From positions 17,276 to 81,275 of the forward strand of contig JAVCDE010000026.1 of assembly GCA_030765185.1 (NCBI GenBank): a stretch of DNA of 64,000 nucleotides, read 5' to 3'. Position numbers and translations under genes: made by a program. The number at the start of each line of letters is the position of its first letter. Within the stretch, counting starts at the first letter, position 1. Below are positions 1 to 64,000 of the stretch, in pieces. Source of the stretch: Candidatus Aceula meridiana (lineage in GTDB: Bacteria > Omnitrophota > Gorgyraeia > Zapsychrales > Aceulaceae). The notes under the pieces are model-generated. The model was given only the letters and a program-made list of their open reading frames with translations, was not told the origin of the DNA and made no database searches.

Positions 1-3000
1 GTAGAAAAACAACTTACTCTTTTAGACCAACTCGAAGCGATAAGGCGTCATATCTCAAGAACACTGGGTGAAGAGGTTGCTCTTAATCAGATCTTCAGCC
101 AGGTTGTTATTCCAGACTTATCTGCTAAGGCACGTGAATCTTTAAGAAATGACCCAGAGGGAAGCAGGGTTGAGATAAAAAGTAAAGCATTAGCTGAAAA
201 ATTAAGAAAAGCACTTGAGAAGGGTGAGGCACAAGTAAGCAAATACTTAGAAGGCGCACAGCCAGAGGTAACTGCGGAACATATTCAAATTTTGGAGTCT
301 CAAGGGATAGAAGTTCTTAAGGTTCCTGAAGACAAGATAACAGGAATTGATAAGAGAAAGCCTCTCTACGACAATGATTACTTAGCAACGCTTCTGCTTA
401 ATGTTGGGAAGATAACTGTGAAGAATACAGCGTCTTCCGGAAGTTTAATCAAAAAATCAACAACGCTGCTAACAACAAAGGAATTGAAGCGAATCGATAG
501 AAAGTATAAAGAAATTCTTGCTGTCTATAACGAGAAGGGCGAATTTCATGGCAACAAGAAGAGAGGGGAAATTTATAGCGAGGCAGGTAATTTTGTCAAA
601 ATAGCTGATGTTATTGCGTTCGGATCCAATGGTTTTGTTTTGCAGAGGAGAAGTAAGCCGCAATCTCCCGCAACATTGTCTGTCCACGGAGGGCATGTAG
701 AGCTTGGAGATTGTCCTGTTGAGGCCGCCGTCAGAGAAGTAGAGGAAGAAATCGGCATAGCGATAGACCCTTCTAGGTTGATCCAGGTGGGAGAAGGCGA
801 CTTGATGTTTAAGATGCTTGAAAATGATGCAGTAGAAAATCCTCATATTGATGAACAAGGGCGATATATTTCCAACTCGGGAGTGAAGGGAAGAATTGTT
901 AATCGATTTATGGCCGTTTATGTTTTATTTATGACGCGAGAAGAAATAGAGAAAGCAAAGCAATATGTCGCAAGTAGAAAGGCTAAAAATCTCAGCGATG
1001 TCGATGTCCGCAACGAAGTCAGTGAGATCGTTGAGAAGAATATAGAGGAGCTCATTGAGGATGTAGCGATTTCTCCAGCGGAGTATGCTACAGGTATTCG
1101 GTATTATTTAACGTGGCAGAGATCGTTAAGTCTTATTCAGAAAATCATTAAAGGCACGGAAACAGCAAGATTAATTAAAAAAGATATAAATTGTGATATT
1201 GCAAGACAAGCTGGAGAAGCGGAAGAGGCGTCCTCAAATATTTTATGTATATGCAATTCTAATTTTAATCGTAGTCCAGCGATAGAGCTAGTATTTGATT
1301 ATTTAATTAAAACAGCAGGCATGATTGACAAGCTGTTAGTTGATTCAGGGGCAGTAGAGCAGGAAAGCAAATTTGGCTGGGGAGGTGTTAACGAAACACT
1401 TGCTGATGCTTTTAGAGCGCAATTTAATGTTGAACCAAAGAGGATACTATCAGAACCGCTATCTTTAGAACAGATAAGAGAAGCCCATATTATTGTTATA
1501 GCAACAAATAAAATTAGACAGAAAGTACAGGGTAGATTTGCTGGTGAGTTAGGGAAGAAGAAGATATTTGTTATGGAAGAGCTAGAACAGCAGATGGACA
1601 TTGTTGAATTCAGAAATAGTCCAAACGATGATGCGTCAATTTTATTTAAATATTGCCAGATTATTGATGCGATGATTTGGCCTTTGATCATTCAGTCGCA
1701 GCAGAAACCAGGGGTATTGTCAAATGAAGATCTTGCGATAAAGGTTAAGCGCGATCGTTTATTATTGTATTTGAAGAAAACACCGTTAAAGGAGGAATTA
1801 GCTGTTTCTGAATTATCAAAAAGATTTGATATTCATGAAAATGTGATAAGAGCAATGATTCGCGAGAATTTTAAGTATCCAGAGAGCTCAGACTCTTATT
1901 TGGATGTACTGACTGAGGGTGGCAAATCAACAGATAAGGTTAAATTATTTACTGCTATCCATAGGGATGGGGATTGGCATTTAGGGATACAGGTTATACT
2001 GATAACTTCTGAAGGAGAATTCGTATTATTCAAACGCCCTAGCGGGAAATTTGGGTTTATTGGTGGACATGTTGATGTTGGAGAGGAATCAAAAGTAGCA
2101 GGAATACGAGAAACGATAGAAGAAACTTCGCTTACGGTTGTTGATCAAAAAAGGATCATTCGTGTTGGAAGATTTAAAAAGGAAGGAATTCTTGGTATCG
2201 CGGGAATTAAGCTTAATGATTTCTCAGAATTTCCAACAGTTAATATTTCGCTTAAGGGTACGGAAAAGAATGTCGATCTTGAGGATATTTATGTTTATAT
2301 GCTGAACAGAAAAGAATATAGACAATTGCAGAAGATGGCTGATGAACAAGATGCTTTGAAAGTTAGTGAAGGGGAGCTTTCTGGATTAACAACCGAGTCT
2401 TTTGAAGAAATAAGCGATGGGCTGCAGCATAGAGCTGAAAGATATTCTATTGGCAGTCAGATGGTTTTTAAGGTTGCTTCTATAAAGAAAGGTTTAAAAG
2501 ATATAGCAGGGGCACTTGTTCAGAAGGAAATTATTAATAAAGATAGAAAATCAAACGAAGATTTCTCATCGTCAATTAATAATTTAGAGAAAAATTCCGT
2601 AGGATATACAAGATTAATGCAGAAGTTCTGGTCTTTGTTTACTAATAGCATTAAGGACGGGATTTCTAAGGAAGATCTAGCCTTCTTTAAAACAAGACGT
2701 AATCTAGAAACAGGTAAGTTGATTAATATATATTGTGCTTCTTATTCTTTTTGGATTGATGCAAAAACAGAAATTGGTATTAAATTATCAGATTTCCAGA
2801 AAAAGATGATGAAGGTGCTTCCAGCTGATTTGCAAAATAAGATAGTCTTATTTAAAAATTTTCATATAACGATTGCGGTGCCACTACGCGACATAGATAG
2901 TCCTTATTCAGAAGAAACAATTAATTTTATTGCTAATGATTTAGATGGGATTGCCTCAGAAGTAAAGAGTACTGAGTTTGACATCGTAGGATTAAATGCA

Positions 3001-6000
3001 TTTCCGGGAGGCATCTTATTTGCTCAAGCTTATCCTGTTTATGATAATAATGGAGAATTTGAATTGGATAAATTCGAAGAGGCAGTGAACCAGAGAAGCC
3101 CGCATGCTTTGCATTACGAGTCAAATGTCTTTCACATAACGCTTGGTTTCTTAAAAGATAAATTAACACCCAAGCAATCAGCAGAATTTGTTGATTCTTT
3201 AGCTAAATTGCGCACTTCTCCGATAGGTAAATTAAGAGTAACCGAAATGCAGCTTGATTATTACAACAATTTACTTATTCCGGAAAAAATATTAAAGAAA
3301 TATTCGTTATCGTCATCAGGTATTAGAGAAAACAGCAAAAACTTCAAACCGTTTGAGAAAATCACGGAAGACGCAGTAACGATTGATGTCCTTTATCAAA
3401 GACCGGGTCAAAACTTTCAGCAAGTGCCCCAGGTAAAAATACCTTCTTATAAGGATACTAAGAATGGGAAATTATCGTCAGCTACTGAAGCTCTAGGCAG
3501 AGAAGGATATTCAAGAGATGAAGAATTCTTAACACAGAAAAGCAAGAACGCGGAGTCGACAGAGGAAAGATCCAGGCAAGAGCCGTTGTCTTCATCTCGA
3601 GGCAATTCACCGGTTGAGTCTGCGCCGAATATGCCTATCTCAACACCGGTTAAAATCAATGCGCCTATAACGCCGATACTGCTTATGCCATCTGTGGTAT
3701 CTAGCGCAGCATTCTTGTTGAGCCGAAACGCAAAGAACGGTAAAGCAGATATGCCGATAGGCATTTTAGGAAATGGTCTTGCCGAATGGTTCGCTGAAAA
3801 TAATAACAGTGCACCAAACGTAATCAGAAATAAAAATATTGATAAAAACGAGCCGTTGTCAGTTGCTTTTTCCTCCCGTGGCGGGATATTAAGCAGATTT
3901 AAAAAGACAGCGGCTCTTCTATTTATACGGGCGGCTCTTCTTTCTATAGAAAAGCTAGCACAAAAGCCGTTGTCAGTTGCTTTTTCCTCCCGTGGCGGGA
4001 TATTAAGCAGCTTTAAAAAGACAACGGCTTTTTTATTTATAAGGGCGACTCTTCTTTTCATAGAAAAGTTAGCACAAAAGCCGCTGTCAAGACAGCTCTC
4101 CTCCCGTGGCGGGAACGAGCTTGAGGCAGCGGCATCTTCTATTGTTCAAAAAACAATCATTGTTGCCTCAATCATCCTTTCTTTAATCTTCTTGACCCCG
4201 ACTGCAACGCCAGCACAGGCACAAACAGAAAGCTATTCTATCGAAAACGTTGACTATTTAACTGAAGCAGATGAACAAAAACTTTCTGTGGCTATTAGCG
4301 AAATAGGGTATCCGCAAGATTTTCAAGAATTTTATGCTGCTGGCTTTGAGCAAGTTCTTGCCGATATCGATGCTTATGAATTAGGTCGTAGATGGCAAGA
4401 GTCTGATATCGATGGCTATAAAGATATTATGAAAGATTTCCGAAAGCGCATGCGCAAGAATGATTACTTCCAAAGAACCTATCCTTTAAGCAATAAGCCT
4501 CGCAATCCGTTTGTACAAAAATGGGCAAATGCTTTGCGTCTAGAGGAAGGACATATCTTTGATGTTGTCAAAGCCACTGAACTCGGGCGTGTAGACCAGA
4601 CTGAACAATTTAAAGATTATCGACTTCATAGATGGCAGAATCATGTTCTCTATTTTATGTTGAAAGTGTGGGGCATCGACTTTGATGTCGTAGCAACAGA
4701 GAAATATTATGTTTACCTTATTGAGCGAGATCGAACAAAAGATACTCTTGCCCCAGAGCTAACGCATCTTTATCTTGATGGCTACGAGGGGGTTTTAGGC
4801 GCAGTGAACCTAGAAGACGAAGTCTATACTCTTAAGGGGCAGCAATGGATAAGCGATATTACTGTTTCAAAAAAGACCTTTTGCGAGAATACAGCCATGC
4901 TTGCTACGCCACCACTTAGAGGTTTCTTTTTTACTCCATATTATTTTCATTATGGCCAGAACGAATCTGACTTCTTAAAAGCAGACATGTATTTCGGTTA
5001 TGCGTTTGCTTATCTTAATGCTGAGAAATATAGTAAAGGAATTGAATATCTTACTCGAGGACTTAGACTAAATCCGTTTGTCAAAGATCGGTGGATTGAG
5101 CTTGCACGTATTTATCGATATTTAGCATGGCTAAAGACGAGAGGAAAATATCAAACTCAAGAGTCCTCAGAGTCTTTATATAAAAAAGCTGCTGCAGCTT
5201 ATAACGAAGCCATTGAGCTTGATCCATATGACTTAACAAAAGTTTTTGAATTAGCAGAAGACGTTTATTTAGAAATAGGGGAGATTGAAAAAGCAGAAGA
5301 ATGTTTTGCTAAAGCGATCATGCTCGATATGCGCGTTAAATATCGGATGGAGCGGTTAGTTAAAAAAGCGGAGAAAGATCAAAAGAAAAAAGACCAAAAG
5401 GTGAATAATAAGGCTTCATCGAATAATGAAACAAAGTTAAATCTACTTCAAGCTTTCATTAATAGCGAGGATGTTTCAAAGTTCCTCCCTCTCAAGCTTC
5501 GAAACATTGAACAAAGAAGTAACAGCGGCATCATCTCCAGCGCCTGTGAATCGCTTTCTTTGGCAATTTCAAAAGAAAAAAATAAATCTTCATCGAATTC
5601 AATTTTAAAAACTGATGTTATAATAAATTTAAACACGTCAAGCTGGGGAGATTTACCAGACCGTCTTACCTCGTCCGTGGCTGGTGGGGGGCGGTTTACC
5701 CCGGCTTGGCGTGTTTCTTCTTCAGCGGCCTCAAGTGCGCAAAACGCTAGAAAATTCAACAAAGAACTTGAGATTTTTTGGGATATTTATCAAGCACTTA
5801 TTAGAGCTGCACTAAAAACGAATAATCATATTTTGACCCGCCAAGAGATACGAGGATTTATTAACCATTATATCCTTGTTATCGATAAGGACAGAGACCT
5901 TGCTTCTGAATTTCTAAAAATTTTAGATATTATGGATTTTCGCCCGCCTCAGCTGTGGGATGCCTATCCGCCGGCTTGCCCTAAGGTTGAAAAACGTTTT

Positions 6001-9000
6001 TATGAATCTTTAATTATCAGGAATCCAGCGCCCTTTGTGGAAAAAGGAAAGTTAGATTTTAGCGCGGTCCTTGATTTACCTGAAGGAAGAAAAATTAGCC
6101 AGGATGAATATCATTTTCTTTCAAAGCTTCGTGGTGAAAGAAACAGCCTTTTGGTGGATCCTATTTTTATTGTTGCCCGCATTGAAAGACAGTGGGCGCT
6201 CTATAATCTGCAAGGCATGATTTGCAAGGAGGTTTTTAAAGAAAATCAAAAGACGGGAACTTTTAAAATTTTGCGAAACTCAAGATTTTTAAACGTTTTC
6301 GATACATGTTATTTTAAAAATCAGAACAGCCATCTGAATTTTGAGGCTTTACCAAATCTTTTTAGTTCGGGACAAGAAGTTCATCAAGAGATTTTCTTAT
6401 CAATGCGAAAACACCATCAGAAAGAGCTATCGTTCACTGAACTTTTATCTAATTATTTCTTAAAACCTTTTATTTTATCTCAAATTTATTTGTTTAGAAA
6501 CATTTTTGATATTCCCATTAAGCCAAAAAAGAAGATGGAAAAAGCCCTAAAAGAAATCAAGGCATCTTCAAATGCAAAAAACAACAAGATTTTTTCTCCA
6601 AAAGATATTATTCAAGCAATTAAGGAAACTGAAGAAGTTCTTCGGGAGATTTCTCGTTTTAAGGCGGTAAGGATTTCAGAGCCTAGGGCTTTTGGACTCT
6701 TAGGAGCAAAACTTAAAAGTGCAGGCCTTCAGACGGCATTGACCTTACAGATTCTCACAACTTATAGAGAAGACATCGAAAATAGCAAGAGGACGCCTAC
6801 TCAAAGCTTCTTTAAACGCATTCAATCTTTAAAATTTCGGGCTCAACATGAACTACAGTGGCGTGAAGGAAAGATAGATGACGCTTTTGAGTCCTTGCTT
6901 AGCGCTTTAGCTCTAGCTGTTGAAGTAGAAACACAGGAAGTTGTTGATGAGATGTTTCAAGAACTTCTAAATAAAATTATTGTTGAGGGCAAAGGGCAAA
7001 GCGAGGAGTTGATGCGTAGAAGGACTCAAATATTTTACGACGCTATTATTGCAGGAGAAGATAAAGATTTTAACGAAAAAGTCCTTCTTCGAGCATTAAC
7101 GGATCTAAGAAAGATTATATACACAGCAGCGATTAGTCAAAGCCAGAGTGCGATTAACCGGGTTATTCGGTTTGGACTTGTGCTTTTTATCGCTCAGAAA
7201 GAAATTAACCTTTTTGAAAAGAGCGTTGTCGATTCAAACAACATTGAAATACAAAAAGATGTTGCTGGGGCTTATGAAAACAGCGCCCGCGCTTTAATAG
7301 AGCTTGATGCAGATATCAAAGATCTTCAAAAGGCAGAGCAATATATCCAAAAAGCAGTTAAGTTGCAGCCTGAAGAAGATGCCTATAAATGCTATCTTAA
7401 CAATGTGTATCTTAAGCAGACGATTCACTATATTAACGAAGGGGAGCTTATCAAAGCTGAGAAGGCTTTTGAAAAAGCTGTTGCCGATGATTTAATTGAT
7501 GCCCTTGAGCGTCAAGATCTTGAAACAATCGGTATTGATCTATATTTAGGGGTTATTTATCTTCTTCAGGGAAAATCCATAGCTGAAATCGATGGCACCT
7601 TTGCGGAGGCTTTTGAGGCAACAGATGTTTCTATCTTGCTGAGTTATTCTGAGCGCTTAGAGTCTCGTGAAAAATTTCTGACATATCTTTCTGAAGCCAT
7701 TCAAAGAGATTTGTCCGTTGAAGCAAAAACTGCGATGGCAGAATTCTTAAAGAAAACAAGTTATTCTATAGGAGGAGCGATTATGGCCTTTCGCAAAAAG
7801 ATTAAAAATCTTTTCGCGAAAGGAAAATATGAAGAGGCAAAGGAGCATCTTACGGTTTATTTTAGCTTAGTTAGCCAAGACGCAGCGTTAAAGGATCTTG
7901 GGATAAAGATTGATAAAATTATAACAATATTGGCTAGGGCAAAAATTTCTGAGGGTTCAGAGAATGTGTCAAAGGTATTGGCTGAGTACGAGAAAGTATT
8001 GGCTATTAATCCTGCAGATGAAAATCTTGTTGAGAAGATTGCACAAATTAAAAAGAAAGAAATTGAGAGAATTGCACAGATTAAGGAGCAAGAAGAAAAA
8101 GACCAAAGAGAAGCTAAAAAAATTAATACGATTGGGATGCATTTAAGGAATGCCGGCAATCAGATTGCAGCTAAGAAATTTGACCGTGCTCAAAAGAATC
8201 TAGAAAAAGCTAGAGAGGTAATCGATAGTTTAGAAGAGCCGCAGGAGTCTTTATCTTTGCTATGGAAGAAAATTAGCGATGATCTTACGCGCAACAGAAA
8301 AGCTCCTAAGACAGTAGAGAAAGAGGTTGTAGGCGAGACTGGAAAGAGAAAGAAGCCTAGCCTTATTGTTGCTCCGAGTAACGAAGAAACCAAAACCAAC
8401 AAAGAGGAAACGACTCATCAGAAAATCAACGTTTATGCCATTGGAGCGGTCCGCACCTTATTAAAAGGAAAGGAAGAGCAAGAACAAAAAAGAATTTGGC
8501 AGGCGGTTTATTTCGAGAGAGACTTAAAGCCGGTTGAAGGGGCGAGCTTCAGTCTTTACACTGTCCGGTTTGGTAGTGTAAGAATTTTAATTATTCCACG
8601 AGAGGTAAACAAAAAAAGGAAAAGCTGGATTATTGCCGCAGTTGTTAACCGTGCAATATTAAACAATACAGCTAAATATGGGAAGATTATTTCAAATATC
8701 GGAAAGAGATGGGATGTTTATCAAAAAGATGCACGCCTTATTAAGCCTAAAAAAGACTGGGGATCTTCCTCTGCATCAATAGTTCAGGATAAAATAATTT
8801 GGATAGCAACCTATCAACAGATGGCTTCTTCTTTAGGAAGCGCGCAAATTAAAGATCAAGTTCAGGATATTGATTTTTCTTCTAATTTTTTAAACGCAGA
8901 TTGCCTTCTTTGTCAGTCTCTTGATAAGCAGGGGGCTGTCTTTTTTGCGGTTTGTGATAAAAGGATTATTGGGTATGTTATTTTAAAAGAAACAGGATTT

Positions 9001-12000
9001 ATTCCTCGCATCGCTGTCCATGAAGATTTTCATAGGCAGCATGTTGGAGCACAACTTTTTGAGTCCTGCAAAAAAAGAGCTTTAGAGCAAGGGATAAGAT
9101 CTCTTTTTCTGGATTTTTATAATCTAAACAACGCGTGTGGAAAAAGAAGAAAAGCTTTTTTTGAATCTTTAGGGATGAGCATATCCTCACTTAGTAAAAA
9201 GCAGTATCTTTTTCGGGCAAAGTATGAATTAAAGATTTCTTCAGGTGCACGTCTTATTAATCCTAAGAAAGCCTGGGTGTCTTCTGCAGCTAAAGCGCGT
9301 TCTCTACCCTTAGGAAGAAAAAGCTCAAGCTCTATATACCTTATAAACCTTTTAGGCGTAAGCCATGATACTTTGGCAAACACAGAGAATTTCTGGAACA
9401 AGATTGTTACGCTTCTCAAAGAGGACGGGGTCGCACCTGAGAAAATTAGTATTCTTAACAATTTATATGAACATATAAAAGGTTTTTATCAAGCTGATGA
9501 CATTATCTCGCACGGATATCATTGTTTATTGCATAGCTTAGAGGTTGCAGTAGATGGCTACATCGCTGGAAAAAATAAAGGTTATACTAAAGAAGAAAGA
9601 TTAGAACTTCTTGTAAGCGGGATTTTGCACGATCTTGACCCTCGCAACGGAGTCTTTAGAATTCCTAGGGTTGTAAACACAGTTGCATTTTTAGAGAGTG
9701 ACAAAATTATTCAAGGATACATCGAAGACTTAGAATTATCTTTTGAGAAAGTTATTATCAATATTCTTCGCACACATTATCCTTGGAAAGAGGGTGCGCC
9801 ACTTAAATTTATTCAAAGACTTAACAAGAGTATTAAGGGAGACGAAAAAAGAAGTCGGCAAAAAGAGATTGCTGAAACTTTGGCTCTTATAGACAAAGTT
9901 GCGGTTTACGCGCGACTTAATCCTTTGGTCGCTGAATATCGCGTGCGTCAATTAGCTAAAGAAACAAAATGCAATGCGGATGAGTTGGTTAAAAATACAT
10001 TGTTATTTTTAGAAAAAGAAATGAAAGATTTTGATGCAATGTTAGGCAATTTTTTACCATCAGAATTCACAAAGAATTTTGGTAAAACGAAAGCACATTT
10101 TGAGAAAAGAAGAGAAGAGCTATCCTCTTCAACGATTCGGCCTTCCAAAAGTTTTTCAGTTCCTAAAGCCAATTTCAAAAGGGTTGTTAAAAAAGCACAG
10201 ACTGTCTCATCTACCATTAAGGTTAAAGTTGATGAACAAGTCTCAAAGAGAGCAGAAACTCTTCATCTAGAAAAGACTTTGCACGAGGCGATTAAGCATA
10301 TTGAAGATTCTACTGGAACAATTATTCAATTAGGCTGGAAGCATTTGAATCTAGGCCTTTCCAAGAAAATAATAAAAATGGTTAGCATGCGTCAGCTTCT
10401 TTATAATCAGTATAATTTTTTACATTTTGTTTTGCCAGATGATTCTATTTGTTTGATTGAAATGGTTAACGTTCATGCTGATTGGTGGGATCATCAATGG
10501 AGGAAAAGCTTGAAGTGTTCTATTGAGCGTGCCTTAAAGCCTTTTATTGAGGATCAAAAAGGCAAGGATCAAAAAGGAAAAGAAAGACCTGTGGATATAC
10601 TAGAAGAGTTTGTGAAACAAAATCTTGAGAATATGAGCCTTGTAAATCTTAAAAACAGTCGTAGGCCTTTTGTGGTAGTTAATTTTCCTGTTGATTCTAT
10701 AGTTTCGCTAAAGAAGCTTCTTGCGAAAGATGGCGTGAGATTTCAGGACGCTGAAGATGATGATCAATTTGATGTTTGTTCGAAAGAAAGGCCTCACTGT
10801 CGTGTCGGAATCGATAGAGGCAAAAAGACAGTAATTTTTTCGCCTTCATTCTTTAAGGGTAAATCGGCGCCTTTCGATGTTTGGTTTACTACTAACTTGA
10901 TAAACGAATTTCTAGAAAAAAAGAAAGCCGTAGAAAAGAAAGAAAAATCTTTTCCAGGAAAAGGAAAGGCGTCGTCCACCGCCTTTCGAGCAGAAAAAAC
11001 AGAAAGCAAGGACAGGATTAATTTAGAGGACGTGGTTTTAAAAGATTATTTAAAGAACCATTCTAAAACCGAATTAAAGAAGGTCTTACAAGAGATAAAT
11101 TATGAGGCTTATATGGATTGGGAATTATTAATCACTGATTGGATTGAGGAAGAAGATGCGGCAGTAGACTACGGGGAAGGCAGTATTGTTTTTGCGCGGA
11201 AAAATGGAAAAGAGGTGGGATATTTTTTAAGACGAGGAAATAAATTTTCTTTTATGGCTGTCCGAGAAAATGAACGTGGCAATCGTATTGGGCCGGACAT
11301 GTTTATTTATGCATTGAACAAAGCAAAAGCCGATGGTTTTTCTATCGTTACATTTGATGTTGAATACACCAATGAGGAGCAATTACGGTCACTTGATCGA
11401 CTAAAGAAAGAAAAGAAGATATCTTTTCAAAAACAATATTTTTCTCGGGTTTTCATCTACACCGCTCGCCTTGTTTCCTCCTCAGCCAAGAGTAAAAAAG
11501 GCAAAGTGTCGTCTATTAAAGCTTGTGCAAGCTCATTAATTTTAACAGAACAAGATCTAAGGTTATCAAGGCAGCATGGACTTGGTATTCGTTACGTTAG
11601 CCCTGTTGGCGGAGAAATTGTTGAGGAAAATAAGCGCGTTGTTAATATTCTAAATCGTGAATATCCAAATTATCTTGATGAAAAGATTAATTTTATTGTT
11701 TTAACAGAGCAAAGAGCTAAAAAGTTTTCTTTAGATTCTAAAGAAATTAGAGTTGCTTTTAGTGGTCACCCGTCTCATGGCAGACAGCTATTTTATCCAT
11801 TAAGAAATAAGATAGATGATATTTATTTATATTTAGGCGCTAAGGGATGTGGTGATTTAGTTTCTAAATGCTTAACGCATTCTATCTCAAGATACAGGAA
11901 CAATGGACTAGCTTATTTAGATGATTTTCAGAATGCACAAGTTTTTACGGATATTCTTAGAATGAAAGGTGCTCGCGTTCCTTTGCATGTCGCGGCATGT

Positions 12001-15000
12001 AAGTTAGATTACATTCTTGATCAAGACGGAAATGTTATAGAAATTTCTGATGATATGCGCGCTTCTACTGCAGATCATCAAGTCGGATTTCAAAGAAAGC
12101 CAAGCCTGCATTTTATTCTTTATGATTATTACGATAGGTTGGGGTACTTAACGTATGCTGTAAAAAAAGATCCAGGGCTTTTAAAAATAAGAAAACAACT
12201 TGGGAATTTATCACAAGAACAATATTTTCTTCATATAATCAAAGAATTGGCTTATACAGAGGCTAAAAAAGTAGAACTAGGGGTCACAAAAGTTTCTTTT
12301 CATGAAAATGATATTACACTTTCTGGAATGGAAGTAGATTGGGATGAAGCTTCTTATGTAAAGGATATTGCTTTTGGTGATCCTTATTCACGTTTAACAA
12401 AAAATATGGAGGAAAAGAAATTTTATAGAAAATATGGATTTCTTTTGTTTGACTATAGAAGAAAATTAGAAATCTTGCAGAGATTTCAAATTTCATTAAC
12501 AGAACACGCTTTATTCAAAATTTCGAATATAAATGTGCAGCAAGAATTTTATCGTACGTTTTTAGATAGTTTAAGTTTAGATATGCGCCGCAGGGTTATC
12601 GCTGCGACTTCATCAAATATTAAAATAAAAACTGCTACAAGCGACGATATTCCATTCATTTTATCTCAATTCAGAAAAAGAATTAAGTCGTGGAGTCAAG
12701 TAAAGATGAATTATAAAAAGGATAATTCTAAGAATTTTTTCAGCTCACCATTAGCATTGAGTAATATACGAAGCGTTTTTTATTCGGTGAAAGAGATTTT
12801 TGGTGAAAAAATGCCCTGTAAAGAACAAAATCGACCAATGTTGCCTTTTGATTCAAAAAGTCTGCCTATTCTTTTTTCTGTTAGCCCCATTGTTTTAGTG
12901 CCGCTGATACTTGTTTCCGGTGTCAGCGTTGCTGTGATGGCAAAAAGTGCATTAAGTATTGCTATTATTTTTGGTATTCTTGGTTTTATTGTGTTACTTC
13001 GAGAATGGTTTGCTCAAATGAGGGCTGCACCAAATTCAAAAGAAATTTTATATGTTATGGTCTTAAATGAGCCGCTGATGCACAAATCGCCTTCCCGTGG
13101 CGGGGAGATTTCGTCAGCGGCTCATTTGTTTGCAAGGGCTTTTTCTGCAGCTTCTTCAGCCGTATCTGCTCCAAGAGCTTCTTCTACTGCTAAGCTGAAG
13201 AAAAAGAAAAACACTTTTGACTATCATTGCTTTTTTGATGTTTTAGGTATGCCAAAGTATTTTCAAGAAAATCCAGAGTCGTACAATATCATTAATTATA
13301 TGAATTACACCATTCAAGCGCTGCGTACGCCAGAGAATTTTAAAGGTAAAGTTGCTAGAATCCTTTCTTTATTGAATAGAACTTCAGAGGAATCTTTGGG
13401 TTATCTTGAGTCTGTGGCTAAGGATATTTATGCGCCTTTAGCTAATCGCGTTGGTTTTTTAGAAATTGCTGAACAGATCAAAGATTCTATTTTTAAAGCC
13501 CGTTTTCCAGATTTATGGCTTAAGTCTGAGCGTCAGATTCTTCAGGCTTTAGGAGGTATAAGCCGCGAGGAAGCAAACCGTTATCTTTTAGAAGTTAGTA
13601 ATAAGATTAAATCAAGGTTAAAGGAATTGGGTGTTGAGGTTGAAGCGGTTTATTTGAGAGTTAAAGGGGCGAGCTCTGGCTATGAAAAGGTTAAAAACAA
13701 AAGGGGCGACAAGACTTCGTATAATAAAATTGCAAGATTGCAAGATTTATTTGGTCTTCATATTATTTTAAAAAATAATGATGATTACTGGAAAGTTGCC
13801 GGACTTTTATTAGGCTGGGACAGTACTATGGCTCCATATCAAGATCTAGGAGGCGAGTTAGACGTGCAACAAACAGAAGAAAAAAGGCGCTTTAAAGGTG
13901 ATAAGTATGATGCGTATCATTTTGGCATTAAGATTCCTGTGTCTCCCAAGGCTAAAGAAAAAAGAAAATTTGTTATGATGGAGATAAAACTTTTTGATCC
14001 TGATAAGTATCTATATTTTCGATATAGTCAAGAAATTGCCGCATGGATTTATGAGCTAACCCGGCGTTATCCGAATCAAGAATTTCTTTCAGGTGGCCTA
14101 ACCCTAATGTCAAGTGATCCGGAGAAAAACTTTAAAAATCTTTATTTTTATTTTAAGAATTGGATTTATTTTTTCTTTGTTCAGGACAATAATCTTGACG
14201 ATTGCTGCATTTTAAAACCTGCAGGACTTAAAAAAGGCGTTATTATGGCAGATGTTTTGGGCTTGCTCGGAGTTGATGAGTTTTTGGCTCTTACGCAGAG
14301 TGAGCCTGTTTTACGGGAAGGTATGAATCAAAAGGATCATGCACTGCTTTCTGGTTTTAGTTTTGGACAAATGATTCGAAAAAATCAGGATCCAGATGTA
14401 AAGAAATTTAATAAGACCGTCATCCAAGAGCTTAGGGTGGGAGATTTTCTTCAGGTTGATCCTATGAGAAGGGCAGAATTTACTGATCAAGAAAAAAAGA
14501 AAATAAGTGAAAAAGCAAGACATTTAAGGACTCTCCTAAGACTCCAGCTTAAACCTGGAGATTTTTATAACATGTCTTTCCCGAGTAATGAGAGGCAGAA
14601 AAAAGCGACTCTTGGCATAATAAAGTTAACCAAGGCAGGCGAGGACAGAGTAGTGTACAAGTTTTTATTTAGAGATGAAATTGCGCAAGCCGTAGGTTTT
14701 AATGATGGGATTTATATGTGTGCTGTTTTTGGTCTTTGTGAAGTCTCTATAACGACTGAAGTTGCTAAGCAGGCGATTGAGGGAAAACCATGGCTTATGT
14801 CTAGGGTTGTAACCATTAAGGCAAAGGGTGGACAAGCTAAGAAGACTTTCGTGGAGCTGACGTTAAGCCTTGATTATGATTATTCTGAATTAATGAAAGC
14901 TGTTGTTAGCGTTGTTGCTCAAGTTGGAGCCGAGATTTTCGACAGTCAATATTTTGGAAAAAAAGTTAAGATGACGATATCGATTCTTGAAGAAAATATT

Positions 15001-18000
15001 CTAAAATTAAAAGATCTTTTAGGGAAAATTAAAGCATTGGATAAAGAAGCTAAGATTATGGATGAGAATTTTTTGAAAAAAGAAATACACATTCTTGCGA
15101 ATCTTAACAAGGACTATCAAAGTTTTTCTGTTACGCTTAATAGCATTTTATCTGTATTTGAAACTTTAAAGATTTATGTTTATGAAAATGTTAGTAGCTG
15201 GCAACCGAAAGATGAGAGATTAACGCCTAAAAAAGAAACTCCATTTCTTGTTCCGCTAAGAAGACTTCGCAAGCTAGACGACAAAGTTGTTTTGTATGAA
15301 TTTGTAATTGGAATACCGGCTACTTCAGAAGAGAAAATTTTGATAGAAAAACTTCAGCAAGTAACAAATGGCGGAGTTGTTGAAATTGTAGAGGCTTCGT
15401 CAGCGATTTCGTCTTTAGCGTTTTTTGACTTTATTCCGCAAGATGAGGATGCTGAGACGAAAAACGCGCGTCCAATAATCATTATGGAAGACGACGATAA
15501 AGAAACAACTAGGGTGATGTTGAACATATGGTTTTTTGATCGTGAGAATTTTGATGCCATGATGGAAACGTTTAAAGGAACAATGAAGGCTAAAAAGTCG
15601 GGGGTTATAAATATTAGCCTTGATCAAGAATTATCGAGACTTCATAAGATGCAGCGGAATATCCAGCGGCTGGAACGAATAAAAAAGACTATGGATCCGA
15701 ATGCGGGGAGCCTAGAATTTTTCGATAGTACTGTTGGTCTTGGACAAATTAGAATTAATAGGCTTAGAGGGGGAGCATCGTACGAAATAACAATCAGAAA
15801 AGACGATAAATTAGGGTATGTTTTAGTTTGCAAGGAGCAAGAGGGTGCTGAAGAAGTTATTATTGTAGGTCTGAAATCGACCTTGTCTCCGGGAATGACA
15901 ACCTTACCTCTTTTAGGGCGAGGCAAGACTTTTGGGGAGGCGGCTAAAAATGCGCATTCAGTCCTGACGGCAGACCAAGAGCTGGACAGAGAAATGTATG
16001 ATGTAATGATGCATATATGGTTTAAGGCTCGGAAAAGGTTTGGGCGTATGCTTAAGATCTTCAAGGTCAAGATCAGAACGAATGGCGCAGGGGAGATAAC
16101 CTTGAGTATTGGCGGGCATCGAATAGCCATCGGAAAATTAAAAAAGAACACTTTTTATACAGTAACTCTAAGGCGAGATGCTCATTTTGGATATATTTTG
16201 GTGTTGAGGACGAAAACGGGAGAGACGGCTATCGTAAAGTTAAATGTGTCATTGACGAAGAACACATATCTTTCTTCTTTGGGGCGGGGGAAAACTTTAG
16301 GGAAGGCTATGGAGAGGGTACAACAGAAATATCCAAAATCTGCGCACTCTCTTTCAAAGGGCAAGTTGAGAAAAGTCGAAATAAGGGATCTAGTCAAATT
16401 CGTTCAGGCTGGATTTGAGCCAGGGGAAGAATTGAGTTGCGCATACGAATATGAACGAGTATTGAGCTGTGGATTTCTGATGGATACCTATCGCGTAAAG
16501 GAGGGGAAGTTGGCTTCTCGTTTAAAAGAAACGATTGTTGCCGAAGCTCCTCCAGGCATACAAAAAGCACTTGATGCTTTTGAAGCTGTCTATGGGAAGG
16601 AAGTTTCTTCCGTACCGTTTACCCACGAAGGTCAAGATTATATTTTTATCAATTCTTTGTGTGACCTATCTTTTACCCAACTCTGTGAAGCCATTATTTA
16701 CGATACCTGCACTCTGGCAGGAATGTATCATTCGGGTGCTAGCCTGAAATCTCAAAATTTGATGTATGGGCATAAAAATGAAGATGAGAAAAACAGGGTT
16801 TATTTAAAGGCTATGTATAGTGTTTTGACTAACTATCAGGAAAAGGCTGATGTTATTGTTGATGATTTTTATGTGGAGGCAGAAACTGACAGTCTTGGGA
16901 TAATAGAGGTTTTTACACAGGGAACCACATTGCAGATTTGTGCCCCCAAAAGGGATACTGTCTATGAAATAACGCTTAGGGACGATAAACGATTAGGATA
17001 TGTCTTGATTTTGAAGGCGAAAGACGGTGCCCAAGAGTTTGTTATAGTCGGGATGAGACGCAATCTTAACAAAATATCAACAACCTTCCCGATCTTAGGA
17101 CAGGAGCCAACCCTTGAGGAGGCTCTTGAGAACGCAGATTTGACGATTATTGAGGAGCAAGAAGAGAGAGGTGAGATTCGGACAATGCTGAACACATGGT
17201 TCTTTTTTGATCGTGAGAAATTTGATGCCATGATGGAAACATTTAAAGGAACAATAAAGGCTAAAAGGTCGGGTTGTATTGATATTAATGTTGATCGAAA
17301 ATTATCGATGCTCAGTAAAGCGATGTGGAATGCTTGGAGGTTAAATGGAATAAGGGAAAAGATTGATTCAGCTGCCCAAAGAATAGAATTTTTGGATAGT
17401 ACTATTCGGCTGGGAAACATTAGAATTAATGGGCTCAAAGGGGGTGCCTCGTATGAAATAACTATTAGAAAAGACCGTCGATTAGGGTATGTTTTGGTTT
17501 TCACCGAACAAGATGAGGCCCCAGAAGTTATTGTCATTGGGATGAAAGAGGTAATAAGTACGAAAAAGACAACATTGCCTATTTTAGGACGAGGCAAGAG
17601 TTTTGATGATGCGATAGCAACCGCGCAGCCGGTATTAACGGCAGGCCAAGAGCTGGATTGGGAAATGTATGAAGTAATGCTAAATATATGGTTTAAGGCT
17701 CGGAAAAGGTTTGGGCGTATGCTTAAGATCTTCAAGGTCAAGATCAGAACGAATGGCGCAGGGGAGATAACCTCGAGTATTGGCGGTCATCAAATAGCCA
17801 TCGGAAAATTAGGAAAGAACACTTTCTATACAGTAACTTTAAGGCAAGATGCTCATCTTGGATATATTTTGGTATTGAAATCGGAAAGAGGAGAGACGGT
17901 AATCGCAAAATTAAACGAGTCATTGACGGAGAATACATCCTTATCTCTTGGGGGGAGGGGAAAAAGTTATTCAGAAGCCTTGGATAACGCCTTGGCGAAG

Positions 18001-21000
18001 GGGATTATTGAGGGGGTAGTAAAAACAATAATGAATGAAGGAAGAATAAAGCAACATTTAAAAGCTTATGGAGAGAAAGGAAGTCTTAGCCAAAAAGATT
18101 ATTTGGAATTAATTCAAGAGGTAAAGGGAATGAATTTTTCAGCTATTTTATTATTGAACAGTATCTTTTTAGGGAATCTTAGTGATGAAGTGCAAGAGCG
18201 GGTTATTATTCGAAAGTTATTTCGTTATCGAGCAGAAAAACATGGTCTTTTTGAGGCGTATATGAGAAATGCGATTGCCATTTCGGAATCTTTTTATAAA
18301 AAAACAATGCAAAGGTTTTCTGAGGATATTCCTGAAGATAGAAATAAATTTCTTATTGTGGAGGAGGATCTAGGCTCTTTCGTATTTGATTGGCTACAAA
18401 TTGCCAAGAGATTGCGCGGGATAAGTGAAGAAGAGAGAGCGTTATTGATCAAGTCAATCCAAAGCATAGACGCTGAATTTTTTGATGTTGAAGAATTTCT
18501 TAGCAATGGAGTTGATAAAAGAACTTTGATTCTCTTCGGAGAAGCTCTCCAGGAAGAGGGTTCGGAGGATTATCCTCTTGTCACATCTTCGGCAGTGACG
18601 GGCAGGAAAAACATTTCCTCCTCAGCCAAGAGTAAAGAGGAAAAAGCGTCGTCCACCGCAGAAGGTTTGCCTAACTTGACAAAAGGACAGTTTAGAAAGT
18701 TTGCTCAAAGATTTATAAGGTCGCAACCTTGGGATACGAGAAGTAAGTATAAAAGCTCTCTTTTTGAATACGGAGATTTATCAGATTTTGAAAATCTTGT
18801 GGAGACTGATTATCTTAAGCATCCTGCCGAGACTAATTTGAGTGGGAAGTATTTTTGCTTTGAAGATTATAAGATTTTTAGCCTTGGCCAGTCTCAGATA
18901 GGATTTCTAAGGAATGCTACAAATTTTTTAATTTTTATGCCTGAATTTACCGGATGTAAATGTTTATCGCTTCATTGCTTGGATAAGAAGCCTAGCATTT
19001 ATGCTACACATTTAGGCAGCACTTTTGATTGGAAGCGATTTTTTGAATATTTTGTTAATCTTTCAACTGATCAAAAGGAAAATATGAAGTGTTGGAGTTT
19101 ATTTTGGGAGCATCCTTTTTCTGAGAAGAGCATGGAATATCTTATTAGGATTAATAAAGAGTTGCCGCAACAGATTTTTGATATTAAAAAGAAATATAAG
19201 CACTCTTCATTATTTTTTTCTCGTCAATTTTCTTTTTTAATTCATTTTGATTATATCGCCATGTTGTCGAACAGAAGGGTTGAGAAAGTTCTTGCGCTTC
19301 CTTCGCAGCGGTCTTTTCGTCCTGATCTATTGCAAAATTTCTTCTCTTTGATTCAGCAACGGTATCCTCTTATCCCATCTCGGAGGGAAGTTGTTGATGG
19401 GATTAAGGGCATTGCGCCAACAGTCTTCCAAAAACAAGTCATCTCCTCAGCAGTAACCTCATCGGCGGTAGCGACAATGGTAGCAGACGTATCCGCGGCA
19501 ATAGCGCCTATTGCCTCGATGTGGGCGCCTATTATCGTTTTTAGCTCAATAGGTGGATTATTGCGATTTGCAATAGCTAAGCATATTGACAAGTATTTTA
19601 AAGGAATTTTTCCTTATGGCACGCTGGGCGTGAATTTATTAGGTTCCTTGATGATGGGATTTATAGTCGGAGGCGTTGAAGTTATTGGTGATATTCCTGC
19701 GTGGCTTATCGGCGGATTTCTAGGCGCTTTTACAACTTTCTCAACATTTATTTTTGATATTGAAACTTTAAGAAAAAGTGGAAAATATCGAAGTCTTGCG
19801 GGATACACTCTTTTAAGCATTTTAGGAGGTTATTTTGTATTTATTTTTGGGTATTTCGCAGGGTCTTTTGGTTTAAACACGAATATGAAAATCATTTTTG
19901 TTTCATTGATCATTATTCCTCTTTTTGCTTTTCTTGCCTTTAAAAATTCAGAAAATAAAATTCCATCTTTGCGAAAAATCCCTTCCTTTGTTTCCGGGCG
20001 AGAGACTCTTTATTTGTCGATAGGAGTTACGCTTGGGGTTGTTTCAAGGATGCTTTTTCCAGGCCAAACACTTTTTGTCAATATTCTCGGATCCTTTTTA
20101 ATTGGCGCGGCTGATTTTGGCTTAGGCGATGCATCGAAAAAAAGAAAACTTCTGCTTATTACTGGTTTTTGCGGAACACTGACAACCTTTTCAGGGTTTA
20201 TTTTAAAAACTCATGGTTATTTAGCCGCGATAACGCCTTTTGAGGCAGCCGCATATATATTGGCGAGTGTCGGTTTAGGGTATTTATTTTTAAAAATTGG
20301 GGAAAAATTTAGTGCTTTTCTGCTTGGAAATAAAAAAGATACAGGATACAAAGGGCAAAATAGGAAAAAAAAGGAGGAGGTTTCTTCGGCAACCCAACCC
20401 CATGGAGCCTTAGGCGAACATTCTTCAAAGCCTTGGCGAAGAATGGATAAAAATCTTACCGCAAAGGAAAGTTCTTCCTCGACACAGCCCAAAACGTCTA
20501 AAAATGTGGCAGAGACAAAAAAAGAATATAAATTCTTTTCCCGTTTTAAAAATGGCAAGGTTATTGAAATTGAAGATTATTATGGTGCTCCAGCCGAAGA
20601 GGCTCAGGCTATAGATTTAAGAAAAGCGGTTGAGGACGCAAACCTATCTTATGCTAATGCTGACGACCCGGACGATTTATCGACTGATGATTATTTTAAA
20701 GATATCAACTTGCAGGCAGCTGAAGACATTCAGTGGTTGATTTTTGGAGGGGCTTTTAACGGGTGTCTGAAAGATGTTATGGAAAGAATCTTGCATTGTG
20801 ATGAAGTTTTTTCTGATGAATCGACATTGCGGATCACATTGCCGCTTTTTGCTATTAAGAAGCTCTATAGCCTTCAAGTGAGCAAGTACACATATGATGT
20901 TCGTAATTATCTCAACCCTGAGAGGATTCCCGAAAGAATCGCCGAATACTCTAAAGAAGGATTAGGGGTTTTAACAACAGGCCAGGAGGATGTAATCAGC

Positions 21001-24000
21001 CCTGGCTATCATTATTTTATGTTACCATACAACTCTAATTATAAAATCATCATCCGAAAAGATGGAAAAGTTTTGCGAACCATCAAGGAAGATGGTGCTC
21101 CGATAGTGATTCTTGACTTCTTTACGTCTCTTGACTCCATGAGAACTCACGCCTTTAGGCCAGTTGCCTCTTCCTCGTCTGCCAGCAAAACTATTTTACC
21201 AGCTAACAAGGGCGGATTAGAGTTGCTACGCAAGATGATACTCGATGTTTTGAACGAAAAAGGTCAGGTCAGATTGGCAATCGATGGTGGAGTCGCAGTT
21301 GGTAAGAAGTTTTTGGTCGCAGCCATTCTAGAGGGAAAATTAGGCTTGACTCGTGATGAAATTTGTATTGCTCTCTTTAATAAGTATGCTTTCAAAAGAC
21401 TAAAGGATGGTAGAGATCTCTCTAGCAAGAAATTGTTAATATTCCCTGGACACTTCTCTAGCCGTTTGTCCGATGTTGATATTAAGGTCCATTTGGTTAC
21501 TGACGGTACCACGCAGCGGTCTGATATAGTACTTAGAGGTCAGGACCTTAGCGATTACCCAGAGCTTATGAATTTTCATTCATTAGTTTTAAATGAGCTA
21601 GAAAAGAAAGAATTTGACCTAACAATCGATAATAGCCAACGGTATCGGATGCCTTTTAAGCAGATGGTAGAGCTGTTTAGCGAGCCGCGCACAAATGGAG
21701 CCTTAGGCGAATATCCTTCGAAATCTTGCCGAAGAGCGGATAAAAATCTTATCACAAAGGGAAGTGCTTCCTCGGCACAGCCCAAAACGCCTAAAAATGT
21801 GGTGGTTACTAAGCGTGAAAAGGATGACTTGAGAGATATGAAGCTCTTTAAAAGATTTTATGACGGGGATGATGATGCCTTAGGCGAGTTCTTTGAAATT
21901 CGTAGACCTTATTTTATGGGATTTTTGATAAAATGCAAACCTGGGGCTATTTCCCGCGATGACGCTGAAGATATTTACCACGATGTTTTTATCAAGGTGT
22001 TTGATAGAGAACGTACACCTTTTAAGGGAGAAGACAAGCCGAGGATTTGGATAAGAACCATTTTACGAAATGCACTTTTTGATCGCATGAAACAAAAAAA
22101 GAGCAAGAGAACAGTTCCCCTTGACCTCAAAACGTTAGAGAATTTTCTCACCCTGTCAGGTGTATTTACACCGGAAGATTGGAAGAGTAGAGAAAAAATG
22201 CGTTTGTTGATACAGAGGAGGATTAGTCAACTACCAGCGACGTATAAAAATTATTTTCTTGCCCACCATTACGATGGTTTTAAGTATAGGGAAATTGCAA
22301 AGAAGGAAGGTGTTGCGGAAGGCACCGCTAAGAGTACTGTCCATAAGGCACTTTTTTACATGATAAAGGTGTTGGCGCCGGATATAAGAGAAGATCCGAA
22401 ATTGTTGGAGTATTGCCGGGAGCACTTGAAGGATTCTCTCAAAAAGGTTCTTGGAGCAGTTGTAGTTGCGGTTTTAAGTGGCGGACTATTGGCATATGGT
22501 ATGTGTAATAATGCCGGAATGACAGAAGGGGTTGTATGCGCTTTTATCCTGCCGTTTTTCACCTACGCAAGTTATTCTAAGTTGTTAAAGACAATACATG
22601 CGTTATTCGAGGATATAAAAAGGTGCATTTCTTCATTCTTTGTTTCCTTGACCAAGGCGGCAACTTTTATTTTACACATAAGTATTTCTGGCATACGTCT
22701 TGTGTCGGGGGGTTTAAACTTTGGCACGCATTTTGCGTCGGGGGTTTTAAGACCGCTAGCTCAAAAGTATATTTCTTTACGAAAAAAATTCCGATCAAAA
22801 GATAAGCAGGCTAATCAGAGCGGTTGGGGCACAATAGCTGCGAAGGCGTCTTATTTGAAGAAACCATATCAAAATAAATCGCTAGGGAAAAGGGATGATG
22901 CGCCTAACAGTTCTTACTGGAAGAATGGTAGGCGCTATGTAAAAGAAAGAGGTTCTTGGTTTTTTAGCTTTAGCCCGGTGTTATTTTTCTTCAAAGGAGA
23001 AATTTATGCTCTGCTACAGGCCTTAGAGATTCCTTGGCAAGAGATAGGGATGACGGGATTAGTTGTCTTAGGGGTAGTGGTGATAAAGTTTTTTGCTGCA
23101 GAGAAAGGTGTTCGCATTGACACAAAAGAAAACAATAAAAATAAAAATTCTTTAGATATCACGCCGTTATCCAAAAGAAGAAATTTTTTAAAGACTGCGA
23201 CAAATGTTTTTTCTATTTTATTAGTTATCGGACTAGTGTTTTTGATACCGCTTGATGCTGTCTATGCGCAGGGTGTAGCTGACCCTGTTGAGAAGACTTT
23301 TGACCAAGAAAAAGAAATCTTTTATAAAAATTTAAAGCAATCTGCCTTGCCTTTTATCCAGCCGTTTGTTGCAACACAAGAGGACGCCAATAGGTTTGCT
23401 AATGACTTTATCTATGAGGTAGCGGGATGGAAAAGAAGCGACGGGGAACCCATTCTTTACGTCTGGAGCCAGCGGCTTAAGAATGCGCGAAGAGGGGGTC
23501 ATAATAAAGAAGTGGCTCTAGATGAGGTGATCGCCCTTGAGCTTGAAGCCATAAAAGAAATCCGCACCATTATTCACAATCGTTTTTCTCTTCATGACAA
23601 CAGTCAGGATGCGTTTCTTATTCATGAGATTTTATCGACAAATCAGGCCTGTTCTTTAGGCAGGGCACAGATTCTTTTTATCGCGCTTAATGCATTGGAA
23701 ATTCAAACATTAGGGGTCACCATGGAGGATCTTGAGGCAAACTCCCAAGGAGAGCGTGGAACATCTATTGTTGTCTCAGCTCGTTTGGCAGATTCTCGCC
23801 AAGTTTTGATAAACGTTACACTTGATTCGCCGAATTTTTTAAGCGCTGCATGTGCTTTAAGTGAGATATTTATTGCCCATGATTGCGCTGTTGAATTTAA
23901 TCCTCAGTACGCCGGAAGTCAATTTTACAGAAATATTCATATTCTTGGTATGAGAGGGCTTATCTCCGCAGCTCATACAGATTTGGCCGTAAAATATAAT

Positions 24001-24531
24001 AGAAATTGTTCTTATGCGGCCGCACTTTATCATGCTAGAGAGGCTGTTGATTTGGACTGTTGTAATGAACGGGCTTCTTTGGTTTTGGGAAATATTTATT
24101 TTAACCAAGGAGAATATGATGAGGCGATTCGTTATTTTCGTAAAACTCTTTATATCCAAGATAGCAGGGAAGGCTATTTTAATTTGGGAGCAGCTTATCA
24201 AAAAACAGGTCGCCTTAAACTAGCTAAAACTTTTTTTGGCAAAGCGATACGTGAGGATCCACTTTTTTCATTGGCGTATGCTTACCGCGGCCATATTTTT
24301 TATCAACTTGGAAAATATAAAAAGGCACAAAAGTTTTATCGCCGAGCCCTTAAGATAGAGCCTCAAAGCGTTGATGCTGCTTATGGGCGGATACTATGCC
24401 TGATGAAATCTAATCAGATTGAGCAGGCAAGACAAGAATTCCTTAAAATGCTTGAGCTTCGCTCTCTTAAAGAGTCTGTAGATGAGGAGCAGATAATCAA
24501 GCTTGCTAAAGAGCTTGGTGTAGAGATTTAA
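1..24531 (+). CDS. giant multidomain membrane-associated protein; 5' end lies upstream of the window (>=8,176 codons in window)
   Basis: Frame 1 is open from nt 1. I translated nt 1-300 by hand and found no stop; the ORF track starts at a TTG at 292 only by convention. There is no TAA/TAG/TGA for ~24.5 kb of AT-rich DNA, which is essentially impossible without selection. The stop TAA is at 24529-24531. Multiple recognisable domains are listed as separate features below. Confidence 0.85.
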   Translation, partial: VEKQLTLLDQLEAIRRHISRTLGEEVALNQIFSQVVIPDLSAKARESLRNDPEGSRVEIKSKALAEKLRKALEKGEAQVSKYLEGAQPEVTAEHIQILESQGIEVLKVPEDKITGIDKRKPLYDNDYLATLLLNVGKITVKNTASSGSLIKKSTTLLTTKELKRIDRKYKEILAVYNEKGEFHGNKKRGEIYSEAGNFVKIADVIAFGSNGFVLQRRSKPQSPATLSVHGGHVELGDCPVEAAVREVEEEIGIAIDPSRLIQVGEGDLMFKMLENDAVENPHIDEQGRYISNSGVKGRIVNRFMAVYVLFMTREEIEKAKQYVASRKAKNLSDVDVRNEVSEIVEKNIEELIEDVAISPAEYATGIRYYLTWQRSLSLIQKIIKGTETARLIKKDINCDIARQAGEAEEASSNILCICNSNFNRSPAIELVFDYLIKTAGMIDKLLVDSGAVEQESKFGWGGVNETLADAFRAQFNVEPKRILSEPLSLEQIREAHIIVIATNKIRQKVQGRFAGELGKKKIFVMEELEQQMDIVEFRNSPNDDASILFKYCQIIDAMIWPLIIQSQQKPGVLSNEDLAIKVKRDRLLLYLKKTPLKEELAVSELSKRFDIHENVIRAMIRENFKYPESSDSYLDVLTEGGKSTDKVKLFTAIHRDGDWHLGIQVILITSEGEFVLFKRPSGKFGFIGGHVDVGEESKVAGIRETIEETSLTVVDQKRIIRVGRFKKEGILGIAGIKLNDFSEFPTVNISLKGTEKNVDLEDIYVYMLNRKEYRQLQKMADEQDALKVSEGELSGLTTESFEEISDGLQHRAERYSIGSQMVFKVASIKKGLKDIAGALVQKEIINKDRKSNEDFSSSINNLEKNSVGYTRLMQKFWSLFTNSIKDGISKEDLAFFKTRRNLETGKLINIYCASYSFWIDAKTEIGIKLSDFQKKMMKVLPADLQNKIVLFKNFHITIAVPLRDIDSPYSEETINFIANDLDGIASEVKSTEFDIVGLNAFPGGILFAQAYPVYDNNGEFELDKFEEAVNQRSPHALHYESNVFHITLGFLKDKLTPKQSAEFVDSLAKLRTSPIGKLRVTEMQLDYYNNLLIPEKILKKYSLSSSGIRENSKNFKPFEKITEDAVTIDVLYQRPGQNFQQVPQVKIPSYKDTKNGKLSSATEALGREGYSRDEEFLTQKSKNAESTEERSRQEPLSSSRGNSPVESAPNMPISTPVKINAPITPILLMPSVVSSAAFLLSRNAKNGKADMPIGILGNGLAEWFAENNNSAPNVIRNKNIDKNEPLSVAFSSRGGILSRFKKTAALLFIRAALLSIEKLAQKPLSVAFSSRGGILSSFKKTTAFLFIRATLLFIEKLAQKPLSRQLSSRGGNELEAAASSIVQKTIIVASIILSLIFLTPTATPAQAQTESYSIENVDYLTEADEQKLSVAISEIGYPQDFQEFYAAGFEQVLADIDAYELGRRWQESDIDGYKDIMKDFRKRMRKNDYFQRTYPLSNKPRNPFVQKWANALRLEEGHIFDVVKATELGRVDQTEQFKDYRLHRWQNHVLYFMLKVWGIDFDVVATEKYYVYLIERDRTKDTLAPELTHLYLDGYEGVLGAVNLEDEVYTLKGQQWISDITVSKKTFCENTAMLATPPLRGFFFTPYYFHYGQNESDFLKADMYFGYAFAYLNAEKYSKGIEYLTRGLRLNPFVKDRWIELARIYRYLAWLKTRGKYQTQESSESLYKKAAAAYNEAIELDPYDLTKVFELAEDVYLEIGEIEKAEECFAKAIMLDMRVKYRMERLVKKAEKDQKKKDQKVNNKASSNNETKLNLLQAFINSEDVSKFLPLKLRNIEQRSNSGIISSACESLSLAISKEKNKSSSNSILKTDVIINLNTSSWGDLPDRLTSSVAGGGRFTPAWRVSSSAASSAQNARKFNKELEIFWDIYQALIRAALKTNNHILTRQEIRGFINHYILVIDKDRDLASEFLKILDIMDFRPPQLWDAYPPACPKVEKRFYESLIIRNPAPFVEKGKLDFSAVLDLPEGRKISQDEYHFLSKLRGERNSLLVDPIFIVARIERQWALYNLQGMICKEVFKENQKTGTFKILRNSRFLNVFDTCYFKNQNSHLNFEALPNLFSSGQEVHQEIFLSMRKHHQKELSFTELLSNYFLKPFILSQIYLFRNIFDIPIKPKKKMEKALKEIKASSNAKNNKIFSPKDIIQAIKETEEVLREISRFKAVRISEPRAFGLLGAKLKSAGLQTALTLQILTTYREDIENSKRTPTQSFFKRIQSLKFRAQHELQWREGKIDDAFESLLSALALAVEVETQEVVDEMFQELLNKIIVEGKGQSEELMRRRTQIFYDAIIAGEDKDFNEKVLLRALTDLRKIIYTAAISQSQSAINRVIRFGLVLFIAQKEINLFEKSVVDSNNIEIQKDVAGAYENSARALIELDADIKDLQKAEQYIQKAVKLQPEEDAYKCYLNNVYLKQTIHYINEGELIKAEKAFEKAVADDLIDALERQDLETIGIDLYLGVIYLLQGKSIAEIDGTFAEAFEATDVSILLSYSERLESREKFLTYLSEAIQRDLSVEAKTAMAEFLKKTSYSIGGAIMAFRKKIKNLFAKGKYEEAKEHLTVYFSLVSQDAALKDLGIKIDKIITILARAKISEGSENVSKVLAEYEKVLAINPADENLVEKIAQIKKKEIERIAQIKEQEEKDQREAKKINTIGMHLRNAGNQIAAKKFDRAQKNLEKAREVIDSLEEPQESLSLLWKKISDDLTRNRKAPKTVEKEVVGETGKRKKPSLIVAPSNEETKTNKEETTHQKINVYAIGAVRTLLKGKEEQEQKRIWQAVYFERDLKPVEGASFSLYTVRFGSVRILIIPREVNKKRKSWIIAAVVNRAILNNTAKYGKIISNIGKRWDVYQKDARLIKPKKDWGSSSASIVQDKIIWIATYQQMASSLGSAQIKDQVQDIDFSSNFLNADCLLCQSLDKQGAVFFAVCDKRIIGYVILKETGFIPRIAVHEDFHRQHVGAQLFESCKKRALEQGIRSLFLDFYNLNNACGKRRKAFFESLGMSISSLSKKQYLFRAKYELKISSGARLINPKKAWVSSAAKARSLPLGRKSSSSIYLINLLGVSHDTLANTENFWNKIVTLLKEDGVAPEKISILNNLYEHIKGFYQADDIISHGYHCLLHSLEVAVDGYIAGKNKGYTKEERLELLVSGILHDLDPRNGVFRIPRVVNTVAFLESDKIIQGYIEDLELSFEKVIINILRTHYPWKEGAPLKFIQRLNKSIKGDEKRSRQKEIAETLALIDKVAVYARLNPLVAEYRVRQLAKETKCNADELVKNTLLFLEKEMKDFDAMLGNFLPSEFTKNFGKTKAHFEKRREELSSSTIRPSKSFSVPKANFKRVVKKAQTVSSTIKVKVDEQVSKRAETLHLEKTLHEAIKHIEDSTGTIIQLGWKHLNLGLSKKIIKMVSMRQLLYNQYNFLHFVLPDDSICLIEMVNVHADWWDHQWRKSLKCSIERALKPFIEDQKGKDQKGKERPVDILEEFVKQNLENMSLVNLKNSRRPFVVVNFPVDSIVSLKKLLAKDGVRFQDAEDDDQFDVCSKERPHCRVGIDRGKKTVIFSPSFFKGKSAPFDVWFTTNLINEFLEKKKAVEKKEKSFPGKGKASSTAFRAEKTESKDRINLEDVVLKDYLKNHSKTELKKVLQEINYEAYMDWELLITDWIEEEDAAVDYGEGSIVFARKNGKEVGYFLRRGNKFSFMAVRENERGNRIGPDMFIYALNKAKADGFSIVTFDVEYTNEEQLRSLDRLKKEKKISFQKQYFSRVFIYTARLVSSSAKSKKGKVSSIKACASSLILTEQDLRLSRQHGLGIRYVSPVGGEIVEENKRVVNILNREYPNYLDEKINFIVLTEQRAKKFSLDSKEIRVAFSGHPSHGRQLFYPLRNKIDDIYLYLGAKGCGDLVSKCLTHSISRYRNNGLAYLDDFQNAQVFTDILRMKGARVPLHVAACKLDYILDQDGNVIEISDDMRASTADHQVGFQRKPSLHFILYDYYDRLGYLTYAVKKDPGLLKIRKQLGNLSQEQYFLHIIKELAYTEAKKVELGVTKVSFHENDITLSGMEVDWDEASYVKDIAFGDPYSRLTKNMEEKKFYRKYGFLLFDYRRKLEILQRFQISLTEHALFKISNINVQQEFYRTFLDSLSLDMRRRVIAATSSNIKIKTATSDDIPFILSQFRKRIKSWSQVKMNYKKDNSKNFFSSPLALSNIRSVFYSVKEIFGEKMPCKEQNRPMLPFDSKSLPILFSVSPIVLVPLILVSGVSVAVMAKSALSIAIIFGILGFIVLLREWFAQMRAAPNSKEILYVMVLNEPLMHKSPSRGGEISSAAHLFARAFSAASSAVSAPRASSTAKLKKKKNTFDYHCFFDVLGMPKYFQENPESYNIINYMNYTIQALRTPENFKGKVARILSLLNRTSEESLGYLESVAKDIYAPLANRVGFLEIAEQIKDSIFKARFPDLWLKSERQILQALGGISREEANRYLLEVSNKIKSRLKELGVEVEAVYLRVKGASSGYEKVKNKRGDKTSYNKIARLQDLFGLHIILKNNDDYWKVAGLLLGWDSTMAPYQDLGGELDVQQTEEKRRFKGDKYDAYHFGIKIPVSPKAKEKRKFVMMEIKLFDPDKYLYFRYSQEIAAWIYELTRRYPNQEFLSGGLTLMSSDPEKNFKNLYFYFKNWIYFFFVQDNNLDDCCILKPAGLKKGVIMADVLGLLGVDEFLALTQSEPVLREGMNQKDHALLSGFSFGQMIRKNQDPDVKKFNKTVIQELRVGDFLQVDPMRRAEFTDQEKKKISEKARHLRTLLRLQLKPGDFYNMSFPSNERQKKATLGIIKLTKAGEDRVVYKFLFRDEIAQAVGFNDGIYMCAVFGLCEVSITTEVAKQAIEGKPWLMSRVVTIKAKGGQAKKTFVELTLSLDYDYSELMKAVVSVVAQVGAEIFDSQYFGKKVKMTISILEENILKLKDLLGKIKALDKEAKIMDENFLKKEIHILANLNKDYQSFSVTLNSILSVFETLKIYVYENVSSWQPKDERLTPKKETPFLVPLRRLRKLDDKVVLYEFVIGIPATSEEKILIEKLQQVTNGGVVEIVEASSAISSLAFFDFIPQDEDAETKNARPIIIMEDDDKETTRVMLNIWFFDRENFDAMMETFKGTMKAKKSGVINISLDQELSRLHKMQRNIQRLERIKKTMDPNAGSLEFFDSTVGLGQIRINRLRGGASYEITIRKDDKLGYVLVCKEQEGAEEVIIVGLKSTLSPGMTTLPLLGRGKTFGEAAKNAHSVLTADQELDREMYDVMMHIWFKARKRFGRMLKIFKVKIRTNGAGEITLSIGGHRIAIGKLKKNTFYTVTLRRDAHFGYILVLRTKTGETAIVKLNVSLTKNTYLSSLGRGKTLGKAMERVQQKYPKSAHSLSKGKLRKVEIRDLVKFVQAGFEPGEELSCAYEYERVLSCGFLMDTYRVKEGKLASRLKETIVAEAPPGIQKALDAFEAVYGKEVSSVPFTHEGQDYIFINSLCDLSFTQLCEAIIYDTCTLAGMYHSGASLKSQNLMYGHKNEDEKNRVYLKAMYSVLTNYQEKADVIVDDFYVEAETDSLGIIEVFTQGTTLQICAPKRDTVYEITLRDDKRLGYVLILKAKDGAQEFVIVGMRRNLNKISTTFPILGQEPTLEEALENADLTIIEEQEERGEIRTMLNTWFFFDREKFDAMMETFKGTIKAKRSGCIDINVDRKLSMLSKAMWNAWRLNGIREKIDSAAQRIEFLDSTIRLGNIRINGLKGGASYEITIRKDRRLGYVLVFTEQDEAPEVIVIGMKEVISTKKTTLPILGRGKSFDDAIATAQPVLTAGQELDWEMYEVMLNIWFKARKRFGRMLKIFKVKIRTNGAGEITSSIGGHQIAIGKLGKNTFYTVTLRQDAHLGYILVLKSERGETVIAKLNESLTENTSLSLGGRGKSYSEALDNALAKGIIEGVVKTIMNEGRIKQHLKAYGEKGSLSQKDYLELIQEVKGMNFSAILLLNSIFLGNLSDEVQERVIIRKLFRYRAEKHGLFEAYMRNAIAISESFYKKTMQRFSEDIPEDRNKFLIVEEDLGSFVFDWLQIAKRLRGISEEERALLIKSIQSIDAEFFDVEEFLSNGVDKRTLILFGEALQEEGSEDYPLVTSSAVTGRKNISSSAKSKEEKASSTAEGLPNLTKGQFRKFAQRFIRSQPWDTRSKYKSSLFEYGDLSDFENLVETDYLKHPAETNLSGKYFCFEDYKIFSLGQSQIGFLRNATNFLIFMPEFTGCKCLSLHCLDKKPSIYATHLGSTFDWKRFFEYFVNLSTDQKENMKCWSLFWEHPFSEKSMEYLIRINKELPQQIFDIKKKYKHSSLFFSRQFSFLIHFDYIAMLSNRRVEKVLALPSQRSFRPDLLQNFFSLIQQRYPLIPSRREVVDGIKGIAPTVFQKQVISSAVTSSAVATMVADVSAAIAPIASMWAPIIVFSSIGGLLRFAIAKHIDKYFKGIFPYGTLGVNLLGSLMMGFIVGGVEVIGDIPAWLIGGFLGAFTTFSTFIFDIETLRKSGKYRSLAGYTLLSILGGYFVFIFGYFAGSFGLNTNMKIIFVSLIIIPLFAFLAFKNSENKIPSLRKIPSFVSGRETLYLSIGVTLGVVSRMLFPGQTLFVNILGSFLIGAADFGLGDASKKRKLLLITGFCGTLTTFSGFILKTHGYLAAITPFEAAAYILASVGLGYLFLKIGEKFSAFLLGNKKDTGYKGQNRKKKEEVSSATQPHGALGEHSSKPWRRMDKNLTAKESSSSTQPKTSKNVAETKKEYKFFSRFKNGKVIEIEDYYGAPAEEAQAIDLRKAVEDANLSYANADDPDDLSTDDYFKDINLQAAEDIQWLIFGGAFNGCLKDVMERILHCDEVFSDESTLRITLPLFAIKKLYSLQVSKYTYDVRNYLNPERIPERIAEYSKEGLGVLTTGQEDVISPGYHYFMLPYNSNYKIIIRKDGKVLRTIKEDGAPIVILDFFTSLDSMRTHAFRPVASSSSASKTILPANKGGLELLRKMILDVLNEKGQVRLAIDGGVAVGKKFLVAAILEGKLGLTRDEICIALFNKYAFKRLKDGRDLSSKKLLIFPGHFSSRLSDVDIKVHLVTDGTTQRSDIVLRGQDLSDYPELMNFHSLVLNELEKKEFDLTIDNSQRYRMPFKQMVELFSEPRTNGALGEYPSKSCRRADKNLITKGSASSAQPKTPKNVVVTKREKDDLRDMKLFKRFYDGDDDALGEFFEIRRPYFMGFLIKCKPGAISRDDAEDIYHDVFIKVFDRERTPFKGEDKPRIWIRTILRNALFDRMKQKKSKRTVPLDLKTLENFLTLSGVFTPEDWKSREKMRLLIQRRISQLPATYKNYFLAHHYDGFKYREIAKKEGVAEGTAKSTVHKALFYMIKVLAPDIREDPKLLEYCREHLKDSLKKVLGAVVVAVLSGGLLAYGMCNNAGMTEGVVCAFILPFFTYASYSKLLKTIHALFEDIKRCISSFFVSLTKAATFILHISISGIRLVSGGLNFGTHFASGVLRPLAQKYISLRKKFRSKDKQANQSGWGTIAAKASYLKKPYQNKSLGKRDDAPNSSYWKNGRRYVKERGSWFFSFSPVLFFFKGEIYALLQALEIPWQEIGMTGLVVLGVVVIKFFAAEKGVRIDTKENNKNKNSLDITPLSKRRNFLKTATNVFSILLVIGLVFLIPLDAVYAQGVADPVEKTFDQEKEIFYKNLKQSALPFIQPFVATQEDANRFANDFIYEVAGWKRSDGEPILYVWSQRLKNARRGGHNKEVALDEVIALELEAIKEIRTIIHNRFSLHDNSQDAFLIHEILSTNQACSLGRAQILFIALNALEIQTLGVTMEDLEANSQGERGTSIVVSARLADSRQVLINVTLDSPNFLSAACALSEIFIAHDCAVEFNPQYAGSQFYRNIHILGMRGLISAAHTDLAVKYNRNCSYAAALYHAREAVDLDCCNERASLVLGNIYFNQGEYDEAIRYFRKTLYIQDSREGYFNLGAAYQKTGRLKLAKTFFGKAIREDPLFSLAYAYRGHIFYQLGKYKKAQKFYRRALKIEPQSVDAAYGRILCLMKSNQIEQARQEFLKMLELRSLKESVDEEQIIKLAKELGVEI
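590..975 (+). other. domain within giant ORF: Nudix hydrolase fold (Nudix box 1)
   Basis: GGHVELGDCPVEAAVREVEEEIGI at nt ~688-755 matches the Nudix box G-x5-E-x7-REUxEExGU (compare MutT GGKIEMGETPEQAVVRELQEEVGI), with D substituted for the first E. Domain boundaries are approximate. Confidence 0.65.
1234..1640 (+). other. domain within giant ORF: low-molecular-weight phosphotyrosine phosphatase / ArsC-like fold (C-X5-R P-loop)
   Basis: ILCICNSNFNRSPAIELVF...SGAV...EPLSLEQIREAHIIVIAT aligns with the LMW-PTP N-terminus (e.g. YwlE IIFVCTGNTCRSPMAEALF...SAGV...SPLTEELMESADLVLAMT). The C-N-S-N-F-N-R-S-P stretch matches the C-x5-R(S/T) P-loop with the conserved Asn. Confidence 0.5.
1970..2330 (+). 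other. domain within giant ORF: second Nudix hydrolase fold (Nudix box 2)
   Basis: GGHVDVGEESKVAGIRETIEETSL at nt ~2062-2130. The G-x5-E-x7-R-E-U-x-E-E motif is present; the terminal G is replaced by S. Confidence 0.55.
2780..3250 (+). other. domain within giant ORF: possible 2H phosphoesterase (LigT / cyclic nucleotide phosphodiesterase-like) fold
   Basis: Two H-x-T-x motifs, FHITIAVPL (nt ~2861) and FHITLGFL (nt ~3131), lie ~90 aa apart. This is the hallmark arrangement of the 2H phosphoesterase superfamily. The assignment rests on this motif pair only. Confidence 0.35.
3849..4125 (+). repeat. in-frame tandem repeat (~120-nt / 40-aa unit, 2.3 copies) inside giant ORF
   Basis: EPLSVAFSSRGGILSRFKKTAALLFIRAALLSIEKLAQK / PLSVAFSSRGGILSSFKKTTAFLFIRATLLFIEKLAQK / PLSRQLSSRGGNE. 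A 44-nt block (ccgttgtcagttgctttttcctcccgtggcgggatattaagcag) is identical in copies 1 and 2. The SRGG motif recurs at nt ~13089. Confidence 0.8.
4948..5330 (+). other. domain within giant ORF: TPR-like helical repeats
   Basis: AYLNAEKYSKGIEYLTRGLRLNP...AYNEAIELDP...AEECFAKAIMLD shows the TPR-like 34-aa periodicity (W/LG/Y...A...F...A...P). Confidence 0.45.
8830..9190 (+). other. domain within giant ORF: GNAT-like N-acetyltransferase fold (tentative)
   Basis: RIIGYVILKETGFIPRIAVHEDFHRQHVGAQLFESCKKRALEQGIRSLFLD...KRRKAFFESLG resembles GNAT motif A/B (V.E.R..G.G..L...A...G...L.L...N..A...YEK.GF). The match is imperfect. Confidence 0.4.
9480..9930 (+). other. domain within giant ORF: HD-domain phosphohydrolase-like
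   Basis: HGYHCLLHSLEVAV...(~25 aa)...GILHDLDPRNG gives the H...H...HD...D metal-binding pattern of the HD superfamily. Confidence 0.45.
11110..11375 (+). other. domain within giant ORF: second GNAT-like segment (weak)
   Basis: GYFLRRGNKFSFMAVRENERGNRIGPDMFIYALNKAKADGFSIVTFDV resembles the GNAT core (V.E..RG.GIG..L...A...G). The motif is degenerate. Confidence 0.3.
13222..14000 (+). other. domain within giant ORF: RelA/SpoT-homolog (p)ppGpp-synthetase-like nucleotidyltransferase domain
   Basis: YAPLANRVGFLEIAEQIKDSIFKARFPDLW aligns with RelA LAHRLGIHHIKTELEELGFEALYP. VYLRVKGASSGYEKVKNKRGDKTSYNKIARLQDLFGLHIIL aligns with GRPKHIYSIWRKMQKK...DVRAVRIV. DDYWKVAGLLLGW aligns with DCYAALGIVHTHY. 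YDAYHFGIKIP...FVMMEIKLFD aligns with YQSIHTVV...VEVQIRT. A possible ACT-like segment follows at ~14830-15060 (FVELTLSLDYDYSELMKAVVSVVAQVGAEIF...MTISILE). Confidence 0.6.
15506..18010 (+). repeat. in-frame tandem duplication (~1.67-kb unit, 2 copies) containing five copies of a ~95-aa module of unknown function
   Basis: RVMLNIWFFDRENFDAMMETFKGT (nt 15511) and RTMLNTWFFFDREKFDAMMETFKGT (nt 17176). An 84-nt block encoding WFKARKRFGRMLKIFKVKIRTNGAGEIT is 100% identical at 16018-16101 and 17689-17772. The module consensus is x-Y-E-I-T-[IL]-R-x-D-x-x-LGY[IV]L[IV]...LP[IL]LG[RQ]GK[ST]...EA...A, with copies at ~15770, 16140, 16950, 17440 and 17810. Confidence 0.8.
19519..20300 (+). other. domain within giant ORF: fused tandem pair of CrcB/Fluc fluoride-channel domains (integral membrane)
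   Basis: Copy 1 is SIGGLLRFAI...FPYGTLGVNLLGSLMMG...LIGGFLGAFTTFSTFIFD, compared with E. coli CrcB GGGTGSVARW...IPLGTLAANLIGAFIIG...ITTGFCGGLTTFSTFSAE. Copy 2 is FPGQTLFVNILGSFLIG...ITGFCGTLTTFSGF. Both carry the GTLxVN and TTFS(T/G)F signatures. Confidence 0.8.
21850..22390 (+). other. domain within giant ORF: ECF-type sigma-70 factor (regions 2 and 4)
   Basis: Region 2 is DDALGEFFEIRRPYFMGFLIKCKPG...AEDIYHDVFIKVFD...WIRTILRNALFDRMKQ, matching ECF AEDLVQETFLKAW...WLyrIarN. Region 4 is LPATYKNYFLAHHYDGFKYREIAKKEGVAEGTAKSTVHKALFYMIKVL, matching LP...R.VF.L...EGLSY.EIA..LG.S.GTVKSRL.RAR..L. A predicted TM helix follows at ~22440-22560. Confidence 0.75.
24005..24465 (+). other. domain within giant ORF: C-terminal TPR repeats
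   Basis: ASLVLGNIYFNQGEYDEAIRYFRKTL...GYFNLGAAYQKTGRLKLAKTFFGKAIREDP...LAYAYRGHIFYQLGKYKKAQKFYRRALKIEP are canonical 34-aa TPR units (LG..Y...G.Y.EA...F..AL...P). Confidence 0.7.
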
Positions 24532-24860
24532 AAGAGAGCGCACCAACCCTTAGTTAACCCTTTCGGCTTAAGATAACAAAAAAAACGCCAATAACTCGTG
24601 CCCACACCAGCAATGGCTAGTTTGGATTTCTAAGTTATGTCGCAGGTTTCATAGCTTAAACTTTCATTAAAAGGTAGCGCTTTCCCGAAAGCACCCTTAT
24701 CCCCTTACATTCCCCCTATATATGTTCTATACTTATTGTAGATTCTTTTAATTGTAGGATGGTTCTTTGACGATCAGAAAAAGGCAAACTACCCGTAAGG
24801 GTAGGGCGCAAAGTTATAGGGTCCTTTATAGGATAGCCAACTATCAGAAAAATATACACC

Positions 24861-24900
24861 AAACCTATTTCTTTTCGCTGAAATAGGTTTTTTTGTTTTT
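24861..24900 (+). terminator. rho-independent terminator-like hairpin followed by a T-run
   Basis: aaacctattt (24861-70) is perfectly complementary to aaataggttt (24881-90), with a 10-nt loop, followed by ttttgttttt. The stem is AT-rich. It sits 330 nt downstream of the giant-ORF stop and ~118 nt upstream of the next start. Confidence 0.4.
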
Positions 24901-25017
24901 AGGCTAAAGGCCTAAAAGCATCCTTGAGCGTAAGCGAAAGGATCTCCTTTTGGAGCAGCTCTTTCCTTAATAGCATCTGATCGTACAGAAACCAAAATTT
25001 TTAGGAGAAATGCAAAG

Positions 25018-28000
25018 ATGCAATTATTTAGCAGAAAAAGACCAATTTTGAAGGCAACAAGCACTCTTGTTGTGCTTTTGGCCTTTTTGGTGAATTTTGC
25101 GCTTTCTCCATCTATTGGATATGCGGGGTTATTGGGATTGCCAAGTCCTGGAACGATGGTTCCTTTAAGTTCCGGATTCATTCCTACCATCCTACGTGGC
25201 ATTAGAATCCATCCTGATAATCCCTTTGAATTTGATTTTATTGTAGATAATGGTAACAGTGGGTTAGAAGGCGATGAGCTAAAGAAAGAAGGCGAAAAGA
25301 TTATTCGTTACTTCTTGGCTTCTATGACCCTTCCTGAAAAAGATGTGTGGGTCAACCTGTCTCCTTATGAAAAAGACCGCATTGTTTCAGATTCTCTTGG
25401 GTTTACAGAGATGGGCCGGGACATGCTTGCGCAGGATTATTTGCTAAAGCAAGTTACTGCATCCTTAATTTATCCAGAAAATGACTTGGGGAAAGAATTT
25501 TGGGATCGCGTTTATGAAAAAGCTTACCTTGAGCATGGCACAACCAATATTCCTATGAATACCTTTAATAAGGTATGGATTATTCCTGAAGAGGCCACGG
25601 TTTTCGAAGAAGGCGACACAGCATATGTTGTTGAAAGCAAGCTAAAGGTTATGCTCGAAGAAGATTATCTTGCCATGACTCAAGGCAAAAAACATAAGGC
25701 AGCCGGCAAAGAAGCTACAAGCTCTATTTCCTCGGAGATTGTTCGTGAAATTATTATTCCTGAGATTGAAAAAGAAGTTAATGAGGGTAAGAACTTTTCC
25801 GCTTTGCGCCAGATTACTAATTCTTGGATTTTGGCAACATGGTTTAAAAAGAATTTTAAAAAGTCTCTCTTAGGTCGTGTTTATAGCGACCAAAGCAAAG
25901 TAGAAGGTATTGATATTGAAGATAAAGAAGTTAGTAAAAAGATTTATGGACGATATCTTCAAGCTTTTAAAAAAGGTGTTTGCGATTATATTAAAATTGA
26001 TTACGACAAGTATTCTAAAAAACATGTTCCGCGTAAGTATTTTTCTGGTGGGGTAGTTTTAGCCAGCAGCGCTATAAAGTCGTATGAAAGAGGGTCAGAT
26101 GCTGTTATCCCTGAAAAAGCTCAGCAAGGACTTACAACATTTACAAGAAGGGCAGAGCGTGCAATTTCTAGAGGAGGCATGTTTATTTTAACAGGGGTGA
26201 TGCTTGTAGCAGGCTCGATTGCCCCAAAATTCAGCTTGGCCAAAGACGGTGGAGAAGCTGCCTCCAAGAAGGTAGTTCCTTCTGGCATTACGTATCCTAA
26301 CGAATACGGTGCGGATCAGCATATGCCAGGCCTGCTAAATATGCCAGGCCTGCCAGTAGCAGAAGGTGGGAGTGGCGATGCGCCGGCTAATCCACCGGTT
26401 GGTGAGACGGGAAAACATGATTACTTGGAGAATTTAGGGGGCCAGCATGGAATGATAGAATCAAAGTTTAAAGGAGTTGTCACAGAGGGTAGCCGTTCTT
26501 TTTATACATTTGAGAACACAAGTATTAAGACAGGAGCATCCTTAGGGGAGACCCACTTTCGAGTCACTGTAAGAGGAGGACAACCATTTCTTGAATATAC
26601 GGTTTATTCTGGAGAGGAAAGCAATAATTATTATAACAACTCTGCAAAGAAATGGTCTCGTGCAGGGAGGGGTGAGGTAACAGATCGGATAGAGCTAAAG
26701 GGCGAAGCCCAAGATGAGGGTAGGTTTTTAAAAATTCGCGAAGAGGCTCAAGCAGTTGTCGATCATGCTTATAATTTTGGTGTTGGAGCTGATGTTGCTC
26801 CGACGACACTCGGAAACCTAGTTGCTTTAGCTTATCGAAATATACAACAGCGAATCTGGGAGATAATTAAAGACGCAGGGGATTTGTTTGAAGGAAAAAA
26901 ATCTTATTCTTTAGATGTAGATTCTTCGGGAAGAGTATCTATCTCCACTGAAGGCTTGAGTTCTGATAAAGAAGTTTATGAAAAACCGACAAATTACGAG
27001 GTGACCTATAACCCTCAGCAGGATCAGTCAGTCACTTTGAGGGTTGTTCAGATCGATGTTTCAGGAACAATAGATTCAAAAGAACTTCAGCAGGAATTTA
27101 ACGCATTAACCTTTATGGTTGAGAATGGCGGCGAACAAGATTTGTATCTTATTGGTCTTTCAGGCGGGAATAATGCCGAACTTGAGAATTTGGATTTTAT
27201 GTCTAAGCAGAACGCACTTAAAACTATAGAAGAGATGGGAAGTCGTTATGATAAGGGCAATGGCAATACTCTTTATATCGAAAAGACATTGGATGTACAG
27301 AAAAAAACAAGAGAGAAGAAAGAAGAACTAGAGGCGTTAGGAAAAGAAGTAAAAGTGGAAGCTTCTGCTATTTCTGATTATCAACAAGATTCTGATGAAA
27401 TAGGTGATCAAAGATTAACAGAGGATGAATATGTTAATGGAGCAACACGTGAAGGAGGATACACCCTAGAAGGCGGTATCTATAAAAAAGTCGTTCAAGG
27501 GTGGAAAGATCTTGGGGTGAAGAATGTAAATAATTTTCATGTTGAAACAGAGGGAGAAGTGTCACCTTTAAAAGATTTAATGGAGAAGGAAGGAGGGCAA
27601 ATTTTTATTCCTGTTAAGGCAGATTTGAGCAACTTGGTTAAAGTTGTTGAAGAAAGCCAAAAGGAAGAAGTTCTTTCTATTCAAGTGCCGGCAACAGTCA
27701 ACAAAGAGAAGGTTTCTGTTTATGTTGTTAATAAAGAAGGAGGAATTCTCGAGAATTTGGTTGTCAACGGCGCTAACCAAAAACTCAATGAAAATCAAGT
27801 TTCTTATGACACAACAGGCTTTAATGATGGATTTGTCTATTTAGACCAGACTTTAGACCAGACAAATCTTATTTTTTCTGATTCGCTTAATGTAAAATTA
27901 ACTGGTGCTGAAGAAGTGACGGTTAAGATGATTCCCAGAATTAAAAAACACGATCTTCAGGCACAACAAGGGGAAAAAATTGTTGGTGTTGATGTTAGTA

Positions 28001-29163
28001 CTTCGATGACAGGGAGTACATTAAGAAAGATTCTTAAGGTGACTAAAGAGATCTCAAGCGAAGGATCATATGTCCAGTACGTCAGTGATGAGGTTAAAGC
28101 AGAAGGGGAAATCGGCGGAAACACTAATCTTCCTTTATTGGCTACGGATGTTTTTGATAAGGCACTTGAAAAGGGGGATCAGGGAGAAGTTGTTGACGTT
28201 ATTTTTATTAGCGATGTCAATTCAAACGAAGGAGATCTTTCAAGATATCTTCTGTCGAAGAGGCCAGGAAGCAGTATGTCCCGCGCAGAAGAATTTATTG
28301 AACAGGGACACAGGCTGACCCTTGTTACAAAAGACGAGACTAGGCAGAGAATGGAGTTTGCTCTTAAAAAGCAAGGGGCGGAGGGGAAGGTGCCTAGCCC
28401 TAGCGATGTCTTAAAACAAGATATGAGTGTTGTTGGTAATCGAAATTGGCATATGATTATGGCCTATCTTGTTGAACTTACAAGGGAAAATGGAAGTAAA
28501 ATTATAAGTTCAGGAAGACTTGAAGGAGCGGTTGAGAAGTTAAGCGAAAGCCATCTGCGCACAGGAGAGTTTGAAATTTCAGAAGATTTTGATGTTCAGT
28601 TTGTCGAGGTTAAGTGGACAGATCAAGACGGAGCTACGCATACTCGACGCCTAACAGTTCAAAAGACACCTGGCCATGCAAAAGATTTTAAGAATGTTAA
28701 AGAAATAACAGGCGGAGAATTTGAGAAGCTGGAGATTAAGAAAGCAGAGGCCAAGAAACCGTCAGTAGAGGAAAATAGCTCTGGTGACAAAACTTTTTTT
28801 GTTGACCCAAAAAATATCAACGATGCATATTCTGCAGAACAACAAAGAATAAGCGATCAGGCCAACAAAGCGATAAATCCTACGCCTAATGAGATTAAGG
28901 CAGGGATTGAGAAAGCGGTTAACAAAGCGTTGGGCGGCTCATCTAAGGCTTCTCCCACTGGTGGTATTGACCTTGATGCCGAAGAACTTGAACTCAAAAT
29001 AAAGGGAAGCGGTATTGATTTTACATTACCTGAAAATCTTAAGAATCTTGATCCGTCACAAATCCCTGGCCTGATTCCTACTATTATTAATATTGTTCCT
29101 ATTACGAATATTTCTAATCTTTGGGACGAGTCCTCCCCAGAGCCTTTAGCTTATCTTGATTAA
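25018..29163 (+). CDS. large (1,381 aa) signal-peptide-bearing acidic protein of unknown function (secreted/surface-associated)
   Basis: The N-terminus MQLFSRKRPILKATSTLVVLLAFLVNFALSPSIGYAG is signal-peptide-like. A second hydrophobic stretch GGMFILTGVMLVAGSIAPKF occurs at ~aa 385. The sequence is E/K/G/V-rich with an MPGLLNMPGLP repeat. I recognise no catalytic motif. Confidence 0.7.
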   Translation: MQLFSRKRPILKATSTLVVLLAFLVNFALSPSIGYAGLLGLPSPGTMVPLSSGFIPTILRGIRIHPDNPFEFDFIVDNGNSGLEGDELKKEGEKIIRYFLASMTLPEKDVWVNLSPYEKDRIVSDSLGFTEMGRDMLAQDYLLKQVTASLIYPENDLGKEFWDRVYEKAYLEHGTTNIPMNTFNKVWIIPEEATVFEEGDTAYVVESKLKVMLEEDYLAMTQGKKHKAAGKEATSSISSEIVREIIIPEIEKEVNEGKNFSALRQITNSWILATWFKKNFKKSLLGRVYSDQSKVEGIDIEDKEVSKKIYGRYLQAFKKGVCDYIKIDYDKYSKKHVPRKYFSGGVVLASSAIKSYERGSDAVIPEKAQQGLTTFTRRAERAISRGGMFILTGVMLVAGSIAPKFSLAKDGGEAASKKVVPSGITYPNEYGADQHMPGLLNMPGLPVAEGGSGDAPANPPVGETGKHDYLENLGGQHGMIESKFKGVVTEGSRSFYTFENTSIKTGASLGETHFRVTVRGGQPFLEYTVYSGEESNNYYNNSAKKWSRAGRGEVTDRIELKGEAQDEGRFLKIREEAQAVVDHAYNFGVGADVAPTTLGNLVALAYRNIQQRIWEIIKDAGDLFEGKKSYSLDVDSSGRVSISTEGLSSDKEVYEKPTNYEVTYNPQQDQSVTLRVVQIDVSGTIDSKELQQEFNALTFMVENGGEQDLYLIGLSGGNNAELENLDFMSKQNALKTIEEMGSRYDKGNGNTLYIEKTLDVQKKTREKKEELEALGKEVKVEASAISDYQQDSDEIGDQRLTEDEYVNGATREGGYTLEGGIYKKVVQGWKDLGVKNVNNFHVETEGEVSPLKDLMEKEGGQIFIPVKADLSNLVKVVEESQKEEVLSIQVPATVNKEKVSVYVVNKEGGILENLVVNGANQKLNENQVSYDTTGFNDGFVYLDQTLDQTNLIFSDSLNVKLTGAEEVTVKMIPRIKKHDLQAQQGEKIVGVDVSTSMTGSTLRKILKVTKEISSEGSYVQYVSDEVKAEGEIGGNTNLPLLATDVFDKALEKGDQGEVVDVIFISDVNSNEGDLSRYLLSKRPGSSMSRAEEFIEQGHRLTLVTKDETRQRMEFALKKQGAEGKVPSPSDVLKQDMSVVGNRNWHMIMAYLVELTRENGSKIISSGRLEGAVEKLSESHLRTGEFEISEDFDVQFVEVKWTDQDGATHTRRLTVQKTPGHAKDFKNVKEITGGEFEKLEIKKAEAKKPSVEENSSGDKTFFVDPKNINDAYSAEQQRISDQANKAINPTPNEIKAGIEKAVNKALGGSSKASPTGGIDLDAEELELKIKGSGIDFTLPENLKNLDPSQIPGLIPTIINIVPITNISNLWDESSPEPLAYLD

Positions 29164-29237
29164 CCTTTTTTATTGGATCCTTTCACTCGAACCCTCTAAT
29201 CCTTTAATCCTTTATTCCTTTCTGATATACTATTTTC

Positions 29238-30470
29238 ATGCCTTTAAAGAAATTATCTTACCATCCAGAGCTTGTTTGTCCTGCCGGAGACTGGCCGTCT
29301 TTGATGGCAGCTGCTGATTCTGGTGCTGACAGCGTATATTTTGGCGTTAAAGGAATAAACATGCGCGCACGAGCTTCTAATTTTGACATCCTTGAGATTA
29401 AAAAGGTTATTGGGTTTCTGCACGACCGCAAAATCAAAGGATATCTTGCCCTTAATACGGTTATTCAAAATGAAGAGATTAAGAAAGTTGAAAAGATTTT
29501 ATCTGAGGCTAAAAAGGCAAAAGTAGATAGTGTGATTTTGTGGGACATGGCGGTTTTAGGGCTGGCGAAGAAGAAAGGATTGCGCATCCATCTGTCAACT
29601 CAGGCGAGCGTTTCCAACATAGAAGCGGTTAGGTTTTACGTTAAGCTTGGTGTTAAACGTATTGTCTTAGCACGCGAGTGCACGCTTGCAGATATTAAGA
29701 AAATTACAGCGCAAATTAAAAAAGAAAAGATTAAGTGTGAGGTCGAAGCCTTTATTCACGGCGCGATGTGTGTAAGTGTCTCGGGCCGTTGTTTTTTATC
29801 AGAATACACTTTTGACAAATCAGCTAACCGGGGCGATTGCCTGCAGCCATGCCGCAGAGAATTTCATATTAAAGATATCAATGGTGAAAGCGAATATATT
29901 CTCGGCAGTGATTATGTTCTAAGCCCTAAAGATCTTTGTACTATTGATTTTATTGATGAGCTTATCAAAGTTGGTATCCGTGGACTTAAGATCGAAGGAC
30001 GGATGCGCTCACCGGAATATATCCGTACAGCTGCAGGCTGCTATCGCAAGGCTATTGATTATTTCTTAGAAGGCAAGCTAACTTCTAAGATAAAAACGGA
30101 TTTGAAAAAAGAATTAAAGACAGTTTATAATCGAGGCTTTTCTTCCGGATTTTACTATGGCGCCCCAGGTGCCAAGGACATGAGCCAGGGCCTTGAGCAT
30201 ACCCATGAAAAAGTTTATATAGGCGAAGTAAAGAAGTTTTATTCACGGCTAGGGGTGGCAGATATTCGTATGCGTAGCGGAACTCTAAAAAAAGGAAATG
30301 AGTTGCTTTTTATCGGGCAGACGACGCCGGCTTTAAAAGCAGTTGTTAGCCAAATGCAGAGTAATCATGTTTTTGTAAGTCAAGCAATAAAGGGAACATC
30401 GGTAGGTGTTAAGCTTCCCTTTATTGTTAAGGCAAAAGACAAAGTATTTTTATGGAAAGAAAAAGAATGA
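29238..30470 (+). CDS. peptidase U32 family protein (collagenase-like / UbiU-TrhP-type)
   Basis: EAFIHGAMCVSVSGRCFLS matches the U32 signature E-x-F-x-x-G-[SA]-[LIVM]-C-x4-G-x-C-x-[LIVM]-S exactly. The size (410 aa) and N-terminal TIM-barrel-like region fit the family. Confidence 0.8.
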   Translation: MPLKKLSYHPELVCPAGDWPSLMAAADSGADSVYFGVKGINMRARASNFDILEIKKVIGFLHDRKIKGYLALNTVIQNEEIKKVEKILSEAKKAKVDSVILWDMAVLGLAKKKGLRIHLSTQASVSNIEAVRFYVKLGVKRIVLARECTLADIKKITAQIKKEKIKCEVEAFIHGAMCVSVSGRCFLSEYTFDKSANRGDCLQPCRREFHIKDINGESEYILGSDYVLSPKDLCTIDFIDELIKVGIRGLKIEGRMRSPEYIRTAAGCYRKAIDYFLEGKLTSKIKTDLKKELKTVYNRGFSSGFYYGAPGAKDMSQGLEHTHEKVYIGEVKKFYSRLGVADIRMRSGTLKKGNELLFIGQTTPALKAVVSQMQSNHVFVSQAIKGTSVGVKLPFIVKAKDKVFLWKEKE

Positions 30471-32173
30471 GTGATTTAAATAATCTCATCAAAAACTTCT
30501 ACAGAAAAATTGTCGGATTTTTGTCTTTACCAAGAGTGATAGCAGTTTTTATTGCGATTGGGATTATTGTCCGCGCCAAGCAATATTTGGCCAACTGTTC
30601 TTTTTGGATGGATGAAACTTGGGTTGCGGCGATGATCATAAGCCAATCACCGGCTGAGTTGATTGATGGATCAGGTATTTTTTCTGAGCTTCCAACGACA
30701 CCTTTGGGATTTATGTTAATTGCGAAAGCCTTTACTATGGCTTTAGGGAACTCCGAGCTCGTTCTTCGATTATTTCCTTTTTTATGCTCGATTGCCGCAT
30801 TATTTGTTTTTAACCGGTTTTCTAGGAGAGTATTACCTTTAAAAGAAGCCGCAGTTGCTACAGGGCTTTTTGCGTTTTCGCCGATTCTCATTTCTTATGC
30901 CGCTGAATTAAAACAATATTCATCAGATCTTTTTATTGTGCTTTTGTTTTATTATTATTTTGTATTTCTTTTAGATAAAAAAATTTTATTTAGAAATTTC
31001 TTTATTCTTGCTTTTGCAGGAAGCGTTGCCATGTGGATATCGAACACATGCGTTTTTGTGTTAGCTGCCGGCGGGATAACGTTATCTGTTGCAAGCCTTG
31101 TTAAAAAACAAGGAAAGAGATTTTTTGTCTTGATTGGCGTTTATGCAATATGGATTCTTAATTTCGCTGTTCTTTATAAACAGAAGTTAGCTCCATTAGT
31201 CGGAGAAGAGTCATTGGTTGCGACATGGCCAGGGGCCTTTGCCTCAAATCCGATTTTATCTTTTGAAAATCTTTTTTGGGCTAAAGAGGTTTTTGTTGAA
31301 ATGTTTAAAGACCTTGGAGGCTTTATTTTGCCTTCGATTGCGGCTATTCTTTTTATTGTTGGGTTGGTTAGTCTTTTTTTAAAGAAAAAATATCAAGCTA
31401 TGCTGTTTGCGCTCCCTGTTGTTTTAGCTTTTATGGCTGCTGTTTTTCAGAAATATCCGTTTCGCGAACGCGTCATTCTTTTTCTTGTTCCTTGCGTTCT
31501 TATTTTTGTGGTGCAGGGCGTTGCCTTTTTTGTGGCAAAGACAAAGAAGTTTTCACTGCTGGTCTTTGCAGTTTTTGTTGTTTTCCTATTTTTTAATCCT
31601 GTAAGACAAGCTATTAAAGGATTTAGCCTCAGTCCTTGCAAACAAGATCTCAGGGCGATGATGGAATTTTTTAATGAAAATTATCAGCCGGAAGACGCTA
31701 TTTTTCTTGATTCGGTTGCCCAAACATCAAGCTGGTACTACGGAGATCTTTTAGGATTTAACAAGCGGTTTCCGGAAACATTATCTTTTAAGGACCCGCG
31801 AGACGGAAGAGTCAGTCTCCATGAAATAGGAAAATTTCATATTGGCTACAAAACCATCAGAGGCATCGACCTTCTAATTTATCGTCAAGAATTTAACGTT
31901 TATAACACAAATGGAGATTTCCGGGGTGCCCGAGTTCGAAGAGGTAATTCTGGAAAAGACTATTACTATATTTTAGAAAACATTCCACACATCGAACCTA
32001 TTAAGGGAAAGAGAGTGTGGTTGATGTTTGGTGACTCAGAGTTTGAGAAAATGGCAGACATTGCCAAAAGTTCGTTTGATAAGAAATTTTTTCTTCTTAA
32101 GGTTTTTGAAGGAAAAGGCGCTAAGGCCTTGTTGTATGATACGCGTGTAGAGAGAAAAAATCCCACCCAATAA
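30452..32173 (+). CDS. polytopic membrane protein, putative GT-C glycosyltransferase (ArnT/PMT-like)
   Basis: There are ~11 predicted hydrophobic helices. A WMDE motif sits in the first extracytoplasmic loop after TM1, as in the GT39/GT83 DE motif. The C-terminus is soluble. Overlaps the U32 gene by 19 nt. Confidence 0.4.
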   Translation: MERKRMSDLNNLIKNFYRKIVGFLSLPRVIAVFIAIGIIVRAKQYLANCSFWMDETWVAAMIISQSPAELIDGSGIFSELPTTPLGFMLIAKAFTMALGNSELVLRLFPFLCSIAALFVFNRFSRRVLPLKEAAVATGLFAFSPILISYAAELKQYSSDLFIVLLFYYYFVFLLDKKILFRNFFILAFAGSVAMWISNTCVFVLAAGGITLSVASLVKKQGKRFFVLIGVYAIWILNFAVLYKQKLAPLVGEESLVATWPGAFASNPILSFENLFWAKEVFVEMFKDLGGFILPSIAAILFIVGLVSLFLKKKYQAMLFALPVVLAFMAAVFQKYPFRERVILFLVPCVLIFVVQGVAFFVAKTKKFSLLVFAVFVVFLFFNPVRQAIKGFSLSPCKQDLRAMMEFFNENYQPEDAIFLDSVAQTSSWYYGDLLGFNKRFPETLSFKDPRDGRVSLHEIGKFHIGYKTIRGIDLLIYRQEFNVYNTNGDFRGARVRRGNSGKDYYYILENIPHIEPIKGKRVWLMFGDSEFEKMADIAKSSFDKKFFLLKVFEGKGAKALLYDTRVERKNPTQ

Positions 32174-32176
32174 TTA

Positions 32177-33709
32177 TTAAACCCACAGGCTTCTATCTAA
32201 GCTTCGGTATTGAATGGCTTCGGAGATATGTTCAGGAAGGATTGCCTTTTCGTTGTCAAGGTCGGCGATGGTGCGCGCGATTTTAAGAATTTTATCATGC
32301 GCGCGGGCTGATAAGGCTAATTCTTCAATGGCAACTTTTAGAAGGTTTTTGGATTGTTCTTGAAGTGCGCAGAATTCTTTGATTTGGCGCTGACTCATTT
32401 GAGCATTGCAGAAGATTTCTTTATCTTTAAAGCGTTTTTGCTGATGCTGTCTTGCTGCTGAAGTTCTTTTTTTAATGTCCGTAGAAGATTCCGGAGCTTC
32501 TTTAGAAAAAAGCTCCTGCGTTTTAAGAGAAGGGACTTCAATGTGGATATCGATACGATCTAGTAGAGGTCCTGAAATTTTCGCGAGATATTTTTGAATT
32601 TTTTGCGGAGGACAGTGGCACTCTTTTTTAGGGTCCGTATAGTAGCCGCACGGGCAGGGGTTCATCGCGCAAGCGAGCATAAATTTTGTTGGAAATTTTA
32701 CAGATTTATGGGCGCGGGCCACGTTGACATAACCGTCTTCGAGGGGTTGGCGCAGTGCTTCTAAAACATTGCGATTAAATTCTGGAAGTTCGTCTAAAAA
32801 CAAGATTCCGTTGTGTGCCAAGCTTACTTCGCCGGGCTTAGGAATTGTTCCCCCGCCGACTAAAGCCACATCAGATGAGGTGTGGTGCGGCGAGCGGAAA
32901 GGCCTGATTCCGATACTGGATAAGTCGGGTTTTACAAGGCCTGCGATAGAATGAATTTTAAGAATTTCTAAGGCCTCTTCGCGTTCAAGGTTTGGCAAAA
33001 TTGTAGTTAGGCGTTTGGCAAGCATGGTTTTTCCGCTACCTGGCGGTCCGATTAAAAGAATATTATGGCCTCCAGCTGCTGCTACTTCTAAGCCCCTTTT
33101 GGCAAAAGCCTGTCCTTTAACATCTTGAAAATCAATATTATAGTTATGGCGACCTTGAAAATAATTTTTTTTCGTTGTTTTAAAAGGTTTGATAGACGTG
33201 GGGTCTTGTAAAAAGTGAACGACTTCCGTTAAGGTATGTGCAGGATAAATAGCGATAGATCCGGCAAGGGCAGCCTCGGCAGCATTTTCTTGTGGCAAGA
33301 GGATACCGTCAAATTTTTCTTTCGAGGCAGCTAGCGCAATCGAAAAAGTACCTTTAACAGGACGGATTTTTCCATCTAAAGAGAGTTCGCCTAAAACAAT
33401 ATATTTTTTAGCAGCATTTGTATTGATTTTGCCATTTGAAGCCAAGACGCCCAAGGCAATGCTTAAATCAAAGCAGGGGCCTTCTTTTTTGATGTTTGCC
33501 GGGGAAAGGTTGACTGTAATGCGCTGAGCCGGGAAATCATAGTGGCTATTTTTGATAGCCGAACGTACGCGTTCTTTACTTTCTTTAACCGCATTATCCG
33601 GTAAGCCTACGATGATAACTGATGGTAGGCCATGGGAGATATCTACCTCTACTGTAACCGGAGAGGCTTCTAAGCCGCAGATAGCATAACTATGAATTTT
33701 CGAGAACAT
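32177..33709 (-). CDS. yifB: YifB/ComM family Mg-chelatase-like AAA+ ATPase
   Basis: The N-terminal Lon-protease-like subdomain is MFSKIHSYAICGLEASPVTVEVDISHGLPSVIIVGLPDNAVKESKERV, typical of YifB. The Walker A is LLIGPPGSGKTM. The C-terminus has a Cys-rich CxxC segment. Confidence 0.85.
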   Translation of the reverse strand: MFSKIHSYAICGLEASPVTVEVDISHGLPSVIIVGLPDNAVKESKERVRSAIKNSHYDFPAQRITVNLSPANIKKEGPCFDLSIALGVLASNGKINTNAAKKYIVLGELSLDGKIRPVKGTFSIALAASKEKFDGILLPQENAAEAALAGSIAIYPAHTLTEVVHFLQDPTSIKPFKTTKKNYFQGRHNYNIDFQDVKGQAFAKRGLEVAAAGGHNILLIGPPGSGKTMLAKRLTTILPNLEREEALEILKIHSIAGLVKPDLSSIGIRPFRSPHHTSSDVALVGGGTIPKPGEVSLAHNGILFLDELPEFNRNVLEALRQPLEDGYVNVARAHKSVKFPTKFMLACAMNPCPCGYYTDPKKECHCPPQKIQKYLAKISGPLLDRIDIHIEVPSLKTQELFSKEAPESSTDIKKRTSAARQHQQKRFKDKEIFCNAQMSQRQIKEFCALQEQSKNLLKVAIEELALSARAHDKILKIARTIADLDNEKAILPEHISEAIQYRSLDRSLWV

Positions 33710-33780
33710 TGCTGATAACTGTATATTTATTGTGTATAATATACTTAATAATACTTATTTAAACGTCCTGTGAAAAGACC

Positions 33781-33809
33781 TTGCTTTTTTGATGTTCAAA
33801 ATTTATAAT
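33781..33809 (+). promoter_or_regulatory. sigma-70-like promoter (TTGCTT - 17 nt - TATAAT)
   Basis: ttgctt (33781-86), a 17-nt spacer, then tataat (33804-09). It lies ~50 nt upstream of the GTG start at 33862, which is preceded by aggagg. An extended -10 (tgtgtataat, 33730-39) also occurs further upstream. Confidence 0.4.
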
Positions 33810-33861
33810 GTTAAACTAACATACTAGATGTAACACGTCAAGATAAGAACAGGAGGAACGT

Positions 33862-34317
33862 GTGAGCAGCCTTTTTCACGAAATTTCTACGAACAAAGTG
33901 CTTATGGTCACGGTTTCCGTATGGATTATTGCTCAGGCCCTTAAGGTTGTTTTCGGGTTTATCGTTGAGCGAAAATTTAACTTTAGGTGGTTTATAGGAA
34001 CAGGGGGCATGCCCTCAAGCCATGCGGCAGGCGTAACAGCTCTTGCAACAACTTGCGGGATTCACTTAGGATTTAACTCTGTCGCTTTTGCCATGGCAAC
34101 AGTTTTTGCAATGGTTACTATGTTTGATGCTCAAGGCGTGAGGCGTTCTACAGGTCAGCAGGCGCAGATTTTAAATAAAATTATTGATGATATTTATTGG
34201 CGAGGAAAGGTTGAGCCCCAGAAGCTTAAAGAACTTATTGGGCATACCCCTTTTCAGGTTTTAGTCGGTTCTTTTTTAGGGTTTGTTGTTTCGCTTTATC
34301 TTTATTATCAGCTTTAG
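33862..34317 (+). CDS. divergent PAP2 / DUF212 (YuiD-like) membrane protein
   Basis: GTGGMPSSHAA...MFDAQGVRR with ~4 TM helices is the characteristic DUF212 (acid phosphatase/vanadium-haloperoxidase-related) signature. An AGGAGG RBS sits 7 nt upstream of the GTG. Confidence 0.65.
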   Translation: MSSLFHEISTNKVLMVTVSVWIIAQALKVVFGFIVERKFNFRWFIGTGGMPSSHAAGVTALATTCGIHLGFNSVAFAMATVFAMVTMFDAQGVRRSTGQQAQILNKIIDDIYWRGKVEPQKLKELIGHTPFQVLVGSFLGFVVSLYLYYQL

Positions 34318-34473
34318 CTGTTAAGTTAAGGAAATTACGATGTATTTCGTGAGCGGGATCAACGCATGCAAGAATTATAATCATTTACCCCGCTTGCGCG
34401 GGGTAAATTCGTCCAACAAGTTTACGTTCACTGTCGTTCCGTAAACATAGGGCTCATTTAAGGAGAGAACTTA

Positions 34474-35286
34474 ATGAAAAAGAAAATTCTTATTGTTGCC
34501 GGAGTTATTGCTTTTCTCTTTTTTCTGAAAGTTTTAGCTTCGCCTAGAGGGGACACTACGCCTACTCAAGTTAAGTCTAATCCTAAAGAGGTGCAGGCTC
34601 TTTACAAGGAGGCGGTTACTGCAGAAGAAGGAAATGATTTAGCTACAGCGAAAGAACTTTACAAAAATATCATGAATGATTATCCTGATTTTTCTGAGAT
34701 GGAAGATGTTCAAAAACGCCTTGAACAAGCAAATTTGGGTATTATTTTTTCAAAAGCGCAAACACCTCAAACTGTTATTCATGTTGTTGAAAAAGGTGAT
34801 TCTTTAAGCAAACTTGGGAAAAAGTATAATTGTACTGTTGCCTTAATCAAAAAGAGCAATAATTTAAAGAACGATATCATCCGCATAGGGCAGCGCCTGC
34901 GCATTTGGGCAGAACCTTTTTCTGTCTTGGTGGACAAGTCACAAAATAAATTGATTTTAAAGTCAGGCGATGAGGTTGTTAAAGTTTATACGGTTGCTAC
35001 CGGAAAAGACAATTCTACTCCCGTTGGGACATTTATTATTGAAACTAAACTTGTTGATCCAGTATGGTTTAAAAGTGGGGCGATTATTCCTCCGGATAGC
35101 GCTCAAAATGAACTTGGTGCTCGCTGGATGGGATTTGATATTCAAGGCTATGGTATTCATGGGACCACGCACCCTGAAAGCTTGGGCCAGCAGGCAACAG
35201 CCGGTTGTGTTCGTATGCACAATGATGATGTCAAAGAGCTGTATGACCTTTTAACTTTGAACACACAAGTTACGATTGTTGATTAA
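34474..35286 (+). CDS. LysM domain-containing L,D-transpeptidase (YkuD family)
   Basis: Signal peptide, then a LysM segment (HVVEKGDSLSKLGKKYNCTVALIKKSNNL...IRIGQRLRI), then the YkuD catalytic motif HGTTHPESLGQQATAGCVRMHNDD. Confidence 0.8.
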   Translation: MKKKILIVAGVIAFLFFLKVLASPRGDTTPTQVKSNPKEVQALYKEAVTAEEGNDLATAKELYKNIMNDYPDFSEMEDVQKRLEQANLGIIFSKAQTPQTVIHVVEKGDSLSKLGKKYNCTVALIKKSNNLKNDIIRIGQRLRIWAEPFSVLVDKSQNKLILKSGDEVVKVYTVATGKDNSTPVGTFIIETKLVDPVWFKSGAIIPPDSAQNELGARWMGFDIQGYGIHGTTHPESLGQQATAGCVRMHNDDVKELYDLLTLNTQVTIVD

Positions 35287-35289
35287 AAT

Positions 35290-36258
35290 ATGAGTCGATT
35301 AGATTTTGAAAAACCGATTGGCAAGCTTGAGGATAAAATTAATGAGCTTAAGAGTTTTAACTCTGAAGAAAAAGCGAATTTAAATCCCGAGATCAAAAAG
35401 CTTGAAGAAAAACTTGGCAAGCTAAAAAAGCAGGTCTATGGAGACCTTTCTCCTTGGCAGCGCATTCAAATCGCACGCCATTCGGACAGGCCGTATACTT
35501 TAGACTATATCCGATTAATTCTTAATAATTTTATAGAACTTCACGGTGATAGACTTTTTTCTGATGACCCTGCTCTTATAGCTGGGCTTGCAACGATAGA
35601 TGGCCAGAAAGTCATGGTTATGGGACATCAAAAAGGGCGTGATGTTAAAGAAAATATTATGCGTCATTTTGGTTGCGCACATCCTGAAGGATATCGCAAG
35701 GCTATGCGTCTGATGCATTTCGCAGAGAAATTTAACCTCCCTATTGTTATTTTTATTGATACACCCGGAGCCTATCCCGGCATTGGTGCAGAAGAAAGAG
35801 GCCAGGCTCAGGCTATTGCAAGCAATTTGAAGGACATGGCTCAGATTAAGGTTCCTATTATTGCGGTTGTTATCGGAGAAGGTGGAAGCGGTGGAGCCTT
35901 AGGGATTGGCGTTGCCGATAAGGTTCTTATCTTGCAGCATGCGTATTATTCGGTTATCTCACCGGAAGGATGCGCGTCTATTCTCTGGCGAAACAGTGTA
36001 CGTGCTCCGGATGCAGCCAAGGCTTTAAGAATTATGGGCGAAGATTTAGTCGAGTTTGGCATTGTTGATGAAATTATTCCGGAGCCTTTAGGCGGAGCCC
36101 ATCGGGACCCGGAGGCGATAGCCACCGATGTTAAAAAGATAATTTTAAAGCATCTTAAAAAGATGCAAGAGATCCCTGATTCTAAGCTGTTAGACAGCCG
36201 GTATGAGCGTTTTCGTAAAATGGGCGAATTTCAAGAAACGCAACCTTCCTCTAAATAA
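35290..36258 (+). CDS. accA: acetyl-CoA carboxylase carboxyltransferase subunit alpha
   Basis: MSRLDFEKPIGKLEDKINELK...LSPWQRIQIARHSDRPYTLDY...GEGGSGGALGIG shows the typical AccA N-terminus and oxyanion-hole GG motif. Confidence 0.9.
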   Translation: MSRLDFEKPIGKLEDKINELKSFNSEEKANLNPEIKKLEEKLGKLKKQVYGDLSPWQRIQIARHSDRPYTLDYIRLILNNFIELHGDRLFSDDPALIAGLATIDGQKVMVMGHQKGRDVKENIMRHFGCAHPEGYRKAMRLMHFAEKFNLPIVIFIDTPGAYPGIGAEERGQAQAIASNLKDMAQIKVPIIAVVIGEGGSGGALGIGVADKVLILQHAYYSVISPEGCASILWRNSVRAPDAAKALRIMGEDLVEFGIVDEIIPEPLGGAHRDPEAIATDVKKIILKHLKKMQEIPDSKLLDSRYERFRKMGEFQETQPSSK

Positions 36259-36267
36259 TTTTAAAAA

Positions 36268-37323
36268 ATGAATTCTCAAAGAAATTTAAAGCCTGATATC
36301 AAGGCCTCTAGCCTCGAAGAGTTTTTGAATTATTTTTCCGACCAAGGCTTAAAATCTTTTCATGCGAAACAGCTTTTTAAATGGATTTATCAAAAAGGTG
36401 CTGAGTATTTTGAAGATATGACAGATTTGTCTGCTGATTTACGAAAAAAGCTAAAGAATGACTTTGCCTTTTCGCATTTTTCTCCCGAAAAAGTTTTAAC
36501 GTCAAAGGACGGAACAAAGAAGTTTTTGTTCGCTGTTGGGGAGAATGAATATATTGAAAGCGTTATTATCCCTTCTTCTAAGCGCACAACGCTATGCATT
36601 TCTTCTCAGGTTGGATGCAAGTTTGCCTGCCGGTTTTGTGCCAGCGGCCTTAACGGTTTTTCTCGTAATTTAACAACGGCAGAAATCCTTAATCAAATTT
36701 TATATATTAAGAATCATGAAAAAGGAGCAATGATTACGCATGTTGTTTTTATGGGCGTTGGCGAGCCTATGGATAACTATGATAACGTTTTTAAAAGCAT
36801 CAGAATAATTAATTCTTCTTCTGGCCTTAACATTGCTGCCCGACGGATAACAGTCTCAACTTGCGGCCTTATTCCTCAAATTCGGGCTATGGCTAAAGAG
36901 GGCTTGCAGATTGAGCTTGCGGTTTCTTTGCATGCGGCGAACAATACAACTCGCAGTCAGCTTATGCCGGTTAATAGAAAAGATCCTCTTGATAAACTTC
37001 TTGCAACTTGTAAAAGTTATTCAAAGGCCACAAAGCGGCAAATTACCTTTGAGTATGTTTTAATTAAGGGTGTTAATGATTCTCAAGAAGATGCCCGGCA
37101 GTTGGCTCGTCAGGTTAAAGGGATGCTTTGTAAGATTAATCTTATCACTTGTAATCAAGTTAAGGCGTTGGCCTGCTGCTCGGCAGACCGTCAGCAGGCT
37201 GTTAAATTTCAGAATATTTTATTACAAAAAGGTATTTTGGTAACTATTCGCGCTCCGCGGGGAGAGGATATTGCCGCAGCCTGTGGACAACTTCGCTATT
37301 CTCTTTCTAAGAAAAAAAGATAG
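36268..37323 (+). CDS. rlmN: 23S rRNA (adenine2503-C2)-methyltransferase, radical SAM
   Basis: The radical-SAM CxxxCxxC motif is SSQVGCKFACRFCASG. The GVGEP, size and flanking conserved blocks fit RlmN/Cfr. Confidence 0.85.
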   Translation: MNSQRNLKPDIKASSLEEFLNYFSDQGLKSFHAKQLFKWIYQKGAEYFEDMTDLSADLRKKLKNDFAFSHFSPEKVLTSKDGTKKFLFAVGENEYIESVIIPSSKRTTLCISSQVGCKFACRFCASGLNGFSRNLTTAEILNQILYIKNHEKGAMITHVVFMGVGEPMDNYDNVFKSIRIINSSSGLNIAARRITVSTCGLIPQIRAMAKEGLQIELAVSLHAANNTTRSQLMPVNRKDPLDKLLATCKSYSKATKRQITFEYVLIKGVNDSQEDARQLARQVKGMLCKINLITCNQVKALACCSADRQQAVKFQNILLQKGILVTIRAPRGEDIAAACGQLRYSLSKKKR

Positions 37324-37330
37324 AAAAATT

Positions 37331-37825
37331 TTACATATTGAGTTTTTGTCCGGCTTTATTAATAAGATTTTGAATTTTTGGATTTTGAAGAAGTTTCTGA
37401 AATTTTGGATTATTTTGCATAGCATCAAAATCTTGCGCCATGACCGCCTTCATAAAGGCAGGGTCAGAGAAGGCTTGGATGACTTCTTCATCCTGGGCAA
37501 TCGTTTGGATGTCATTCATGATGGCAGGATCGCTAACAATTTTTTGTTGATATTCTGCAATTTGATTGTTGGAAACAGGAGGGTTGTTTTGGGCCTGAAC
37601 AGGAAGGGCAGCTTGGTCGCGGCCGATACTCATAATTTTACCACCTTTTATTTCAATTTCACCAAAAGATGTCTCAATTGTATAGATATCATTCGAAACA
37701 GAGAGGATTTTTCCTTTGACTTGAGATCCATCATCTAGCGTGATGACTTTTGTTTCTTGCGCAAAGGACGGACAGGCGATAAGGAAAAAACAGCAAGAAA
37801 GCATGGCTAGAAATATTTTTTTCAT
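37331..37825 (-). CDS. small secreted/periplasmic protein of unknown function
   Basis: The N-terminal signal peptide is MKKIFLAMLSCCFFLIACPSFAQE. No recognisable catalytic motif. Confidence 0.55.
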   Translation of the reverse strand: MKKIFLAMLSCCFFLIACPSFAQETKVITLDDGSQVKGKILSVSNDIYTIETSFGEIEIKGGKIMSIGRDQAALPVQAQNNPPVSNNQIAEYQQKIVSDPAIMNDIQTIAQDEEVIQAFSDPAFMKAVMAQDFDAMQNNPKFQKLLQNPKIQNLINKAGQKLNM

Positions 37826-38033
37826 TTAAATTCTCCTTAAAATTAAAGTTTAGAAATTGAATTTGTTGCTTTAAATGGTTATTATAGAGGAAAACAAAGA
37901 AAAGCACAACATCGTTTCAGGAGCTGAAATATATAAGAAGCAAATGGTGTTTTTTTTAAAACAATTTATTTTTTTGAGTTATAATAAGGTTTAATATTAG
38001 CGGTATAAGAATATCAGGAAAGAAGGGGCCATT

Positions 38034-38441
38034 ATGGGGACAATTGAACACCGTAAACTTTTTCGCGCTGAAGCTTATTTAAAAATAAGCTATGAATCCA
38101 AACGGGAACCCATCATCAAAGGGGAATTTGTGACAGTGGATATTAGCTCTATTGGGCTCCATGTTATTGGTCCAGATAAATTAGAAATTGGTACAGATCT
38201 TATTATCAAGCTGCAGATTAAAGACAGGCCGGAGTCGGTTACAGCCCTTTCGAAAGTTGTTTGGCAGAAGCCATGCAGCTATGTTCCTGCGAGCAAAAAT
38301 GCTTATTTTGCGGCAGGCTTAATGCTTCTAGACATGTCACCTGAAGATGCTATTTTAACTTCTGATTTTATTTTTGATGTTGCCAAAGAACATCAGTTCA
38401 AATACGAAAAGAAAATCATTGATCAGCTTGAGCCTTCATAA
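38034..38441 (+). CDS. PilZ domain protein (putative c-di-GMP receptor)
   Basis: An RxxxR motif (HRKLFRAE) near the N-terminus and a D-x-S-x-x-G motif (DISSIGL) about 30 aa later are the two c-di-GMP-binding signatures of PilZ domains. Confidence 0.6.
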   Translation: MGTIEHRKLFRAEAYLKISYESKREPIIKGEFVTVDISSIGLHVIGPDKLEIGTDLIIKLQIKDRPESVTALSKVVWQKPCSYVPASKNAYFAAGLMLLDMSPEDAILTSDFIFDVAKEHQFKYEKKIIDQLEPS

Positions 38442-38453
38442 ATTATTTATACC

Positions 38454-39119
38454 ATGAATATTTCCGTTATTATTCCAGTTTGCGAGTTCCAATCTGACCT
38501 ACAAAAAGCACACGAAGTTCTTATCCGTGTATTGAGAAATTTATCTTTGGAGTTTGAGGTCTTGATATGCGACGACACAGCCTCTTCTCAGTCTCATGTC
38601 GTATGCAAATTAATTAAAGATAGAGGTGCTCATACTAAGATTTTTTTGCATGAAAAAAGACTAGGATTAGGGCAAAGCCTTAGAGAGCTTTTTACCGAAG
38701 CTAAGGGAGATATTGTTTTGTATCTGAACCCTCGCGCTCTTTTTGATTATCAGGCTTTAGCAGTTTTTCTGAACAGTGTGCGACAATGTGACGTGATTGT
38801 TTCTTCTCATTACAAGGCAAAGGAGGGAGAGAAGTTGTCCCTTGCGCTGGGAGAAAGACTTTATTCTTTTTTCTGCCGATTTTTGTTAAGAATACCTATA
38901 TGTGAGATTATTCCTAGCCTAATGCTGGTGCGTCGTAAAGTATTTGCGGTTTTGCCTTTAAAGGCGTCCGGAGAAGATTTTTTAACGGAGTTTCTTGCTC
39001 GTGCGCATGGCCAAGGATTCTTGGTTAGAGAGGTGAATTTTGGTTTTCCCCCTAAAAGACGTAATGGTTTTTTCCGTTTTTTTTCTGCTTTAAATTTTCG
39101 AAAACAAATGTCTTCTTAA
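38454..39119 (+). CDS. family 2 glycosyltransferase (DPM1/GtrB-like, soluble)
   Basis: ISVIIPVCEF...EVLICDDTAS places the GT2 N-terminal Rossmann region upstream of the metal-binding DxD motif. The gene lies 12 nt after the PilZ gene and is probably co-transcribed. Confidence 0.6.
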   Translation: MNISVIIPVCEFQSDLQKAHEVLIRVLRNLSLEFEVLICDDTASSQSHVVCKLIKDRGAHTKIFLHEKRLGLGQSLRELFTEAKGDIVLYLNPRALFDYQALAVFLNSVRQCDVIVSSHYKAKEGEKLSLALGERLYSFFCRFLLRIPICEIIPSLMLVRRKVFAVLPLKASGEDFLTEFLARAHGQGFLVREVNFGFPPKRRNGFFRFFSALNFRKQMSS

Positions 39120-39152
39120 TTTATATTTAAGTAAGTTTTAGGGTAAGGATTT

Positions 39153-39239
39153 TGGTGCTGGAGGAGGGAGTCGAACCCTCATGCCCGCGAAGACACTGGT
39201 TTTTGAGACCAGCGCGTATACCAGTTCCGCCACTCCAGC
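39153..39239 (-). tRNA. tRNA-Leu (anticodon CAA), class II with long variable arm, CCA encoded
   Basis: The reverse complement reads GCTGGAGTGGCGGAACTGGTATACGCGCTGGTCTCAAAAACCAGTGTCTTCGCGGGCATGAGGGTTCGACTCCCTCCTCCAGCACCA. It folds with an acceptor stem, D-arm, anticodon stem CTGGT/ACCAG with loop CTCAAAA, a long variable arm and the T-arm GGTTCGACTCC. Confidence 0.9.
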
Positions 39240-39295
39240 AGAAAAAAAAGCTACATCCAAGCGTAGTTTTCAAATGTAAAGCTTAAAACGAAGCC

Positions 39296-39371
39296 TGGTG
39301 GAGCTGGAGGGATTCGAACCCTCGACCCCTTGCATGCCATGCAAGTACTCTCCCAGCTGAGCTACAGCCCC
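39296..39371 (-). tRNA. tRNA-Ala (anticodon GGC), G3:U70 identity pair present, CCA encoded
   Basis: The reverse complement reads GGGGCTGTAGCTCAGCTGGGAGAGTACTTGCATGGCATGCAAGGGGTCGAGGGTTCGAATCCCTCCAGCTCCACCA. The anticodon loop is AUGGCAU and G3 pairs with U70. Confidence 0.9.
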
Positions 39372-39613
39372 AATGATTTTAATTAAAAATTAATGAATTG
39401 GGTGTGTGCTTCTTCCTCTTTAATAAGAGATAGAAGTTAACGGCCAACCCCAAACTTCTAATAAAGAATGAGTCAATATAGCATTTGTTGATATTTTTGT
39501 CAATCCCTCGGAAAACCCTCAACTTTCAACTTAAAAAGTGCATGTTTTGTTTTTTGCTCAGGAGGGAGCCTTGGACTAAAATCCAAAGCAGGCTCCGCTA
39601 AAGTTTTAGGGAA

Positions 39614-39647
39614 ATTGTCAACCTAGATACATTTTAAAGTTGACAAT
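39614..39647 (+). promoter_or_regulatory. BirA operator-like perfect inverted repeat (bioO candidate) upstream of the birA-bio operon
   Basis: ATTGTCAAC-N16-GTTGACAAT is a perfect 9-bp-arm palindrome of the TGTnAACC...GGTTnACA type seen in E. coli and Bacillus BirA sites. It ends 31 nt before the birA start. Confidence 0.6.
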
Positions 39648-39677
39648 TAAAAATAGAGAAGTTAAGATGTTTTCATT

Positions 39678-40634
39678 ATGAATGAGAAAATTATTTCTTT
39701 TTTAAAGAAAGCTGACGGATATTTCTCCGGAGAGCAAATTAGCAAAGCCCTTCGCATTAGCCGAACAGCTGTCTGGAAGCATATTAAGCAGCTTAAACAA
39801 GAGGGCTACAATATTGAAGCAGTTTCACGCAGAGGGTATCGATTAATTTCTGCGCCGGATAAGCTTTTACCCTCGGAGATTAAAAATGGACTTCAAGCAA
39901 AAATTTTTGGCCAAAAGATTGTTTATTTTGATACCGTAGGCTCAACCATGGATGAGGCTTCTGTTTTGGGTTTTCAGAATGAAATGGAAGGGACCCTTGT
40001 TTGCGCTGAGAGTCAGACAAAAGGACGTGGACGCTTAGGAAGAACATGGATTTCGTCTAAAGGCAAAGGCATTTATTTTTCTCTTATTTTGCGTCCTGTG
40101 ATACCTGTGGCAGAGGCAGCAAAGCTGACGCTTCTTTTTGCTATTTCCGTTTGCCAGGCTATTAGGAAAAGTACCGGCATTAACGCTATGATTAAATGGC
40201 CCAACGACATTATGGTCGGAAAAAAGAAAATCTCCGGTATTTTAACTGAGCTTAATGCTGAGATGGACCGCATTAATTTTGTCATTGTTGGTCTAGGGGT
40301 TAATGTCAATGAAACAAAGTCTGTGCTTTTAAAAAGCGCAACCTCTATCTATCAAGAAATAGGAAAGAAATTTTCGCGAGCTGTGCTTTTAAAAGAAATT
40401 TTAGAAAAATCTGAGGAAAATTATTTATTATTTCAAAAGAAGGGATTTTCTCCTATTGCGAGTCAGTGGAGATCACTTTCTGATACCCTAGGCAGACGCG
40501 TTAAAGTTGATGAAACCAAGAAGACAACAGAAGGCGAAGCTGTTGATATTGATACTGATGGTGGCCTTTTGATCCGCAAGGATGATGGGGTTGTTATCAA
40601 AAAAATATCTGGCGACGTTATTCATTTAAGATAA
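39678..40634 (+). CDS. birA: bifunctional biotin-[acetyl-CoA-carboxylase] ligase / biotin operon repressor
   Basis: An N-terminal winged-HTH (FSGEQISKALRISRTAVWKHIKQLKQEGYNIEAVSRRGYRL) is followed by the BPL catalytic core GRGRLGRTW...KWPNDI and a C-terminal SH3-like domain. Confidence 0.85.
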   Translation: MNEKIISFLKKADGYFSGEQISKALRISRTAVWKHIKQLKQEGYNIEAVSRRGYRLISAPDKLLPSEIKNGLQAKIFGQKIVYFDTVGSTMDEASVLGFQNEMEGTLVCAESQTKGRGRLGRTWISSKGKGIYFSLILRPVIPVAEAAKLTLLFAISVCQAIRKSTGINAMIKWPNDIMVGKKKISGILTELNAEMDRINFVIVGLGVNVNETKSVLLKSATSIYQEIGKKFSRAVLLKEILEKSEENYLLFQKKGFSPIASQWRSLSDTLGRRVKVDETKKTTEGEAVDIDTDGGLLIRKDDGVVIKKISGDVIHLR

Positions 40635-40638
40635 AAAT

Positions 40639-41811
40639 ATGAAGACAGAATTTTTAAATACATATCTTGAAAAACTTGAGAGGGACGGTTTAAAGAGGCA
40701 TCTAAAAGAGCTTTCCGGGCCGCAAGGAGCGCATGTTATTCTTGACGGAAAGCAGGTTGTAAATTTTTGTTCGAATAATTATTTAGGATTAGCTTCAGAT
40801 AAACGCCTTTTGCAAGCCGCTGCGAATTCTTTGGCTCAAGAGGGTATGGGGTCTGGAGCATCGCGGCTTGTTTGCGGTAATTTAAAGCGGCATCGGGCTC
40901 TTGAGAAAAAGATTGCAGCATTTAAGGGCACAGAAGATTGTCTTGTTTTTAGCACAGGATACATGGCCAACGTTGGCATCATTTCAAGTTTATGCGAGAG
41001 AGGCGATATTATTTTATCCGATAAGTTGAATCATGCCTCGATTGTAGATGGTATTCGTTTAAGCCGTGCGGAATTTAGACGGTATCCGCATAAGAATATG
41101 AACGCCTTAGAAGAAGAATTAAAAAAGGCAGAGCATTTTCAAGAACGTTTTATTGTGACAGATAGCGTTTTTAGCATGGATGGCGACATTGCTCCTTTAG
41201 ATAAAATTGTTGAACTGGCGCAGAAATATAAAGCTTTTGTGATGGTCGATGAGGCACATAGTTTTGGCGTGTTAGGAAAAAACGGCAAAGGAGCTGTTGA
41301 GCATTTTGGCCTTCAAGATAAAATTGATATTCAGATGGGAACTCTTAGCAAGGCCGCTGGGTCTTTTGGGGCGTATTGTTGCGGGTCAAAAAACTTAGTT
41401 GATTTTTTGATTAACAAAGCGCGGAGCTTTATTTATACGACAGGAATGCCGGCGTGTGTTGCGGCAGCCTCACTCAAAGCCGTTGAAATTATAGAAAAAG
41501 AGCCGCAAAGGCGACAAGATCTTTTGGATAATGCACATAATGTTCGACAGGCATTCCAGGAGGTAGGGTTTGATATTTTACAATCGCAAACACCGATTAT
41601 TCCTGTTGTCGTTTCGGAAACATCAAAGGCTGTTGAATTTTCAAAGCAGCTTTTTGAGAAGAATATTTTTGTCCAGGCCATTCGCCCACCGACTGTTCCT
41701 GAAAATACAGCACGGCTTCGCGTTACTGTGATGGCAACACATAATCAAGAAGACATCGCAAAACTTTTATCAGCCTTTGAAGAAATAGGAAAGAAATTAT
41801 GCCTTATTTGA
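40639..41811 (+). CDS. bioF: 8-amino-7-oxononanoate synthase (PLP-dependent)
   Basis: VVNFCSNNYLGLASD is the class-II aminotransferase / alpha-oxoamine synthase signature. The PLP-lysine region is QMGTLSKAAG. Confidence 0.85.
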   Translation: MKTEFLNTYLEKLERDGLKRHLKELSGPQGAHVILDGKQVVNFCSNNYLGLASDKRLLQAAANSLAQEGMGSGASRLVCGNLKRHRALEKKIAAFKGTEDCLVFSTGYMANVGIISSLCERGDIILSDKLNHASIVDGIRLSRAEFRRYPHKNMNALEEELKKAEHFQERFIVTDSVFSMDGDIAPLDKIVELAQKYKAFVMVDEAHSFGVLGKNGKGAVEHFGLQDKIDIQMGTLSKAAGSFGAYCCGSKNLVDFLINKARSFIYTTGMPACVAAASLKAVEIIEKEPQRRQDLLDNAHNVRQAFQEVGFDILQSQTPIIPVVVSETSKAVEFSKQLFEKNIFVQAIRPPTVPENTARLRVTVMATHNQEDIAKLLSAFEEIGKKLCLI

Positions 41812-42608
41812 CAATTAGCGAAAATAAAAAATGGTATTATGAAGTTAAGGGTGAGGGCCCGTGCTTGGTTTTTATTCATGGATGGGCGTCTAGCGGACGG
41901 GTTTTTAGTCAGCAGATAGAATATTTTTCAAAAGATTATAAGGTTTTTTCTGTTGATTTGCCCGGACATGGAAATACTCCATGGCAACAGATGGGCTTGG
42001 AAGACATGGCAAAAGATATTGTCTCACTCATAAAAAATTTAGGAGAAAAGGAAGTTTTTGTTGTTGGAAGTTCTTTAGGAGGAATGGTAGGTTTAAAATG
42101 TGCTGAGCTTCCTCAAAAGATTGTAAAGAAACTTGTTATGGTAGGATCTTTGCCTCGGTTTTTAAAAACACAGCAGCGGCCCATAGGGCTGATGCCGGTT
42201 GAAATGGCAAGGCTTCAAAAACAATTACGTGAAAGGTATCCTGCTATTTTAGATATTTTTTTCCGGTCTCTGTTTACGCTCGAGGAGAGGGAGACACAAA
42301 AGTTTAAATGGATTCATCAATTTCGAAAGACTGAAAAAAATCCTGACAAAGAGGCCCTAGAAAGCCTTTTGGACATGCTTTCAAAGGCAGACCTTACGGA
42401 TTTTTTAACAACGACACATATTCCGATTTTATTTCTAGTCGGAGAAAAAGATTATATTTGTCCGCCTTCATCTTTGGAATTTCTTAAAAATATTATTCCG
42501 GATGCACATTACGACATTATCAAAGCCAGTGGGCATTTTCCGTTCATCATTCATGCTCAGGAATTTAATGAAAAAGTCGAACGCTTTTTAGACCTGAAGA
42601 ATGTGTAA
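41799..42608 (+). CDS. bioH: alpha/beta-hydrolase, pimeloyl-ACP methyl ester esterase candidate
   Basis: The fold shows HGW (oxyanion), a GSSLGG nucleophile elbow and a C-terminal His (SGHFPF). Function is assigned by its position between bioF and bioC. Another BioH-analog family (BioG/BioK-type) cannot be excluded. Confidence 0.55.
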   Translation: MPYLTISENKKWYYEVKGEGPCLVFIHGWASSGRVFSQQIEYFSKDYKVFSVDLPGHGNTPWQQMGLEDMAKDIVSLIKNLGEKEVFVVGSSLGGMVGLKCAELPQKIVKKLVMVGSLPRFLKTQQRPIGLMPVEMARLQKQLRERYPAILDIFFRSLFTLEERETQKFKWIHQFRKTEKNPDKEALESLLDMLSKADLTDFLTTTHIPILFLVGEKDYICPPSSLEFLKNIIPDAHYDIIKASGHFPFIIHAQEFNEKVERFLDLKNV

Positions 42609-42720
42609 ATATTTTCTGTTTGCCATTTTGGGATTCTTATTTTGAGTCCCGATTCAGGGGCGAGGGAAGGATTGGGGGCCCTCGATCGGCTTGAGGTCAT
42701 TTTTTAGGATAAGATTATAA

Positions 42721-43476
42721 ATGAATATTTTAAGACAAAGCAAACCACAAGCATCTTTTTCAAAAGCCGCCTTATCTTACGAGGAGTTTTCTGATATCCA
42801 AAAGAAGGTTGGGCTTACGCTTTTAGAAAATCTTCCAACGAATATTAAGGGAGGGCGTATTTTAGATGTTGGTATGGGAACCGGGTGGCTTACCGAGAAA
42901 GTGGCTGAGCGTTTTCCTGACGCAGATATTTTTGGAGTTGATTTTGCAGAAGGTATGGTGCAGAGTGCTAGAAAAAAGAATATTGATTTTGTTATTCAGG
43001 CAGATGCGCGCGCCTTGCCTTTTCAAAAAGAAAGTTTTGACCTTATTGTGTCTAATTGTGCGTATCAATGGGTTGAAGATTTAAAAAAGACTTTTACACT
43101 TAATCGAGAGATTCTTAGAAGCCATGGCTATTTTTGTTTTACATGTTTTGGAGAAAGCACATTGAAAGAGCTGTGGGAGTCTTTAGGAACAGTGAATCGT
43201 TTGCATTGCCCGACGGAGAAGGATATCCGCGATGCCCTTAGAACTGGTGGTTTTTACTCGTTTGAGGTAAGTTCAGTGATGATGAGGCAGGAGTTTGGTG
43301 ATATGTTTGATTTAGTGCGATGGCTTAAAAGAATTGGGGCAAATCAAACTAAAAGAGAAATTTTTATTGGACGGGATGCTTTATCTTGCGCCAATGATTT
43401 TTATTGTCAGAATTTCGAAAGCGATAATGGTGTTTTTGCGACCTTTGAAATAATTATGGGAAAAACACAAAAATGA
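42721..43476 (+). CDS. bioC: malonyl-ACP O-methyltransferase (class I SAM MTase)
   Basis: SAM-binding motif I is ILDVGMGTGWLT. Size (~250 aa) and bio operon context fit BioC. Confidence 0.65.
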   Translation: MNILRQSKPQASFSKAALSYEEFSDIQKKVGLTLLENLPTNIKGGRILDVGMGTGWLTEKVAERFPDADIFGVDFAEGMVQSARKKNIDFVIQADARALPFQKESFDLIVSNCAYQWVEDLKKTFTLNREILRSHGYFCFTCFGESTLKELWESLGTVNRLHCPTEKDIRDALRTGGFYSFEVSSVMMRQEFGDMFDLVRWLKRIGANQTKREIFIGRDALSCANDFYCQNFESDNGVFATFEIIMGKTQK

Positions 43477-45512
43477 AACCTAAGGGAATTTTTATAACTG
43501 CAACGGATACAGATGCCGGAAAAACAACGGTAAGTTTTGTTCTTGGTGTTTTATTACATCAGAAGGGGATTGATGTCGGCATCATGAAGCCGATTCAGTG
43601 CGCAGGGCGCGACGCACAATTTTTAAAAAAAAATTTGAGGATTAAAGATTCGTTAAGAGAAATTAATCCCTATTTTGCTAAGGAACCGATATCTCCGCAT
43701 TTAGCCTTTGCCCGTCAGAAAATCGCTATCGACATAGAAAAAATTAAAAAACAATATCAAGCTTTAAGCTTAATCCATGATTTTGTCATTGTTGAGGGAG
43801 CCGGAGGATTGATGGTTCCCATTAAAGATAATTATTTGATGGCAGACTTAGCCAGAGATTTAGAGCTTGATGTCGTTGTCGTATCAAAGCTGTCCTTAGG
43901 AACAATTAATCACACTTTGCTGACTATTGAACAGGCAAGGTCTTGTGGTCTTGATGTACGCGGAATTATTTTTAATCAAATAAAAAAAGGCAAAGGGGGA
44001 ATTCCTGAGAAAACGAATTCGCAAGCGATTAAAAAATTTGGCCAAGTTCCGATTTTAGGGACAGTGTCGTATATGCCTAAGGCAACAAGAAACAGTGTTT
44101 TAAGGCAGTGTAAGAATAAAATAAATTTAAAACCTTTGCTAAAACAAGAAACAAAAAAAGCGAGCCAGCGTTTAAAAAAAGAAGATAGAGAATATATTTG
44201 GCATCCGTTTACACAGATGCAGGATTGGCAGAAAGAAAATCCGCTTATTATAGACCAAGCTAAAGGATGTTATTTAAGAGATAGCAACGGAAAATGGTAT
44301 TTAGATGGTGTTTCAAGCCTCTGGGTTAATTTACATGGACATCAACATAAAACAATTGATCAGGCTGTCTGCCGCCAGGTAAAAAAGGTAAGCCATTCAA
44401 CATTGCTTGGGCTTTCAAATGTTCCGGCTGTTGAGCTTGCGCGCGAGCTTGCTAAAATAACACCCAAGACTTTAAGGAAAGTTTTTTATTCCGACAGTGG
44501 TTCAACTGCAGTTGAAATCGCGATAAAGATTGCGTATCAGTATTGGCAGAATATCGGCCAAAAGAAAAAGACAAAAATTATTCATCTTGCGCATTCTTAT
44601 CATGGGGACACTTTAGGAAGCGTAAGCATTGGAGGCATTGATTTATTTCATAAGGTCTATCGGCATTTGATTTTTAAGACAATAAAATGGCCGACGCCTT
44701 ATCCGGATGCTTTTGGGGATAAGAAAATTTTTGCAAAAGATTTCTCAAGGTCTATCGATAGGCTTGAAATATTTTTAAAAAAATCAAATCAAACAATTGC
44801 CGCTTTCGTCGTAGAACCTATTGTTCAAGGTGCTGCTGGCATGATTGTTTGGCCTAAAGGTATTTTAAAAAGAATCGAGAAATTATGTCGTCAACACAAT
44901 ATTCTTTTTATTGCCGATGAGGTGGCAACGGGTTTTGGGCGGACAGGAAAAATGTTTGCGTGCGAACATGAGAACGTAACGCCGGATGTGATGTGCTTGG
45001 CTAAAGGAATAAGTGCAGGATATCTTCCTTTGGCTGCAACTCTGACAACGCAGAAGATTTATGATGGATTTTTATTTGATTATAAAGAGCAAAAGACATT
45101 TTTTCACGGTCACACCTATACGGGAAATCCTTTAGCGTGCGCGGCTGCGTTAGCAAATTTAGAAGTTTTCAAAAAAGAGAAGACATTAAAGAAGATACAG
45201 GCGAAGATTAAATTGTTAGAAGCTGAATTAAAAAATTTTAAGAATCTTTTCCACGTCGGTGATATTAGACAAAAAGGCTTGATGGTTGGCATTGAACTCG
45301 TTAAGTCTAAGAAAAAAAGACAACAGTATCCTTGGCAAGAAAAGATAGGTGTTAAGGTCTGTCAAAAGGTGCGTGAGCATGGAGTTATTTTGCGGCCTTT
45401 AGGGAATGTGGTTGTTTTAATGCCGCCTTTGAGCATCAGTCGTAGCGAGCTTAAGAAGCTTTTATCAGCCACTTATCAGGCGATTGACGAGGTAACAGAA
45501 TCTTATGTTTAG
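43473..45512 (+). CDS. fused dethiobiotin synthetase (N-term, BioD) + adenosylmethionine-8-amino-7-oxononanoate aminotransferase (C-term, BioA)
   Basis: The N-terminus GIFITATDTDAGKTTVS (BioD P-loop) with ...VVEGAGG is followed, from ~aa 230, by a class-III aminotransferase (HGHTYTGNPLACAAALANL, with PLP Lys in CLAKGISAG). It is one 679-aa ORF with a 4-nt overlap to bioC. Confidence 0.8.
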   Translation: MKPKGIFITATDTDAGKTTVSFVLGVLLHQKGIDVGIMKPIQCAGRDAQFLKKNLRIKDSLREINPYFAKEPISPHLAFARQKIAIDIEKIKKQYQALSLIHDFVIVEGAGGLMVPIKDNYLMADLARDLELDVVVVSKLSLGTINHTLLTIEQARSCGLDVRGIIFNQIKKGKGGIPEKTNSQAIKKFGQVPILGTVSYMPKATRNSVLRQCKNKINLKPLLKQETKKASQRLKKEDREYIWHPFTQMQDWQKENPLIIDQAKGCYLRDSNGKWYLDGVSSLWVNLHGHQHKTIDQAVCRQVKKVSHSTLLGLSNVPAVELARELAKITPKTLRKVFYSDSGSTAVEIAIKIAYQYWQNIGQKKKTKIIHLAHSYHGDTLGSVSIGGIDLFHKVYRHLIFKTIKWPTPYPDAFGDKKIFAKDFSRSIDRLEIFLKKSNQTIAAFVVEPIVQGAAGMIVWPKGILKRIEKLCRQHNILFIADEVATGFGRTGKMFACEHENVTPDVMCLAKGISAGYLPLAATLTTQKIYDGFLFDYKEQKTFFHGHTYTGNPLACAAALANLEVFKKEKTLKKIQAKIKLLEAELKNFKNLFHVGDIRQKGLMVGIELVKSKKKRQQYPWQEKIGVKVCQKVREHGVILRPLGNVVVLMPPLSISRSELKKLLSATYQAIDEVTESYV

Positions 45513-46599
45513 AAAAAAGAAACAAAAGACCGTTTTTGTTGCCATGAGTGGCGGGGTAGACTCCTCGGTAGCCGCTGCTTTGTTAAAGAAAAAAGGATAC
45601 AAAGTTGTTGGTGTTACGATGTGTTTTAATATTTCCTCTTCGCAGGGCAAGCGGCCGTCTTGTTGTGGCGCAGAGGCAATTGAAGAGGCAAAAAGAGCAG
45701 CACAAGTTTTAGATATTCCCCATTATGTGCTTAGCTTTGGAGACGACCTTCAAAAATATGTTATTGATGACTTTGTCAAAGAATATCTTGATGCACGGAC
45801 ACCCAACCCTTGCGTGCAGTGTAATCGGATGGTTAAGTTTGGCTCTCTTTTAAAGAAGGTAAAATTGATGGGGGCTGATTTTTTAGCCACGGGCCATTAC
45901 GCCCGTGCTGATTATAGCAAAACTCGACGACGGTTTGAGCTTAAAAAGGGCAAGGATAAAAAGAAAGATCAGGGGTATTTTCTTTATAAAATTCAGAAAG
46001 AAAATCTTTCATCTATTTTATTTCCTTTGGGAGGCCTTAAAAAAAAGAAGGTTCGTCTGCTGGCAAAGAAACTTCACCTCCCGAGTGCTGAGCGCAGAGA
46101 AAGCCAAGATATTTGTTTTATTCCAAAAGGTAGCTATCAGGAATTTATTCAAGACCGTTTAGGAAAGAAAGCTTTTAAGCCCGGAGAAATTTGTGATTTT
46201 AAAGGAAATGTTTTAGGCCAGCATAAAGGTATTGCTTTTTACACTATTGGCCAAAGAGACAAGCTTGGCATTGCCGTTGGCAAGCCGGTTTATGTTTATC
46301 GAATTGACAAGACGACAAATACCATCTTTGTCGGGGACAAAAAATGCTTGTTGGCACACGGATTAATCGCTGAGGATGTTAATTTTGTTTCTATGAATAT
46401 TCCAAAGAAAAAAATAGAGGTTCAAATCAAAATCCGATATAATCAACCTGAAGTTAAAGCATGGCTGTCGCAAGATAAAGGCGGCCGAGTAAGGGTTGAT
46501 TTTTATACGCCGCAGATGGCTGTTACGCCAGGCCAGTCGGTTGTATTTTACAGGAAAGATATTATTTTAGGCGGCGGTATTATTAAAGACGTTTTTTAA
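45505..46599 (+). CDS. mnmA: tRNA-specific 2-thiouridylase
   Basis: The PP-loop is VFVAMSGGVDSSVAA. The catalytic Cys region is NPCVQCNRMVKFGSLL, with a C-terminal OB-like region. Confidence 0.85.
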   Translation: MFRKKKQKTVFVAMSGGVDSSVAAALLKKKGYKVVGVTMCFNISSSQGKRPSCCGAEAIEEAKRAAQVLDIPHYVLSFGDDLQKYVIDDFVKEYLDARTPNPCVQCNRMVKFGSLLKKVKLMGADFLATGHYARADYSKTRRRFELKKGKDKKKDQGYFLYKIQKENLSSILFPLGGLKKKKVRLLAKKLHLPSAERRESQDICFIPKGSYQEFIQDRLGKKAFKPGEICDFKGNVLGQHKGIAFYTIGQRDKLGIAVGKPVYVYRIDKTTNTIFVGDKKCLLAHGLIAEDVNFVSMNIPKKKIEVQIKIRYNQPEVKAWLSQDKGGRVRVDFYTPQMAVTPGQSVVFYRKDIILGGGIIKDVF

Positions 46600-46771
46600 C
46601 CTGGATTTTGCATTGCAAAATCCACCCGGAGGGCCGCATCGGCGCAATTTATTGCGACTTGCGGGGTTACCCTCGCCGTAAGGCGTTTTGCATTTGAATA
46701 CTTTTATTCCGTGTTTTAAAATAGGAAAAATATTCAAATGAAAAATTCCGGTTAAAGACAGGAGAGATAGT

Positions 46772-48046
46772 ATGGATATTAAGTTTGATATAGCAAATCT
46801 TAAAGGATTTATCGAAAAGAAGGAATGGGATGATATTGTTCCTCAAGTTAAGAAGGCTCACGAGGAATTGGTTAACAAGACAGGGCAAGGGAGCAACTTT
46901 ACCGGATGGCTTGACCTTGCTTCGCGCACCGACAACGCTCTTTTAGATGAGCTTAAAATCCTCGGAGAAGAGGTCAGAGAAAATTCTGATTGCATTATTA
47001 GCTTAGGGATTGGCGGTTCTTACCTTGGCATCCGAGCAACGGTAGAATTTTTAATTGCTGATCAAAAAATTCCTATTCATTATGCCGGTAATAATTTAAG
47101 CTCCGGGTATCTTTATCATCTTTTAAAAGGGCTTGAAGACAAACGTGTAACCATTGTGGTTATTTCGAAATCCGGCACCACAACAGAGACGGCATTAGCT
47201 TTTCGTATTATTAAAGAATTTATGGAAAAGAAATATGATGCCAATGAATTAAAGAAAAGAATTATCTGTGTGACGGATCAAGAAAAAGGGGCTTTACGAA
47301 AAAGTATTAACAGCGAAGGCTATCGTTCGTATCCTATTCACGACGATGTCGGTGGACGGTTTTCTGTTTTGTGCCCGGCTGGGTTAGTTTCTTTGGCTCT
47401 GGCAGGCTTAGACATCCATCAACTTATTGAAGGAGCCCGAGATGCTGAGAAGGCCTTTGACGAAATGGACTTAGAAAAAAACATCGCCTATCAGTATGCG
47501 GCGGCACGATATCTTTTGTATAAAAAAGGAAAAAAGATAGAAGTTTTATCTACGTTTTATCAACGACTTTCCTATGTGGCTGAGTGGTGGAAGCAGCTTT
47601 TTGGGGAAAGCGAAGGGAAAGATGGCAAAGGAATTTTCCCGGCATCGCTTAATTTAACAGCTGACTTGCATTCGATGGGGCAGCTGATGCAAGAAGGCGA
47701 GCGTAATGTTTTTGAAACTTTTTTAATGGTTGAAGACTCCGGGCACAAGATGATTATTCCGCCGGCTGAAGAGAACCTTGATAATTTTAATTGCGTGGCT
47801 GGAAAAGATTTGGATTTTGTTAATAAGCAGGGTTACAAAGCAACATCGAGCGCTCATTATGAGGGTGGGGTTCCTAACATGACCATTACCTTGCCTAATT
47901 GTCAAGCGCATGCTTTAGGTCAGTTGTATTATTTTTTTCAAAAGGCGGTTGCGATTACCGGATATCTTATCGGTGTTAATCCGTTTAATCAGCCTGGTGT
48001 TGAGGCCTACAAGAAAAAGATGTTTGCGCTTTTAGGGAGAGAATAA
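46772..48046 (+). CDS. pgi: glucose-6-phosphate isomerase (short bacterial/archaeal-type)
   Basis: Two SIS-like halves are present. GGRFSVLCPAGL and FGESEGKDGKG match the conserved PGI blocks. Confidence 0.7.
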   Translation: MDIKFDIANLKGFIEKKEWDDIVPQVKKAHEELVNKTGQGSNFTGWLDLASRTDNALLDELKILGEEVRENSDCIISLGIGGSYLGIRATVEFLIADQKIPIHYAGNNLSSGYLYHLLKGLEDKRVTIVVISKSGTTTETALAFRIIKEFMEKKYDANELKKRIICVTDQEKGALRKSINSEGYRSYPIHDDVGGRFSVLCPAGLVSLALAGLDIHQLIEGARDAEKAFDEMDLEKNIAYQYAAARYLLYKKGKKIEVLSTFYQRLSYVAEWWKQLFGESEGKDGKGIFPASLNLTADLHSMGQLMQEGERNVFETFLMVEDSGHKMIIPPAEENLDNFNCVAGKDLDFVNKQGYKATSSAHYEGGVPNMTITLPNCQAHALGQLYYFFQKAVAITGYLIGVNPFNQPGVEAYKKKMFALLGRE

Positions 48047-48080
48047 AAAAGAAGAAAATAAAAAGTAAACTAAAACATCA

Positions 48081-48112
48081 AGCCCCGGACTGGATGCCCG
48101 GGGCTCGTTTGT
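48081..48112 (+). terminator. rho-independent terminator after pgi
   Basis: agccccgg / ccggggct form an 8-bp GC-rich stem with a 9-nt loop, followed by cgtttgt. Confidence 0.55.
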
Positions 48113-48288
48113 AAGGTGATAGGCCTTAAGTTGCTCTCGCTATCTTGCGACCTCCTTGATATCTAATTTAAGTATGGCATAAAAATTCTCATTTTTCAAG
48201 GTATCGACAAAAGTTGTTTCTTAAAGACTTTTGCATATTCTTCCAACTTGAATTGACAACGGTATCTGCACATGTTAAAAATAGTAAT

Positions 48289-48822
48289 ATGAGTAATAAA
48301 TTAAAAGTAATATTAGGCTTGGGCCTGATTGCGGTGGCCTTTATTTGCATAATCGCGGTTTCTTTTTCAATTGACCGTAGAAATCAGTCTTCTGTCCAAG
48401 AAATTGATGTCCTTCAAGTAGAATTAGCTAATCTTATCGCTCAGCAAAGCGAAGACATCCTTTCTGATTCGGACAAAGAAAAAGTAGAGCGCGATCCTAT
48501 TCGCCTGGAAGATGTTTTGGCTCGTGCGCAGAGCATCTATGGCGAGGCAGAACTTGAGCGTAAGAATGGAATTCTTTGGATTGACCGCAAAAGCTCCCAA
48601 ATGATGGTTACTTTAGGGGTTGTCAACGGCCTGATGCCAGGAACTTATTTAGGTGTTTATCAAGAAAAGCTTCAAGCTGATGGCACGGTTATTAATGAAA
48701 AAGTCGATGATGTTGTTGTTGAAAAAGCGTATGACATCATCTCTTATGTTAAGTCCACAAAAAAAGCGCAAGATGATTTTAACCGCGATTATTACCGCGT
48801 TAGCATGAAGGGTTCTTTTTAG
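48289..48822 (+). CDS. single-pass membrane protein of unknown function upstream of gspE
   Basis: MSNKLKVILGLGLIAVAFICIIAVSF is an N-terminal TM anchor, followed by a ~150-aa periplasmic region. The track ORF starts at a TTG at 48214. I prefer the ATG at 48289, but the start is uncertain. Confidence 0.45.
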   Translation: MSNKLKVILGLGLIAVAFICIIAVSFSIDRRNQSSVQEIDVLQVELANLIAQQSEDILSDSDKEKVERDPIRLEDVLARAQSIYGEAELERKNGILWIDRKSSQMMVTLGVVNGLMPGTYLGVYQEKLQADGTVINEKVDDVVVEKAYDIISYVKSTKKAQDDFNRDYYRVSMKGSF

Positions 48823-48847
48823 CCCTTTTTTAAGTAACCTGCAAATT

Positions 48848-50542
48848 ATGCGAAACAGATCCCCTATAGGTCAACTTCTTGTCGACAAAAAGATTATCAC
48901 TCCTGAGCAGCTTAAGATTGCCCTCCATGAACAGAAAAAAACAAGAGAACTTTTAGGGATTACGCTTATCCGCCTTGGATTTGTTGATGAAGAAAAGATT
49001 TATCTTCCGATTCTCGCCGGAGAGCTTGGGGTTGATTTTCTTAATTTAAAAGATTTTGAGATTCCTTCTGAGGTTATTAATAAAATTCCTGCCAAAGTTG
49101 CTGACCACTACAAAGTTATCCCCGTTGATTACAGAGATGATGTTTTAACCATTGCTCTCACGAATCCTTTAGACATCCATACCTTAGATGATGTTTCTTT
49201 GGTTGCCGGGTCTAAAGTTAAATCTGTTTTAGCAGCTCAAAAAGATATTGCAGAGGCTATCCGTAAATATTATGGCTTAGGAGCAGACACGATCGAACAG
49301 ATGATGGATACGGTAACGGTCTTGCCGCAGTCCACAGAAAGAGTTGAAGATATTCAGGAGTTGGACTCAGAAGCTTCTATCGGAAAATTTATCAATCAGC
49401 TCCTTTTAGAGTCTTATCAAAACCGGGCTACAGATATTCACATCGAACCTTTTGAAAATGAACTCAAAGTTCGTTATCGTGTTGATGGCATTCTCTATGA
49501 TGCTAAGGTTCCTATTAATATTAAGCATTTTAAAGATTCTGTTAGCTCGCGTATTAAGATTATTTCTAATTTGGATATTGCCGAAAAACGCCTGCCGCAA
49601 GATGGACGTTTTAAGGTGCGTGTCGGCGATGTTGATTTGGATTTGCGCGTATCGTTTTTACCGACACCTTACGGGGAGAGTATTGTTATCCGTATCTTAA
49701 GCTCAACAAAATTATATAGCTTGGCAGAGCTAGGGCTTGCTAGTGAAGAAGAAAAGATTCTCGACGGGTTAATTAAAAGGCCGCATGGCATTCTTTTTCT
49801 AACGGGCCCTACTGGCAGTGGAAAAACAACAACGCTTTATTCTTGCCTTTCCCGCATTAATAAGGTTGATAAGAAAATTATTACCATTGAGGACCCAATT
49901 GAATATCAACTTAATGGTATTACGCAAATTCAAATTCATCCAGCGATTGGGTTAAATTTTGCTGTGGGCCTGCGTTCGATGTTAAGGCATGATCCTGATA
50001 TTATGATGGTTGGAGAAGTCCGCGACACGGAAACTGCAGAAATTACTATTCAGGTTGCTTTAACAGGGCATTTAGTTTTCTCTACGCTGCATACCAACGA
50101 TGCCGCTTCAGCCGTGGCACGTCTTTTAGACATGGGGGTTGAACCATATTTGGTCGCAAGTTCAGTTTTGTGTTTTATCGCGCAGCGTTTAGTGCGCGTG
50201 ATTTGCCCAAAGTGCAAAAAACCAGTCCATGTATCCGCGGAAATGTTTAAGGAAATGGGCATTGATCCGAAGGCGCTTGAGGGCGTGACGATTTATGAAG
50301 GCAAAGGGTGTGAGGATTGCAATCTTACCGGATATAAAGGACGCCAGGGTATTTATGAATTTTTACCCATTACCGAAGAGATTCGTAATCTTATTATTGA
50401 AAGAGCATCGGCTGCAAAAATTAAAGATAAAGCTGTTGAGCTCGGCATGCGAACTTTGCGCGAGAGAGGATGGGAGAAAGTAAAGAGAGGAATCACCACT
50501 CCGAGTGAGGTTATCCGCGTTACTCAGCAAGAAGAAATTTAA
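48848..50542 (+). CDS. gspE: type II secretion / type IV pilus assembly ATPase with MshEN-type N-terminal domain
   Basis: The N-terminus has two tandem 24-aa motifs (IGQLLVDKKIITPEQLKIALHEQ and LGITLIRLGFVDEEKIYLPILAGELG) resembling the MshEN c-di-GMP-binding motif. The Walker A is GPTGSGKTTT. Asp-box, His-box and a tetracysteine CPKC...CEDC are present. Confidence 0.85.
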   Translation: MRNRSPIGQLLVDKKIITPEQLKIALHEQKKTRELLGITLIRLGFVDEEKIYLPILAGELGVDFLNLKDFEIPSEVINKIPAKVADHYKVIPVDYRDDVLTIALTNPLDIHTLDDVSLVAGSKVKSVLAAQKDIAEAIRKYYGLGADTIEQMMDTVTVLPQSTERVEDIQELDSEASIGKFINQLLLESYQNRATDIHIEPFENELKVRYRVDGILYDAKVPINIKHFKDSVSSRIKIISNLDIAEKRLPQDGRFKVRVGDVDLDLRVSFLPTPYGESIVIRILSSTKLYSLAELGLASEEEKILDGLIKRPHGILFLTGPTGSGKTTTLYSCLSRINKVDKKIITIEDPIEYQLNGITQIQIHPAIGLNFAVGLRSMLRHDPDIMMVGEVRDTETAEITIQVALTGHLVFSTLHTNDAASAVARLLDMGVEPYLVASSVLCFIAQRLVRVICPKCKKPVHVSAEMFKEMGIDPKALEGVTIYEGKGCEDCNLTGYKGRQGIYEFLPITEEIRNLIIERASAAKIKDKAVELGMRTLRERGWEKVKRGITTPSEVIRVTQQEEI

Positions 50543-50564
50543 GAGTAAGAACCAACTGATGTAA

Positions 50565-50606
50565 AAGGGCCCTGCCAAGAAATACGGCTGGGCCCTTTTG
50601 TTTTGG
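50565..50606 (+). terminator. rho-independent terminator after gspE (first of two)
   Basis: aagggccc ... gggccctt stem followed by ttgttttgg. Confidence 0.55.
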
Positions 50607-50620
50607 TAGCGTTTCCTCCA

Positions 50621-50650
50621 ACAAGGCCACAGGGCCTTGTTTTTAGTTTT
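50621..50650 (+). terminator. second terminator hairpin after gspE
   Basis: acaaggcc acag ggccttgt is an 8-bp stem with a tetraloop, followed by ttttagtttt. Confidence 0.5.
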
Positions 50651-50685
50651 GTGGATGCTATCTTTGAGTTAAGGGGCACACGATA

Positions 50686-51042
50686 ATGAGAGAGATGACA
50701 ATTCAAAATTTAACTTCAAAAGATAAAACAAGAAATGAAGTTTTGTTTTGCGAAGCCTTTGAGAGAGAAGGAATACGGCGAGCTCTCGAGAGAAGAAATA
50801 CCTGCAAGATTATCAATGTTCTTGAATTTGAAGACCAGGCCCATGCTGAAGATTTTCTAAGCAGAGAATCAAAGAAATGCCCACCTCCTGAAACGCGCAT
50901 TGTTCATCTTTTTAACAGTGATTTAGCTAAAGATGAAGTCATTTACAAGATTTCTGGCAATCAATATGTTGTTTTAGGCAATCGCCTTTTTGCCTTAAAA
51001 GTTTCCCATTCCTTGAAAAAAATCGTTTCCATAGCAAAATAA
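50686..51042 (+). CDS. hypothetical small protein (118 aa)
   Basis: Open frame between the gspE terminators and gspF. No recognisable motif. Calling it coding is tentative. Confidence 0.35.
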   Translation: MREMTIQNLTSKDKTRNEVLFCEAFEREGIRRALERRNTCKIINVLEFEDQAHAEDFLSRESKKCPPPETRIVHLFNSDLAKDEVIYKISGNQYVVLGNRLFALKVSHSLKKIVSIAK

Positions 51043-51121
51043 TTCTTACATAATATTAATATTAATATTCTATATGCGTTATCTTGCAAAGCCTTTTTGG
51101 CTATGTTAGAATGATTTTGTT

Positions 51122-52348
51122 ATGGCGAAATTTTCTTTTAAGGCTAAAAAAGGCCCTCAGGAGTTTATTGAAGACGTCTTAGAGGCAGAGAGTTTAGATA
51201 GGGCTGTTGAGAAAATTACCGCCTTAGGATATGTTCCTATTGATGTTAGTCTCTATAGGCCAACTAAAATAAAGTCTTTTTCTAAAAAAAAGAAGGTTTT
51301 ATTTTTTTATAAAAAAGTTTCCCTATCTGAGCTTGTCATGCTAACTCGACAGCTTTATGATTTGCTTGATTCCGGCGTTCCCCTTCTTAAAGCCCTAAGA
51401 TTAACATTAGAGCAGGGGACAAATCCTCATCTTAAGAAAGTTCTTGCACAGATCTATAGTTCTGTTCAGGACGGTGGTTTGTTTTCTGATGCGCTCGCGC
51501 AGCACAGAGATGTCTTTTCTCCTCTCTATGTCAACATGGTTAAGGCTGGAGAAATCAGCGGAAAATTAGACGTTGTTTTAGAGCGCCTGGCAACATTTTT
51601 AGAAAAAGATTCAGAGGCGCGCGCAAAAATACAAAATAGTCTTATTTATCCATCGCTTATTTTAGGTGTAGGAATGCTGACCATTTTTGTTCTTCTTACT
51701 TTTGTTATTCCACGGCTGACTGAGATGTTTGAAGACTTGAGCGCGAATCTTCCGCTTCCGACTGTTATTTTGATAGCGGTGAGTGATTTTCTTTCTCGGT
51801 TTTGGTGGCTTTTAGCTATTTTAATCCTGGCAGCAGTTTTTTATTTTAAAAACTTTGCATCTTCTGAAAAAGGAACGCTGCAGGTTGACCGTTTAAAATT
51901 AAAGATTCCTGTCCTAGGAAATTTTATTCAATGTATTGAAATTGCACGTTTTTCAAGGACCTTAAGCACGCTTTTAGAAAGCGGGGTCGTGATTGTCTCA
52001 GGGCTGGAATCTGTCAGCGATCTTTTGGATAATGCGGTATTAAAAAAAGAGGCCCGCGAAATTGCGCGACAAGTAGCCGCTGGAGCAAGTTTAAGTGAGG
52101 CCTTAAAAGCGAGCACGTTTTTTCCAGCGGACGCCCAAAACATGATTAGCATCGGAGAAGAGGCGGGACGGCTTGAAGCGTCTCTTTTAAAACTCGCGGT
52201 TTCTTATGAAAAGAAATCTGACGCGTTAACCAAGACGCTAACATCAATGCTCGAGCCGCTTTTAATTGTTTTTATTGGCCTTGTCGTCGGGTTTGTGGTT
52301 ATTTCCATGCTGCTGCCAATTTTTCAGATGAATTTTATTGTTCAATAG
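51122..52348 (+). CDS. gspF: type II secretion / T4P inner-membrane platform protein
   Basis: Two GspF repeats, each with a cytoplasmic domain followed by TM segments, plus the conserved C-terminal LLEPLLIVFIGLVVGFVVISMLLPIF block. Confidence 0.8.
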   Translation: MAKFSFKAKKGPQEFIEDVLEAESLDRAVEKITALGYVPIDVSLYRPTKIKSFSKKKKVLFFYKKVSLSELVMLTRQLYDLLDSGVPLLKALRLTLEQGTNPHLKKVLAQIYSSVQDGGLFSDALAQHRDVFSPLYVNMVKAGEISGKLDVVLERLATFLEKDSEARAKIQNSLIYPSLILGVGMLTIFVLLTFVIPRLTEMFEDLSANLPLPTVILIAVSDFLSRFWWLLAILILAAVFYFKNFASSEKGTLQVDRLKLKIPVLGNFIQCIEIARFSRTLSTLLESGVVIVSGLESVSDLLDNAVLKKEAREIARQVAAGASLSEALKASTFFPADAQNMISIGEEAGRLEASLLKLAVSYEKKSDALTKTLTSMLEPLLIVFIGLVVGFVVISMLLPIFQMNFIVQ

Positions 52349-52360
52349 AAAGGAACTTTT

Positions 52361-52792
52361 ATGAAGAGACGAGGTGGATTTACTTTAATTGAAATTATGC
52401 TTGTTGTCATCATCTTAGGTATTCTCGTTGCTATGGTTGTTCCGAACTTAGCCGGGCGAGGACAGCAGGCCCGCGAGGCTGCCGCCCGCGCGGACATAGA
52501 AGCTAACCTTGCAACGTCTTTGGATTTGTATGAGATGGATAATGGGAAGTATCCTAGCACGGAGCAGGGGCTGAAGGCACTTTTAGTAGAGCCGTCAACA
52601 TCACCTGTTCCTCCAAATTGGAGCGGTCCGTATCTAAAGAAAAAGAGAATTCCTCTCGATCCATGGGGCGTGGAGTATGTTTACGTTTTTCCCGGCATTC
52701 AAAATATACAAGAATATGACCTATCTTCTCTAGGCCCAGACGGCATTGAAAGCGAAGACGATATTACAAATTGGGCAGAAATCGACATTTAA
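52361..52792 (+). CDS. gspG: major pseudopilin (type II secretion GspG)
   Basis: The prepilin leader is MKRRGG|FTLIEIMLVVIILGIL (G-1, F+1, E+5). The GspG-specific C-terminal motif is LDPWGVEYVY. Confidence 0.8.
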   Translation: MKRRGGFTLIEIMLVVIILGILVAMVVPNLAGRGQQAREAAARADIEANLATSLDLYEMDNGKYPSTEQGLKALLVEPSTSPVPPNWSGPYLKKKRIPLDPWGVEYVYVFPGIQNIQEYDLSSLGPDGIESEDDITNWAEIDI

Positions 52793-53267
52793 GTTGAAAA
52801 CAAGAAAGTTTTTTTTAGGAAATGCTTTTAGCCTTATTGAGCTTCTTTTAGTTGTCATTTTAATTGGAGTTCTCGCTGGGTTGTCCCTACCACGTTTTAG
52901 TCAAAGCTATTCTCAAATTCGCCTTGAACAAACTGCTTATAACCTAGCGTCGATGATGCGCTATGCCCAAGGACGCGCTCTTTCGCGCCAAGAAGAAATT
53001 CAGCTTCAGTTTGATTCTGATTTTACGCGATATCATCTTATGGAAAGAAAAGGTGATAATTTTGAAGTGATTGAAGGCCGCAGAGGACGGGCGCAGCTTA
53101 TTCCAAAGGGAATCTCAATTGAATCAGAAGAAACAACTGTGGGATTTTCTCCAGGGGGGGCAATGGATAAGGTAAGAATTTATCTGTCTAATGAAAAAGG
53201 GAAAATATTCACCGTTACCACGAGGGAGCTAAGAGGAAGTGTTAAAGTTTTTGATTCAGAAATTTAG
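52746..53267 (+). CDS. minor pseudopilin (GspH-like)
   Basis: The N-terminal hydrophobic pilin-like helix is GNAFSLIELLLVVILIGVLAGL. An alternative in-frame TTG start at 52794 would give a short leader directly after the gspG stop; the ORF-track start overlaps gspG by 47 nt. Confidence 0.55.
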   Translation: MKAKTILQIGQKSTFKLKTRKFFLGNAFSLIELLLVVILIGVLAGLSLPRFSQSYSQIRLEQTAYNLASMMRYAQGRALSRQEEIQLQFDSDFTRYHLMERKGDNFEVIEGRRGRAQLIPKGISIESEETTVGFSPGGAMDKVRIYLSNEKGKIFTVTTRELRGSVKVFDSEI

Positions 53268-53640
53268 CCGCAGAGGGTTTGTTCTTGTTGAAGTGCTGAT
53301 GACAGTGGCCATCCTATCTGTTGTCTTAACGATGATTATACGTTCGCACATGGCAAGTTTACGCGCTTCCACATACACGGAGGAATATTCAACGGCTGTA
53401 TTACTTTTAGAAAACAAGATGACGGAATTAATCCAAAAAGGGTTTATCCGAAGAGACCTTGAGGAACAAGAAGCTTTTGATTTTCCTTACGAAAAGTTTT
53501 CTTATTTGTTTCAATCGAAAAAAAGTGAAAACGCCGAAGATTCTGACAACTTAAATGAGGTCACATTGACTTTGTTTTGGCCATCAGGAAAAGGCGAGCG
53601 TAAAATTTTAGCAACAACATATTTATTTAATTCATTTTAA
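53239..53640 (+). CDS. minor pseudopilin (GspI-like)
   Basis: The prepilin leader ...RRG|FVLVEVLMTVAILSVVL has a canonical E+5. Size is ~120 aa. Confidence 0.55.
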   Translation: MLKFLIQKFSRRGFVLVEVLMTVAILSVVLTMIIRSHMASLRASTYTEEYSTAVLLLENKMTELIQKGFIRRDLEEQEAFDFPYEKFSYLFQSKKSENAEDSDNLNEVTLTLFWPSGKGERKILATTYLFNSF

Positions 53641-53643
53641 AAT

Positions 53644-54372
53644 ATGAAAATACAAAACTCTTTAAAAGAAAATCTTAAAGCCTTCACGCTTATTGAAATC
53701 CTTATTGCCTTAGGAATTTTTTCGGTGGTCATTTTAAGTCTTTATAGCAGTTTTTGGGCGGGAATGAAGATTAATAAGCGGGCACACCAAAATGATAATA
53801 TTTATCGCCAGATCGCCTTAGGACTAGAAGAGATGGCGCATGAGCTTGAGCAGGCGGCCTCATATGATTTTTCACAATCTCAAGAGGATGCCGGTGCTTT
53901 TTATGGGACAGCAGGAGAGATCTCTTTTTTGCTCCCGACGGCGGAGGGATTGAAGCATATTCGTTATTACCTAGAGGCTGAGGAGGAAACATCTATTCAT
54001 CGTATTATTGTCGGAGAAAGTTATCAAAAAAATGTTTCTTTTACCTTAACTAATCAATCTTCACCGAGCCGGTATGCTCTTATCCGTGAAGAAAATTCAT
54101 TTGTAGACGCCATGGGAGATTCTTTTTCTTCTGACCCAGAGGTGGTTACCTTAGGAATTGCTGAAGAGGGTCTTCAATTTTCTTATGCGTTTCTGAAGCA
54201 AGAGGGCGACGGGGTAGAGATTGTATGGAAAGATGTTTGGGATGAAAACTATATTCCCGCAGGGGTGAAGCTTAAAGTGTCTTTTTTAAACGCTGAGAAT
54301 AAAAACGGTTTTCAAGAAATTGAAAAAAATATTTATATCCCAACAGGCTTTTGGGGGGAAGATGAAGTTTAA
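53644..54372 (+). CDS. minor pseudopilin (GspJ-like)
   Basis: The leader ...NLKA|FTLIEILIALGIF has E+5 and A at -1. Size is ~240 aa. Confidence 0.5.
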   Translation: MKIQNSLKENLKAFTLIEILIALGIFSVVILSLYSSFWAGMKINKRAHQNDNIYRQIALGLEEMAHELEQAASYDFSQSQEDAGAFYGTAGEISFLLPTAEGLKHIRYYLEAEEETSIHRIIVGESYQKNVSFTLTNQSSPSRYALIREENSFVDAMGDSFSSDPEVVTLGIAEEGLQFSYAFLKQEGDGVEIVWKDVWDENYIPAGVKLKVSFLNAENKNGFQEIEKNIYIPTGFWGEDEV

Positions 54373-55459
54373 TATTCTGCGATTGAGACTTCAAGATAAT
54401 TCTGGCATAATAATGATAGTCACGTTGTGGATTTTAATTATTCTTAGCGTGCTAGCCGTGGGGTTAGGCAGGCGGACGAGCTTGGATTTAGCTCTAACCA
54501 AATATAGCATCGCGAGGGCAAAGGCAATGTCTTTGGCATGGGGTGCTTTAACCTATAGTATGAATGAAATCCGCAAGGATTCAGAAGATGACGATGCGGA
54601 AAAATTTGACAGCTTTTATCAATGCGGTTTTTATCTTCCTGAAGAAAGTTCTGCCGAGGAGATTTTTGAGAATAGACCTTTAGGAGATGGGTTTTTTGAT
54701 GTGAGGTATAAAATAGAGCAGGGGAAAGGCGCAGATCGTATTTGTTATGGGTTTGAGGATGAAGAGAGACGATTAAACCTTAATTCGATTTATTCTGGAA
54801 ATTATAAAGTTCTTTACCACTTGATTGTTCTTTTAGGATTTGATGAGGCAACAGCTTTGACGATTTCGTGTTCGGTTGTTGATTGGCATGATGACGACAG
54901 CATTGTTACCGAGGCACCTCATGGGGCTGAAGATGATTATTATGTGGCATTAATTAAGCCTTATCGTTGCAAGAATACAACGTTTGAAACTATCGAAGAG
55001 CTTTTACTTGTTAAGGGCGTCACAAAAGAAATTTTCGATTCTCTTAAGGACTACGTGACAGTTTTTCCTTTAGAGGCGAGGGATTTAAAAGTAAATATTA
55101 ATACCGTCAAAGAGGATATTTTAAAGGCCATTTTTCGGGCAACAGCCGAAAGAAATCCCGGCGCCGAGGAGCTTGACGCTGATTCACTCACTCAAAAGAT
55201 TGTATCTTATCGATTAGGAGAAGATGCAATGGCCTGCACAGCTGATGACCGAATTATCGAAAAGGCCAATAGCGAGCCACTTAGCTTAAATCAGAGTGAG
55301 CAAGCGATTTTTCTTTCTGCCGTAAATCATTTTATTGAAAGCGCGCAGTATTTCCGCATTACGGTGCATGGGTACGATGAACCTTCAGGGGTTAAGGCGC
55401 AGATACAAGCTGTTGTTGACCGTGAAGACTTAACCATTTTACGCTGGCGCAGGAACTAA
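54362..55459 (+). CDS. minor pseudopilin GspK-like (no Glu+5)
   Basis: MKFNILRLRLQDNSG|IIMIVTLWILIILSVLAV is a pilin-like TM lacking E+5, as in GspK. The size is large (~365 aa). The ATG at 54362 overlaps the gspJ end by 11 nt and is preferred over the track start at 54320. Confidence 0.5.
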   Translation: MKFNILRLRLQDNSGIIMIVTLWILIILSVLAVGLGRRTSLDLALTKYSIARAKAMSLAWGALTYSMNEIRKDSEDDDAEKFDSFYQCGFYLPEESSAEEIFENRPLGDGFFDVRYKIEQGKGADRICYGFEDEERRLNLNSIYSGNYKVLYHLIVLLGFDEATALTISCSVVDWHDDDSIVTEAPHGAEDDYYVALIKPYRCKNTTFETIEELLLVKGVTKEIFDSLKDYVTVFPLEARDLKVNINTVKEDILKAIFRATAERNPGAEELDADSLTQKIVSYRLGEDAMACTADDRIIEKANSEPLSLNQSEQAIFLSAVNHFIESAQYFRITVHGYDEPSGVKAQIQAVVDREDLTILRWRRN

Positions 55460-55470
55460 CTTTAAAAAAG

Positions 55471-56895
55471 ATGAAAAAACACCTGACAACTATTATCGAA
55501 ATTACCGAAACACACGTTAAGTTTCTTGAGGCTGCTCTGTCGCGCAGAAAGCCGGTACTGTTACGGTCGTCTGTCGCGAAAATTACAGAGCCTTCCGAAC
55601 AAGGGATTTCTAAGCTTTTGACAACCATGGCTGACCCTCGCATGAAAAAAACTTATGTTGTGGCTGTTGTTCCTCGCAGGCAGGTCATGGTAAGGTATTT
55701 TTCTTTTCCGTCCCACTCAGAAGAAGAAATTAAAAAAATGATTTCTCTACAGGTTGTCCAGCAAGTGCCTTATGCGCGCGAAGACATTGTTTTTGATTAT
55801 ACAATTTTAGATAAGGACTCATCAGGCTATGCAAAAGTTTTAGCCGCTATTGCGCACAAAGAAGTGATCAGCCGGTATTTTAAAGTATTCGCAAAAGCCG
55901 GCCTCACTATCAACAGTATTGTTTTAAGTTCTATCGCAGTTGTCAATTGGCTTTCTAGTTACGAAAAGAAAGAAAAGACATCTCATGGCGTTTCTATTTT
56001 AAATATCGACACATCGACGAGCGAGATTTGTTTTTGCAAAAAGGGAAGGCTTCTTTTCTCACGCCATATTGGGTTTGGTGTAAAAGATTTAGGTGCTGAT
56101 CAAGAAGACGCTTTTGTTAGAGAAGTCGGGATGACGCTCGAGTCATATCAAAAAGAAAAGATTGGGCCGCTTCCTCAAAAGATTATCCTGCTGGCCCCGC
56201 CAGAGGCTATTGTTGGATTCTCGCAGAAAATTCAATCTGAGCTGCAGCTTAATGCAGAATTTATTGATCCGTATCAATATTTTATTGAAGCAAAAGAGAT
56301 TGCTATTCCTATCATTTCAAAAGGGGATTATTATTCTTTGGTTGTTCCGTCAGGGCTGGCTGTTAAAGGTGGACAGAAGAATTTTAATCTTTTGCCAAAA
56401 GTTGTCAGTGACCAGAGGAAGGCAAAAGCAAAAAAAAGCGCTTGGATAAAATTTTTACTGCTTGCTAGTTTAATTATTCTATTCGGCAGCGGGATTTTAT
56501 TAACAAAAGTGCAGCAGGAGAAAAATCGTTTTGATAACATTAAAGAGAAGCTAGCTGAACTTAAGCCCCGCATTGAGGAAATTAAGCGCAAAAAAGAACA
56601 CATCGAAGCTATCGAGAAATATTTGAATGTAAAGCCTTTGTCCGTGGACATTATTTATGAGTTGTATAATTTAACGCCCAAAGATGCTTCGTTTCGTCTT
56701 ATCTATGTTGACCCACAAGACAATGTAACTTTGCAGGGAATTGCAGAAAAATTATCAAGCGTTAACGGATTTCAGAGTCGTTTGGTAAATTCGTCATTAT
56801 TTACAAATGTTAATTTGCAGTATGCGACTCAGCGAAAGATTTTTCAGGGAGAGATAACAGACTTTAAAATAACGGCAGAAATCGTAAGGCCTTAA
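55471..56895 (+). CDS. GspL-like (PilM-type actin-like cytoplasmic domain + TM + PilN-like periplasmic region)
   Basis: The N-terminal ~330 aa form a PilM/FtsA-like fold. A single TM follows (WIKFLLLASLIILFGSGILL), then a coiled-coil periplasmic segment. Confidence 0.5.
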   Translation: MKKHLTTIIEITETHVKFLEAALSRRKPVLLRSSVAKITEPSEQGISKLLTTMADPRMKKTYVVAVVPRRQVMVRYFSFPSHSEEEIKKMISLQVVQQVPYAREDIVFDYTILDKDSSGYAKVLAAIAHKEVISRYFKVFAKAGLTINSIVLSSIAVVNWLSSYEKKEKTSHGVSILNIDTSTSEICFCKKGRLLFSRHIGFGVKDLGADQEDAFVREVGMTLESYQKEKIGPLPQKIILLAPPEAIVGFSQKIQSELQLNAEFIDPYQYFIEAKEIAIPIISKGDYYSLVVPSGLAVKGGQKNFNLLPKVVSDQRKAKAKKSAWIKFLLLASLIILFGSGILLTKVQQEKNRFDNIKEKLAELKPRIEEIKRKKEHIEAIEKYLNVKPLSVDIIYELYNLTPKDASFRLIYVDPQDNVTLQGIAEKLSSVNGFQSRLVNSSLFTNVNLQYATQRKIFQGEITDFKITAEIVRP

Positions 56896-56915
56896 TAAAA
56901 TAAAGGAACAAGGGC

Positions 56916-57452
56916 ATGGCCCAATTTAATCCTAGCCAAAGAGAAAAGTGGATTTTTATTTCTTGTATTCTGATGATTTGTATTTACATCGGATACCGTT
57001 TTGTTTTTATTGCGATGCAAGAGGAAGAGACATTCTGGAAGGCAAAAGTTTTAACTGCCCAACGAAAAGCAAGGAAGGACTTAAGCGTTCTTCGCGAAGA
57101 GTTCTCCGTTAATGCACGCTATGGTGAATATCTAAAAAGGCTAAAGCAAAAAACTCCAGATACTCAAGAGATGGCCTCGATTTTATCAGAGATCGAGTCT
57201 ATCGCCGGCAACATCAACTTAAAAATTGAAGATATGAAGCCGAAAAAGATTAAAAAACAAGATTTTTATAATCATTTTTCAGTTAACATCCGCATCAAAG
57301 GGGACATGGGAACTATCACAAAGTTTCTTTATGCCCTTCAAGCCAAGCCTCATTTTTTTCATATCAATGAAATGCGTCTTGAAAAACGTTCAGCCCGGAC
57401 TCAAGAAATTAAATGCGAGATTGTGGCAAGCCGCTTGCTGATCCAGCAATAG
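56916..57452 (+). CDS. GspM/PilO-like bitopic inner-membrane protein
   Basis: Short cytoplasmic N-terminus, TM helix WIFISCILMICIYIGYRFVFIA and a ~140-aa periplasmic domain. Position after the gspL-like gene supports the call. Confidence 0.45.
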   Translation: MAQFNPSQREKWIFISCILMICIYIGYRFVFIAMQEEETFWKAKVLTAQRKARKDLSVLREEFSVNARYGEYLKRLKQKTPDTQEMASILSEIESIAGNINLKIEDMKPKKIKKQDFYNHFSVNIRIKGDMGTITKFLYALQAKPHFFHINEMRLEKRSARTQEIKCEIVASRLLIQQ

Positions 57453-57608
57453 CGTTAGCCTTCCTATAAATACGTATATAAACATAAGCTACGCGTGTGA
57501 GGGGTAATTTGGACATGTGATTTACGTTACTGCCGCGGCCGTAAATCGTCTCTTTATTAAAAAATTCAGCTTTTTTCTTGTTCACCCTATTAATATTTGT
57601 TAATCTAT

Positions 57609-57640
57609 AAGTACAACTCTCTGAGTAGAGAGTTGTACTT
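57609..57640 (+). promoter_or_regulatory. perfect 14-bp-arm inverted repeat (operator / regulatory hairpin) immediately upstream of the MerR-family gene
   Basis: AAGTACAACTCTCT-gagt-AGAGAGTTGTACTT ends 7 nt before the ATG at 57647. Candidate -35 ttgttc (57580) and -10 taatct (57603) hexamers lie upstream. It is not followed by a U-tract. Confidence 0.5.
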
Positions 57641-57646
57641 AAGTCT

Positions 57647-57871
57647 ATGAAGCATATATATTTAATAAAAGATTTAGCCCTTGAAACAGGGTATTCGACC
57701 CATACTTTAAAGTATTACCTCAAGGAAGGACTTTTTGAGGAAATGGGGCGTAGCCCGTCGACTAATTTTCGATATTTCGACGAAGGGGCAATCATGTGTT
57801 TGCAGAAAATCCGCAAGATGAAAAACCGCGGGCTTTCTTTAAGCGAAATAAAGGAAAGATTGAAGAATTAA
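57647..57871 (+). CDS. MerR-family HTH transcriptional regulator (small, 74 aa)
   Basis: MKHIYLIKDLALETGYSTHTLKYYLKEGL matches the MerR N-terminal HTH (M..ytIgelA..tGvs..TLRyYE..GL). The stop TAA overlaps the next gene's ATG (TAATG). Confidence 0.6.
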   Translation: MKHIYLIKDLALETGYSTHTLKYYLKEGLFEEMGRSPSTNFRYFDEGAIMCLQKIRKMKNRGLSLSEIKERLKN

Positions 57872-58707
57872 TGAGTTATTACCAAGCTTTACGTCTTAAA
57901 AAAGAACCTTTCTCGACGTCTCCGGATCCGGAGTTCTTTTATCATTCTAGAGAACATACAACCGCGTTAAAACGGCTAGAAATTGCTGTGCGCCTAAAGC
58001 GGGGCTTAAGCCTTATCTTAGGCGATGTTGGCGCAGGAAAAACAACCTTGTCGCGTGCCTTGTTGCAAAGTTTTGCCGGTGAAGAAAAAGATTTTATTTT
58101 TCACATGATCCTTGATCCGGATTTTAAAAGCGAATATCAATTTTTGTCGCATCTTACAAAGATGTTTGGAGTTTCGCCGTTTATGCGCTCGGCTATGGAT
58201 CATCGCGAGGCCATTGAAAAATATCTTTTTCAAAAAGGTGTTGAAGAGGGAAAGACAATTATTTTATTAGTCGACGAGGGACAAAAGCTTTCTATGCCGT
58301 TTATCGAAATTTTGCGAACGCTTTTAAATTATGAAACGAATGAATATAAATTACTCCAGCTGGTTATTTTAGGGCAGATGGAACTTTTACCTCGCATTAA
58401 GAAGGTGAAGAATTTTATGGATCGCGTTGCCTTAAAGTATATTATTAATCCCTTAGACGAGAGAGAAACCGAGAAAATGATTGATTTTCGTCTTCATCAG
58501 GCTGGCTTAAACGGCAACAGCCCGTTGTTTAGTCATGAGGCGATTCGAAGAATTTATGAAATTACACAAGGGTATCCACGTCAGATTACGCTTTGTTGCC
58601 ATAACGCACTTGAACGTTTGGTAATGGATGGGCGGGAAACTATTACAGTGGAACTTATTGATTCGTTAGTTGCAGAAGAGCAAAGGTGGCTTGAACATGT
58701 CGCATGA
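57871..58707 (+). CDS. gspA: ExeA/GspA-family AAA ATPase (general secretion pathway protein A)
   Basis: GLSLILGDVGAGKTTLSRAL is the Walker A. DEGQKL is Walker B-like. Size is ~280 aa. Start chosen at the ATG at 57871 (TAATG coupling with the upstream gene) rather than the track's 57796. Confidence 0.65.
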   Translation: MSYYQALRLKKEPFSTSPDPEFFYHSREHTTALKRLEIAVRLKRGLSLILGDVGAGKTTLSRALLQSFAGEEKDFIFHMILDPDFKSEYQFLSHLTKMFGVSPFMRSAMDHREAIEKYLFQKGVEEGKTIILLVDEGQKLSMPFIEILRTLLNYETNEYKLLQLVILGQMELLPRIKKVKNFMDRVALKYIINPLDERETEKMIDFRLHQAGLNGNSPLFSHEAIRRIYEITQGYPRQITLCCHNALERLVMDGRETITVELIDSLVAEEQRWLEHVA

Positions 58708-59287
58708 GGATTTACCCGAAGACAAATTATTAAATCTTATCCGAAATGGAAAGGCGAAAGATTCTTCGGAGAAAAAGGGACTAAGCCCTTCTTCCGTTGG
58801 GCCAAAGCCTTTAAGGCCGGTGCAAGAAAAAAAAGCAAGGAACTTCTTGGGCCCCATCAATAGACTCATGCTTATTGTTGTAGCGGGATTGTTAGGGTAT
58901 CTTTGTTATGAATTGTTTTATGAAAGCAAGGCTGAAGAAAGCATTCTCGAAACCGCTGCATCTCAGCCGGCTCAACCTGTTACTGTTATTGCCTTAGAGG
59001 AAAAACCTCTTTCTTATTATGAGAATCAAATTAAAAAGCGTGATATTTTTGAAAGGCCTAAGCAAGGTGTCGTCGCAACGGCCGCAGACAACGCGCTTTC
59101 AAAGAATTTTAGGCTTGTCGGAATTGTTTTAGGCGAAACCCCGGAGGCTATTGTTGAGGATGTCCTTGGAAAAAGGACATTATTTTTGCACGTTGGCGAC
59201 AAGGTTGAAGAAGCAGAAATTATTCTTATCGAAGAGGGAAAAGTTACATTCTTTTATCAAGAAGAAGAATTTGAGTTAACGCAATAA
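58697..59287 (+). CDS. bitopic membrane protein, GspB/ExeB-like partner candidate
   Basis: Single TM (LMLIVVAGLLGYLCYELFY) after an ~65-aa cytoplasmic N-terminus, then a periplasmic region. AGGTGG lies 8 nt upstream of the ATG at 58697. Overlaps gspA by 11 nt. Assignment is by position only. Confidence 0.4.
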   Translation: MSHEDLPEDKLLNLIRNGKAKDSSEKKGLSPSSVGPKPLRPVQEKKARNFLGPINRLMLIVVAGLLGYLCYELFYESKAEESILETAASQPAQPVTVIALEEKPLSYYENQIKKRDIFERPKQGVVATAADNALSKNFRLVGIVLGETPEAIVEDVLGKRTLFLHVGDKVEEAEIILIEEGKVTFFYQEEEFELTQ

Positions 59288-59310
59288 TTGAAAAAATATA
59301 GGAGATTTTT

Positions 59311-61017
59311 ATGAAAAAAATATTAATGTTGTGCTTTATTGTTGGTTTGGGCATTTTTTGGTGTAGTGCCGGAGGAGCCCAGACTTCGGGACAAACGTCC
59401 TCAGTTGATAATGCTTTGGATTTGTTTGATCAAGATGAGCAGGCAATCATAAAAGAGGCTTTAGGCGAGCCTGTGGCTGCCCCTGAGCCTATTGTCGAGC
59501 CTGTCGCTATGTCTGTTAGCGAGCCGGCTGCAGAAAAAGAACTGGTTGCCACCAAGCAACAAAGAACAGGTCCTATTTCAAAAGAGCAACAAGGGACAGC
59601 ATCTTCTTCCGTGAGGGAGGTCGGCGGAAGGCTCGTACTTGATGTTTTAGAGCTTAAAGATATGGATATTGTTGATGTTCTAAAGCTTATTTCAAAAAAA
59701 AGTGGGCTTAATATTGTTGCGGGTGCCAATGTCCGCGGGAAAGTAACGATTTATTTAAAGAATGTTGATGTTCGTGATGCGTTAAGAATTATTCTTGAGG
59801 CCAATGGCCTAGCCTTTGTTGAGGAGAATGACATTATTAAGGTTTTGACCGGAAATGATTTTGAAACGCGTTACGGTTATCAATTTGGACGTCAGACAGA
59901 AACGCGCATTGTTCAGCTTAAAAATGCCTCTGCGGCTGATTTGGTAGCAGCATTAAATCAGATGAAGAATTCGACAGGCTCTGTTGTCGCTGATGCGAAT
60001 TCTAATACCGTCATCATGACCGACCAAATTGATAAAATTATTATGATGGAGAATTTTGCGCACCATGCTGACATTCCCATAGCCTCGGAAATTTTTACCC
60101 TTAAATACTCTAAGGCGGAAGAGGTGGCAAAGAAAATTGAAGGGACTTTGACAAAAGGCATTAGTCAGATTGAATGGGATGAGCGATCGAATAAAATTAT
60201 CGTAACTGATACATCTGAGAAAATTAAAGAAATTTCCAAACTTGTTGAGGCTTTTGACGAAAAGCAGTCACAAGTTTTGATAGAAGCTAAGATCATCCAA
60301 GTTGTTTTAAGTGATACATTCAAGTTTGGAGTAGACTGGGAAGCTATTGTCCGTGATTATCACACGCTTACTTTAAATTCGGCTTTTAATGTTATATCAG
60401 ATACGGACAAAAGCGGAACGCTAAGCATTGGTACGATCGATGACGATGATTATGATGTTTTGATTGAAGCTCTTGAGACTGTTGGAGACACGAACACACT
60501 TTCGAGTCCTCGTATTCTTGCCATTAATAATGAAGAGGCAAAAATTTTAGTTGGGTCTAACGAGCCATATATCACCAGTGAAACCATCACAACAGCATCA
60601 GGGCCGGCAACAACATCAGAGAGTGTTAATTTTATTGATGTGGGTGTTAAATTGTATGTGACTCCAAAGATTCACGGAGATGGATACGTGACGTTGAAGA
60701 TTAAACCTGAGGTAAGTTCAGTTACGCGTTACCTCACAACAAGTACTAACAATGAGATTCCGATTGTGGATACGTCACAGGCAGAGACCACGGTTACCAT
60801 TAAAGATGGGGTAACAATTGTTTTAGGCGGCTTGATTAAAGATGAAGATATCGATAATGTTAACAAGGTGCCCCTTTTGGGCGATATTCCTTTTTTGGGC
60901 GCTGTTTTTCGTAATAAGAGCCAGACGACCCGTAAAACAGAGTTGGTTATTTTCTTAACGTGTCATATCGTTGGCGGGGATGTTGACGTTGAGCCAAAAA
61001 CAACCTTTATCGAATAA
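59311..61017 (+). CDS. gspD: secretin (GspD/PilQ family outer-membrane channel)
   Basis: Signal peptide. N-terminal N0-like domain (LVLDVLELKDMDIVDVLKLISKKSGLNIVAG...VRDALRIILEANGL). C-terminal secretin domain (VPLLGDIPFLGAVFRNKSQTTRKTELVIFLTCHIV). Confidence 0.85.
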   Translation: MKKILMLCFIVGLGIFWCSAGGAQTSGQTSSVDNALDLFDQDEQAIIKEALGEPVAAPEPIVEPVAMSVSEPAAEKELVATKQQRTGPISKEQQGTASSSVREVGGRLVLDVLELKDMDIVDVLKLISKKSGLNIVAGANVRGKVTIYLKNVDVRDALRIILEANGLAFVEENDIIKVLTGNDFETRYGYQFGRQTETRIVQLKNASAADLVAALNQMKNSTGSVVADANSNTVIMTDQIDKIIMMENFAHHADIPIASEIFTLKYSKAEEVAKKIEGTLTKGISQIEWDERSNKIIVTDTSEKIKEISKLVEAFDEKQSQVLIEAKIIQVVLSDTFKFGVDWEAIVRDYHTLTLNSAFNVISDTDKSGTLSIGTIDDDDYDVLIEALETVGDTNTLSSPRILAINNEEAKILVGSNEPYITSETITTASGPATTSESVNFIDVGVKLYVTPKIHGDGYVTLKIKPEVSSVTRYLTTSTNNEIPIVDTSQAETTVTIKDGVTIVLGGLIKDEDIDNVNKVPLLGDIPFLGAVFRNKSQTTRKTELVIFLTCHIVGGDVDVEPKTTFIE

Positions 61018-62055
61018 ATGATGAGTAATTATTTCAGATATTGTTTAACTTTTAGCTTGGCAATTTTTTTGCTGACAATAGGTGGCTGCGCATCTGCGCC
61101 GAAAGGTGGCCCCGGCGTTCCACAAAAAGATCTTGTTCTTAAAGATTTGTGCGTGCGTTATGGAATTAGTTGTGTTTTAGATAGCGTGAGCCAGGTCATC
61201 ACACTAAAACGTAAAGGCGTTAAAGCCAAGGCTATTCTCGCAAGTGATGTGGTTGTTGTCGATAGCAAGAAAGTCAGATTAAGCAAAGCGGTTTGGATGT
61301 CCCGGGGGACAGTTTATGTTCCAGATGACTTTAAAAGGAAGGTCGTTCAGCCGATGTTTGCCAAAACATCGCCATTTGTGCAGAAATTCCGCAAAGTTAT
61401 GCTTGATGCCGGCCACGGCGGCAAAGACCCCGGAGGTATCGGTAACCTCGGTACACGCGAAAAAGAAATTGTTTTAGATATCGCCCAACGGATTCAAGAA
61501 TCTTTAAAAAGAAAAGGCATAGACGCTGTTTTAACAAGAAACAGCGATCAGTTTTTAGAACTAGGAGATCGAACGGCGCTTGCACAGAAAAAAGGGGTGG
61601 ATTTATTTGTTAGTATTCATGCTAATATTGATACGAGCCATAGCGCGCGTGGAATTGAGATATACCATTTAAGGCCTCTTGATACAAAATCATGGGCTGA
61701 AACGTATGCACCTAAGAATTATCAAGTATTGTTTAAAAATTTTAAGATGAAGCAAGGAGATGAAACTTTAGAAAAAATACTCACGGATATGATGTATTCA
61801 CACAAGCAGCAGGTGTCCTATCAACTTTCAAGATATTTAGCTGATAAAATTTCTAAGAAAGTCGGGACAATAGACAGGGGTGCTAAAACAGCAGGATTTT
61901 ATGTTTTAAAAAATACGCTTGTGCCGGCGGTTTTGATTGAAGTAGGATTTTTATCACATCCGAAAGAAGAAAAGAGCCTTTGTTGCCAGGAGTACCGGCA
62001 AAAACTTGCGGATAGTATTGCGGAGTCTTTGATCGATTATGCCGCCTATTATTGA
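61018..62055 (+). CDS. amiC: N-acetylmuramoyl-L-alanine amidase (Amidase_3, AmiC-like) lipoprotein
   Basis: Lipoprotein signal (LLTIGGCAS). Amidase_3 motifs are VMLDAGHGGKDPGG, ...E.. and DLFVSIHAN. Confidence 0.8.
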   Translation: MMSNYFRYCLTFSLAIFLLTIGGCASAPKGGPGVPQKDLVLKDLCVRYGISCVLDSVSQVITLKRKGVKAKAILASDVVVVDSKKVRLSKAVWMSRGTVYVPDDFKRKVVQPMFAKTSPFVQKFRKVMLDAGHGGKDPGGIGNLGTREKEIVLDIAQRIQESLKRKGIDAVLTRNSDQFLELGDRTALAQKKGVDLFVSIHANIDTSHSARGIEIYHLRPLDTKSWAETYAPKNYQVLFKNFKMKQGDETLEKILTDMMYSHKQQVSYQLSRYLADKISKKVGTIDRGAKTAGFYVLKNTLVPAVLIEVGFLSHPKEEKSLCCQEYRQKLADSIAESLIDYAAYY

Positions 62056-62102
62056 TTTTAAAGTTTCGAGAACGCTTGAGTTAAAAATAAAGGATAAAAT
62101 TT

Positions 62103-62900
62103 ATGAATAAAAAAAATTATGCGCTTGGTGTTTTTGATTCAGGGCTAGGGGGCTTAACGGTTGTCCGCGAACTAAAGCGGCAGTTACCCAAGGAAGACAT
62201 TGTTTATTTTGGGGATACGGCACGTGTTCCTTATGGGACAAAGTCAGCGCAGTCTATTGTTCAGTTTTCGGAAGAGAACGTTCAGTTTTTACTAAAACAT
62301 AAAGTTAAAATTATTGTAGTTGCCTGCAATTCTTCATCGAGTTTTGCCATTTCGGTATTAAGAAAGAAATTTTCTTTACCCGTTGTCGGTGTTATCGAAC
62401 CCGGCGCTAAAAAAGCTATTGAAGTTTCAAAGAATAAAAAAGTCGGTGTTATTGCAACGTCAGCAACCATTCAAAGCGGTAAGTATTCTAAGACGATAAA
62501 ACGGTTAAGCAAAAAGATGAAAGTGGTAAGCCAGGCCTGTCCTTTGCTTGTTCCTCTCGTGGAAGAAGGGTGGTTTGAGAAGAAGGCTACTTTTGATATT
62601 GCCAAAGAGTATCTTTTGACGATTAAAAAGTCTGGCGCAGATGTGGTTATCTTAGGTTGTACGCATTATCCGATTTTAAAGCCTGTTATCAGCCGGGTTT
62701 TAGGGCGAAGGGTGAACCTGATTGATTCTGCAAAAGAAGTTGCGTGCGAAGTTAAAGCAATTCTTAAAAAGCATAATCTTTCCCAAGACAAGAAGCGCAA
62801 GGGAAGCTGTAAGGTTTTTGTCAGTGATAAGCCGCAGCATTTTAAAAAGTTGGCAAAACGTTTTTTAGGGTATAATATAGGCCATATTAAGAAGGTATGA
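62103..62900 (+). CDS. murI: glutamate racemase
   Basis: The catalytic Cys blocks are GVFDSGLGGLTV, VVACNSSS and LGCTHYP. Confidence 0.9.
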   Translation: MNKKNYALGVFDSGLGGLTVVRELKRQLPKEDIVYFGDTARVPYGTKSAQSIVQFSEENVQFLLKHKVKIIVVACNSSSSFAISVLRKKFSLPVVGVIEPGAKKAIEVSKNKKVGVIATSATIQSGKYSKTIKRLSKKMKVVSQACPLLVPLVEEGWFEKKATFDIAKEYLLTIKKSGADVVILGCTHYPILKPVISRVLGRRVNLIDSAKEVACEVKAILKKHNLSQDKKRKGSCKVFVSDKPQHFKKLAKRFLGYNIGHIKKV

Positions 62901-62903
62901 TTT

Positions 62904-63263
62904 ATGTATAAACTAACAGTCAAAGGCGATTTTGCCGCATCCCATAGCTTGCGTAATTATGAAGGCAAGTGTAAAAATTTGCATGGCCATACCTGGAAAG
63001 TTGATGTCGGGATTTCTGGCAAAGAATTAAACGCAACAGGAATGTTGGTTGATTTTAAAGAAATTAAGAACAGCCTTAAAAACGTTTTAGAACAGTTTGA
63101 TCATCAGCACCTCAACGACCTTGAGCCGTTTCAGAAAATTAATCCCACATCTGAGAATATTGCCAAGGTTATTTTTGATAAAATATCCAAAGAAAATGCT
63201 TGTGCCGTCTCTGAAGTAACGGTTTGGGAATCTGAAAACGCAAGCGCTACGTATTCTCCATGA
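62904..63263 (+). CDS. queD: 6-carboxy-5,6,7,8-tetrahydropterin synthase
   Basis: AASHSL...CKNLHGHTW...DHQHLND is the Cys-x-x-His-Gly-His zinc/catalytic motif of QueD/PTPS. Confidence 0.85.
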   Translation: MYKLTVKGDFAASHSLRNYEGKCKNLHGHTWKVDVGISGKELNATGMLVDFKEIKNSLKNVLEQFDHQHLNDLEPFQKINPTSENIAKVIFDKISKENACAVSEVTVWESENASATYSP

Positions 63264-63931
63264 AAACAAAAAAAGCCGTTGTGCTTGTTTCCGGTGGATT
63301 AGATTCAGCGACAACACTTTATTACGCTAAGAATAAAGGATTAGAGTGTTTTTGCCTCATTTTTGATTACGGCCAGCGTCATAAAAAAGAAATCCAAAAA
63401 GCAATCCGTATCGCAAAGGTTGCTAGCTGTTCCTTTAAAGTTGTGAAGATTGCTTTTCCCTGGAAGGGCTCGGCGCTTTTGGACAAGACGACGCGTTTGC
63501 CGCAAGGGCGTCCTTTGAAGAAAATAGTTAAAGAAATTCCTTCAACTTATGTCCCGTCAAGGAATATCATTTTCTTAAGCTTTGCAGCTTCTTATGCCGA
63601 GGCCATTGGTGCGCAGGAAATTTTTATCGGTGCCAATAGTTTAGATTACTCGGGTTATCCGGATTGCCGCCCGGAATTTTTTAAGTCTTTTCAGGCTGTT
63701 TTAAAGAAGGGAACAAAAGTAGGTGTCCAAAGCCAATCGATTAAGGTTCGCACGCCGTTAATTCAAAAAACAAAAGTCCAAATTATCCGTATGGGGCTAA
63801 AATTAGAAGTTCCGTATCAGCTGACGTGGTCTTGTTATCAGGGTGGCAAAAGACCATGTGGCAAGTGTGATAGCTGCCTTTTACGCCAAAAAGGCTTTAA
63901 GCAATTAGGGCAGAAGGACCCTTTATTATGA
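63260..63931 (+). CDS. queC: 7-cyano-7-deazaguanine synthase
   Basis: PP-loop AVVLVSGGLDSAT. C-terminal Zn motif CGKCDSC. Confidence 0.9.
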   Translation: MKTKKAVVLVSGGLDSATTLYYAKNKGLECFCLIFDYGQRHKKEIQKAIRIAKVASCSFKVVKIAFPWKGSALLDKTTRLPQGRPLKKIVKEIPSTYVPSRNIIFLSFAASYAEAIGAQEIFIGANSLDYSGYPDCRPEFFKSFQAVLKKGTKVGVQSQSIKVRTPLIQKTKVQIIRMGLKLEVPYQLTWSCYQGGKRPCGKCDSCLLRQKGFKQLGQKDPLL

Positions 63932-64000
63932 TGGGATTCTTTACTCCAAAAGCAAAAATTGTCGAAGTTTTTAAGTCTATCCAGGGTGAGGGAAAATACT
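63928..64000 (+). CDS. queE: 7-carboxy-7-deazaguanine synthase, N-terminal fragment (runs off window)
   Basis: MMGFFTPKAKIVEVFKSIQGEGKY contains the E.F.SIQGEG start of QueE. The ATG overlaps the queC stop (ATGA). Only 24 codons are in the window. Confidence 0.6.
   Translation, partial: MMGFFTPKAKIVEVFKSIQGEGKY

Follow-up and report, generated by a model that had tools for sequence, protein, structure and literature searches.

Gene content of the giant ORF

The window, the whole 64-kb stretch of DNA analyzed here, begins within a giant mosaic ORF (1..24531; this and all other features with coordinates lie on the + strand). Frame 1 is open from nt 1 to a stop codon at 24529–24531, and the ORF runs past the 5′ end of the window, giving a length of at least 8,176 codons. 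It is tiled by distinct enzyme families of Pfam, none of them dominant (NUDIX, LMWPc, LigT, GNAT, HD, and RelA_SpoT), together with TPR, CrcB, and regions 2 and 4 of Sigma70. It carries the C-terminal end of a CofD-like domain, two NUDIX domains, an LMW phosphatase, LigT, TPR, two GNAT domains, HD, a RelA/SpoT-like unit, a six-fold repeat of unknown type, two CrcB domains, an ECF sigma factor, and TPR. Pfam matches cover 19% of the ORF, and units match whole profiles from position 1–4. The window contains the 3′-terminal 24.5 kb of a multi-enzyme giant gene such as those described from the phylum Omnitrophota, with about 20 complete, protein-sized units joined in a single frame. The mosaic organization proposed in a preliminary description of this DNA is supported.

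Near the 3′ end, a fused CrcB–CrcB unit (19531..20310) lies upstream of a linker designated copy A. Two orphan units follow, the first (20485..21168, aa 6829–7056) with no Pfam family and no homologue, the second at 21184..21696 (aa 7062–7232). Downstream of a second linker, copy B, the last unit comprises the ECF sigma factor (Sigma-70 regions 2 and 4, 21952..22353), transmembrane segments, and TPR. No peptidase domain was found by Pfam searches in the visible 8,176 aa, the N-terminus of the ORF lying beyond the window, and a neighboring “U32 peptidase” gene matches hydroxylases of the TrhP/UbiU type. The neighbors of the giant ORF are normal chromosomal genes; 6–14 kb downstream are a GT2 ORF and a GT-C ORF resembling protein mannosyltransferase (PMT_2, 25.8 bits, cut-off 26.1).

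A Ser-Ser motif at the unit joins

Among the dipeptides of the giant ORF, Ser-Ser shows the greatest over-representation (81 occurrences, 43 expected), and the excess is stronger in the tripeptides SSA (18 vs 3.1), ASS (16 vs 3.1), and SSS (15 vs 3.2). The motif SS[AST], hereafter the seam, was defined after inspection of the data and then confirmed on independent proteins. It occurs at 39 sites against an expectation of 8.1, and the highest count in 2,000 shuffles was 20. Across the remaining 30 ORFs of the window the count is 10 (9.5 expected). None of the 39 sites falls within the Pfam-matched part of the ORF (P ~2e-4), and the distances between seams are protein-sized, mostly ~140–740 aa, with certain seams paired 10–40 aa apart. 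The unit joins of the giant gene carry a short punctate peptide motif. This conserved element (Ser-Ser-[A/S/T] here, Ser-Ser-Pro-[V/I] in other giants of Omnitrophota) had been missed in the preliminary description.

Several seams coincide with defined unit edges. The seam A-SSN (1231..1239) directly precedes the LMW-phosphatase unit, which begins at Pfam profile position 1; the positional homologue in P0159 is V-SSP. The RelA/SpoT-like unit has the seam A-SS-A (15397..15402) at its C-terminal end, the point at which homology to P0001 ends. The first seam past the CrcB pair, V-SSA (20383..20391, aa 6795–6797), and the next one, SSSST (20470..20484, aa 6824–6828), located within linker copy A, enclose a 26-aa spacer and form a “double seam.” The seams SSSSA (21169..21183, aa 7057–7061) and SSA (21769..21777, aa 7257–7259) lie between the two orphan units and within linker copy B, respectively. 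A Sec-like signal in the window starts 2 aa past the SS at aa 1379–1380.

Duplicated linkers

In the preliminary description, boundaries between modules were linked to longer repeated motifs. The first of these is a 108-nt block, located by a repeat finder at 20402–20509 and 21695–21802 (87% identity, 1,293 nt apart), with similarity ending abruptly at either edge of both copies and a chance expectation of ~1e-26 in 24.5 kb. Codon-aligned, copy A (20404..20511, aa 6802–6837, GALGEHSSKPWRRMDKNLTAKESSSSTQPKTSKNVA) and copy B (21697..21804, aa 7233–7268, GALGEYPSKSCRRADKNLITKGSASSAQPKTPKNVV) are 85% identical in nucleotides and 67% in amino acids. The ~85% nucleotide identity claimed earlier is thus confirmed (85–87%), with coordinates ~2–6 nt off at the ends. 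Copy A runs from the tail of one unit across a Ser-Ser seam into the beginning of the following unit. The copies were also thought to bracket a module of ~390 aa: the distance agrees (395 aa), but the SSSS seam at aa 7057–7060 divides this stretch, which probably represents two units.

The long linker was further suggested to be conserved as a recognition site, and this is not the case, since nucleotide identity exceeds amino acid identity and dN/dS is ~1.4 (dN = 0.178, dS = 0.126). Of its 16 substitutions, 13 are non-synonymous and three synonymous, fitting omega = 1 and fitting poorly the value of 0.45 taken from folded internal repeats (P = 0.054). No third copy is present in the 64-kb window, and searches of 5.8 billion proteins, the GTDB genome set, and JGI metagenomes returned no further copies; the only two homologous giants found likewise lack it. 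No significant RNA or DNA structure was detected in the linker (sense-strand fold z-scores +0.03 and −1.54). The 36-aa linker is a recent intragenic duplicate of one inter-module join that has since drifted neutrally, and the conserved signal comprises nothing of it but the Ser-Ser core. The 108-nt block could have been copied through gene conversion or through recombination between seams, either unequal or of the Campbell type.

The other reported repeats were also recovered. Motif 2 consists of a double seam at 11474..11513 (V-SSS-AKSKKGKV-SS) and a second copy at 18614..18653 (I-SSS-AKSKEEKA-SS), 40 nt with 88% identity and a chance expectation of ~2e-6; the peptide KASSTA, contained in the related KGKASSTAF noted earlier, recurs at ~10966–10983 and 18643–18660. 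The S-R-G-G repeats (motif 3) are a tandem of 114-nt (38-aa) units with S-S-R-G-G in ~2.3 copies (3851..4116): units 3851–3964 and 3965–4078 are 92% identical, with a partial third to ~4116. This tandem belongs to a hydrophobic spacer (aa 1190–1300) that has a homologous counterpart in P0001. A lone SPSRGG (~13087..13104) lies within a degenerate copy of this spacer, shortly upstream of the RelA/SpoT-like unit. All three motifs are nucleotide-level duplicates, in agreement with the duplicative origin proposed for them; all three contain the Ser-Ser core, and their location at module boundaries is supported. The accompanying idea of polyprotein processing is plausible, with the short seam rather than the long linker as its apparent basis.

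Seams in related Omnitrophota giants

Among 5.8 billion proteins, only two homologues of the 8,176 aa were found, both from Candidatus Omnitrophica genome assemblies, and all named distant relatives of individual modules belong to Omnitrophota. No true orthologue of this stretch of the giant ORF is present in the databases searched, the only homologues being mosaic giant proteins of Candidatus Omnitrophota assemblies. In most relatives the seam takes the form Ser-Ser-Pro-[Val/Ile/Ala/Leu], while the window and its closest relative have Ser-Ser-[Ala/Ser/Thr]. Ser-Ser-Pro-[Val/Ile] seams recur in most relatives every 170–740 aa, between complete protein-sized units. P0015 contains 21 SSP (1.25 expected), with V or I at position 4 in 16 of the 21, so that SSP[VI] exceeds expectation (0.17) ~100-fold. 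Excesses are also found in P0018 (11 vs 0.7), P0158 (18 vs 0.9), and P0159 (7 vs 0.6). The 120 RelA/SpoT-family matches shorter than 1,000 aa have 13 sites with 8.0 expected, seven of them in two proteins, one of which is a named Omnitrophota fragment.

The positions of seams are consistent with unit boundaries in the relatives as well. In P0110, they divide HD_4 plus RelA_SpoT, Methyltransf_28 (profile 2–247 of 249), and GNAT, in that order. The RelA-like unit common to the window and P0001 ends with ...VEI(V/K)(E/D)(A/S)S, and the CofD-like block stops ~15 aa ahead of TASSG (window) or GASPI (P0159). Some unit joins, however, have no seam: the LMW-phosphatase unit of the window ends at KPG, where P0159 has SSP. 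In P0018, a Tat motif (DRREFIK) starts 7 aa after the first residue of an SSP seam.

Possible functions of the seam

The leading, though tentative, interpretation is that the seam serves as a recognition site, most likely for a protease, at the unit boundaries of a giant resembling a polyprotein. It is suggested because two or three residues are invariant while the flanks are free, because selection acts at the peptide level and the motif is confined to the giant ORF, and because the units it separates (a membrane channel, a sigma factor, signal-peptide-bearing units, and cytosolic enzymes) have incompatible destinations. The seam would be recognized by a trans- or cis-acting factor, most probably an endopeptidase freeing the units co- or post-translationally in the manner of a polyprotein. 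Against cleavage, some unit joins have no seam, the seams paired 10–40 aa apart would release tiny peptides, and the targeting signals inside the ORF may simply have been left behind by fusion. To our knowledge, Ser-Ser-Pro matches no characterized protease specificity, and proline beside the scissile bond blocks many proteases.

A possible alternative, although on balance a doubtful one, is that the seam is a flexible soluble hinge recognized by nothing, the giant remaining intact as a tethered multi-enzyme assembly. Inter-domain linkers rich in Pro/Thr, Gly/Ser, or Gln sit between folded domains, and the seam resembles them in its location and its small or polar residues. Its flanks are mildly hydrophilic and poor in hydrophobic residues, seams such as SSSSA are coil in a low-confidence structure model, and no protease was found in the visible 8,176 aa. 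Moreover, Ser, Ala, Thr, and Pro are all typical of linkers, and one can turn into another through a change of the first codon position alone; the two linker copies differ by such changes. However, both sequence and length vary among passive linkers, whereas the seam is punctate, with 3–5 fixed residues, an invariant pair of serines, and unconstrained flanks that are not variable low-complexity tracts. P0015 also prefers V or I at position 4. The persistence of the motif through switching between TCN and AGY codons indicates residue-specific selection, and tethering in a membrane-embedded chain of >8,000 aa is difficult to square with the function of an ECF sigma factor.

The seam is unlikely to be a sequon for post-translational modification that protects or regulates the joins, for example by O-glycosylation of Ser next to Pro/Ala (PglL- or PMT-type) or Ser-Pro-directed phosphorylation. 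A short peptide-level feature centered on Ser and followed by Pro/Ala would suit such a function, as would the GT-C and GT2 genes downstream. Still, the PMT_2 match is below the Pfam threshold, such genes are common, and neither has any link to the giant ORF; enzymes of the PMT and PglL types work outside the cytoplasm, while most units here are cytosolic-type enzymes.

Equally improbable is a signal at the DNA level, with seams and linkers serving as recombination sites or microhomologies for in-frame insertion, duplication, and shuffling of modules, and seam conservation being a by-product of assembly rather than a peptide function. Motifs 1–3 are sharp-edged duplicates, the 108-nt block lies on either side of the two inserted orphan units, as direct repeats do after a single-crossover integration, and breaks in homology between genomes coincide with seams. 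In the window, 26 of the 27 strong seams are TCN-TCN, though AGY makes up 32% of all Ser codons, and in L001 the AGY share is 11.5% at seams and 30% overall. The TCN bias of the window allows for a contribution from shared descent, or one at the nucleotide level, in this lineage. However, third codon positions at the window seams vary freely, and in L002 the seam serines interchange AGC/AGT and TCN (AGY 33% vs 36% overall), using all six codons freely; therefore, selection acts on the peptide, and there is no family-wide nucleotide motif. In addition, 6–9 bases are too short for homologous recombination, and the linker lacks significant RNA or DNA structure.

That the 108-nt repeat is a mobile mini-element inserting in frame into coding sequence, like the Rickettsia palindromic elements, which are in-frame repeats within genes, is very improbable: its length of 36 codons, sharp edges, neutral protein drift, and better conservation in DNA than in protein agree with this, but the repeat is non-palindromic (terminal inverted repeats are at most a 7-nt match), straddles a pre-existing unit join, and has only two copies in the 64-kb window and the collections searched, both in the same gene.

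Comparison with known systems and implications

Among the closest known systems are the MARTX toxins of Vibrio, modular effector arrays whose own cysteine protease domain releases the effectors by cutting the inter-domain linkers after Leu. Like the giant ORF product, they are bacterial polypeptides of several thousand residues, built from swappable, independently folding units with short unstructured joins, each bearing a minimal residue-specific site. MARTX, however, has a protease in cis, glycine-rich translocation repeat regions, and toxin-effector cargo, whereas the units here are a channel, a sigma factor, and enzymes of housekeeping type; the site is Ser-Ser-x, and no cognate protease was found in the visible ORF. 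Viral polyproteins, cut at sites such as those of picornavirus 3C (Q|G) and coronavirus Mpro (LQ|S/A/G), similarly combine many complete proteins per frame with conserved boundary sites of 2–4 residues in otherwise unconstrained flanks. The giant ORF, whose cleavage is putative, differs from them in lying on a cellular chromosome among normal genes, and no protease unit was found in its visible part.

Multi-enzyme giants of Omnitrophota have been described as the “Archaeovorin” type (West-Roberts et al., 2023, 10.1101/2023.11.21.568195) and as class 1, “multi-enzyme metabolic clusters” (Nielsen and Lui, 2026, 10.64898/2026.06.07.730766), with size thresholds of >30,000 aa in the former and ≥10,000 aa in the latter. 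Here, 8,176 codons are visible as a lower bound. Like these giants, the window ORF is tiled by unrelated enzyme domains (NUDIX, GNAT, HD, TPR, and others) with interspersed transmembrane segments, has homologues only in Omnitrophota assemblies, is unique in sequence, and contains dissolved internal duplications, as in Nielsen and Lui (2026). Unlike them, it carries a pair of CrcB channel domains and an ECF sigma factor, and its visible part lacks GT, methyltransferase, SecA-like, and C39/S8 domains; in the literature, C39/S8 domains are reported at the N-terminus of Omnitrophota giants.

West-Roberts et al. (2023) treat the cleavage of such giants as an open question, with cleavage points unknown, and the seam is a candidate answer to where these giants are cut. 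Searches of that preprint and of Nielsen and Lui (2026) found no mention of a junction motif. The stronger proposal, that Ser-Ser-[Pro/Ala/Ser/Thr]-[aliphatic] is the site of a processing protease and that Omnitrophota multi-enzyme giants are true cellular polyproteins, is conceivable from the sequence patterns but rather unlikely. If true, one product would be cut at ~170–740-aa intervals into enzymes, channels, exported proteins, and even a sigma factor, and cutting would expose the Tat or Sec signals of the exported units. Such an expression strategy is otherwise known only from viruses and, in limited form, from toxins.

The giant ORF and its surroundings

Giant genes of Omnitrophota reach up to 147,000 codons. 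The giant ORF of the window runs in frame 1 from nt 1 to a stop codon at 24529-24531, comprises 8,176 codons and extends past the 5' end of the window. Its frame is not a genetic-code artefact, since the other 40 kb of the window carry typical bacterial genes that end at normal stops (AccA, RlmN, BirA, BioF, BioA and YifB), together with two tRNAs.

The ORF is a mosaic of complete units. Its Pfam content comprises NUDIX (twice), LMW phosphatase, LigT 2H-phosphoesterase, TPR, GNAT (twice), HD and RelA/SpoT-like nucleotidyltransferase domains, and aa 1-128 match the C-terminal end of a CofD-like unit. A fused CrcB-CrcB fluoride-channel pair (19531-20310, aa 6511-6770; Pfam) and an ECF sigma factor with regions 2 and 4 (21952-22353, aa 7318-7451; Pfam), the latter followed by transmembrane segments (one at aa 7483-7501) and TPR, are thus embedded in a single ORF of more than 8,000 codons. 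Self-comparison revealed a six-fold repeat of a 160-190-aa module at aa 5076-6012 (15226-18036), with no matching Pfam family and with a higher-order 1,671-nt duplication (75-87% nucleotide identity, dN/dS 0.40-0.45). By its visible 3' 8,176 codons, the gene fits class 1, "multi-enzyme metabolic clusters," as outlined in the accessible text of Nielsen and Lui (2026; 10.64898/2026.06.07.730766), and the NUDIX-bearing "Archaeovorin" type in that of West-Roberts et al. (2023; 10.1101/2023.11.21.568195).

Directly downstream of the giant ORF, a c-di-GMP-I riboswitch (24773-24848, 60.8 bits) precedes a 1,381-aa ORF (25018-29163) without Pfam or NCBIfam match. Further along, a 679-aa ORF (43473-45512) matches BioA from residue 242 onward only; its N-terminal 230 aa may represent a fused second biotin-pathway enzyme.

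A Ser-Ser seam at the joins

Nearly every join in the giant ORF carries Ser-Ser followed by a small residue, a short, residue-specific motif at the peptide level, here called the seam. No dipeptide of the ORF is more over-represented than SS (81 against 43.4 expected), and SSA, ASS and SSS are enriched five- to six-fold. SS[AST] occurs 39 times against 8.1 expected, and the highest count among 2,000 shuffles was 20; the remaining 30 ORFs of the window contain 10 where 9.5 would be expected. All 39 sites lie outside the 19% of the giant ORF matched by Pfam (P about 2e-4). Merging the seams into clusters divides the ORF into pieces of mostly about 140-740 aa, the size of ordinary proteins. The seam flanks display mild enrichment of small residues and depletion of hydrophobic ones; the seam itself is punctate and is not a low-complexity tract.

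The three recurrent motifs of the preliminary description are real and lie between recognizable domains, and all contain the seam core. The first, the long linker, straddles seams at aa 6795 and 6824-6827 (copy A) and at aa 7257 (copy B). The second, a 40-nt SSSAKSK pair with 88% identity (repeat finder), is a double seam, and the third, a 114-nt S-R-G-G tandem with 92% identity (repeat finder), reads S-S-R-G-G. The chance expectation is about 1e-26 for the pair of long linkers and about 2e-6 for the SSSAKSK pair.

The long linker

The long linker, a 36-aa join at aa 6802-6837 and 7233-7268, was recovered by the repeat finder as a 108-nt block at 20402-20509 and 21695-21802 with 87% identity, the similarity collapsing at both edges; no third copy is present within the window. 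Such linkers had been proposed as recognition sites or products of modular duplication. The Ser-Ser core of the long linker holds up as a boundary mark, while the linker as a whole is an ordinary duplication and is not conserved as a recognition sequence. The codon-aligned copies are 85% identical as DNA and 67% as protein, with 13 non-synonymous and three synonymous differences (dN = 0.178, dS = 0.126). These substitutions are as neutral drift predicts and fit poorly (P = 0.054) the omega of about 0.4-0.45 of the folded internal duplications of the gene; the dS is similar to that of the 38-aa S-R-G-G tandem. Searches for the linker found it in none of 5.8 billion proteins, in none of the GTDB representative genomes and, with a linker alignment as query, in no JGI metagenome contig, and it is absent from the roughly 160 related proteins collected.

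The region between the copies, earlier described as a module of about 390 aa, is present; it contains a further SSSS seam at aa 7057-7060 and is therefore probably two units. Both are orphans, lacking a Pfam family and a homologue, and the orthologue search of the bracketed modules in 5.8 billion proteins and GTDB representatives returned no match. A larger ancient duplication, with the two post-linker modules as diverged copies, was rejected (local alignment score 30 against a shuffle mean of 37); the sequences downstream of the two copies are unrelated, and a short K.F.RF..G match between them is not significant. For the 108-nt block, a functional structure at the RNA or DNA level was ruled out, as it folds no better than shuffles. 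Internal promoters near the linkers are in no excess over shuffles, and an AlphaFold2 model of aa 6789-7300 built without an alignment was unusable (pLDDT 33).

We conclude that the long linker arose when a 108-nt stretch spanning a single join was recently duplicated nearby, and that it is not a recognition module; some joins in this gene have been duplicated recently at the nucleotide level. The block may have been copied by single-crossover integration of a linker-bearing cassette, unequal recombination or gene conversion.

Seams in related giant proteins

Searches of 5.8 billion proteins covering the whole giant ORF returned only two proteins, both from Candidatus Omnitrophica assemblies. 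P0001 (4,759 aa) shares with the window an 800-aa RelA/SpoT-like unit (42% identity) and a hydrophobic spacer element carrying the S-R-G-G region; in P0159 (5,525 aa) the shared parts are the LMW-phosphatase unit and the CofD-like end. Searching with a profile of the RelA-like unit yielded 218 proteins, the long ones being mosaics and every named long one belonging to Omnitrophota. The RelA-like alignment had no match in GTDB, nor did a segment of P0015, one of these mosaics, in JGI contigs.

The joins of these mosaics read S-S-P-[V/I/A/L] with striking regularity. SSP occurs 21 times in P0015 against 1.25 expected (SSP[VI] 16 against 0.17), with seams spaced mostly 166-740 aa apart, and the corresponding counts are 18 against 0.9 in P0158, 11 against 0.7 in P0018, 7 against 0.6 in P0159, 5 against 0.28 in P0110 and 5 against 0.25 in P0145. 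The S-S-[AST] flavour of the window recurs in P0001 (14 against 3.9) and in the giant ORF next to it (10 against 2.2). Short RelA/SpoT-family hits served as a control: the 120 below 1,000 aa contain 13 SSP against 8.0 expected, seven of them in two hits, one of which is a named Omnitrophota fragment. The motif is specific to giant ORFs and kept across divergent Omnitrophota.

A different join is found in P0006 (Omnitrophota, 5,805 aa), where enzyme units are separated not by SSP seams but by five copies of a domain of about 100 aa (e.g., aa 1-100), …LEQLLGRAPPELSSWNL..TTDL.LTQGNVAACDI….Y.HPYFF…L.ILYHELISHI…, with an HExxxH-like motif; a protease signature was sought in this domain, with no Pfam or PDB match.

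Unit borders were checked in three blocks of homology that the window shares with its relatives. In the window and P0001 alike, the RelA-like unit closes with ...VEI(V/K)(E/D)(A/S)S, and unrelated sequence follows. The LMW-phosphatase unit starts directly behind AEEA-SSN (window) or FNDV-SSP (P0159), at Pfam profile position 1, and the units upstream of it are unrelated. The CofD-like block stops short of TASSG (window) and GASPI (P0159) by about 15 aa. Seams are not obligatory, since the C-terminal join of the phosphatase unit has SSP in P0159 but KPG in the window. In P0110, seams part HD_4 plus RelA_SpoT from a Methyltransf_28 that is complete (profile 2-247 of 249), and the latter from GNAT.

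Hydrophobic or signal-like segments are weakly enriched after seams (8 of 164 against a 2% background, P = 0.018). In P0018 (aa 810-850), an IA-SSP seam is followed, 7 aa from its start, by a Tat motif composed of DRREFIK, a hydrophobic core and SAFG; this sequence suggests that the unit behind the seam needs, or once had, a free N terminus there. In the window, a Sec-type signal-like segment, KTIIVASIILSLIFLTPTATPAQA↓Q (4135-4224, aa 1379-1408), lies ahead of a TPR unit and starts 2 aa behind the SS at aa 1379-1380.

Deep in the giant ORF, a textbook twin-arginine signal (SKRRNFLK, hydrophobic core, VYA↓QG; 23170-23277, aa 7724-7759) stands just ahead of the C-terminal TPR unit. The 40 aa upstream of it are free of seams, and no in-frame ATG or GTG start was found in the roughly 20 codons before its motif.

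Possible roles of the seam

The seam is probably recognized by some factor. A protease is favoured here, being what most often lies behind short conserved sites that mark all the boundaries in an ORF encoding several proteins, so that the seam is tentatively read as a cleavage site, a reading we put at somewhat below even chances. Cleavage fits the incompatible destinations of the units (CrcB channel, ECF sigma factor, cytosolic enzymes) and the targeting signals that sometimes follow seams, such as the Tat signal of P0018 and the Sec-like segment at aa 1379-1380. Several points count against it: we know of no protease with S-S-P specificity, seams in some places come in pairs separated by 10-40 aa, and the internal targeting signals could be fusion relics. 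The giant ORF looks, from its sequence, built like a processed polyprotein, which it is not claimed to be; it differs in its protease content, as no peptidase was found in the visible 8,176 codons, a further point against proteolysis. Its nearest functional analogues are MARTX toxins and viral polyproteins. Cleavage also fits the accessible text of West-Roberts et al. (2023), in which cleavage of Omnitrophota giants is suspected and the cleavage points are unknown.

A passive hinge, which would leave the units joined, is a less likely alternative to a protease site. A modification sequon is more doubtful still: a GT-C ORF resembling protein mannosyltransferases (30452-32173; PMT_2 25.8 bits, cut-off 26.1) offers a possible link to Ser modification, as does a GT2 ORF further downstream (38454-39119), but no evidence associates either with the giant gene.

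Equally improbable is a DNA-level assembly signal. Nucleotide data on the seams of relatives come from two Omnitrophota contigs, L001 and L002. In L002, which encodes P0159 and its neighbours, seam serines are AGC/AGT in 33% against 36% overall (AGCAGCCCT, TCCAGCCCG, AGTTCTCCC); this mixture with TCN rejects a conserved nucleotide motif family-wide, and the family-wide constraint is therefore Ser-Ser-Pro, not a DNA word. Window seams are nearly all TCN-TCN, their third positions being free to vary, and L001 shows this to a lesser degree; the pattern fits descent from common seam copies or the single-step codon neighbourhood of Ala, Ser, Thr and Pro. The differences between the linker copies are mostly first-position changes of that single-step type.

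On both contigs, consecutive giant ORFs lie 100 nt apart (L001 around 14280-14380; L002 16577-16676 and 23806-23905), and in L001 a run of unknown bases stands in frame just upstream of the second; these "separate" genes may be one longer gene split by scaffolding gaps.

Significance of the seam

The Ser-Ser seam is a real, family-wide boundary mark, apparently undescribed. No junction motif, linker or cleavage site is mentioned in the accessible parts of West-Roberts et al. (2023) or Nielsen and Lui (2026), and full-text literature searches for SSSPV, SSSPI and polyprotein with Omnitrophota found nothing relevant. Should the seam be a hinge only, the biological interest would be modest and the annotation rule still useful: the motif tells where to divide giants into parts manageable enough for predicting structure and function. 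With it, the cleavage question becomes a direct proteomic test for termini at S-S↓x, and the motif offers a way to trace the responsible enzyme through phylogenetic profiling.

Follow-up and report, generated by a model that had tools for sequence, protein, structure and literature searches.

A giant protein encoded by Candidatus Aceula meridiana (phylum Omnitrophota, from an Antarctic lake) carries an ECF sigma domain near its C-terminus, and our analysis confirmed this domain as genuine and apparently intact. Membrane segments, a putative external domain and a tail of TPR repeats lie behind it. We give a probability of roughly 45% to the reading that the terminal ~915 residues form a self-contained signalling module, a membrane-tethered sigma hybrid that would need proteolytic release.

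This arrangement bears on a question posed as open by those who described the Omnitrophota giants, namely whether such proteins act as single chains or as many cut products. Because a sigma factor must join RNA polymerase on DNA for its known job, the embedded domain would be a natural built-in reporter of giant-protein processing, and the presence or absence of a free sigma fragment would settle the question for this protein. Known ECF sigma factors are reported to have N-terminal extensions that are mostly short; with more than 7,000 residues and a membrane tether besides, the present one would be an extreme non-canonical architecture. We found no description in the literature of an ECF sigma that ends a giant protein.

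A giant mosaic ORF of the Omnitrophota type

Positions refer to the window, that is, the whole stretch of 64,000 nucleotides that was analysed.

1 to 24531, + strand: giant mosaic open reading frame (ORF), stop codon at 24529 to 24531, frame still open where the window begins

The frame is free of stop codons from base 1 and comprises 8,176 sense codons in the window, which is therefore a lower bound on its length; the N-terminus of the protein lies outside, beyond the left edge. The initial annotation, which spoke of an 8-kaa protein, recognized the giant size but took a minimum for the length, as the true protein is longer. Pfam assigned two NUDIX domains, an LMW phosphatase-like domain (LMWPc), a LigT-like domain, TPRs, a GNAT domain, a RelA/SpoT-like domain (RelA_SpoT), two CrcB domains, the ECF sigma and the final TPRs, and hydropathy analysis showed transmembrane (TM) segments besides these many unrelated domains. 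Sense-to-stop recoding was rejected as the reason for the absent stops: neighbouring genes use standard stop codons, and the serine codons of the linker motif described below are a mixture of TCN and AGY.

Omnitrophota are a phylum with known mosaic giant proteins (bioRxiv 10.1101/2023.11.21.568195; PMC10066038), for which the cited surveys apply length criteria of ≥10 kaa or >20 kb. The visible ORF, with 24.5 kb, lies above the >20 kb criterion of PMC10066038, and it belongs with these giants by phylum, length, domain tiling and TM segments. The assignment to the phylum follows from proteins of the neighbouring genes, which are identical to entries of the Candidatus Aceula meridiana MAG (lineage Candidatus Omnitrophota). 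Its likeness to the multi-enzyme, Archaeovorin-like members extends to poor conservation and to the question of cleavage (bioRxiv 10.1101/2023.11.21.568195; bioRxiv 10.64898/2026.06.07.730766; PMC10066038). It differs from them in that C39, S8 and SecA-like domains are absent from the visible 8,176 codons, and in that it contains a sigma domain, which goes unmentioned in the searchable text of the cited papers; in the main texts of the papers on Omnitrophota giant genes, "sigma" occurs only as a supplier name. Giant ORFs of the phylum are translated, as peptides from V. archaeovorus were detected (PMC10066038), and their cleavage into several products has been hypothesized before (bioRxiv 10.1101/2023.11.21.568195).

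The embedded sigma domain

21844 to 22377, + strand: complete ECF (group 4) sigma-70 domain (Pfam, TIGR02937, phmmer, AF2, Foldseek)

Intact sigma regions 2 and 4, including the region-4 HTH, had been proposed from the sequence, with ECF HMMs over 21850 to 22390 as a check, and both Pfam models indeed match. In the region from 21838 to 24531, Sigma70_r4_2 (PF08281) scored 43.9 bits against a cutoff of 25.7 (residues 123–172, nt 22204–22353), whereas Sigma70_r2 (PF04542) reached 24.3 bits and is marginal, being barely above its cutoff of 24 (residues 39–88, nt 21952–22101). The NCBIfam model TIGR02937 (sigma70-ECF) covers residues 14–172 with 64.9 bits, well over its cutoff of 42.9. Matches to r3 and r1 are absent in Pfam and NCBIfam, leaving sigma-2 and sigma-4 with a short linker as the domain content, and the ECF hallmarks are retained: DAEDxxH(Q)DxF, the invariant W, RN, and LP..Y...F......G....EIA.....GT.KS.

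An exhaustive phmmer search of 1.84 billion representatives returned 11,829 matches to the sigma domain at E≤1e-3, with a best value of 1.8e-14. Relatives of this domain are exclusively stand-alone ECFs (24–38% identity), and such proteins of ~190 aa pair over their full length with query residues 3–180; PDB matches include AlgU, SigW, SigL and RpoE. In an AF2 model built with 76 homologues, the sigma core has a pLDDT mostly above 90, and its best Foldseek matches are sigmaE/RseA, AlgU/MucA and SigW/RsiW, at a probability of 1.0. Members of the ECF family bind the RNAP core and direct initiation at specific promoters, an activity that is putative here. A cognate GAAC-like ECF promoter motif, which the initial annotation had proposed to look for, was not enriched: a generic scan for GAAC-N15-18-CGT yielded 9 occurrences versus 11.7 expected.

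Linkers and a recurrent serine motif

20402 to 20509, + strand: copy A of the linker repeat, separating the two CrcB domains from the module that follows; a paralogue of the pre-sigma linker
21658 to 21837, + strand: linker B, directly 5' of the sigma domain, with repeat copy B at 21695 to 21802 and ASSA at 21766 to 21777

Repeat copies A and B share 87% DNA identity over 108 nt. The linker evolves without amino-acid constraint, since 11 of the 14 differences between the copies fall on codon positions 1 or 2, and linker B is disordered in the AF2 model (pLDDT <60). The motif [A/V/I]-S-S-(S)-[A/T/N], defined post hoc after inspection of the sequence, is found repeatedly in the giant ORF between its modules, with 28 occurrences in the ORF versus 3.6 ± 1.9 in shuffles and 3 in the 11,442 aa of other proteins in the window. 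An unbiased tripeptide scan ranked SSA, ASS and SSS as the most over-represented among those above a few occurrences. The last copy stands 19 residues ahead of the sigma-domain methionine and none lies beyond it, which delimits a terminal unit of ~915 aa. An RNA element in the repeated linker was considered and rejected, as the copies adopt different folds, with z-scores of −0.68 and −1.40.

Because linker B is a paralogue of an internal linker and bears the enriched ASSA-type motif, the sigma fusion looks real and not like the product of a lost stop codon. A mis-assembly or base error that erased the stop separating the giant gene from a normal sigma gene downstream would be conceivable in a sequence derived from a metagenome-assembled genome (MAG), all the more as the giant protein has no entry in a collection of 15 billion proteins in which proteins of the neighbouring genes do occur. 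Yet the junction is in frame, has the same motif as the internal linker and is unlike intergenic DNA; GC content is even, the frame is open for 24.5 kb, and the repeats near the junction, at the above identity and length, are unlikely to drive a chimeric join. We thus regard an artefact as highly improbable.

As a recurring element of the linkers, SS[S/A/T]A offers concrete candidates for cleavage sites; alternatively, it could be a plain signature of flexible linkers. Taken to its full extent, processing at SS motifs in disordered linkers would make the giant ORF a true bacterial polyprotein. Cleavage would then free single enzymes, the CrcB channel and, lastly, the ~915-aa sigma-membrane-TPR unit. 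With the sigma lying last in the gene, at the very 3' end, its release might report a completed and inserted giant and switch on a dedicated regulon. This reading, if true, would provide the first cleavage-site logic for Omnitrophota giants and a new form of ECF sigma control; we consider it rather improbable.

A possible internal start

21838 to 21840, + strand: in-frame ATG, proposed internal start, AAGGA 13 nt upstream; compatible, not distinctive

The architecture suggests that the ~900-residue tail of the giant protein must be cut free or separately made to work. A C-terminal unit of ~100 kDa, as initially proposed, agrees with the span between the final linker and the stop codon, which is about 900 aa (~100 kDa). 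Separate synthesis would start at ATG 21838 (or TTG 21829), on the full-length mRNA or an internal transcript, and yield an 897-aa tethered sigma hybrid. This ATG is placed at the N-terminal edge of sigma homology, with query residue 3 corresponding to residues ~7–18 of stand-alone ECFs, and the RNA of the upstream linker is only modestly structured. On the other hand, the first sigma helix of the AF2 model begins 9 residues N-terminal of the methionine.

The purine-rich stretch noted before the ATG does contain AAGGA, but its strength is ordinary: the anti-SD pairing of −6.0 kcal/mol ranks 14th among 136 in-frame ATGs (top ~10%), the spacing of 13 nt is long, and in this genome such pairing does not separate true starts from internal ATGs (means of −2.6 vs −2.7 kcal/mol). 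A promoter search of the + strand from 19962 to 23476 revealed no sigma-70-like site. No excess of methionine follows the linker motifs of the giant ORF (p=0.34), and some modules begin without it, as at the phosphatase-like domain (ASS/NILCICNSN). Proteins starting at 21838, 21829, 21799 or 21802 do not occur in the 15-billion-protein collection, an observation of low weight given that the giant protein is missing there too. Taken together, these results lend no particular support to internal initiation at 21838 as the initial annotation had it, and we consider separate synthesis unlikely.

Membrane segments, Tat motif and putative external part

22447 to 22503, + strand: first strong TM helix, VLGAVVVAVLSGGLLAYGM, ~20 residues past sigma-4 (hydropathy, AF2)
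22531 to 23016, + strand: stretch with three weaker hydrophobic segments and a K/R-rich loop (hydropathy)
23044 to 23100, + strand: second strong TM helix (hydropathy)
23176 to 23193, + strand: RRNFLK, consensus twin-arginine (Tat) motif (motif scan)
23206 to 23268, + strand: most hydrophobic TM or signal-anchor helix, with a signal-peptidase-like end, VYA/QG (hydropathy)
23269 to 24078, + strand: predicted extracytoplasmic domain of unassigned fold (AF2, low confidence)
24079 to 24465, + strand: approximately four C-terminal TPR repeats (Pfam TPR_1, 84.7 bits)

The succession of TM helices and a TPR tail after the sigma, already noticed in the initial annotation, is borne out by three strong hydrophobic segments (22447–22503, 23044–23100 and 23206–23262; KD 2.1–2.65) and by the TPR_1 match. 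Three weaker segments (22531–22587, 22624–22680 and 22960–23016; KD 1.4–1.5) bring the total after the sigma to between 3 and 6. AF2 predicts one unbroken helix that runs from sigma-4 into the first strong TM helix, and the K/R-rich loop is probably cytoplasmic. Two strong and three weak segments precede RRNFLK, which is the sole Tat consensus in the 8,176 codons, where 0.013 would be expected. The final helix has the highest hydropathy of the module (KD 2.65) and is followed by the acidic DAVYAQGVADPVEK. The TM segments, positive loops, RRNFLK and VYA/QG are all consistent with a predicted N-in/C-out topology.

The label "anti-sigma-like" is unsupported for this unit, as the first TM helix follows sigma-4 after only ~20 residues and no anti-sigma domain was detected in the region between 22390 and 24090. 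This region, which spans the TM and external parts, has no Pfam domain even at E≤5, including domains of the zf-HC2, RskA or FecR type, and zero homologues. Single-sequence AF2 gave a pLDDT of ~30–60 for the external non-TPR domain; a transglutaminase-like or SirB1-like identity found no support and was dropped. The two signal-peptide-plus-TPR modules at 4138–5430 and 23170–24528 were considered as paralogues and rejected, since they are similar at the TPR level only.

A proposed tethered sigma and its possible release

The sigma domain would sit on the cytoplasmic side, joined shortly after sigma-4 to a multi-pass membrane segment whose helices must be odd in number (3 or 5) if the topology is to hold. 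The last of these resembles a former Tat or Sec signal peptide and would put the orphan domain and the approximately four TPRs outside the membrane. Most likely, the module would work in the mode of known tethered hybrids such as IutY/ECF243 and ECF48/52/53, with the sigma held at the membrane and probably inactive until the external TPR domain senses a signal and regulated proteolysis of the membrane segment ensues. Since unrelated modules of at least 7,280 residues are attached to the sigma N-terminus, a second cut would be needed in the disordered upstream linker, with the SS motif as a candidate site. The precedents are IutY, which is activated via Prc/RseP proteolysis (PMC8999054), and ECF48/52/53, which bear fused TM extensions (PMC8999054; PMC7826278).

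All searches for relatives point to a single MAG-derived instance of the sigma-membrane-TPR module. A homologue search with the 897-aa tail retrieved TPR matches only, a search of GTDB genomes for the module gave two unrelated ECFs, and metagenome contigs yielded no match. Following synteny via the downstream U32 peptidase gene, we found five related metagenome loci, and the giant gene lies upstream in 0 of the 5.

The initial annotation held that the sigma cannot reach RNA polymerase unless released, which is plausible by analogy with IutY but overstated, because action in the tethered state is possible. The sigma might never be released and instead act at the membrane, keeping RNA polymerase and target promoters there much as membrane-bound regulators of the ToxR/CadC type do with DNA, or it might be a non-functional passenger of module shuffling. 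Very diverse, poorly conserved domains accumulate in Omnitrophota giants; repeats in the linker DNA (D4, D5) and segmental duplications indicate active shuffling, and a module without homologues may be evolutionarily young. In addition, no protease, site-2 protease or anti-sigma domain that might serve as a partner was found in the 64,000-nt window. A decaying passenger would, however, be odd given that all ECF hallmarks and both domains are intact in a confident fold, although the same picture would result from a recent fusion. A holoenzyme would probably also be sterically awkward for a sigma wedged between CrcB upstream and TM helices just downstream. We therefore regard a sigma that is never released as somewhat doubtful.

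Comparison with known sigma and membrane proteins

Among known systems, the proposed tethered hybrid resembles IutY of Pseudomonas putida (ECF243) and ECF48/52/53 (e.g. SCO4117), in which an ECF sigma is followed by one or more TM helices and an extracytoplasmic domain (PMC8999054; PMC5826349), and in which the tethered sigma is likewise expected to need proteolytic release, as would be the case here. These proteins contain a FecR-like or zinc-finger anti-sigma domain, for which the ~20-residue gap in our protein has no counterpart, and one or two hydrophobic segments instead of 3–6. The external part of our module consists of an orphan fold and TPRs, and its sigma is unique in having the unrelated residues described above at its N-terminus. 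With ECF42, it shares an ECF core and C-terminal TPRs on one polypeptide (PMC8999054; PMC7826278). The TPRs of ECF42 are cytoplasmic and touch the sigma core, whereas here they are ~570 residues away, across TM helices and a signal-like segment, and a location beyond the cytoplasm is predicted for them. The initial remark that ECFs with C-terminal TPRs exist, though not at the end of an 8-kaa protein, agrees with these papers as to the former, and we found none described on giant proteins.

Dual Sec/Tat polytopic proteins (the actinobacterial Rieske protein, Sco3746) similarly have an internal consensus twin-arginine motif directly before the last TM helix and, after it, a folded C-terminal domain of extracytoplasmic location, as is predicted for our module (PMC3471235; PMC5449189). 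Ahead of the motif they have an even number of Sec-dependent helices, where our module shows the two strong and three weak hydrophobic segments. They combine low hydrophobicity of the final helix with C-terminal positive charges, and they carry a cofactor-binding domain, which was not recognized in our protein. The features of a Sec-to-Tat handover are absent here, because the final helix is the most hydrophobic one and acidic residues come next.

Finally, the BldN pro-sigma (ECF121) is an ECF made with an N-terminal extension that is removed by proteolysis (PMC7826278), as may happen to the sigma of the giant protein. The extension of BldN is short and dedicated, whereas here enzymes and channels make it thousands of residues long.

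A giant mosaic protein with a C-terminal ECF sigma domain

The giant ORF, a mosaic reading frame on the forward strand (window 1-24531), runs through 8,176 sense codons to a stop (TAA, TAG or TGA; table 11) at 24529-24531. As no stop occurs from window base 1, the gene continues past the left edge. The start at 292 given by the ORF lister is merely the first start-like codon inside the window; positions 1-291 are already open, and the true start and any N-terminal domains (e.g. peptidase or SecA-like) lie outside. The initial annotation's figure of 8,000 residues thus understated the protein's length. The genes in the remaining 40 kb (housekeeping, type II secretion/type IV pilus) are ordinary and terminate at normal stops, which indicates that the genetic code is standard and the giant ORF the exception. 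The giant protein is absent from a database of 5.8 billion protein clusters, in which all its neighbours are present. Profile searches revealed a patchwork of unrelated domains.

Pfam domains of the giant ORF (forward strand)
Within the ORF: two NUDIX domains
Within the ORF: GNAT acetyltransferase
Within the ORF: internal TPRs
Within the ORF, weak matches: LMW-phosphatase, LigT, RelA/SpoT
~19530-20330: tandem pair of CrcB fluoride-channel domains (114.9 bits, two stretches)
Extreme end: Sigma70_r2, Sigma70_r4_2 and further TPRs

Ten proteins neighbouring the giant ORF match MAG entries of Candidatus Aceula meridiana exactly. This species, described from Ace Lake, Antarctica (PMC8542988), belongs to the phylum Omnitrophota, many lineages of which have ORFs >20 kb; for one such ORF, peptide detection succeeded in V. 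archaeovorus (PMC10066038). In the "Archaeovorin" and "multi-enzyme" classes, membrane-anchored chains are tiled with NUDIX, GNAT, HD, methyltransferase, TPR and numerous further domains (bioRxiv 10.1101/2023.11.21.568195; 10.64898/2026.06.07.730766). The giant ORF fits this kind, and the sigma-bearing protein belongs among the Omnitrophota mosaic giants. A sigma-factor domain goes unmentioned in the searchable text of the papers on these giants and of a huge-protein survey (PMC11573180).

Counted from the Met at 21838, the sigma domain (21844-22377) matches Sigma70_r4_2 with 43.9 bits (cutoff 25.7), Sigma70_r2 marginally with 24.3 bits (cutoff 24), and the NCBIfam superfamily model TIGR02937 (sigma70-ECF) with 64.9 bits (cutoff 42.9) over residues 14-172; none of the narrower NCBIfam subfamily models passes. 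Searched exhaustively with phmmer, 1.84 billion representative proteins yielded 11,829 matches at E<=1e-3 (best 1.8e-14; 24-38% identity), the best being almost all stand-alone proteins of ~190 aa aligned to query residues ~3-180; no close relative was found anywhere among these representatives. By sequence, the domain matches the solved structures of AlgU, SigW, SigL and RpoE. An AlphaFold2 (AF2) model (76 homologues) has pLDDT >90 over most of sigma-2 and sigma-4, with sigmaE/RseA, AlgU/MucA and SigW/RsiW as top PDB Foldseek matches (probability 1.0). Family-conserved residues are kept, including DAED..Q/H..F, the invariant Trp, RN, and LP..Y/region 4.2 HTH. The domain is real, looks intact and belongs to the ECF superfamily; judged by its sequence, it is a complete ECF sigma rather than a fragment. 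The intact regions 2 and 4 initially annotated at 21850-22390 were therefore borne out by both Pfam profiles (region 2 marginally), TIGR02937, phmmer, AF2 and Foldseek.

The upstream linker and a recurrent serine motif

The 180 nt before the sigma domain (21658-21837) form a linker modelled with pLDDT <60. Its core (21695-21802, 108 nt) shares 87% DNA identity with 20402-20509, a stretch that separates the CrcB pair from an unrelated module. Eleven of the 14 differences fall at codon positions 1 or 2, which argues for little amino-acid constraint on the linker peptide; as RNA, the linker is no more stably folded than shuffled sequence, and its two copies differ in predicted fold. Together with a second pair (11474-11513/18614-18653; 87-88% DNA identity across the pairs, flanking modules unrelated), these copies suggest that linkers are copied or used as recombination points in module shuffling. 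The junction is a linker of the type typically found between modules inside the giant gene, which makes it very unlikely that the fusion is an artefact of a lost stop codon or chimeric assembly.

The linker also carries a short Ser-Ser (SS) motif that recurs throughout the protein.

Example sites of the SS motif (motif scan)
1228-1239 (+): SS motif
8761-8775 (+): SS motif
11473-11487 (+): SS motif
18613-18627 (+): SS motif
21766-21777 (+): ASSA, in the linker before the sigma domain

The pattern [AVILGKT]-S-S-(S)-[A/T/N] occurs 28 times in the giant ORF (about one per 290 aa), compared with 3.6 +/- 1.9 in shuffles and 3 in the 11,442 aa of other window proteins; for SS[SAT]A the counts are 11 versus 0. 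In an unbiased scan of the giant ORF, SSA (18 vs 3.1), ASS (16 vs 3.1) and SSS (15 vs 3.2) were the top over-represented tripeptides among those seen more than a few times. TCN makes up 84% of the serine codons in motif runs and 63% of those at isolated serines. ASS|N directly precedes the phosphatase-like domain, and SS motifs flank the GNAT and CrcB domains on both sides; the tendency to lie between recognisable domains is weak, with Pfam covering a small part of the protein. We regard the motif as a candidate linker or processing signature. No copy occurs in the giant ORF downstream of 21766-21777, which makes the sigma-TM-TPR stretch a single terminal unit of ~915 residues.

The CrcB tandem pair, with its SS-motif linkers on either side, represents a covalent dimer; the window yielded no fluoride riboswitch.

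Membrane segments and TPR tail

Downstream of the sigma domain, the annotated TM helices and TPR tail were recovered as three strong and three weaker hydrophobic segments and about four TPRs.

Features downstream of the sigma domain (hydropathy; TPRs, Pfam)
22447-22503 (+): strong hydrophobic helix 1, ~20 residues after sigma-4
22531-22587 (+): weaker hydrophobic segment
22624-22680 (+): weaker hydrophobic segment
22960-23016 (+): weaker hydrophobic segment
23044-23100 (+): strong hydrophobic segment 2
23206-23262 (+): strong hydrophobic segment 3, last and most hydrophobic
24079-24465 (+): ~4 TPRs

AF2 models the last sigma-4 helix as running on towards helix 1, and the loops between the hydrophobic segments are K/R-rich. 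Ahead of the last helix stands SKRRNFLK, which matches the RRxFLK twin-arginine consensus exactly and is its sole copy in the giant ORF (0.013 expected); after the helix comes a signal-peptidase-like site, VYA|QG. This arrangement (23176-23268) lies mid-polypeptide, with no start codon nearby, and looks like a fossil signal peptide from the N-terminus of a secreted protein that was formerly independent, now the last TM helix. Such a helix predicts that the ~270-residue orphan domain and the TPRs face outward; with the sigma domain inside, the number of helices would be odd (3 or 5), and we infer an N-in/C-out topology. Dual Sec/Tat-inserted proteins are defined by a low-hydrophobicity helix and trailing positive charges (PMC5449189), whereas the last helix here has neither, which makes Tat dependence of the RRNFLK helix doubtful.

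Pfam detects no anti-sigma domain, whatever its kind, downstream of the sigma domain, and the description of the unit as "anti-sigma-like" is not supported. The stretch 22390-24090 has no homologues at all; single-sequence AF2 is confident for the TPR part only.

Proposed release of the sigma factor

By analogy, the module may work like a sigma/anti-sigma hybrid, and our preferred reading (probability roughly 45%) is a tethered sigma that would need cleavage on both sides. Prc/RseP free IutY (ECF243), a similar release is predicted for ECF48/52/53, and BldN loses an N-terminal pro-sequence (PMC8999054, PMC7826278). Proteolytic release here would rest on this analogy and on the disordered, motif-bearing linker. 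The protein is not a member of ECF243/52/48/53, as it lacks an anti-sigma domain, nor of ECF42, as its TPRs are predicted not to be cytoplasmic. It is rather unlikely that the sigma is never released or is a passenger domain. Still less probable is the initially proposed internal initiation at 21838: AAGGA 13 nt upstream of the ATG makes it possible, but nothing specific marks the site. By pairing energy, this ATG comes 14th among the 136 in-frame ones, and in this genome real starts and internal ATGs cannot be told apart by Shine-Dalgarno strength. Moreover, there is no sigma-70-type promoter upstream, Met is not enriched following linker motifs, and no protein starting at 21838 is on record.

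Returning to the tethered sigma, the combination of a complete ECF sigma with both a membrane/TPR tail and 7,280 or more residues fused in front of it was not found in the literature searched and represents an extreme ECF architecture, in one MAG-derived sequence with no homologues. The papers on Archaeovorin/multi-enzyme giants explicitly leave open whether these chains are cleaved, and cleavage sites are not known (bioRxiv 10.1101/2023.11.21.568195; 10.64898/2026.06.07.730766); on this question the sigma module offers a concrete handle.

Other features of the window

Within the giant ORF, a 1.67-kb segmental duplication (15532-16193 and 17203-17864; 75-87% DNA identity) lies in a region (~15.2-18.0 kb) of several repeated function-unknown modules with motifs such as RGGASYEITIRKD..LGYVLV. 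A 114-nt tandem repeat (3851-4078; 92% identical) codes for KPLSVAFSSRGGILS.FKKT.A.LFIRA.LL.IEKLAQ; behind it come a signal-peptide-like segment that ends in AQA|QT (~4141-4209) and a TPR-terminated module, giving the giant ORF a second internal look-alike of a secreted TPR protein.

Downstream of the giant gene, a 486-nt gap holds a promoter-like site (24704-24733) and a c-di-GMP-I riboswitch (24773-24848, +; Rfam RF01051, 60.8 bits, gathering score 35), followed by a terminator-like hairpin with T-run (24861-24890). The riboswitch lies upstream of a 1,381-aa hypothetical protein (25018-29163, MDP8266493.1) that neither Pfam nor NCBIfam matches. A type II secretion/type IV pilus cluster (48848-61017), with genes for biotin synthesis and tRNA modification upstream of it, encodes a GspE/PilB-like ATPase whose c-di-GMP-binding N-terminus is of the MshE type, GspF, pseudopilins, GspK, a PilM-like protein and a secretin.

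What the first reader, a model, noticed from the sequence alone, without database searches (positions are those of the whole stretch)
48289..61017. Near-complete T2SS-like gene set (E,F,G,H,I,J,K,L,M,A,B-like,D) in one locus, including ExeA/GspA
The following are contiguous on one strand:
- the major pseudopilin with its GspG-specific LDPWG..YVY motif
- four minor pseudopilins, including a Glu5-less GspK-like one
- a GspL-like PilM+TM fusion
- GspM-like, GspA (ExeA AAA ATPase) and a bitopic partner
- a secretin

GspA/ExeA is otherwise mostly reported from Vibrio and Aeromonas. A prepilin peptidase (gspO/pilD) and gspC are not evident in the window.
Basis: partly seen in the sequence, partly recalled or inferred. 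Interest (0 to 1): 0.5.

Follow-up and report, generated by a model that had tools for sequence, protein, structure and literature searches.

The report
Omnitrophota type II secretion-like gene cluster
This is a real 16-gene cluster for a type II secretion-like machine in an uncultured Antarctic-lake bacterium (Candidatus Aceula meridiana, phylum Omnitrophota); it is conserved in the same order in about three quarters of the related genomes that could be checked, and it is an atypical variant of a known machine rather than a new kind of system.

Summary
Window 48289-61017 (+) holds a contiguous type-IV-filament cluster. GspG passes its NCBIfam equivalog cut-off. H, I, J and K each match their E. 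coli Gsp cognates, in canonical order, and K lacks Glu5. The E-F-G-H-I-J-K-L-M order is collinear with E. coli gsp.

- "GspL/M" score as a PilM-PilN fusion and PilO, not as T2SS L/M.
- "GspA" is a true ExeA AAA-domain homologue (34% identity, E=4e-38 to Aeromonas ExeA). It is only 278 aa and has no transmembrane, C39-like or peptidoglycan-binding part.
- Its bitopic partner carries a GspC/PilP-type HR domain, so a GspC equivalent is present.
- Two genes were missed: a MerR-like ORF overlapping the ATPase start by 1 nt, and a conserved 118-aa ORF.
- ExeA-like ATPases are not rare. At least 511 species representatives, nearly all Omnitrophota, carry this one.

Of 33 related loci with enough flank, 24 keep the core set in order.

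No prepilin peptidase or PilT lies in the window. MacSyFinder could not be run, and a surface-pilus function is not excluded.

Verdict: a new variant of a known kind, of moderate to low interest.

The parts
48289..48822 (+). 177-aa bitopic protein (N-terminal TM helix), first gene of the cluster, function unknown
   Evidence: No Pfam, NCBIfam or PDB match. Homologues at 53-58% identity lie directly upstream of gspE, but only in Aceula-like relatives. A promoter-like site lies at 48253-48282. Single-sequence AF2 was unusable (pLDDT 44).
48848..50542 (+). GspE/PilB-family assembly ATPase with an N-terminal MshEN c-di-GMP-binding domain
   Evidence: Pfam T2SSE 429 bits and MshEN 69 bits. TIGR02533 GspE 602 bits (cut-off 630) against PilB 595 (cut-off 676). 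NF053729 c-di-GMP motif 59 bits, above its cut-off of 38. 45% identity to E. coli GspE. hhalign score 721 for GspE against 596 for HofB. PDB: M. xanthus PilB 511 bits, EpsE 390 bits.
50686..51042 (+). 118-aa cytoplasmic ORF of unknown function in an enlarged E-F spacer; a terminator-like hairpin lies at 50620-50641 just upstream
   Evidence: No family hit. Homologues occupy the same E-F gap in L013 and L043. Hairpin reported.
51122..52348 (+). GspF-type inner-membrane platform protein
   Evidence: Pfam T2SSF 210 bits over two stretches. TIGR02120 GspF 376 bits (cut-off 424), above all PilC/HofC models. hhalign score 427 for GspF against 272 for HofC.
52361..52792 (+). Major pseudopilin GspG
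   Evidence: TIGR01710 148.7 bits, above its cut-off of 88.85. Pfam T2SSG 107 bits. 47% identity to E. coli GspG over 139 aa. hhalign covers the full length of GspG but only the N-terminal helix of the T4 pilin PpdD. Signal peptide RRGG|FTLIE.
52794..53267 (+). GspH-like minor pseudopilin (class-III signal GNA|FSLIE, Ala at -1)
   Evidence: Family profile against E. coli GspH: probability 93.6%, 124 columns. Weak GspH and ComGD profile hits. Start refined.
53239..53640 (+). GspI-like minor pseudopilin (RRG|FVLVE)
   Evidence: Family profile against E. coli GspI: probability 89.9%, 104 of 125 residues. Other pilins align only at the N-terminal helix.
53644..54372 (+). GspJ-like minor pseudopilin (LKA|FTLIE)
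   Evidence: Family profile against E. coli GspJ: probability 96.9%, E=1.3e-10, 130 columns.
54362..55459 (+). GspK-like tip pseudopilin without Glu5
   Evidence: Pfam T2SSK_1st 71 bits, above its cut-off of 26. NF037980 106 bits (cut-off 130). Family profile against E. coli GspK: probability 98.9%, 281 columns, with no match to the E. coli T4P minor pilins. SG|[IV]I[LM]IV without Glu5 is conserved across relatives.
55471..56895 (+). PilM (actin-like) - TM - PilN fusion; same architecture as GspL and MshI
   Evidence: Pfam PilM_2 56.6 bits and PilN 36.2 bits, both above their cut-offs; T2SSL 17.5 bits, below 25.5. PDB PilM hits. hhalign against E. coli GspL only 3% probability. Sources name relatives PilM/PilN or PulL.
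56916..57452 (+). PilO/GspM-like bitopic partner of the fusion protein
   Evidence: Pfam PilO 51.4 bits (cut-off 22) and T2SSM_b 27 bits (cut-off 21.7); T2SSM 18.5 bits, below 27.8.
57647..57871 (+). 74-aa MerR-type HTH protein whose stop codon overlaps the ATPase start by 1 nt (TAATG)
   Evidence: Pfam MerR_1 56 bits. Overlap shown. Present upstream of the ATPase in 44 of 54 related loci.
57871..58707 (+). ExeA/GspA/MshM-type AAA+ ATPase, cytoplasmic module only (278 aa)
   Evidence: 34% identity over 254 aa, E=4e-38, to the AAA domain of Aeromonas caviae ExeA. hhalign 99.9%. TIGR03015 176 bits, below its cut-off of 324. It has none of the TM, GspA_C39-like or PG_binding_1 domains that Aeromonas ExeA has. 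Relatives in Omnitrophota are 60-94% identical.
58697..59287 (+). 196-aa bitopic protein: conserved cytoplasmic N-terminal peptide, TM helix, C-terminal GspC/PilP-type HR domain (GspB/GspC equivalent)
   Evidence: Family members hit Pfam T2SSB (9 of 11, best E 3.8e-4) and T2SSC (4 of 11, best E 1.4e-5). The only relevant PDB profile hit is the GspC HR domain 3oss_C, E=0.005; the one other listed hit had E=7.9. AF2 C-terminal domain has pLDDT about 90. Top Foldseek hits are GspC HR 3oss_C (TM 0.76), LspC, PilP and PulC HR. Present in 52 of 54 related loci.
59311..61017 (+). Outer-membrane secretin (signal peptide, N0, two Secretin_N stretches, secretin core; no AMIN domain)
   Evidence: Pfam Secretin 174 bits, Secretin_N 91 bits, type_II_gspD_N0 35 bits. 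GspD 276 bits (cut-off 351), PilQ 263 (cut-off 284), MshL 201 (cut-off 250). hhalign score 289 for GspD against 257 for HofQ.
25018..29163 (+). 1,381-aa signal-peptide protein; tentative cargo or filament-associated protein (association only)
   Evidence: No Pfam or PDB match. One N-terminal hydrophobic segment. Homologues (phmmer E=1.6e-119 for the best) are encoded inside the cluster between PilO and MerR/AAA in L003, L009 and L011.

Best explanation
The cluster encodes a type II secretion-type member of the type IV filament superfamily. It is vertically conserved in Omnitrophota and sits among housekeeping genes.

Inferred mechanism:
1. A c-di-GMP-responsive GspE-like hexamer docks on the inner-membrane platform. 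The platform is GspF plus a PilM-PilN fusion that stands in for GspL, plus a PilO/GspM-like partner.
2. The ATPase drives polymerisation of a short GspG pseudopilus. The pseudopilus is primed by an H-I-J-K tip complex, and the bulky Glu5-less GspK caps it.
3. A bitopic protein with a GspC/PilP-type HR domain couples the platform to the N0 ring of the secretin.
4. Sec-exported proteins are then pushed through the secretin.
5. A short ExeA/MshM-type AAA+ ATPase is probably tethered through the conserved cytoplasmic N-terminal peptide of the HR protein. Together with a co-translated MerR-like protein, it is inferred to assist or regulate secretin assembly or engagement.

What is shown: gene content, homology, order, signal-peptide features, the HR fold and conservation across related loci. 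What is inferred: secretion rather than a surface pilus, c-di-GMP control, the AAA-HR-secretin relay, and the cargo.
For: - GspG is above its equivalog cut-off.
- H, I, J and K family profiles match their E. coli Gsp cognates over the globular domains, in canonical order (probabilities 90-99%). They match E. coli T4P minor pilins only at the N-terminal helix, or not at all.
- K has the T2SS-specific T2SSK_1st domain and no Glu5.
- In head-to-head hhalign scores, E, F, G and D all favour Gsp over Hof/Ppd. In NCBIfam, GspF is well above PilC, while GspE is only 8 bits above PilB and GspD only 13 bits above PilQ.
- The cluster is a single locus collinear with E. coli gspE-M. Abby et al. report that most T2SS are single-locus and 99% of T4P are multi-locus.
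- The partner protein has an HR domain.
- The AAA is homologous to ExeA.
- The c-di-GMP motif is above its cut-off.
- No PilT-like ATPase is in the window.
- The order is conserved: 24 of 33 loci hold the full core. The HR protein is present in 52 of 54 loci and the secretin in 53 of 54.
- No F1-type ATPase lies within 10 kb in any of 80 loci. The 'T4aP/F-ATPase' loci of Seymour et al. are therefore probably a different cluster.
- Secreted hydrolases are predicted for all Ace Lake Omnitrophota.
- Signal-peptide proteins are embedded between PilO and MerR/AAA in relatives.
Against: - Only GspG passes an NCBIfam equivalog cut-off. E, F, K and D fall just below theirs.
- L and M score as PilM/PilN/PilO and not as T2SS L/M.
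- Full-length PilB structures outscore EpsE (511 against 390 bits).
- There is no PDZ or coiled-coil part of GspC, no pilotin, and no prepilin peptidase in the window or within 10 kb in 87 loci.
- An MshM-like ATPase, an MshI-like fusion and an MshEN ATPase are hallmarks of MSHA pili.
- A TXSScan-based survey reports T4aP, not T2SS, in Omnitrophota.
- There is no experimental evidence for secretion.
Confidence: 0.6

Rival explanations
1. The cluster builds a surface pilus of T4aP/MSHA type. The pilus would serve attachment to host or prey cells, using a GspG-like major pilin. The large signal-peptide proteins associated with the cluster would act as PilY1/PilC-like tip adhesins.
For: - PilM, PilN and PilO are the best-scoring profiles.
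- The ATPase aligns end to end with PilB and carries an MshEN domain.
- MshM-like AAA and MshI-like fusion are typical of MSHA pili.
- The HR domain also resembles PilP.
- Seymour et al., using TXSScan, report T4aP in nearly all Omnitrophota and no T2SS.
- Large proteins of the 1,381-aa family sit inside the cluster in L003, L009 and L011.
- In T4P, PilY1 is docked in trans on PilK.
- The phylum has an epibiotic or predatory lifestyle.
Against: - The major subunit is a GspG equivalog of 143 aa.
- K has the T2SS alpha-domain, and H, I and J match their Gsp cognates.
- The organisation is single-locus and collinear with gsp.
- The secretin has no AMIN domains.
- No PilT is in the window.
- No MshN-like TPR gene and no MshA-type pilin set was found.
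- No F-type ATPase neighbour was found, unlike the published T4aP loci.
- The conserved C-terminal motif of the large proteins is not at the extreme C-terminus.
Confidence: 0.27
2. The cluster is a DNA-uptake (competence) pseudopilus machine related to ComG/HofQ systems.
For: H, I and J give weak ComGD, ComGE and ComGF hits, and K gives a ComEA-type helix-hairpin-helix hit (25.8 bits). The secretin also hits HofQ.
Against: All Com hits are below their cut-offs and mostly confined to the shared N-terminal helix. The Gsp cognates align over the globular domains. The HHH hit lies inside the T2SSK_1st region (residues 214-247 of 151-250). No ComEC or ComEA gene is in the window.
Confidence: 0.05
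3. The cluster is a decaying or incomplete remnant. It lacks a prepilin peptidase, a full GspC and a pilotin, and so has no function.
For: No Peptidase_A24/GspO-like ORF in the window or nearby in relatives. Most components are below equivalog cut-offs.
Against: All ORFs are intact, with coupled or overlapping starts. The same order is kept across related loci, and the AAA orthologue is found in at least 511 species. Catalytic Walker motifs and class-III signals are conserved. TXSScan models treat prepilin peptidases as loners that can be encoded elsewhere.
Confidence: 0.03

Closest known systems
Classical Gsp/Pul/Eps type II secretion system (E. coli gspC-O, Klebsiella Pul, Vibrio Eps)
   Same: Collinear E-F-G-H-I-J-K-(L)-(M) order in one locus. 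GspG equivalog. Cognate H, I and J. Glu5-less GspK with the T2SSK domain. GspF is the best platform match. Secretin with an N0 domain. An HR-domain protein that would contact N0.
   Different: L and M are recognised only by PilM/PilN/PilO profiles. The GspC equivalent has an HR domain only, with no PDZ or coiled coil, and sits after the ATPase rather than before D. C and D lie at the 3' end in this genome. The ATPase has an MshEN c-di-GMP domain. No gspO, gspN or pilotin is in the locus. There are extra MerR-like, 118-aa and 177-aa genes.
Aeromonas ExeA-ExeB secretin-assembly pair (GspA/GspB)
   Same: The AAA+ domain is 34% identical to Aeromonas caviae ExeA (E=4e-38). It is followed immediately by a bitopic protein whose C-terminal domain weakly matches Pfam T2SSB in 9 of 11 family members. 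Both lie next to the secretin gene.
   Different: ExeA is 571 aa with TM, C39-like and PG_binding_1 domains. This protein is 278 aa and wholly cytoplasmic, so it cannot bind peptidoglycan itself. E. coli GspA is not detectably similar beyond the P-loop. The partner resembles the GspC HR domain more than ExeB (hhalign against ExeB E=0.2). A MerR-like gene is coupled upstream.
MSHA (mannose-sensitive haemagglutinin) type IV pilus system of Vibrio
   Same: It combines a GspL/PilN-like fusion (MshI), a PilO-like MshJ, an ExeA-like AAA-only ATPase (MshM) and a c-di-GMP-binding MshEN ATPase (MshE) with a secretin.
   Different: The filament subunits here are of GspG-H-I-J-K type, not MshB/A/C/D/O/P/Q. 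The MshL model scores lowest of the three secretin models (201 bits against 276 and 263). No MshN TPR gene is present. Gene order follows gsp, not msh.
Type IVa pilus PilMNOPQ alignment subcomplex
   Same: PilM, PilN and PilO domains pass Pfam thresholds. The HR domain superposes on PilP. A secretin lies downstream.
   Different: PilM and PilN are fused. The secretin has no AMIN domain. The major subunit is not a T4a pilin. No PilT was found. The system is a single locus rather than dispersed loci.
'T2SS-like' and 'T4aP' loci reported in Omnitrophota (West-Roberts et al. 2023 preprint; Seymour et al. 2023)
   Same: Same phylum. The window also carries an Archaeovorin-type giant gene and a PilZ gene, as described there.
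   Different: The published giant-gene-adjacent locus contains rcpC and a Rotamase_2 PPIase and lies upstream of the giant gene. The published T4aP loci neighbour F-type ATPases. This cluster lies 24 kb downstream of the giant gene among housekeeping genes. No F1-type ATPase was found within 10 kb in 80 loci.

Membership tests
Type II secretion system (Gsp) | Major pseudopilin GspG | tested here: met
   TIGR01710 148.7 bits, above its cut-off of 88.85. 47% identity to E. coli GspG. Full-length hhalign match.
Type II secretion system (Gsp) | Minor pseudopilins GspH, I, J and K, with K lacking Glu5 and carrying the alpha-domain | tested here: met
   hhalign probabilities 93.6, 89.9, 96.9 and 98.9% to the E. 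coli cognates, in gene order. T2SSK_1st 71 bits, above 26. No Glu5 in K across relatives. NCBIfam equivalog scores for H-K are below their cut-offs.
Type II secretion system (Gsp) | GspE ATPase and GspF platform of T2SS type | tested here: inconclusive
   GspE 602 bits (cut-off 630) against PilB 595 (cut-off 676). GspF 376 bits (cut-off 424), best of the platform models. PDB PilB 511 bits against EpsE 390. hhalign favours GspE and GspF over HofB and HofC.
Type II secretion system (Gsp) | GspL and GspM assembly-platform proteins | tested here: not met
   T2SSL 17.5 bits (cut-off 25.5) and T2SSM 18.5 bits (cut-off 27.8). hhalign to E. coli GspL 3% and GspM 14%. The architecture (actin-like domain, TM, ferredoxin-like domain, plus a bitopic partner) is equivalent. 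T2SSM_b at 27 bits just passes its cut-off of 21.7.
Type II secretion system (Gsp) | GspC (HR domain contacting secretin N0, plus PDZ or coiled coil) | tested here: inconclusive
   An HR-type domain is present. No PDZ or coiled-coil domain was found. The window protein itself has no Pfam hit. hhalign to E. coli GspC is weak (E=0.069) but falls on the HR region.
Type II secretion system (Gsp) | Secretin GspD with an N0 domain | tested here: inconclusive
   Pfam Secretin, Secretin_N and GspD N0 all pass. GspD equivalog 276 bits (cut-off 351); PilQ 263 bits (cut-off 284).
Type II secretion system (Gsp) | Single locus with gsp gene order | tested here: met
   E through M are contiguous and collinear with E. 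coli gspE-M. The order is conserved in relatives.
Type II secretion system (Gsp) | Prepilin peptidase GspO/PilD in the genome | not testable with these tools
   None in the 64-kb window or within 10 kb in 87 loci.
Type II secretion system (Gsp) | Classification as T2SS by MacSyFinder/TXSScan, and secretion of folded periplasmic proteins | not testable with these tools
   The TXSScan profiles are not available here. There are no experimental data.
ExeA/GspA | AAA+ domain homologous to ExeA | tested here: met
   BLASTP 34% identity over 254 aa, E=4e-38, to Aeromonas caviae ExeA. hhalign 99.9%. Walker A GDVGAGKT and Walker B-type DEGQ motifs are conserved.
ExeA/GspA | TM helix plus periplasmic C39-like and peptidoglycan-binding domains | tested here: not met
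   The protein is 278 aa with only AAA-type Pfam hits. Aeromonas ExeA has GspA_C39-like and PG_binding_1 domains.
ExeA/GspA | Adjacent ExeB/GspB partner (T2SSB domain) | tested here: inconclusive
   9 of 11 family members weakly hit T2SSB, best E 3.8e-4. Profile against Aeromonas ExeB gives E=0.2.
Type IVa pilus | PilM, PilN, PilO and PilP alignment proteins | tested here: met
   PilM_2, PilN and PilO pass Pfam cut-offs. The HR domain superposes on PilP. PilM and PilN are fused, which is not the T4aP norm.
Type IVa pilus | T4a major pilin, PilT retraction ATPase, PilQ with AMIN domains, dispersed loci | tested here: not met
   The major subunit is GspG. No second ATPase is in the window. No AMIN hit. 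The system is a single locus. PilT elsewhere in the genome cannot be excluded.
MSHA pilus | MshM-type AAA and MshEN-type ATPase (mshM is mandatory in the TXSScan MSH model) | tested here: met
   ExeA/MshM-type AAA. MshEN 69 bits and c-di-GMP motif 59 bits, above 38. Model definition.
MSHA pilus | MshA-type pilin set, MshL secretin, MshN TPR protein | tested here: not met
   The filament subunits are of G-K type. MshL 201 bits (cut-off 250) is the lowest of the three secretin models. No TPR gene is in the cluster.

The most novel reading that the evidence does not exclude
The cluster is a T2SS-derived hybrid machine specific to Omnitrophota. It would export or display very large proteins (the 1,381-2,500-aa family, whose genes sit inside the cluster in some species and directly after the giant 'Archaeovorin' gene here). 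It would thereby link the phylum's giant-gene biology to a dedicated filament machine used in prey or host attack. The AAA-only ExeA, the MerR-like protein and the HR protein would form a new secretin-gating relay under c-di-GMP control.
Probability: 0.12. Interest if true: 0.65.

Novelty: new variant of a known kind. Interest (0 to 1): 0.33.

Why it matters
Omnitrophota are uncultured, ultra-small and probably predatory or epibiotic bacteria. How they export hydrolases and giant surface proteins is unknown. Published surveys mention Tad pili, T4aP and loosely 'T2SS-like' genes.

This work shows that a full T2SS-type cluster with a fixed, atypical architecture is widely conserved in the phylum. 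That architecture is a PilM-PilN fusion in place of GspL, an HR-only GspC/B, and an AAA-only ExeA coupled to a MerR-like protein. The ExeA-type ATPase orthologue occurs in at least 511 species representatives.

It gives a defined candidate export route and candidate cargo to test. It also shows that proteobacteria-trained models can mislabel such systems. In itself it is an extension of a known machine, not a new principle.

Tried and rejected
- A genome-contig scan with the single PilM-PilN protein found no relatives. A second scan with an alignment of the ATPase succeeded.
- Exact-sequence look-ups of the window's secretin and of P0001 found no contig, so the rest of the genome (pilD, pilT) could not be inspected.
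- The E. coli K-12 GspA/GspB pair was useless as a reference for ExeA. Only the P-loop aligns, E=0.14. I replaced it with Aeromonas caviae ExeA/ExeB, taken from a chromosome mislabelled as a plasmid.
- The 177-aa first gene gave no Pfam, NCBIfam or PDB match, even as a profile. Single-sequence AF2 was unusable at pLDDT 44.
- The 1,381-aa protein and its 2,492-aa relative gave no Pfam or PDB hits.
- The idea that the adjacent Amidase_3 lipoprotein substitutes for the missing PG-binding domain of ExeA was rejected as a general feature. The amidase follows the secretin in only 8 of 54 loci.
- The idea that this locus is the 'T4aP next to F-type ATPase' locus of Seymour et al. was rejected provisionally. 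No F1-type Walker motif occurs in any flanking ORF of 80 loci. This is a regex test and could miss divergent ATPases. Their Table S8 is truncated in the held supplement.
- A PilY1-like trans beta-strand role for the large proteins could not be supported. The conserved C-terminal motif is followed by 15-40 variable residues.

Full report
**Source and context**

The window comes from Candidatus Aceula meridiana. The PilM-PilN protein is 100% identical to an NCBI entry of that name. The organism is an Omnitrophota MAG from Ace Lake, Antarctica. GC content is even at 0.35-0.42 and nearly all genes lie on the + strand.

The cluster sits between housekeeping genes. Upstream are bioF/H/C/A, mnmA and pgi. 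Downstream are an amidase, murI, queD and queC. Relatives have the same neighbours, so this is not a mobile island.

**Checking the observation**

Profile searches gave the following:

| Gene | Result |
|---|---|
| ATPase | Pfam T2SSE 429 bits, plus MshEN |
| Platform | T2SSF |
| GspG | TIGR01710 148.7 bits, cut-off 88.85 |
| H, I, J | N_methyl class-III signal peptides |
| K | Pfam T2SSK_1st 71 bits, cut-off 26 |
| L-like | PilM_2 + PilN fusion |
| M-like | PilO / T2SSM_b |
| A-like | AAA_22 ATPase |
| Partner | bitopic protein with no family hit |
| Secretin | N0 + Secretin_N + Secretin |

- GspG is the only component above an NCBIfam equivalog cut-off. E (602 against 630), F (376 against 424), K (106 against 130) and D (276 against 351) fall just short.
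- Starts were refined to 52794 (H), 54362 (K), 57871 (AAA) and 58697 (HR protein).
- The class-III signals are [G/A]|F[TS]L[IV]E in G, H, I and J, and SG|[IV]I[LM]IV without Glu5 in K. Both patterns are conserved across relatives.

**T2SS or pilus?**

I fetched the E. coli K-12 gsp locus and its T4P-like hof/ppd genes as references from one organism. I then compared profiles built from the Omnitrophota families against them.

| Component | hhalign score, Gsp | hhalign score, Hof/Ppd |
|---|---|---|
| E | 721 (GspE) | 596 (HofB) |
| F | 427 (GspF) | 272 (HofC) |
| G | 240, full length (GspG) | 67, N-terminal helix only (PpdD) |
| D | 289 (GspD) | 257 (HofQ) |

- H, I, J and K match GspH, I, J and K over their globular domains (probabilities 93.6, 89.9, 96.9 and 98.9%). 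They match the T4P minor pilins only at the shared helix, or not at all.
- The order E-F-G-H-I-J-K-L-M is collinear with gspE-M.
- Abby et al. found that most T2SS are in a single locus and 99% of T4P are multi-locus.
- No PilT-like ATPase is in the window, and the secretin has no AMIN domain.

Evidence pointing the other way:
- The L and M positions are filled by proteins that only PilM/PilN/PilO profiles recognise. T2SSL and T2SSM are below their cut-offs, and hhalign to GspL and GspM gives 3% and 14%.
- Full-length PilB structures outscore EpsE (511 against 390 bits).
- The AAA-only ATPase, the fused PilM-PilN and the MshEN domain are the signature of MSHA pili.
- Seymour et al. ran TXSScan on Omnitrophota and report T4aP in nearly all genomes, with no mention of T2SS.

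Their T4aP loci often neighbour F-type ATPases. I found no F1-type Walker motif in any ORF within 10 kb of 80 related loci. Theirs is therefore probably a different cluster, but I could not confirm this because the relevant supplementary table is truncated. MacSyFinder itself could not be run.

**The 'GspA' and its partner**

A chromosome of Aeromonas caviae, mislabelled as a plasmid in the collection, supplied a bona fide exeA-exeB pair. ExeA is 571 aa with AAA_22, GspA_C39-like and PG_binding_1 domains. ExeB is 227 aa with a T2SSB domain.

- The window ATPase is 34% identical to the ExeA AAA domain over 254 residues (E=4e-38; hhalign 99.9%). It is a true homologue.
- It is only 278 aa and lacks everything after the AAA domain. 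In that respect it is like MshM rather than ExeA.
- It is far from rare. More than 5,785 database homologues were scored. At least 511 GTDB species representatives, nearly all Omnitrophota, encode an orthologue; the 80 best kept are 60-84% identical. The PilM-PilN protein is only 31-49% identical across most of the comparable relatives.

The 196-aa protein that follows has three parts: a conserved N-terminal cytoplasmic peptide, one TM helix and a conserved C-terminal domain.
- Family members weakly hit Pfam T2SSB (9 of 11) and T2SSC (4 of 11).
- The family profile's only relevant PDB match is the GspC HR domain in the GspC-GspD complex 3oss (E=0.005). The one other listed hit had E=7.9.
- The AlphaFold model has a confident C-terminal beta-domain with pLDDT about 90.
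- Its best structural neighbours are GspC HR (TM 0.76, rmsd 2.1), LspC, PilP and PulC HR.

A GspC/PilP-type connector to the secretin is therefore present, without a PDZ domain.

**Conservation**

A phmmer census of 80 loci retrieved with the ATPase shows the order E-F-G-H-I-J-K-PilMN-PilO-(MerR)-AAA-HR-secretin almost everywhere.

- 24 of 33 loci with enough flank hold E, F, G, K, L, M, A, C and D together.
- Among 54 loci with enough downstream sequence, the HR protein is present in 52, the secretin in 53 and MerR in 44. The amidase is present in only 8, so it is a neighbour rather than a component.
- In some lineages E (and F) follow D, as in classical gspC-D-E.
- The PilO|MerR junction is a hot spot for insertions. 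These include several signal-peptide proteins.

**Possible cargo**

It has one N-terminal hydrophobic segment consistent with a signal peptide, and no Pfam or PDB match. Its homologues sit inside the cluster at the PilO|MerR junction in L003 (2,492 aa; phmmer E=1.6e-119), L009 and L011. In this window it lies directly after the giant ORF. This is association only.

**Mechanism**

The most likely reading, at about 0.6, is a T2SS-type machine.
1. A c-di-GMP-responsive ATPase drives the system. The c-di-GMP motif scores 59 bits against a cut-off of 38.
2. The ATPase sits on a GspF/PilMN/PilO platform.
3. The platform assembles a GspG pseudopilus primed by H-I-J-K.
4. The HR protein links the platform to secretin N0.
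5. The AAA ATPase and the MerR-like protein assist or regulate that link.

Only gene content, homology, the HR fold and conservation are shown. Function is inferred. The main rival, at about 0.27, is an adhesive T4aP/MSHA-like pilus. A competence machine and a dead remnant are both unlikely.

**Novelty**

T2SS outside Proteobacteria are known. Databases already label these proteins 'general secretion pathway protein A', 'ExeA family' or 'PulL'. Preprints mention T2SS-like genes near giant genes in this phylum.

What I did not find described in the papers I could search is the fixed architecture across the phylum: the PilMN fusion, the HR-only connector, and the AAA-only ExeA with its MerR-like partner. 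I rate it a new variant of a known kind, of moderate to low interest.

Noticed in passing
window 1-24531 (+): A giant ORF with no stop codon from base 1, so it is truncated by the window edge and is at least 8,177 aa. Pfam shows a mosaic in one frame: NUDIX, LigT, GNAT, TPR, two CrcB (fluoride channel) stretches, sigma-70 regions 2 and 4, and a weak RelA_SpoT hit. About 13 hydrophobic segments are present. NUDIX, GNAT and TPR fit the published 'Archaeovorin' type. The terms CrcB and sigma do not occur in that preprint.
   Followed up: partly
window 25018-29163 (+); L003:12239-19717; L009:3-6653; L011:3-374: A 1,381-aa signal-peptide protein lies directly after the giant ORF. Its homologues are encoded inside the secretion cluster, between PilO and MerR/AAA, in three related genomes. 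They share an N-terminal domain of about 300 aa and a C-terminal motif (GGIDxxxxNxxV...PxIINIxPxTN). No known domain was found.
   Followed up: partly
window 57647-57871 (+): A 74-aa MerR-type HTH protein with no effector domain. Its stop codon overlaps the start of the ExeA-like ATPase (TAATG). It is conserved in 44 of 54 related loci. I did not find this pairing described for ExeA or MshM.
   Followed up: partly
window 50543-51121 (+): The E-F spacer is 580 nt here, against 85-130 nt in L001 and L003. It holds a terminator-like hairpin (50620-50641) and a 118-aa ORF with homologues in the same position in L013 and L043.
   Followed up: partly
window 57871-58707 and loci L008-L087: The AAA ATPase is 60-94% identical across Omnitrophota, while the structural PilM-PilN protein is only 31-49% identical across most of the comparable relatives. 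That is unusually strong constraint for an accessory factor.
   Followed up: no
L003, L009, L015, L027, L028, L060 (between PilO and MerR/AAA): This junction is a recurrent insertion hot spot of 2-7.8 kb. It carries large or signal-peptide proteins, and in L015 membrane and TPR proteins.
   Followed up: partly
window 52794-52830, 53644-53700; relatives: Many prepilin-type signals in this lineage have Ala (occasionally Ser) instead of the usual Gly at position -1. In some species this includes the major pseudopilin.
   Followed up: no
window 38034-39119 (+): A PilZ-domain protein (135 aa) is followed by a family-2 glycosyltransferase, about 13.5 kb downstream of the giant ORF. PilZ genes downstream of giant genes were reported by West-Roberts et al..
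   Followed up: no
window 61018-62055 (+): An Amidase_3 (AmiC-like) lipoprotein with a Cu_amine_oxidN1-like N-terminal domain lies directly after the secretin and is followed by murI. It occupies this position in only 8 of 54 related loci.
   Followed up: yes
L008, L012, L013, L025, L026, L050 and others: Many GTDB records titled 'uncultured Planctomycetales/Planctomycetia', one 'candidate division TA06' and one 'Nitrospirota' MAG carry this Omnitrophota-type ATPase at 65-84% identity with the same synteny. These are probably mislabelled or mis-binned contigs.
   Followed up: no
L088 (NZ_AP026896.1, 4.94 Mb): A record in the plasmid collection labelled 'plasmid pKAM479_3' of Aeromonas caviae is chromosome-sized and carries exeA-exeB. 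It has almost no annotation there.
   Followed up: no
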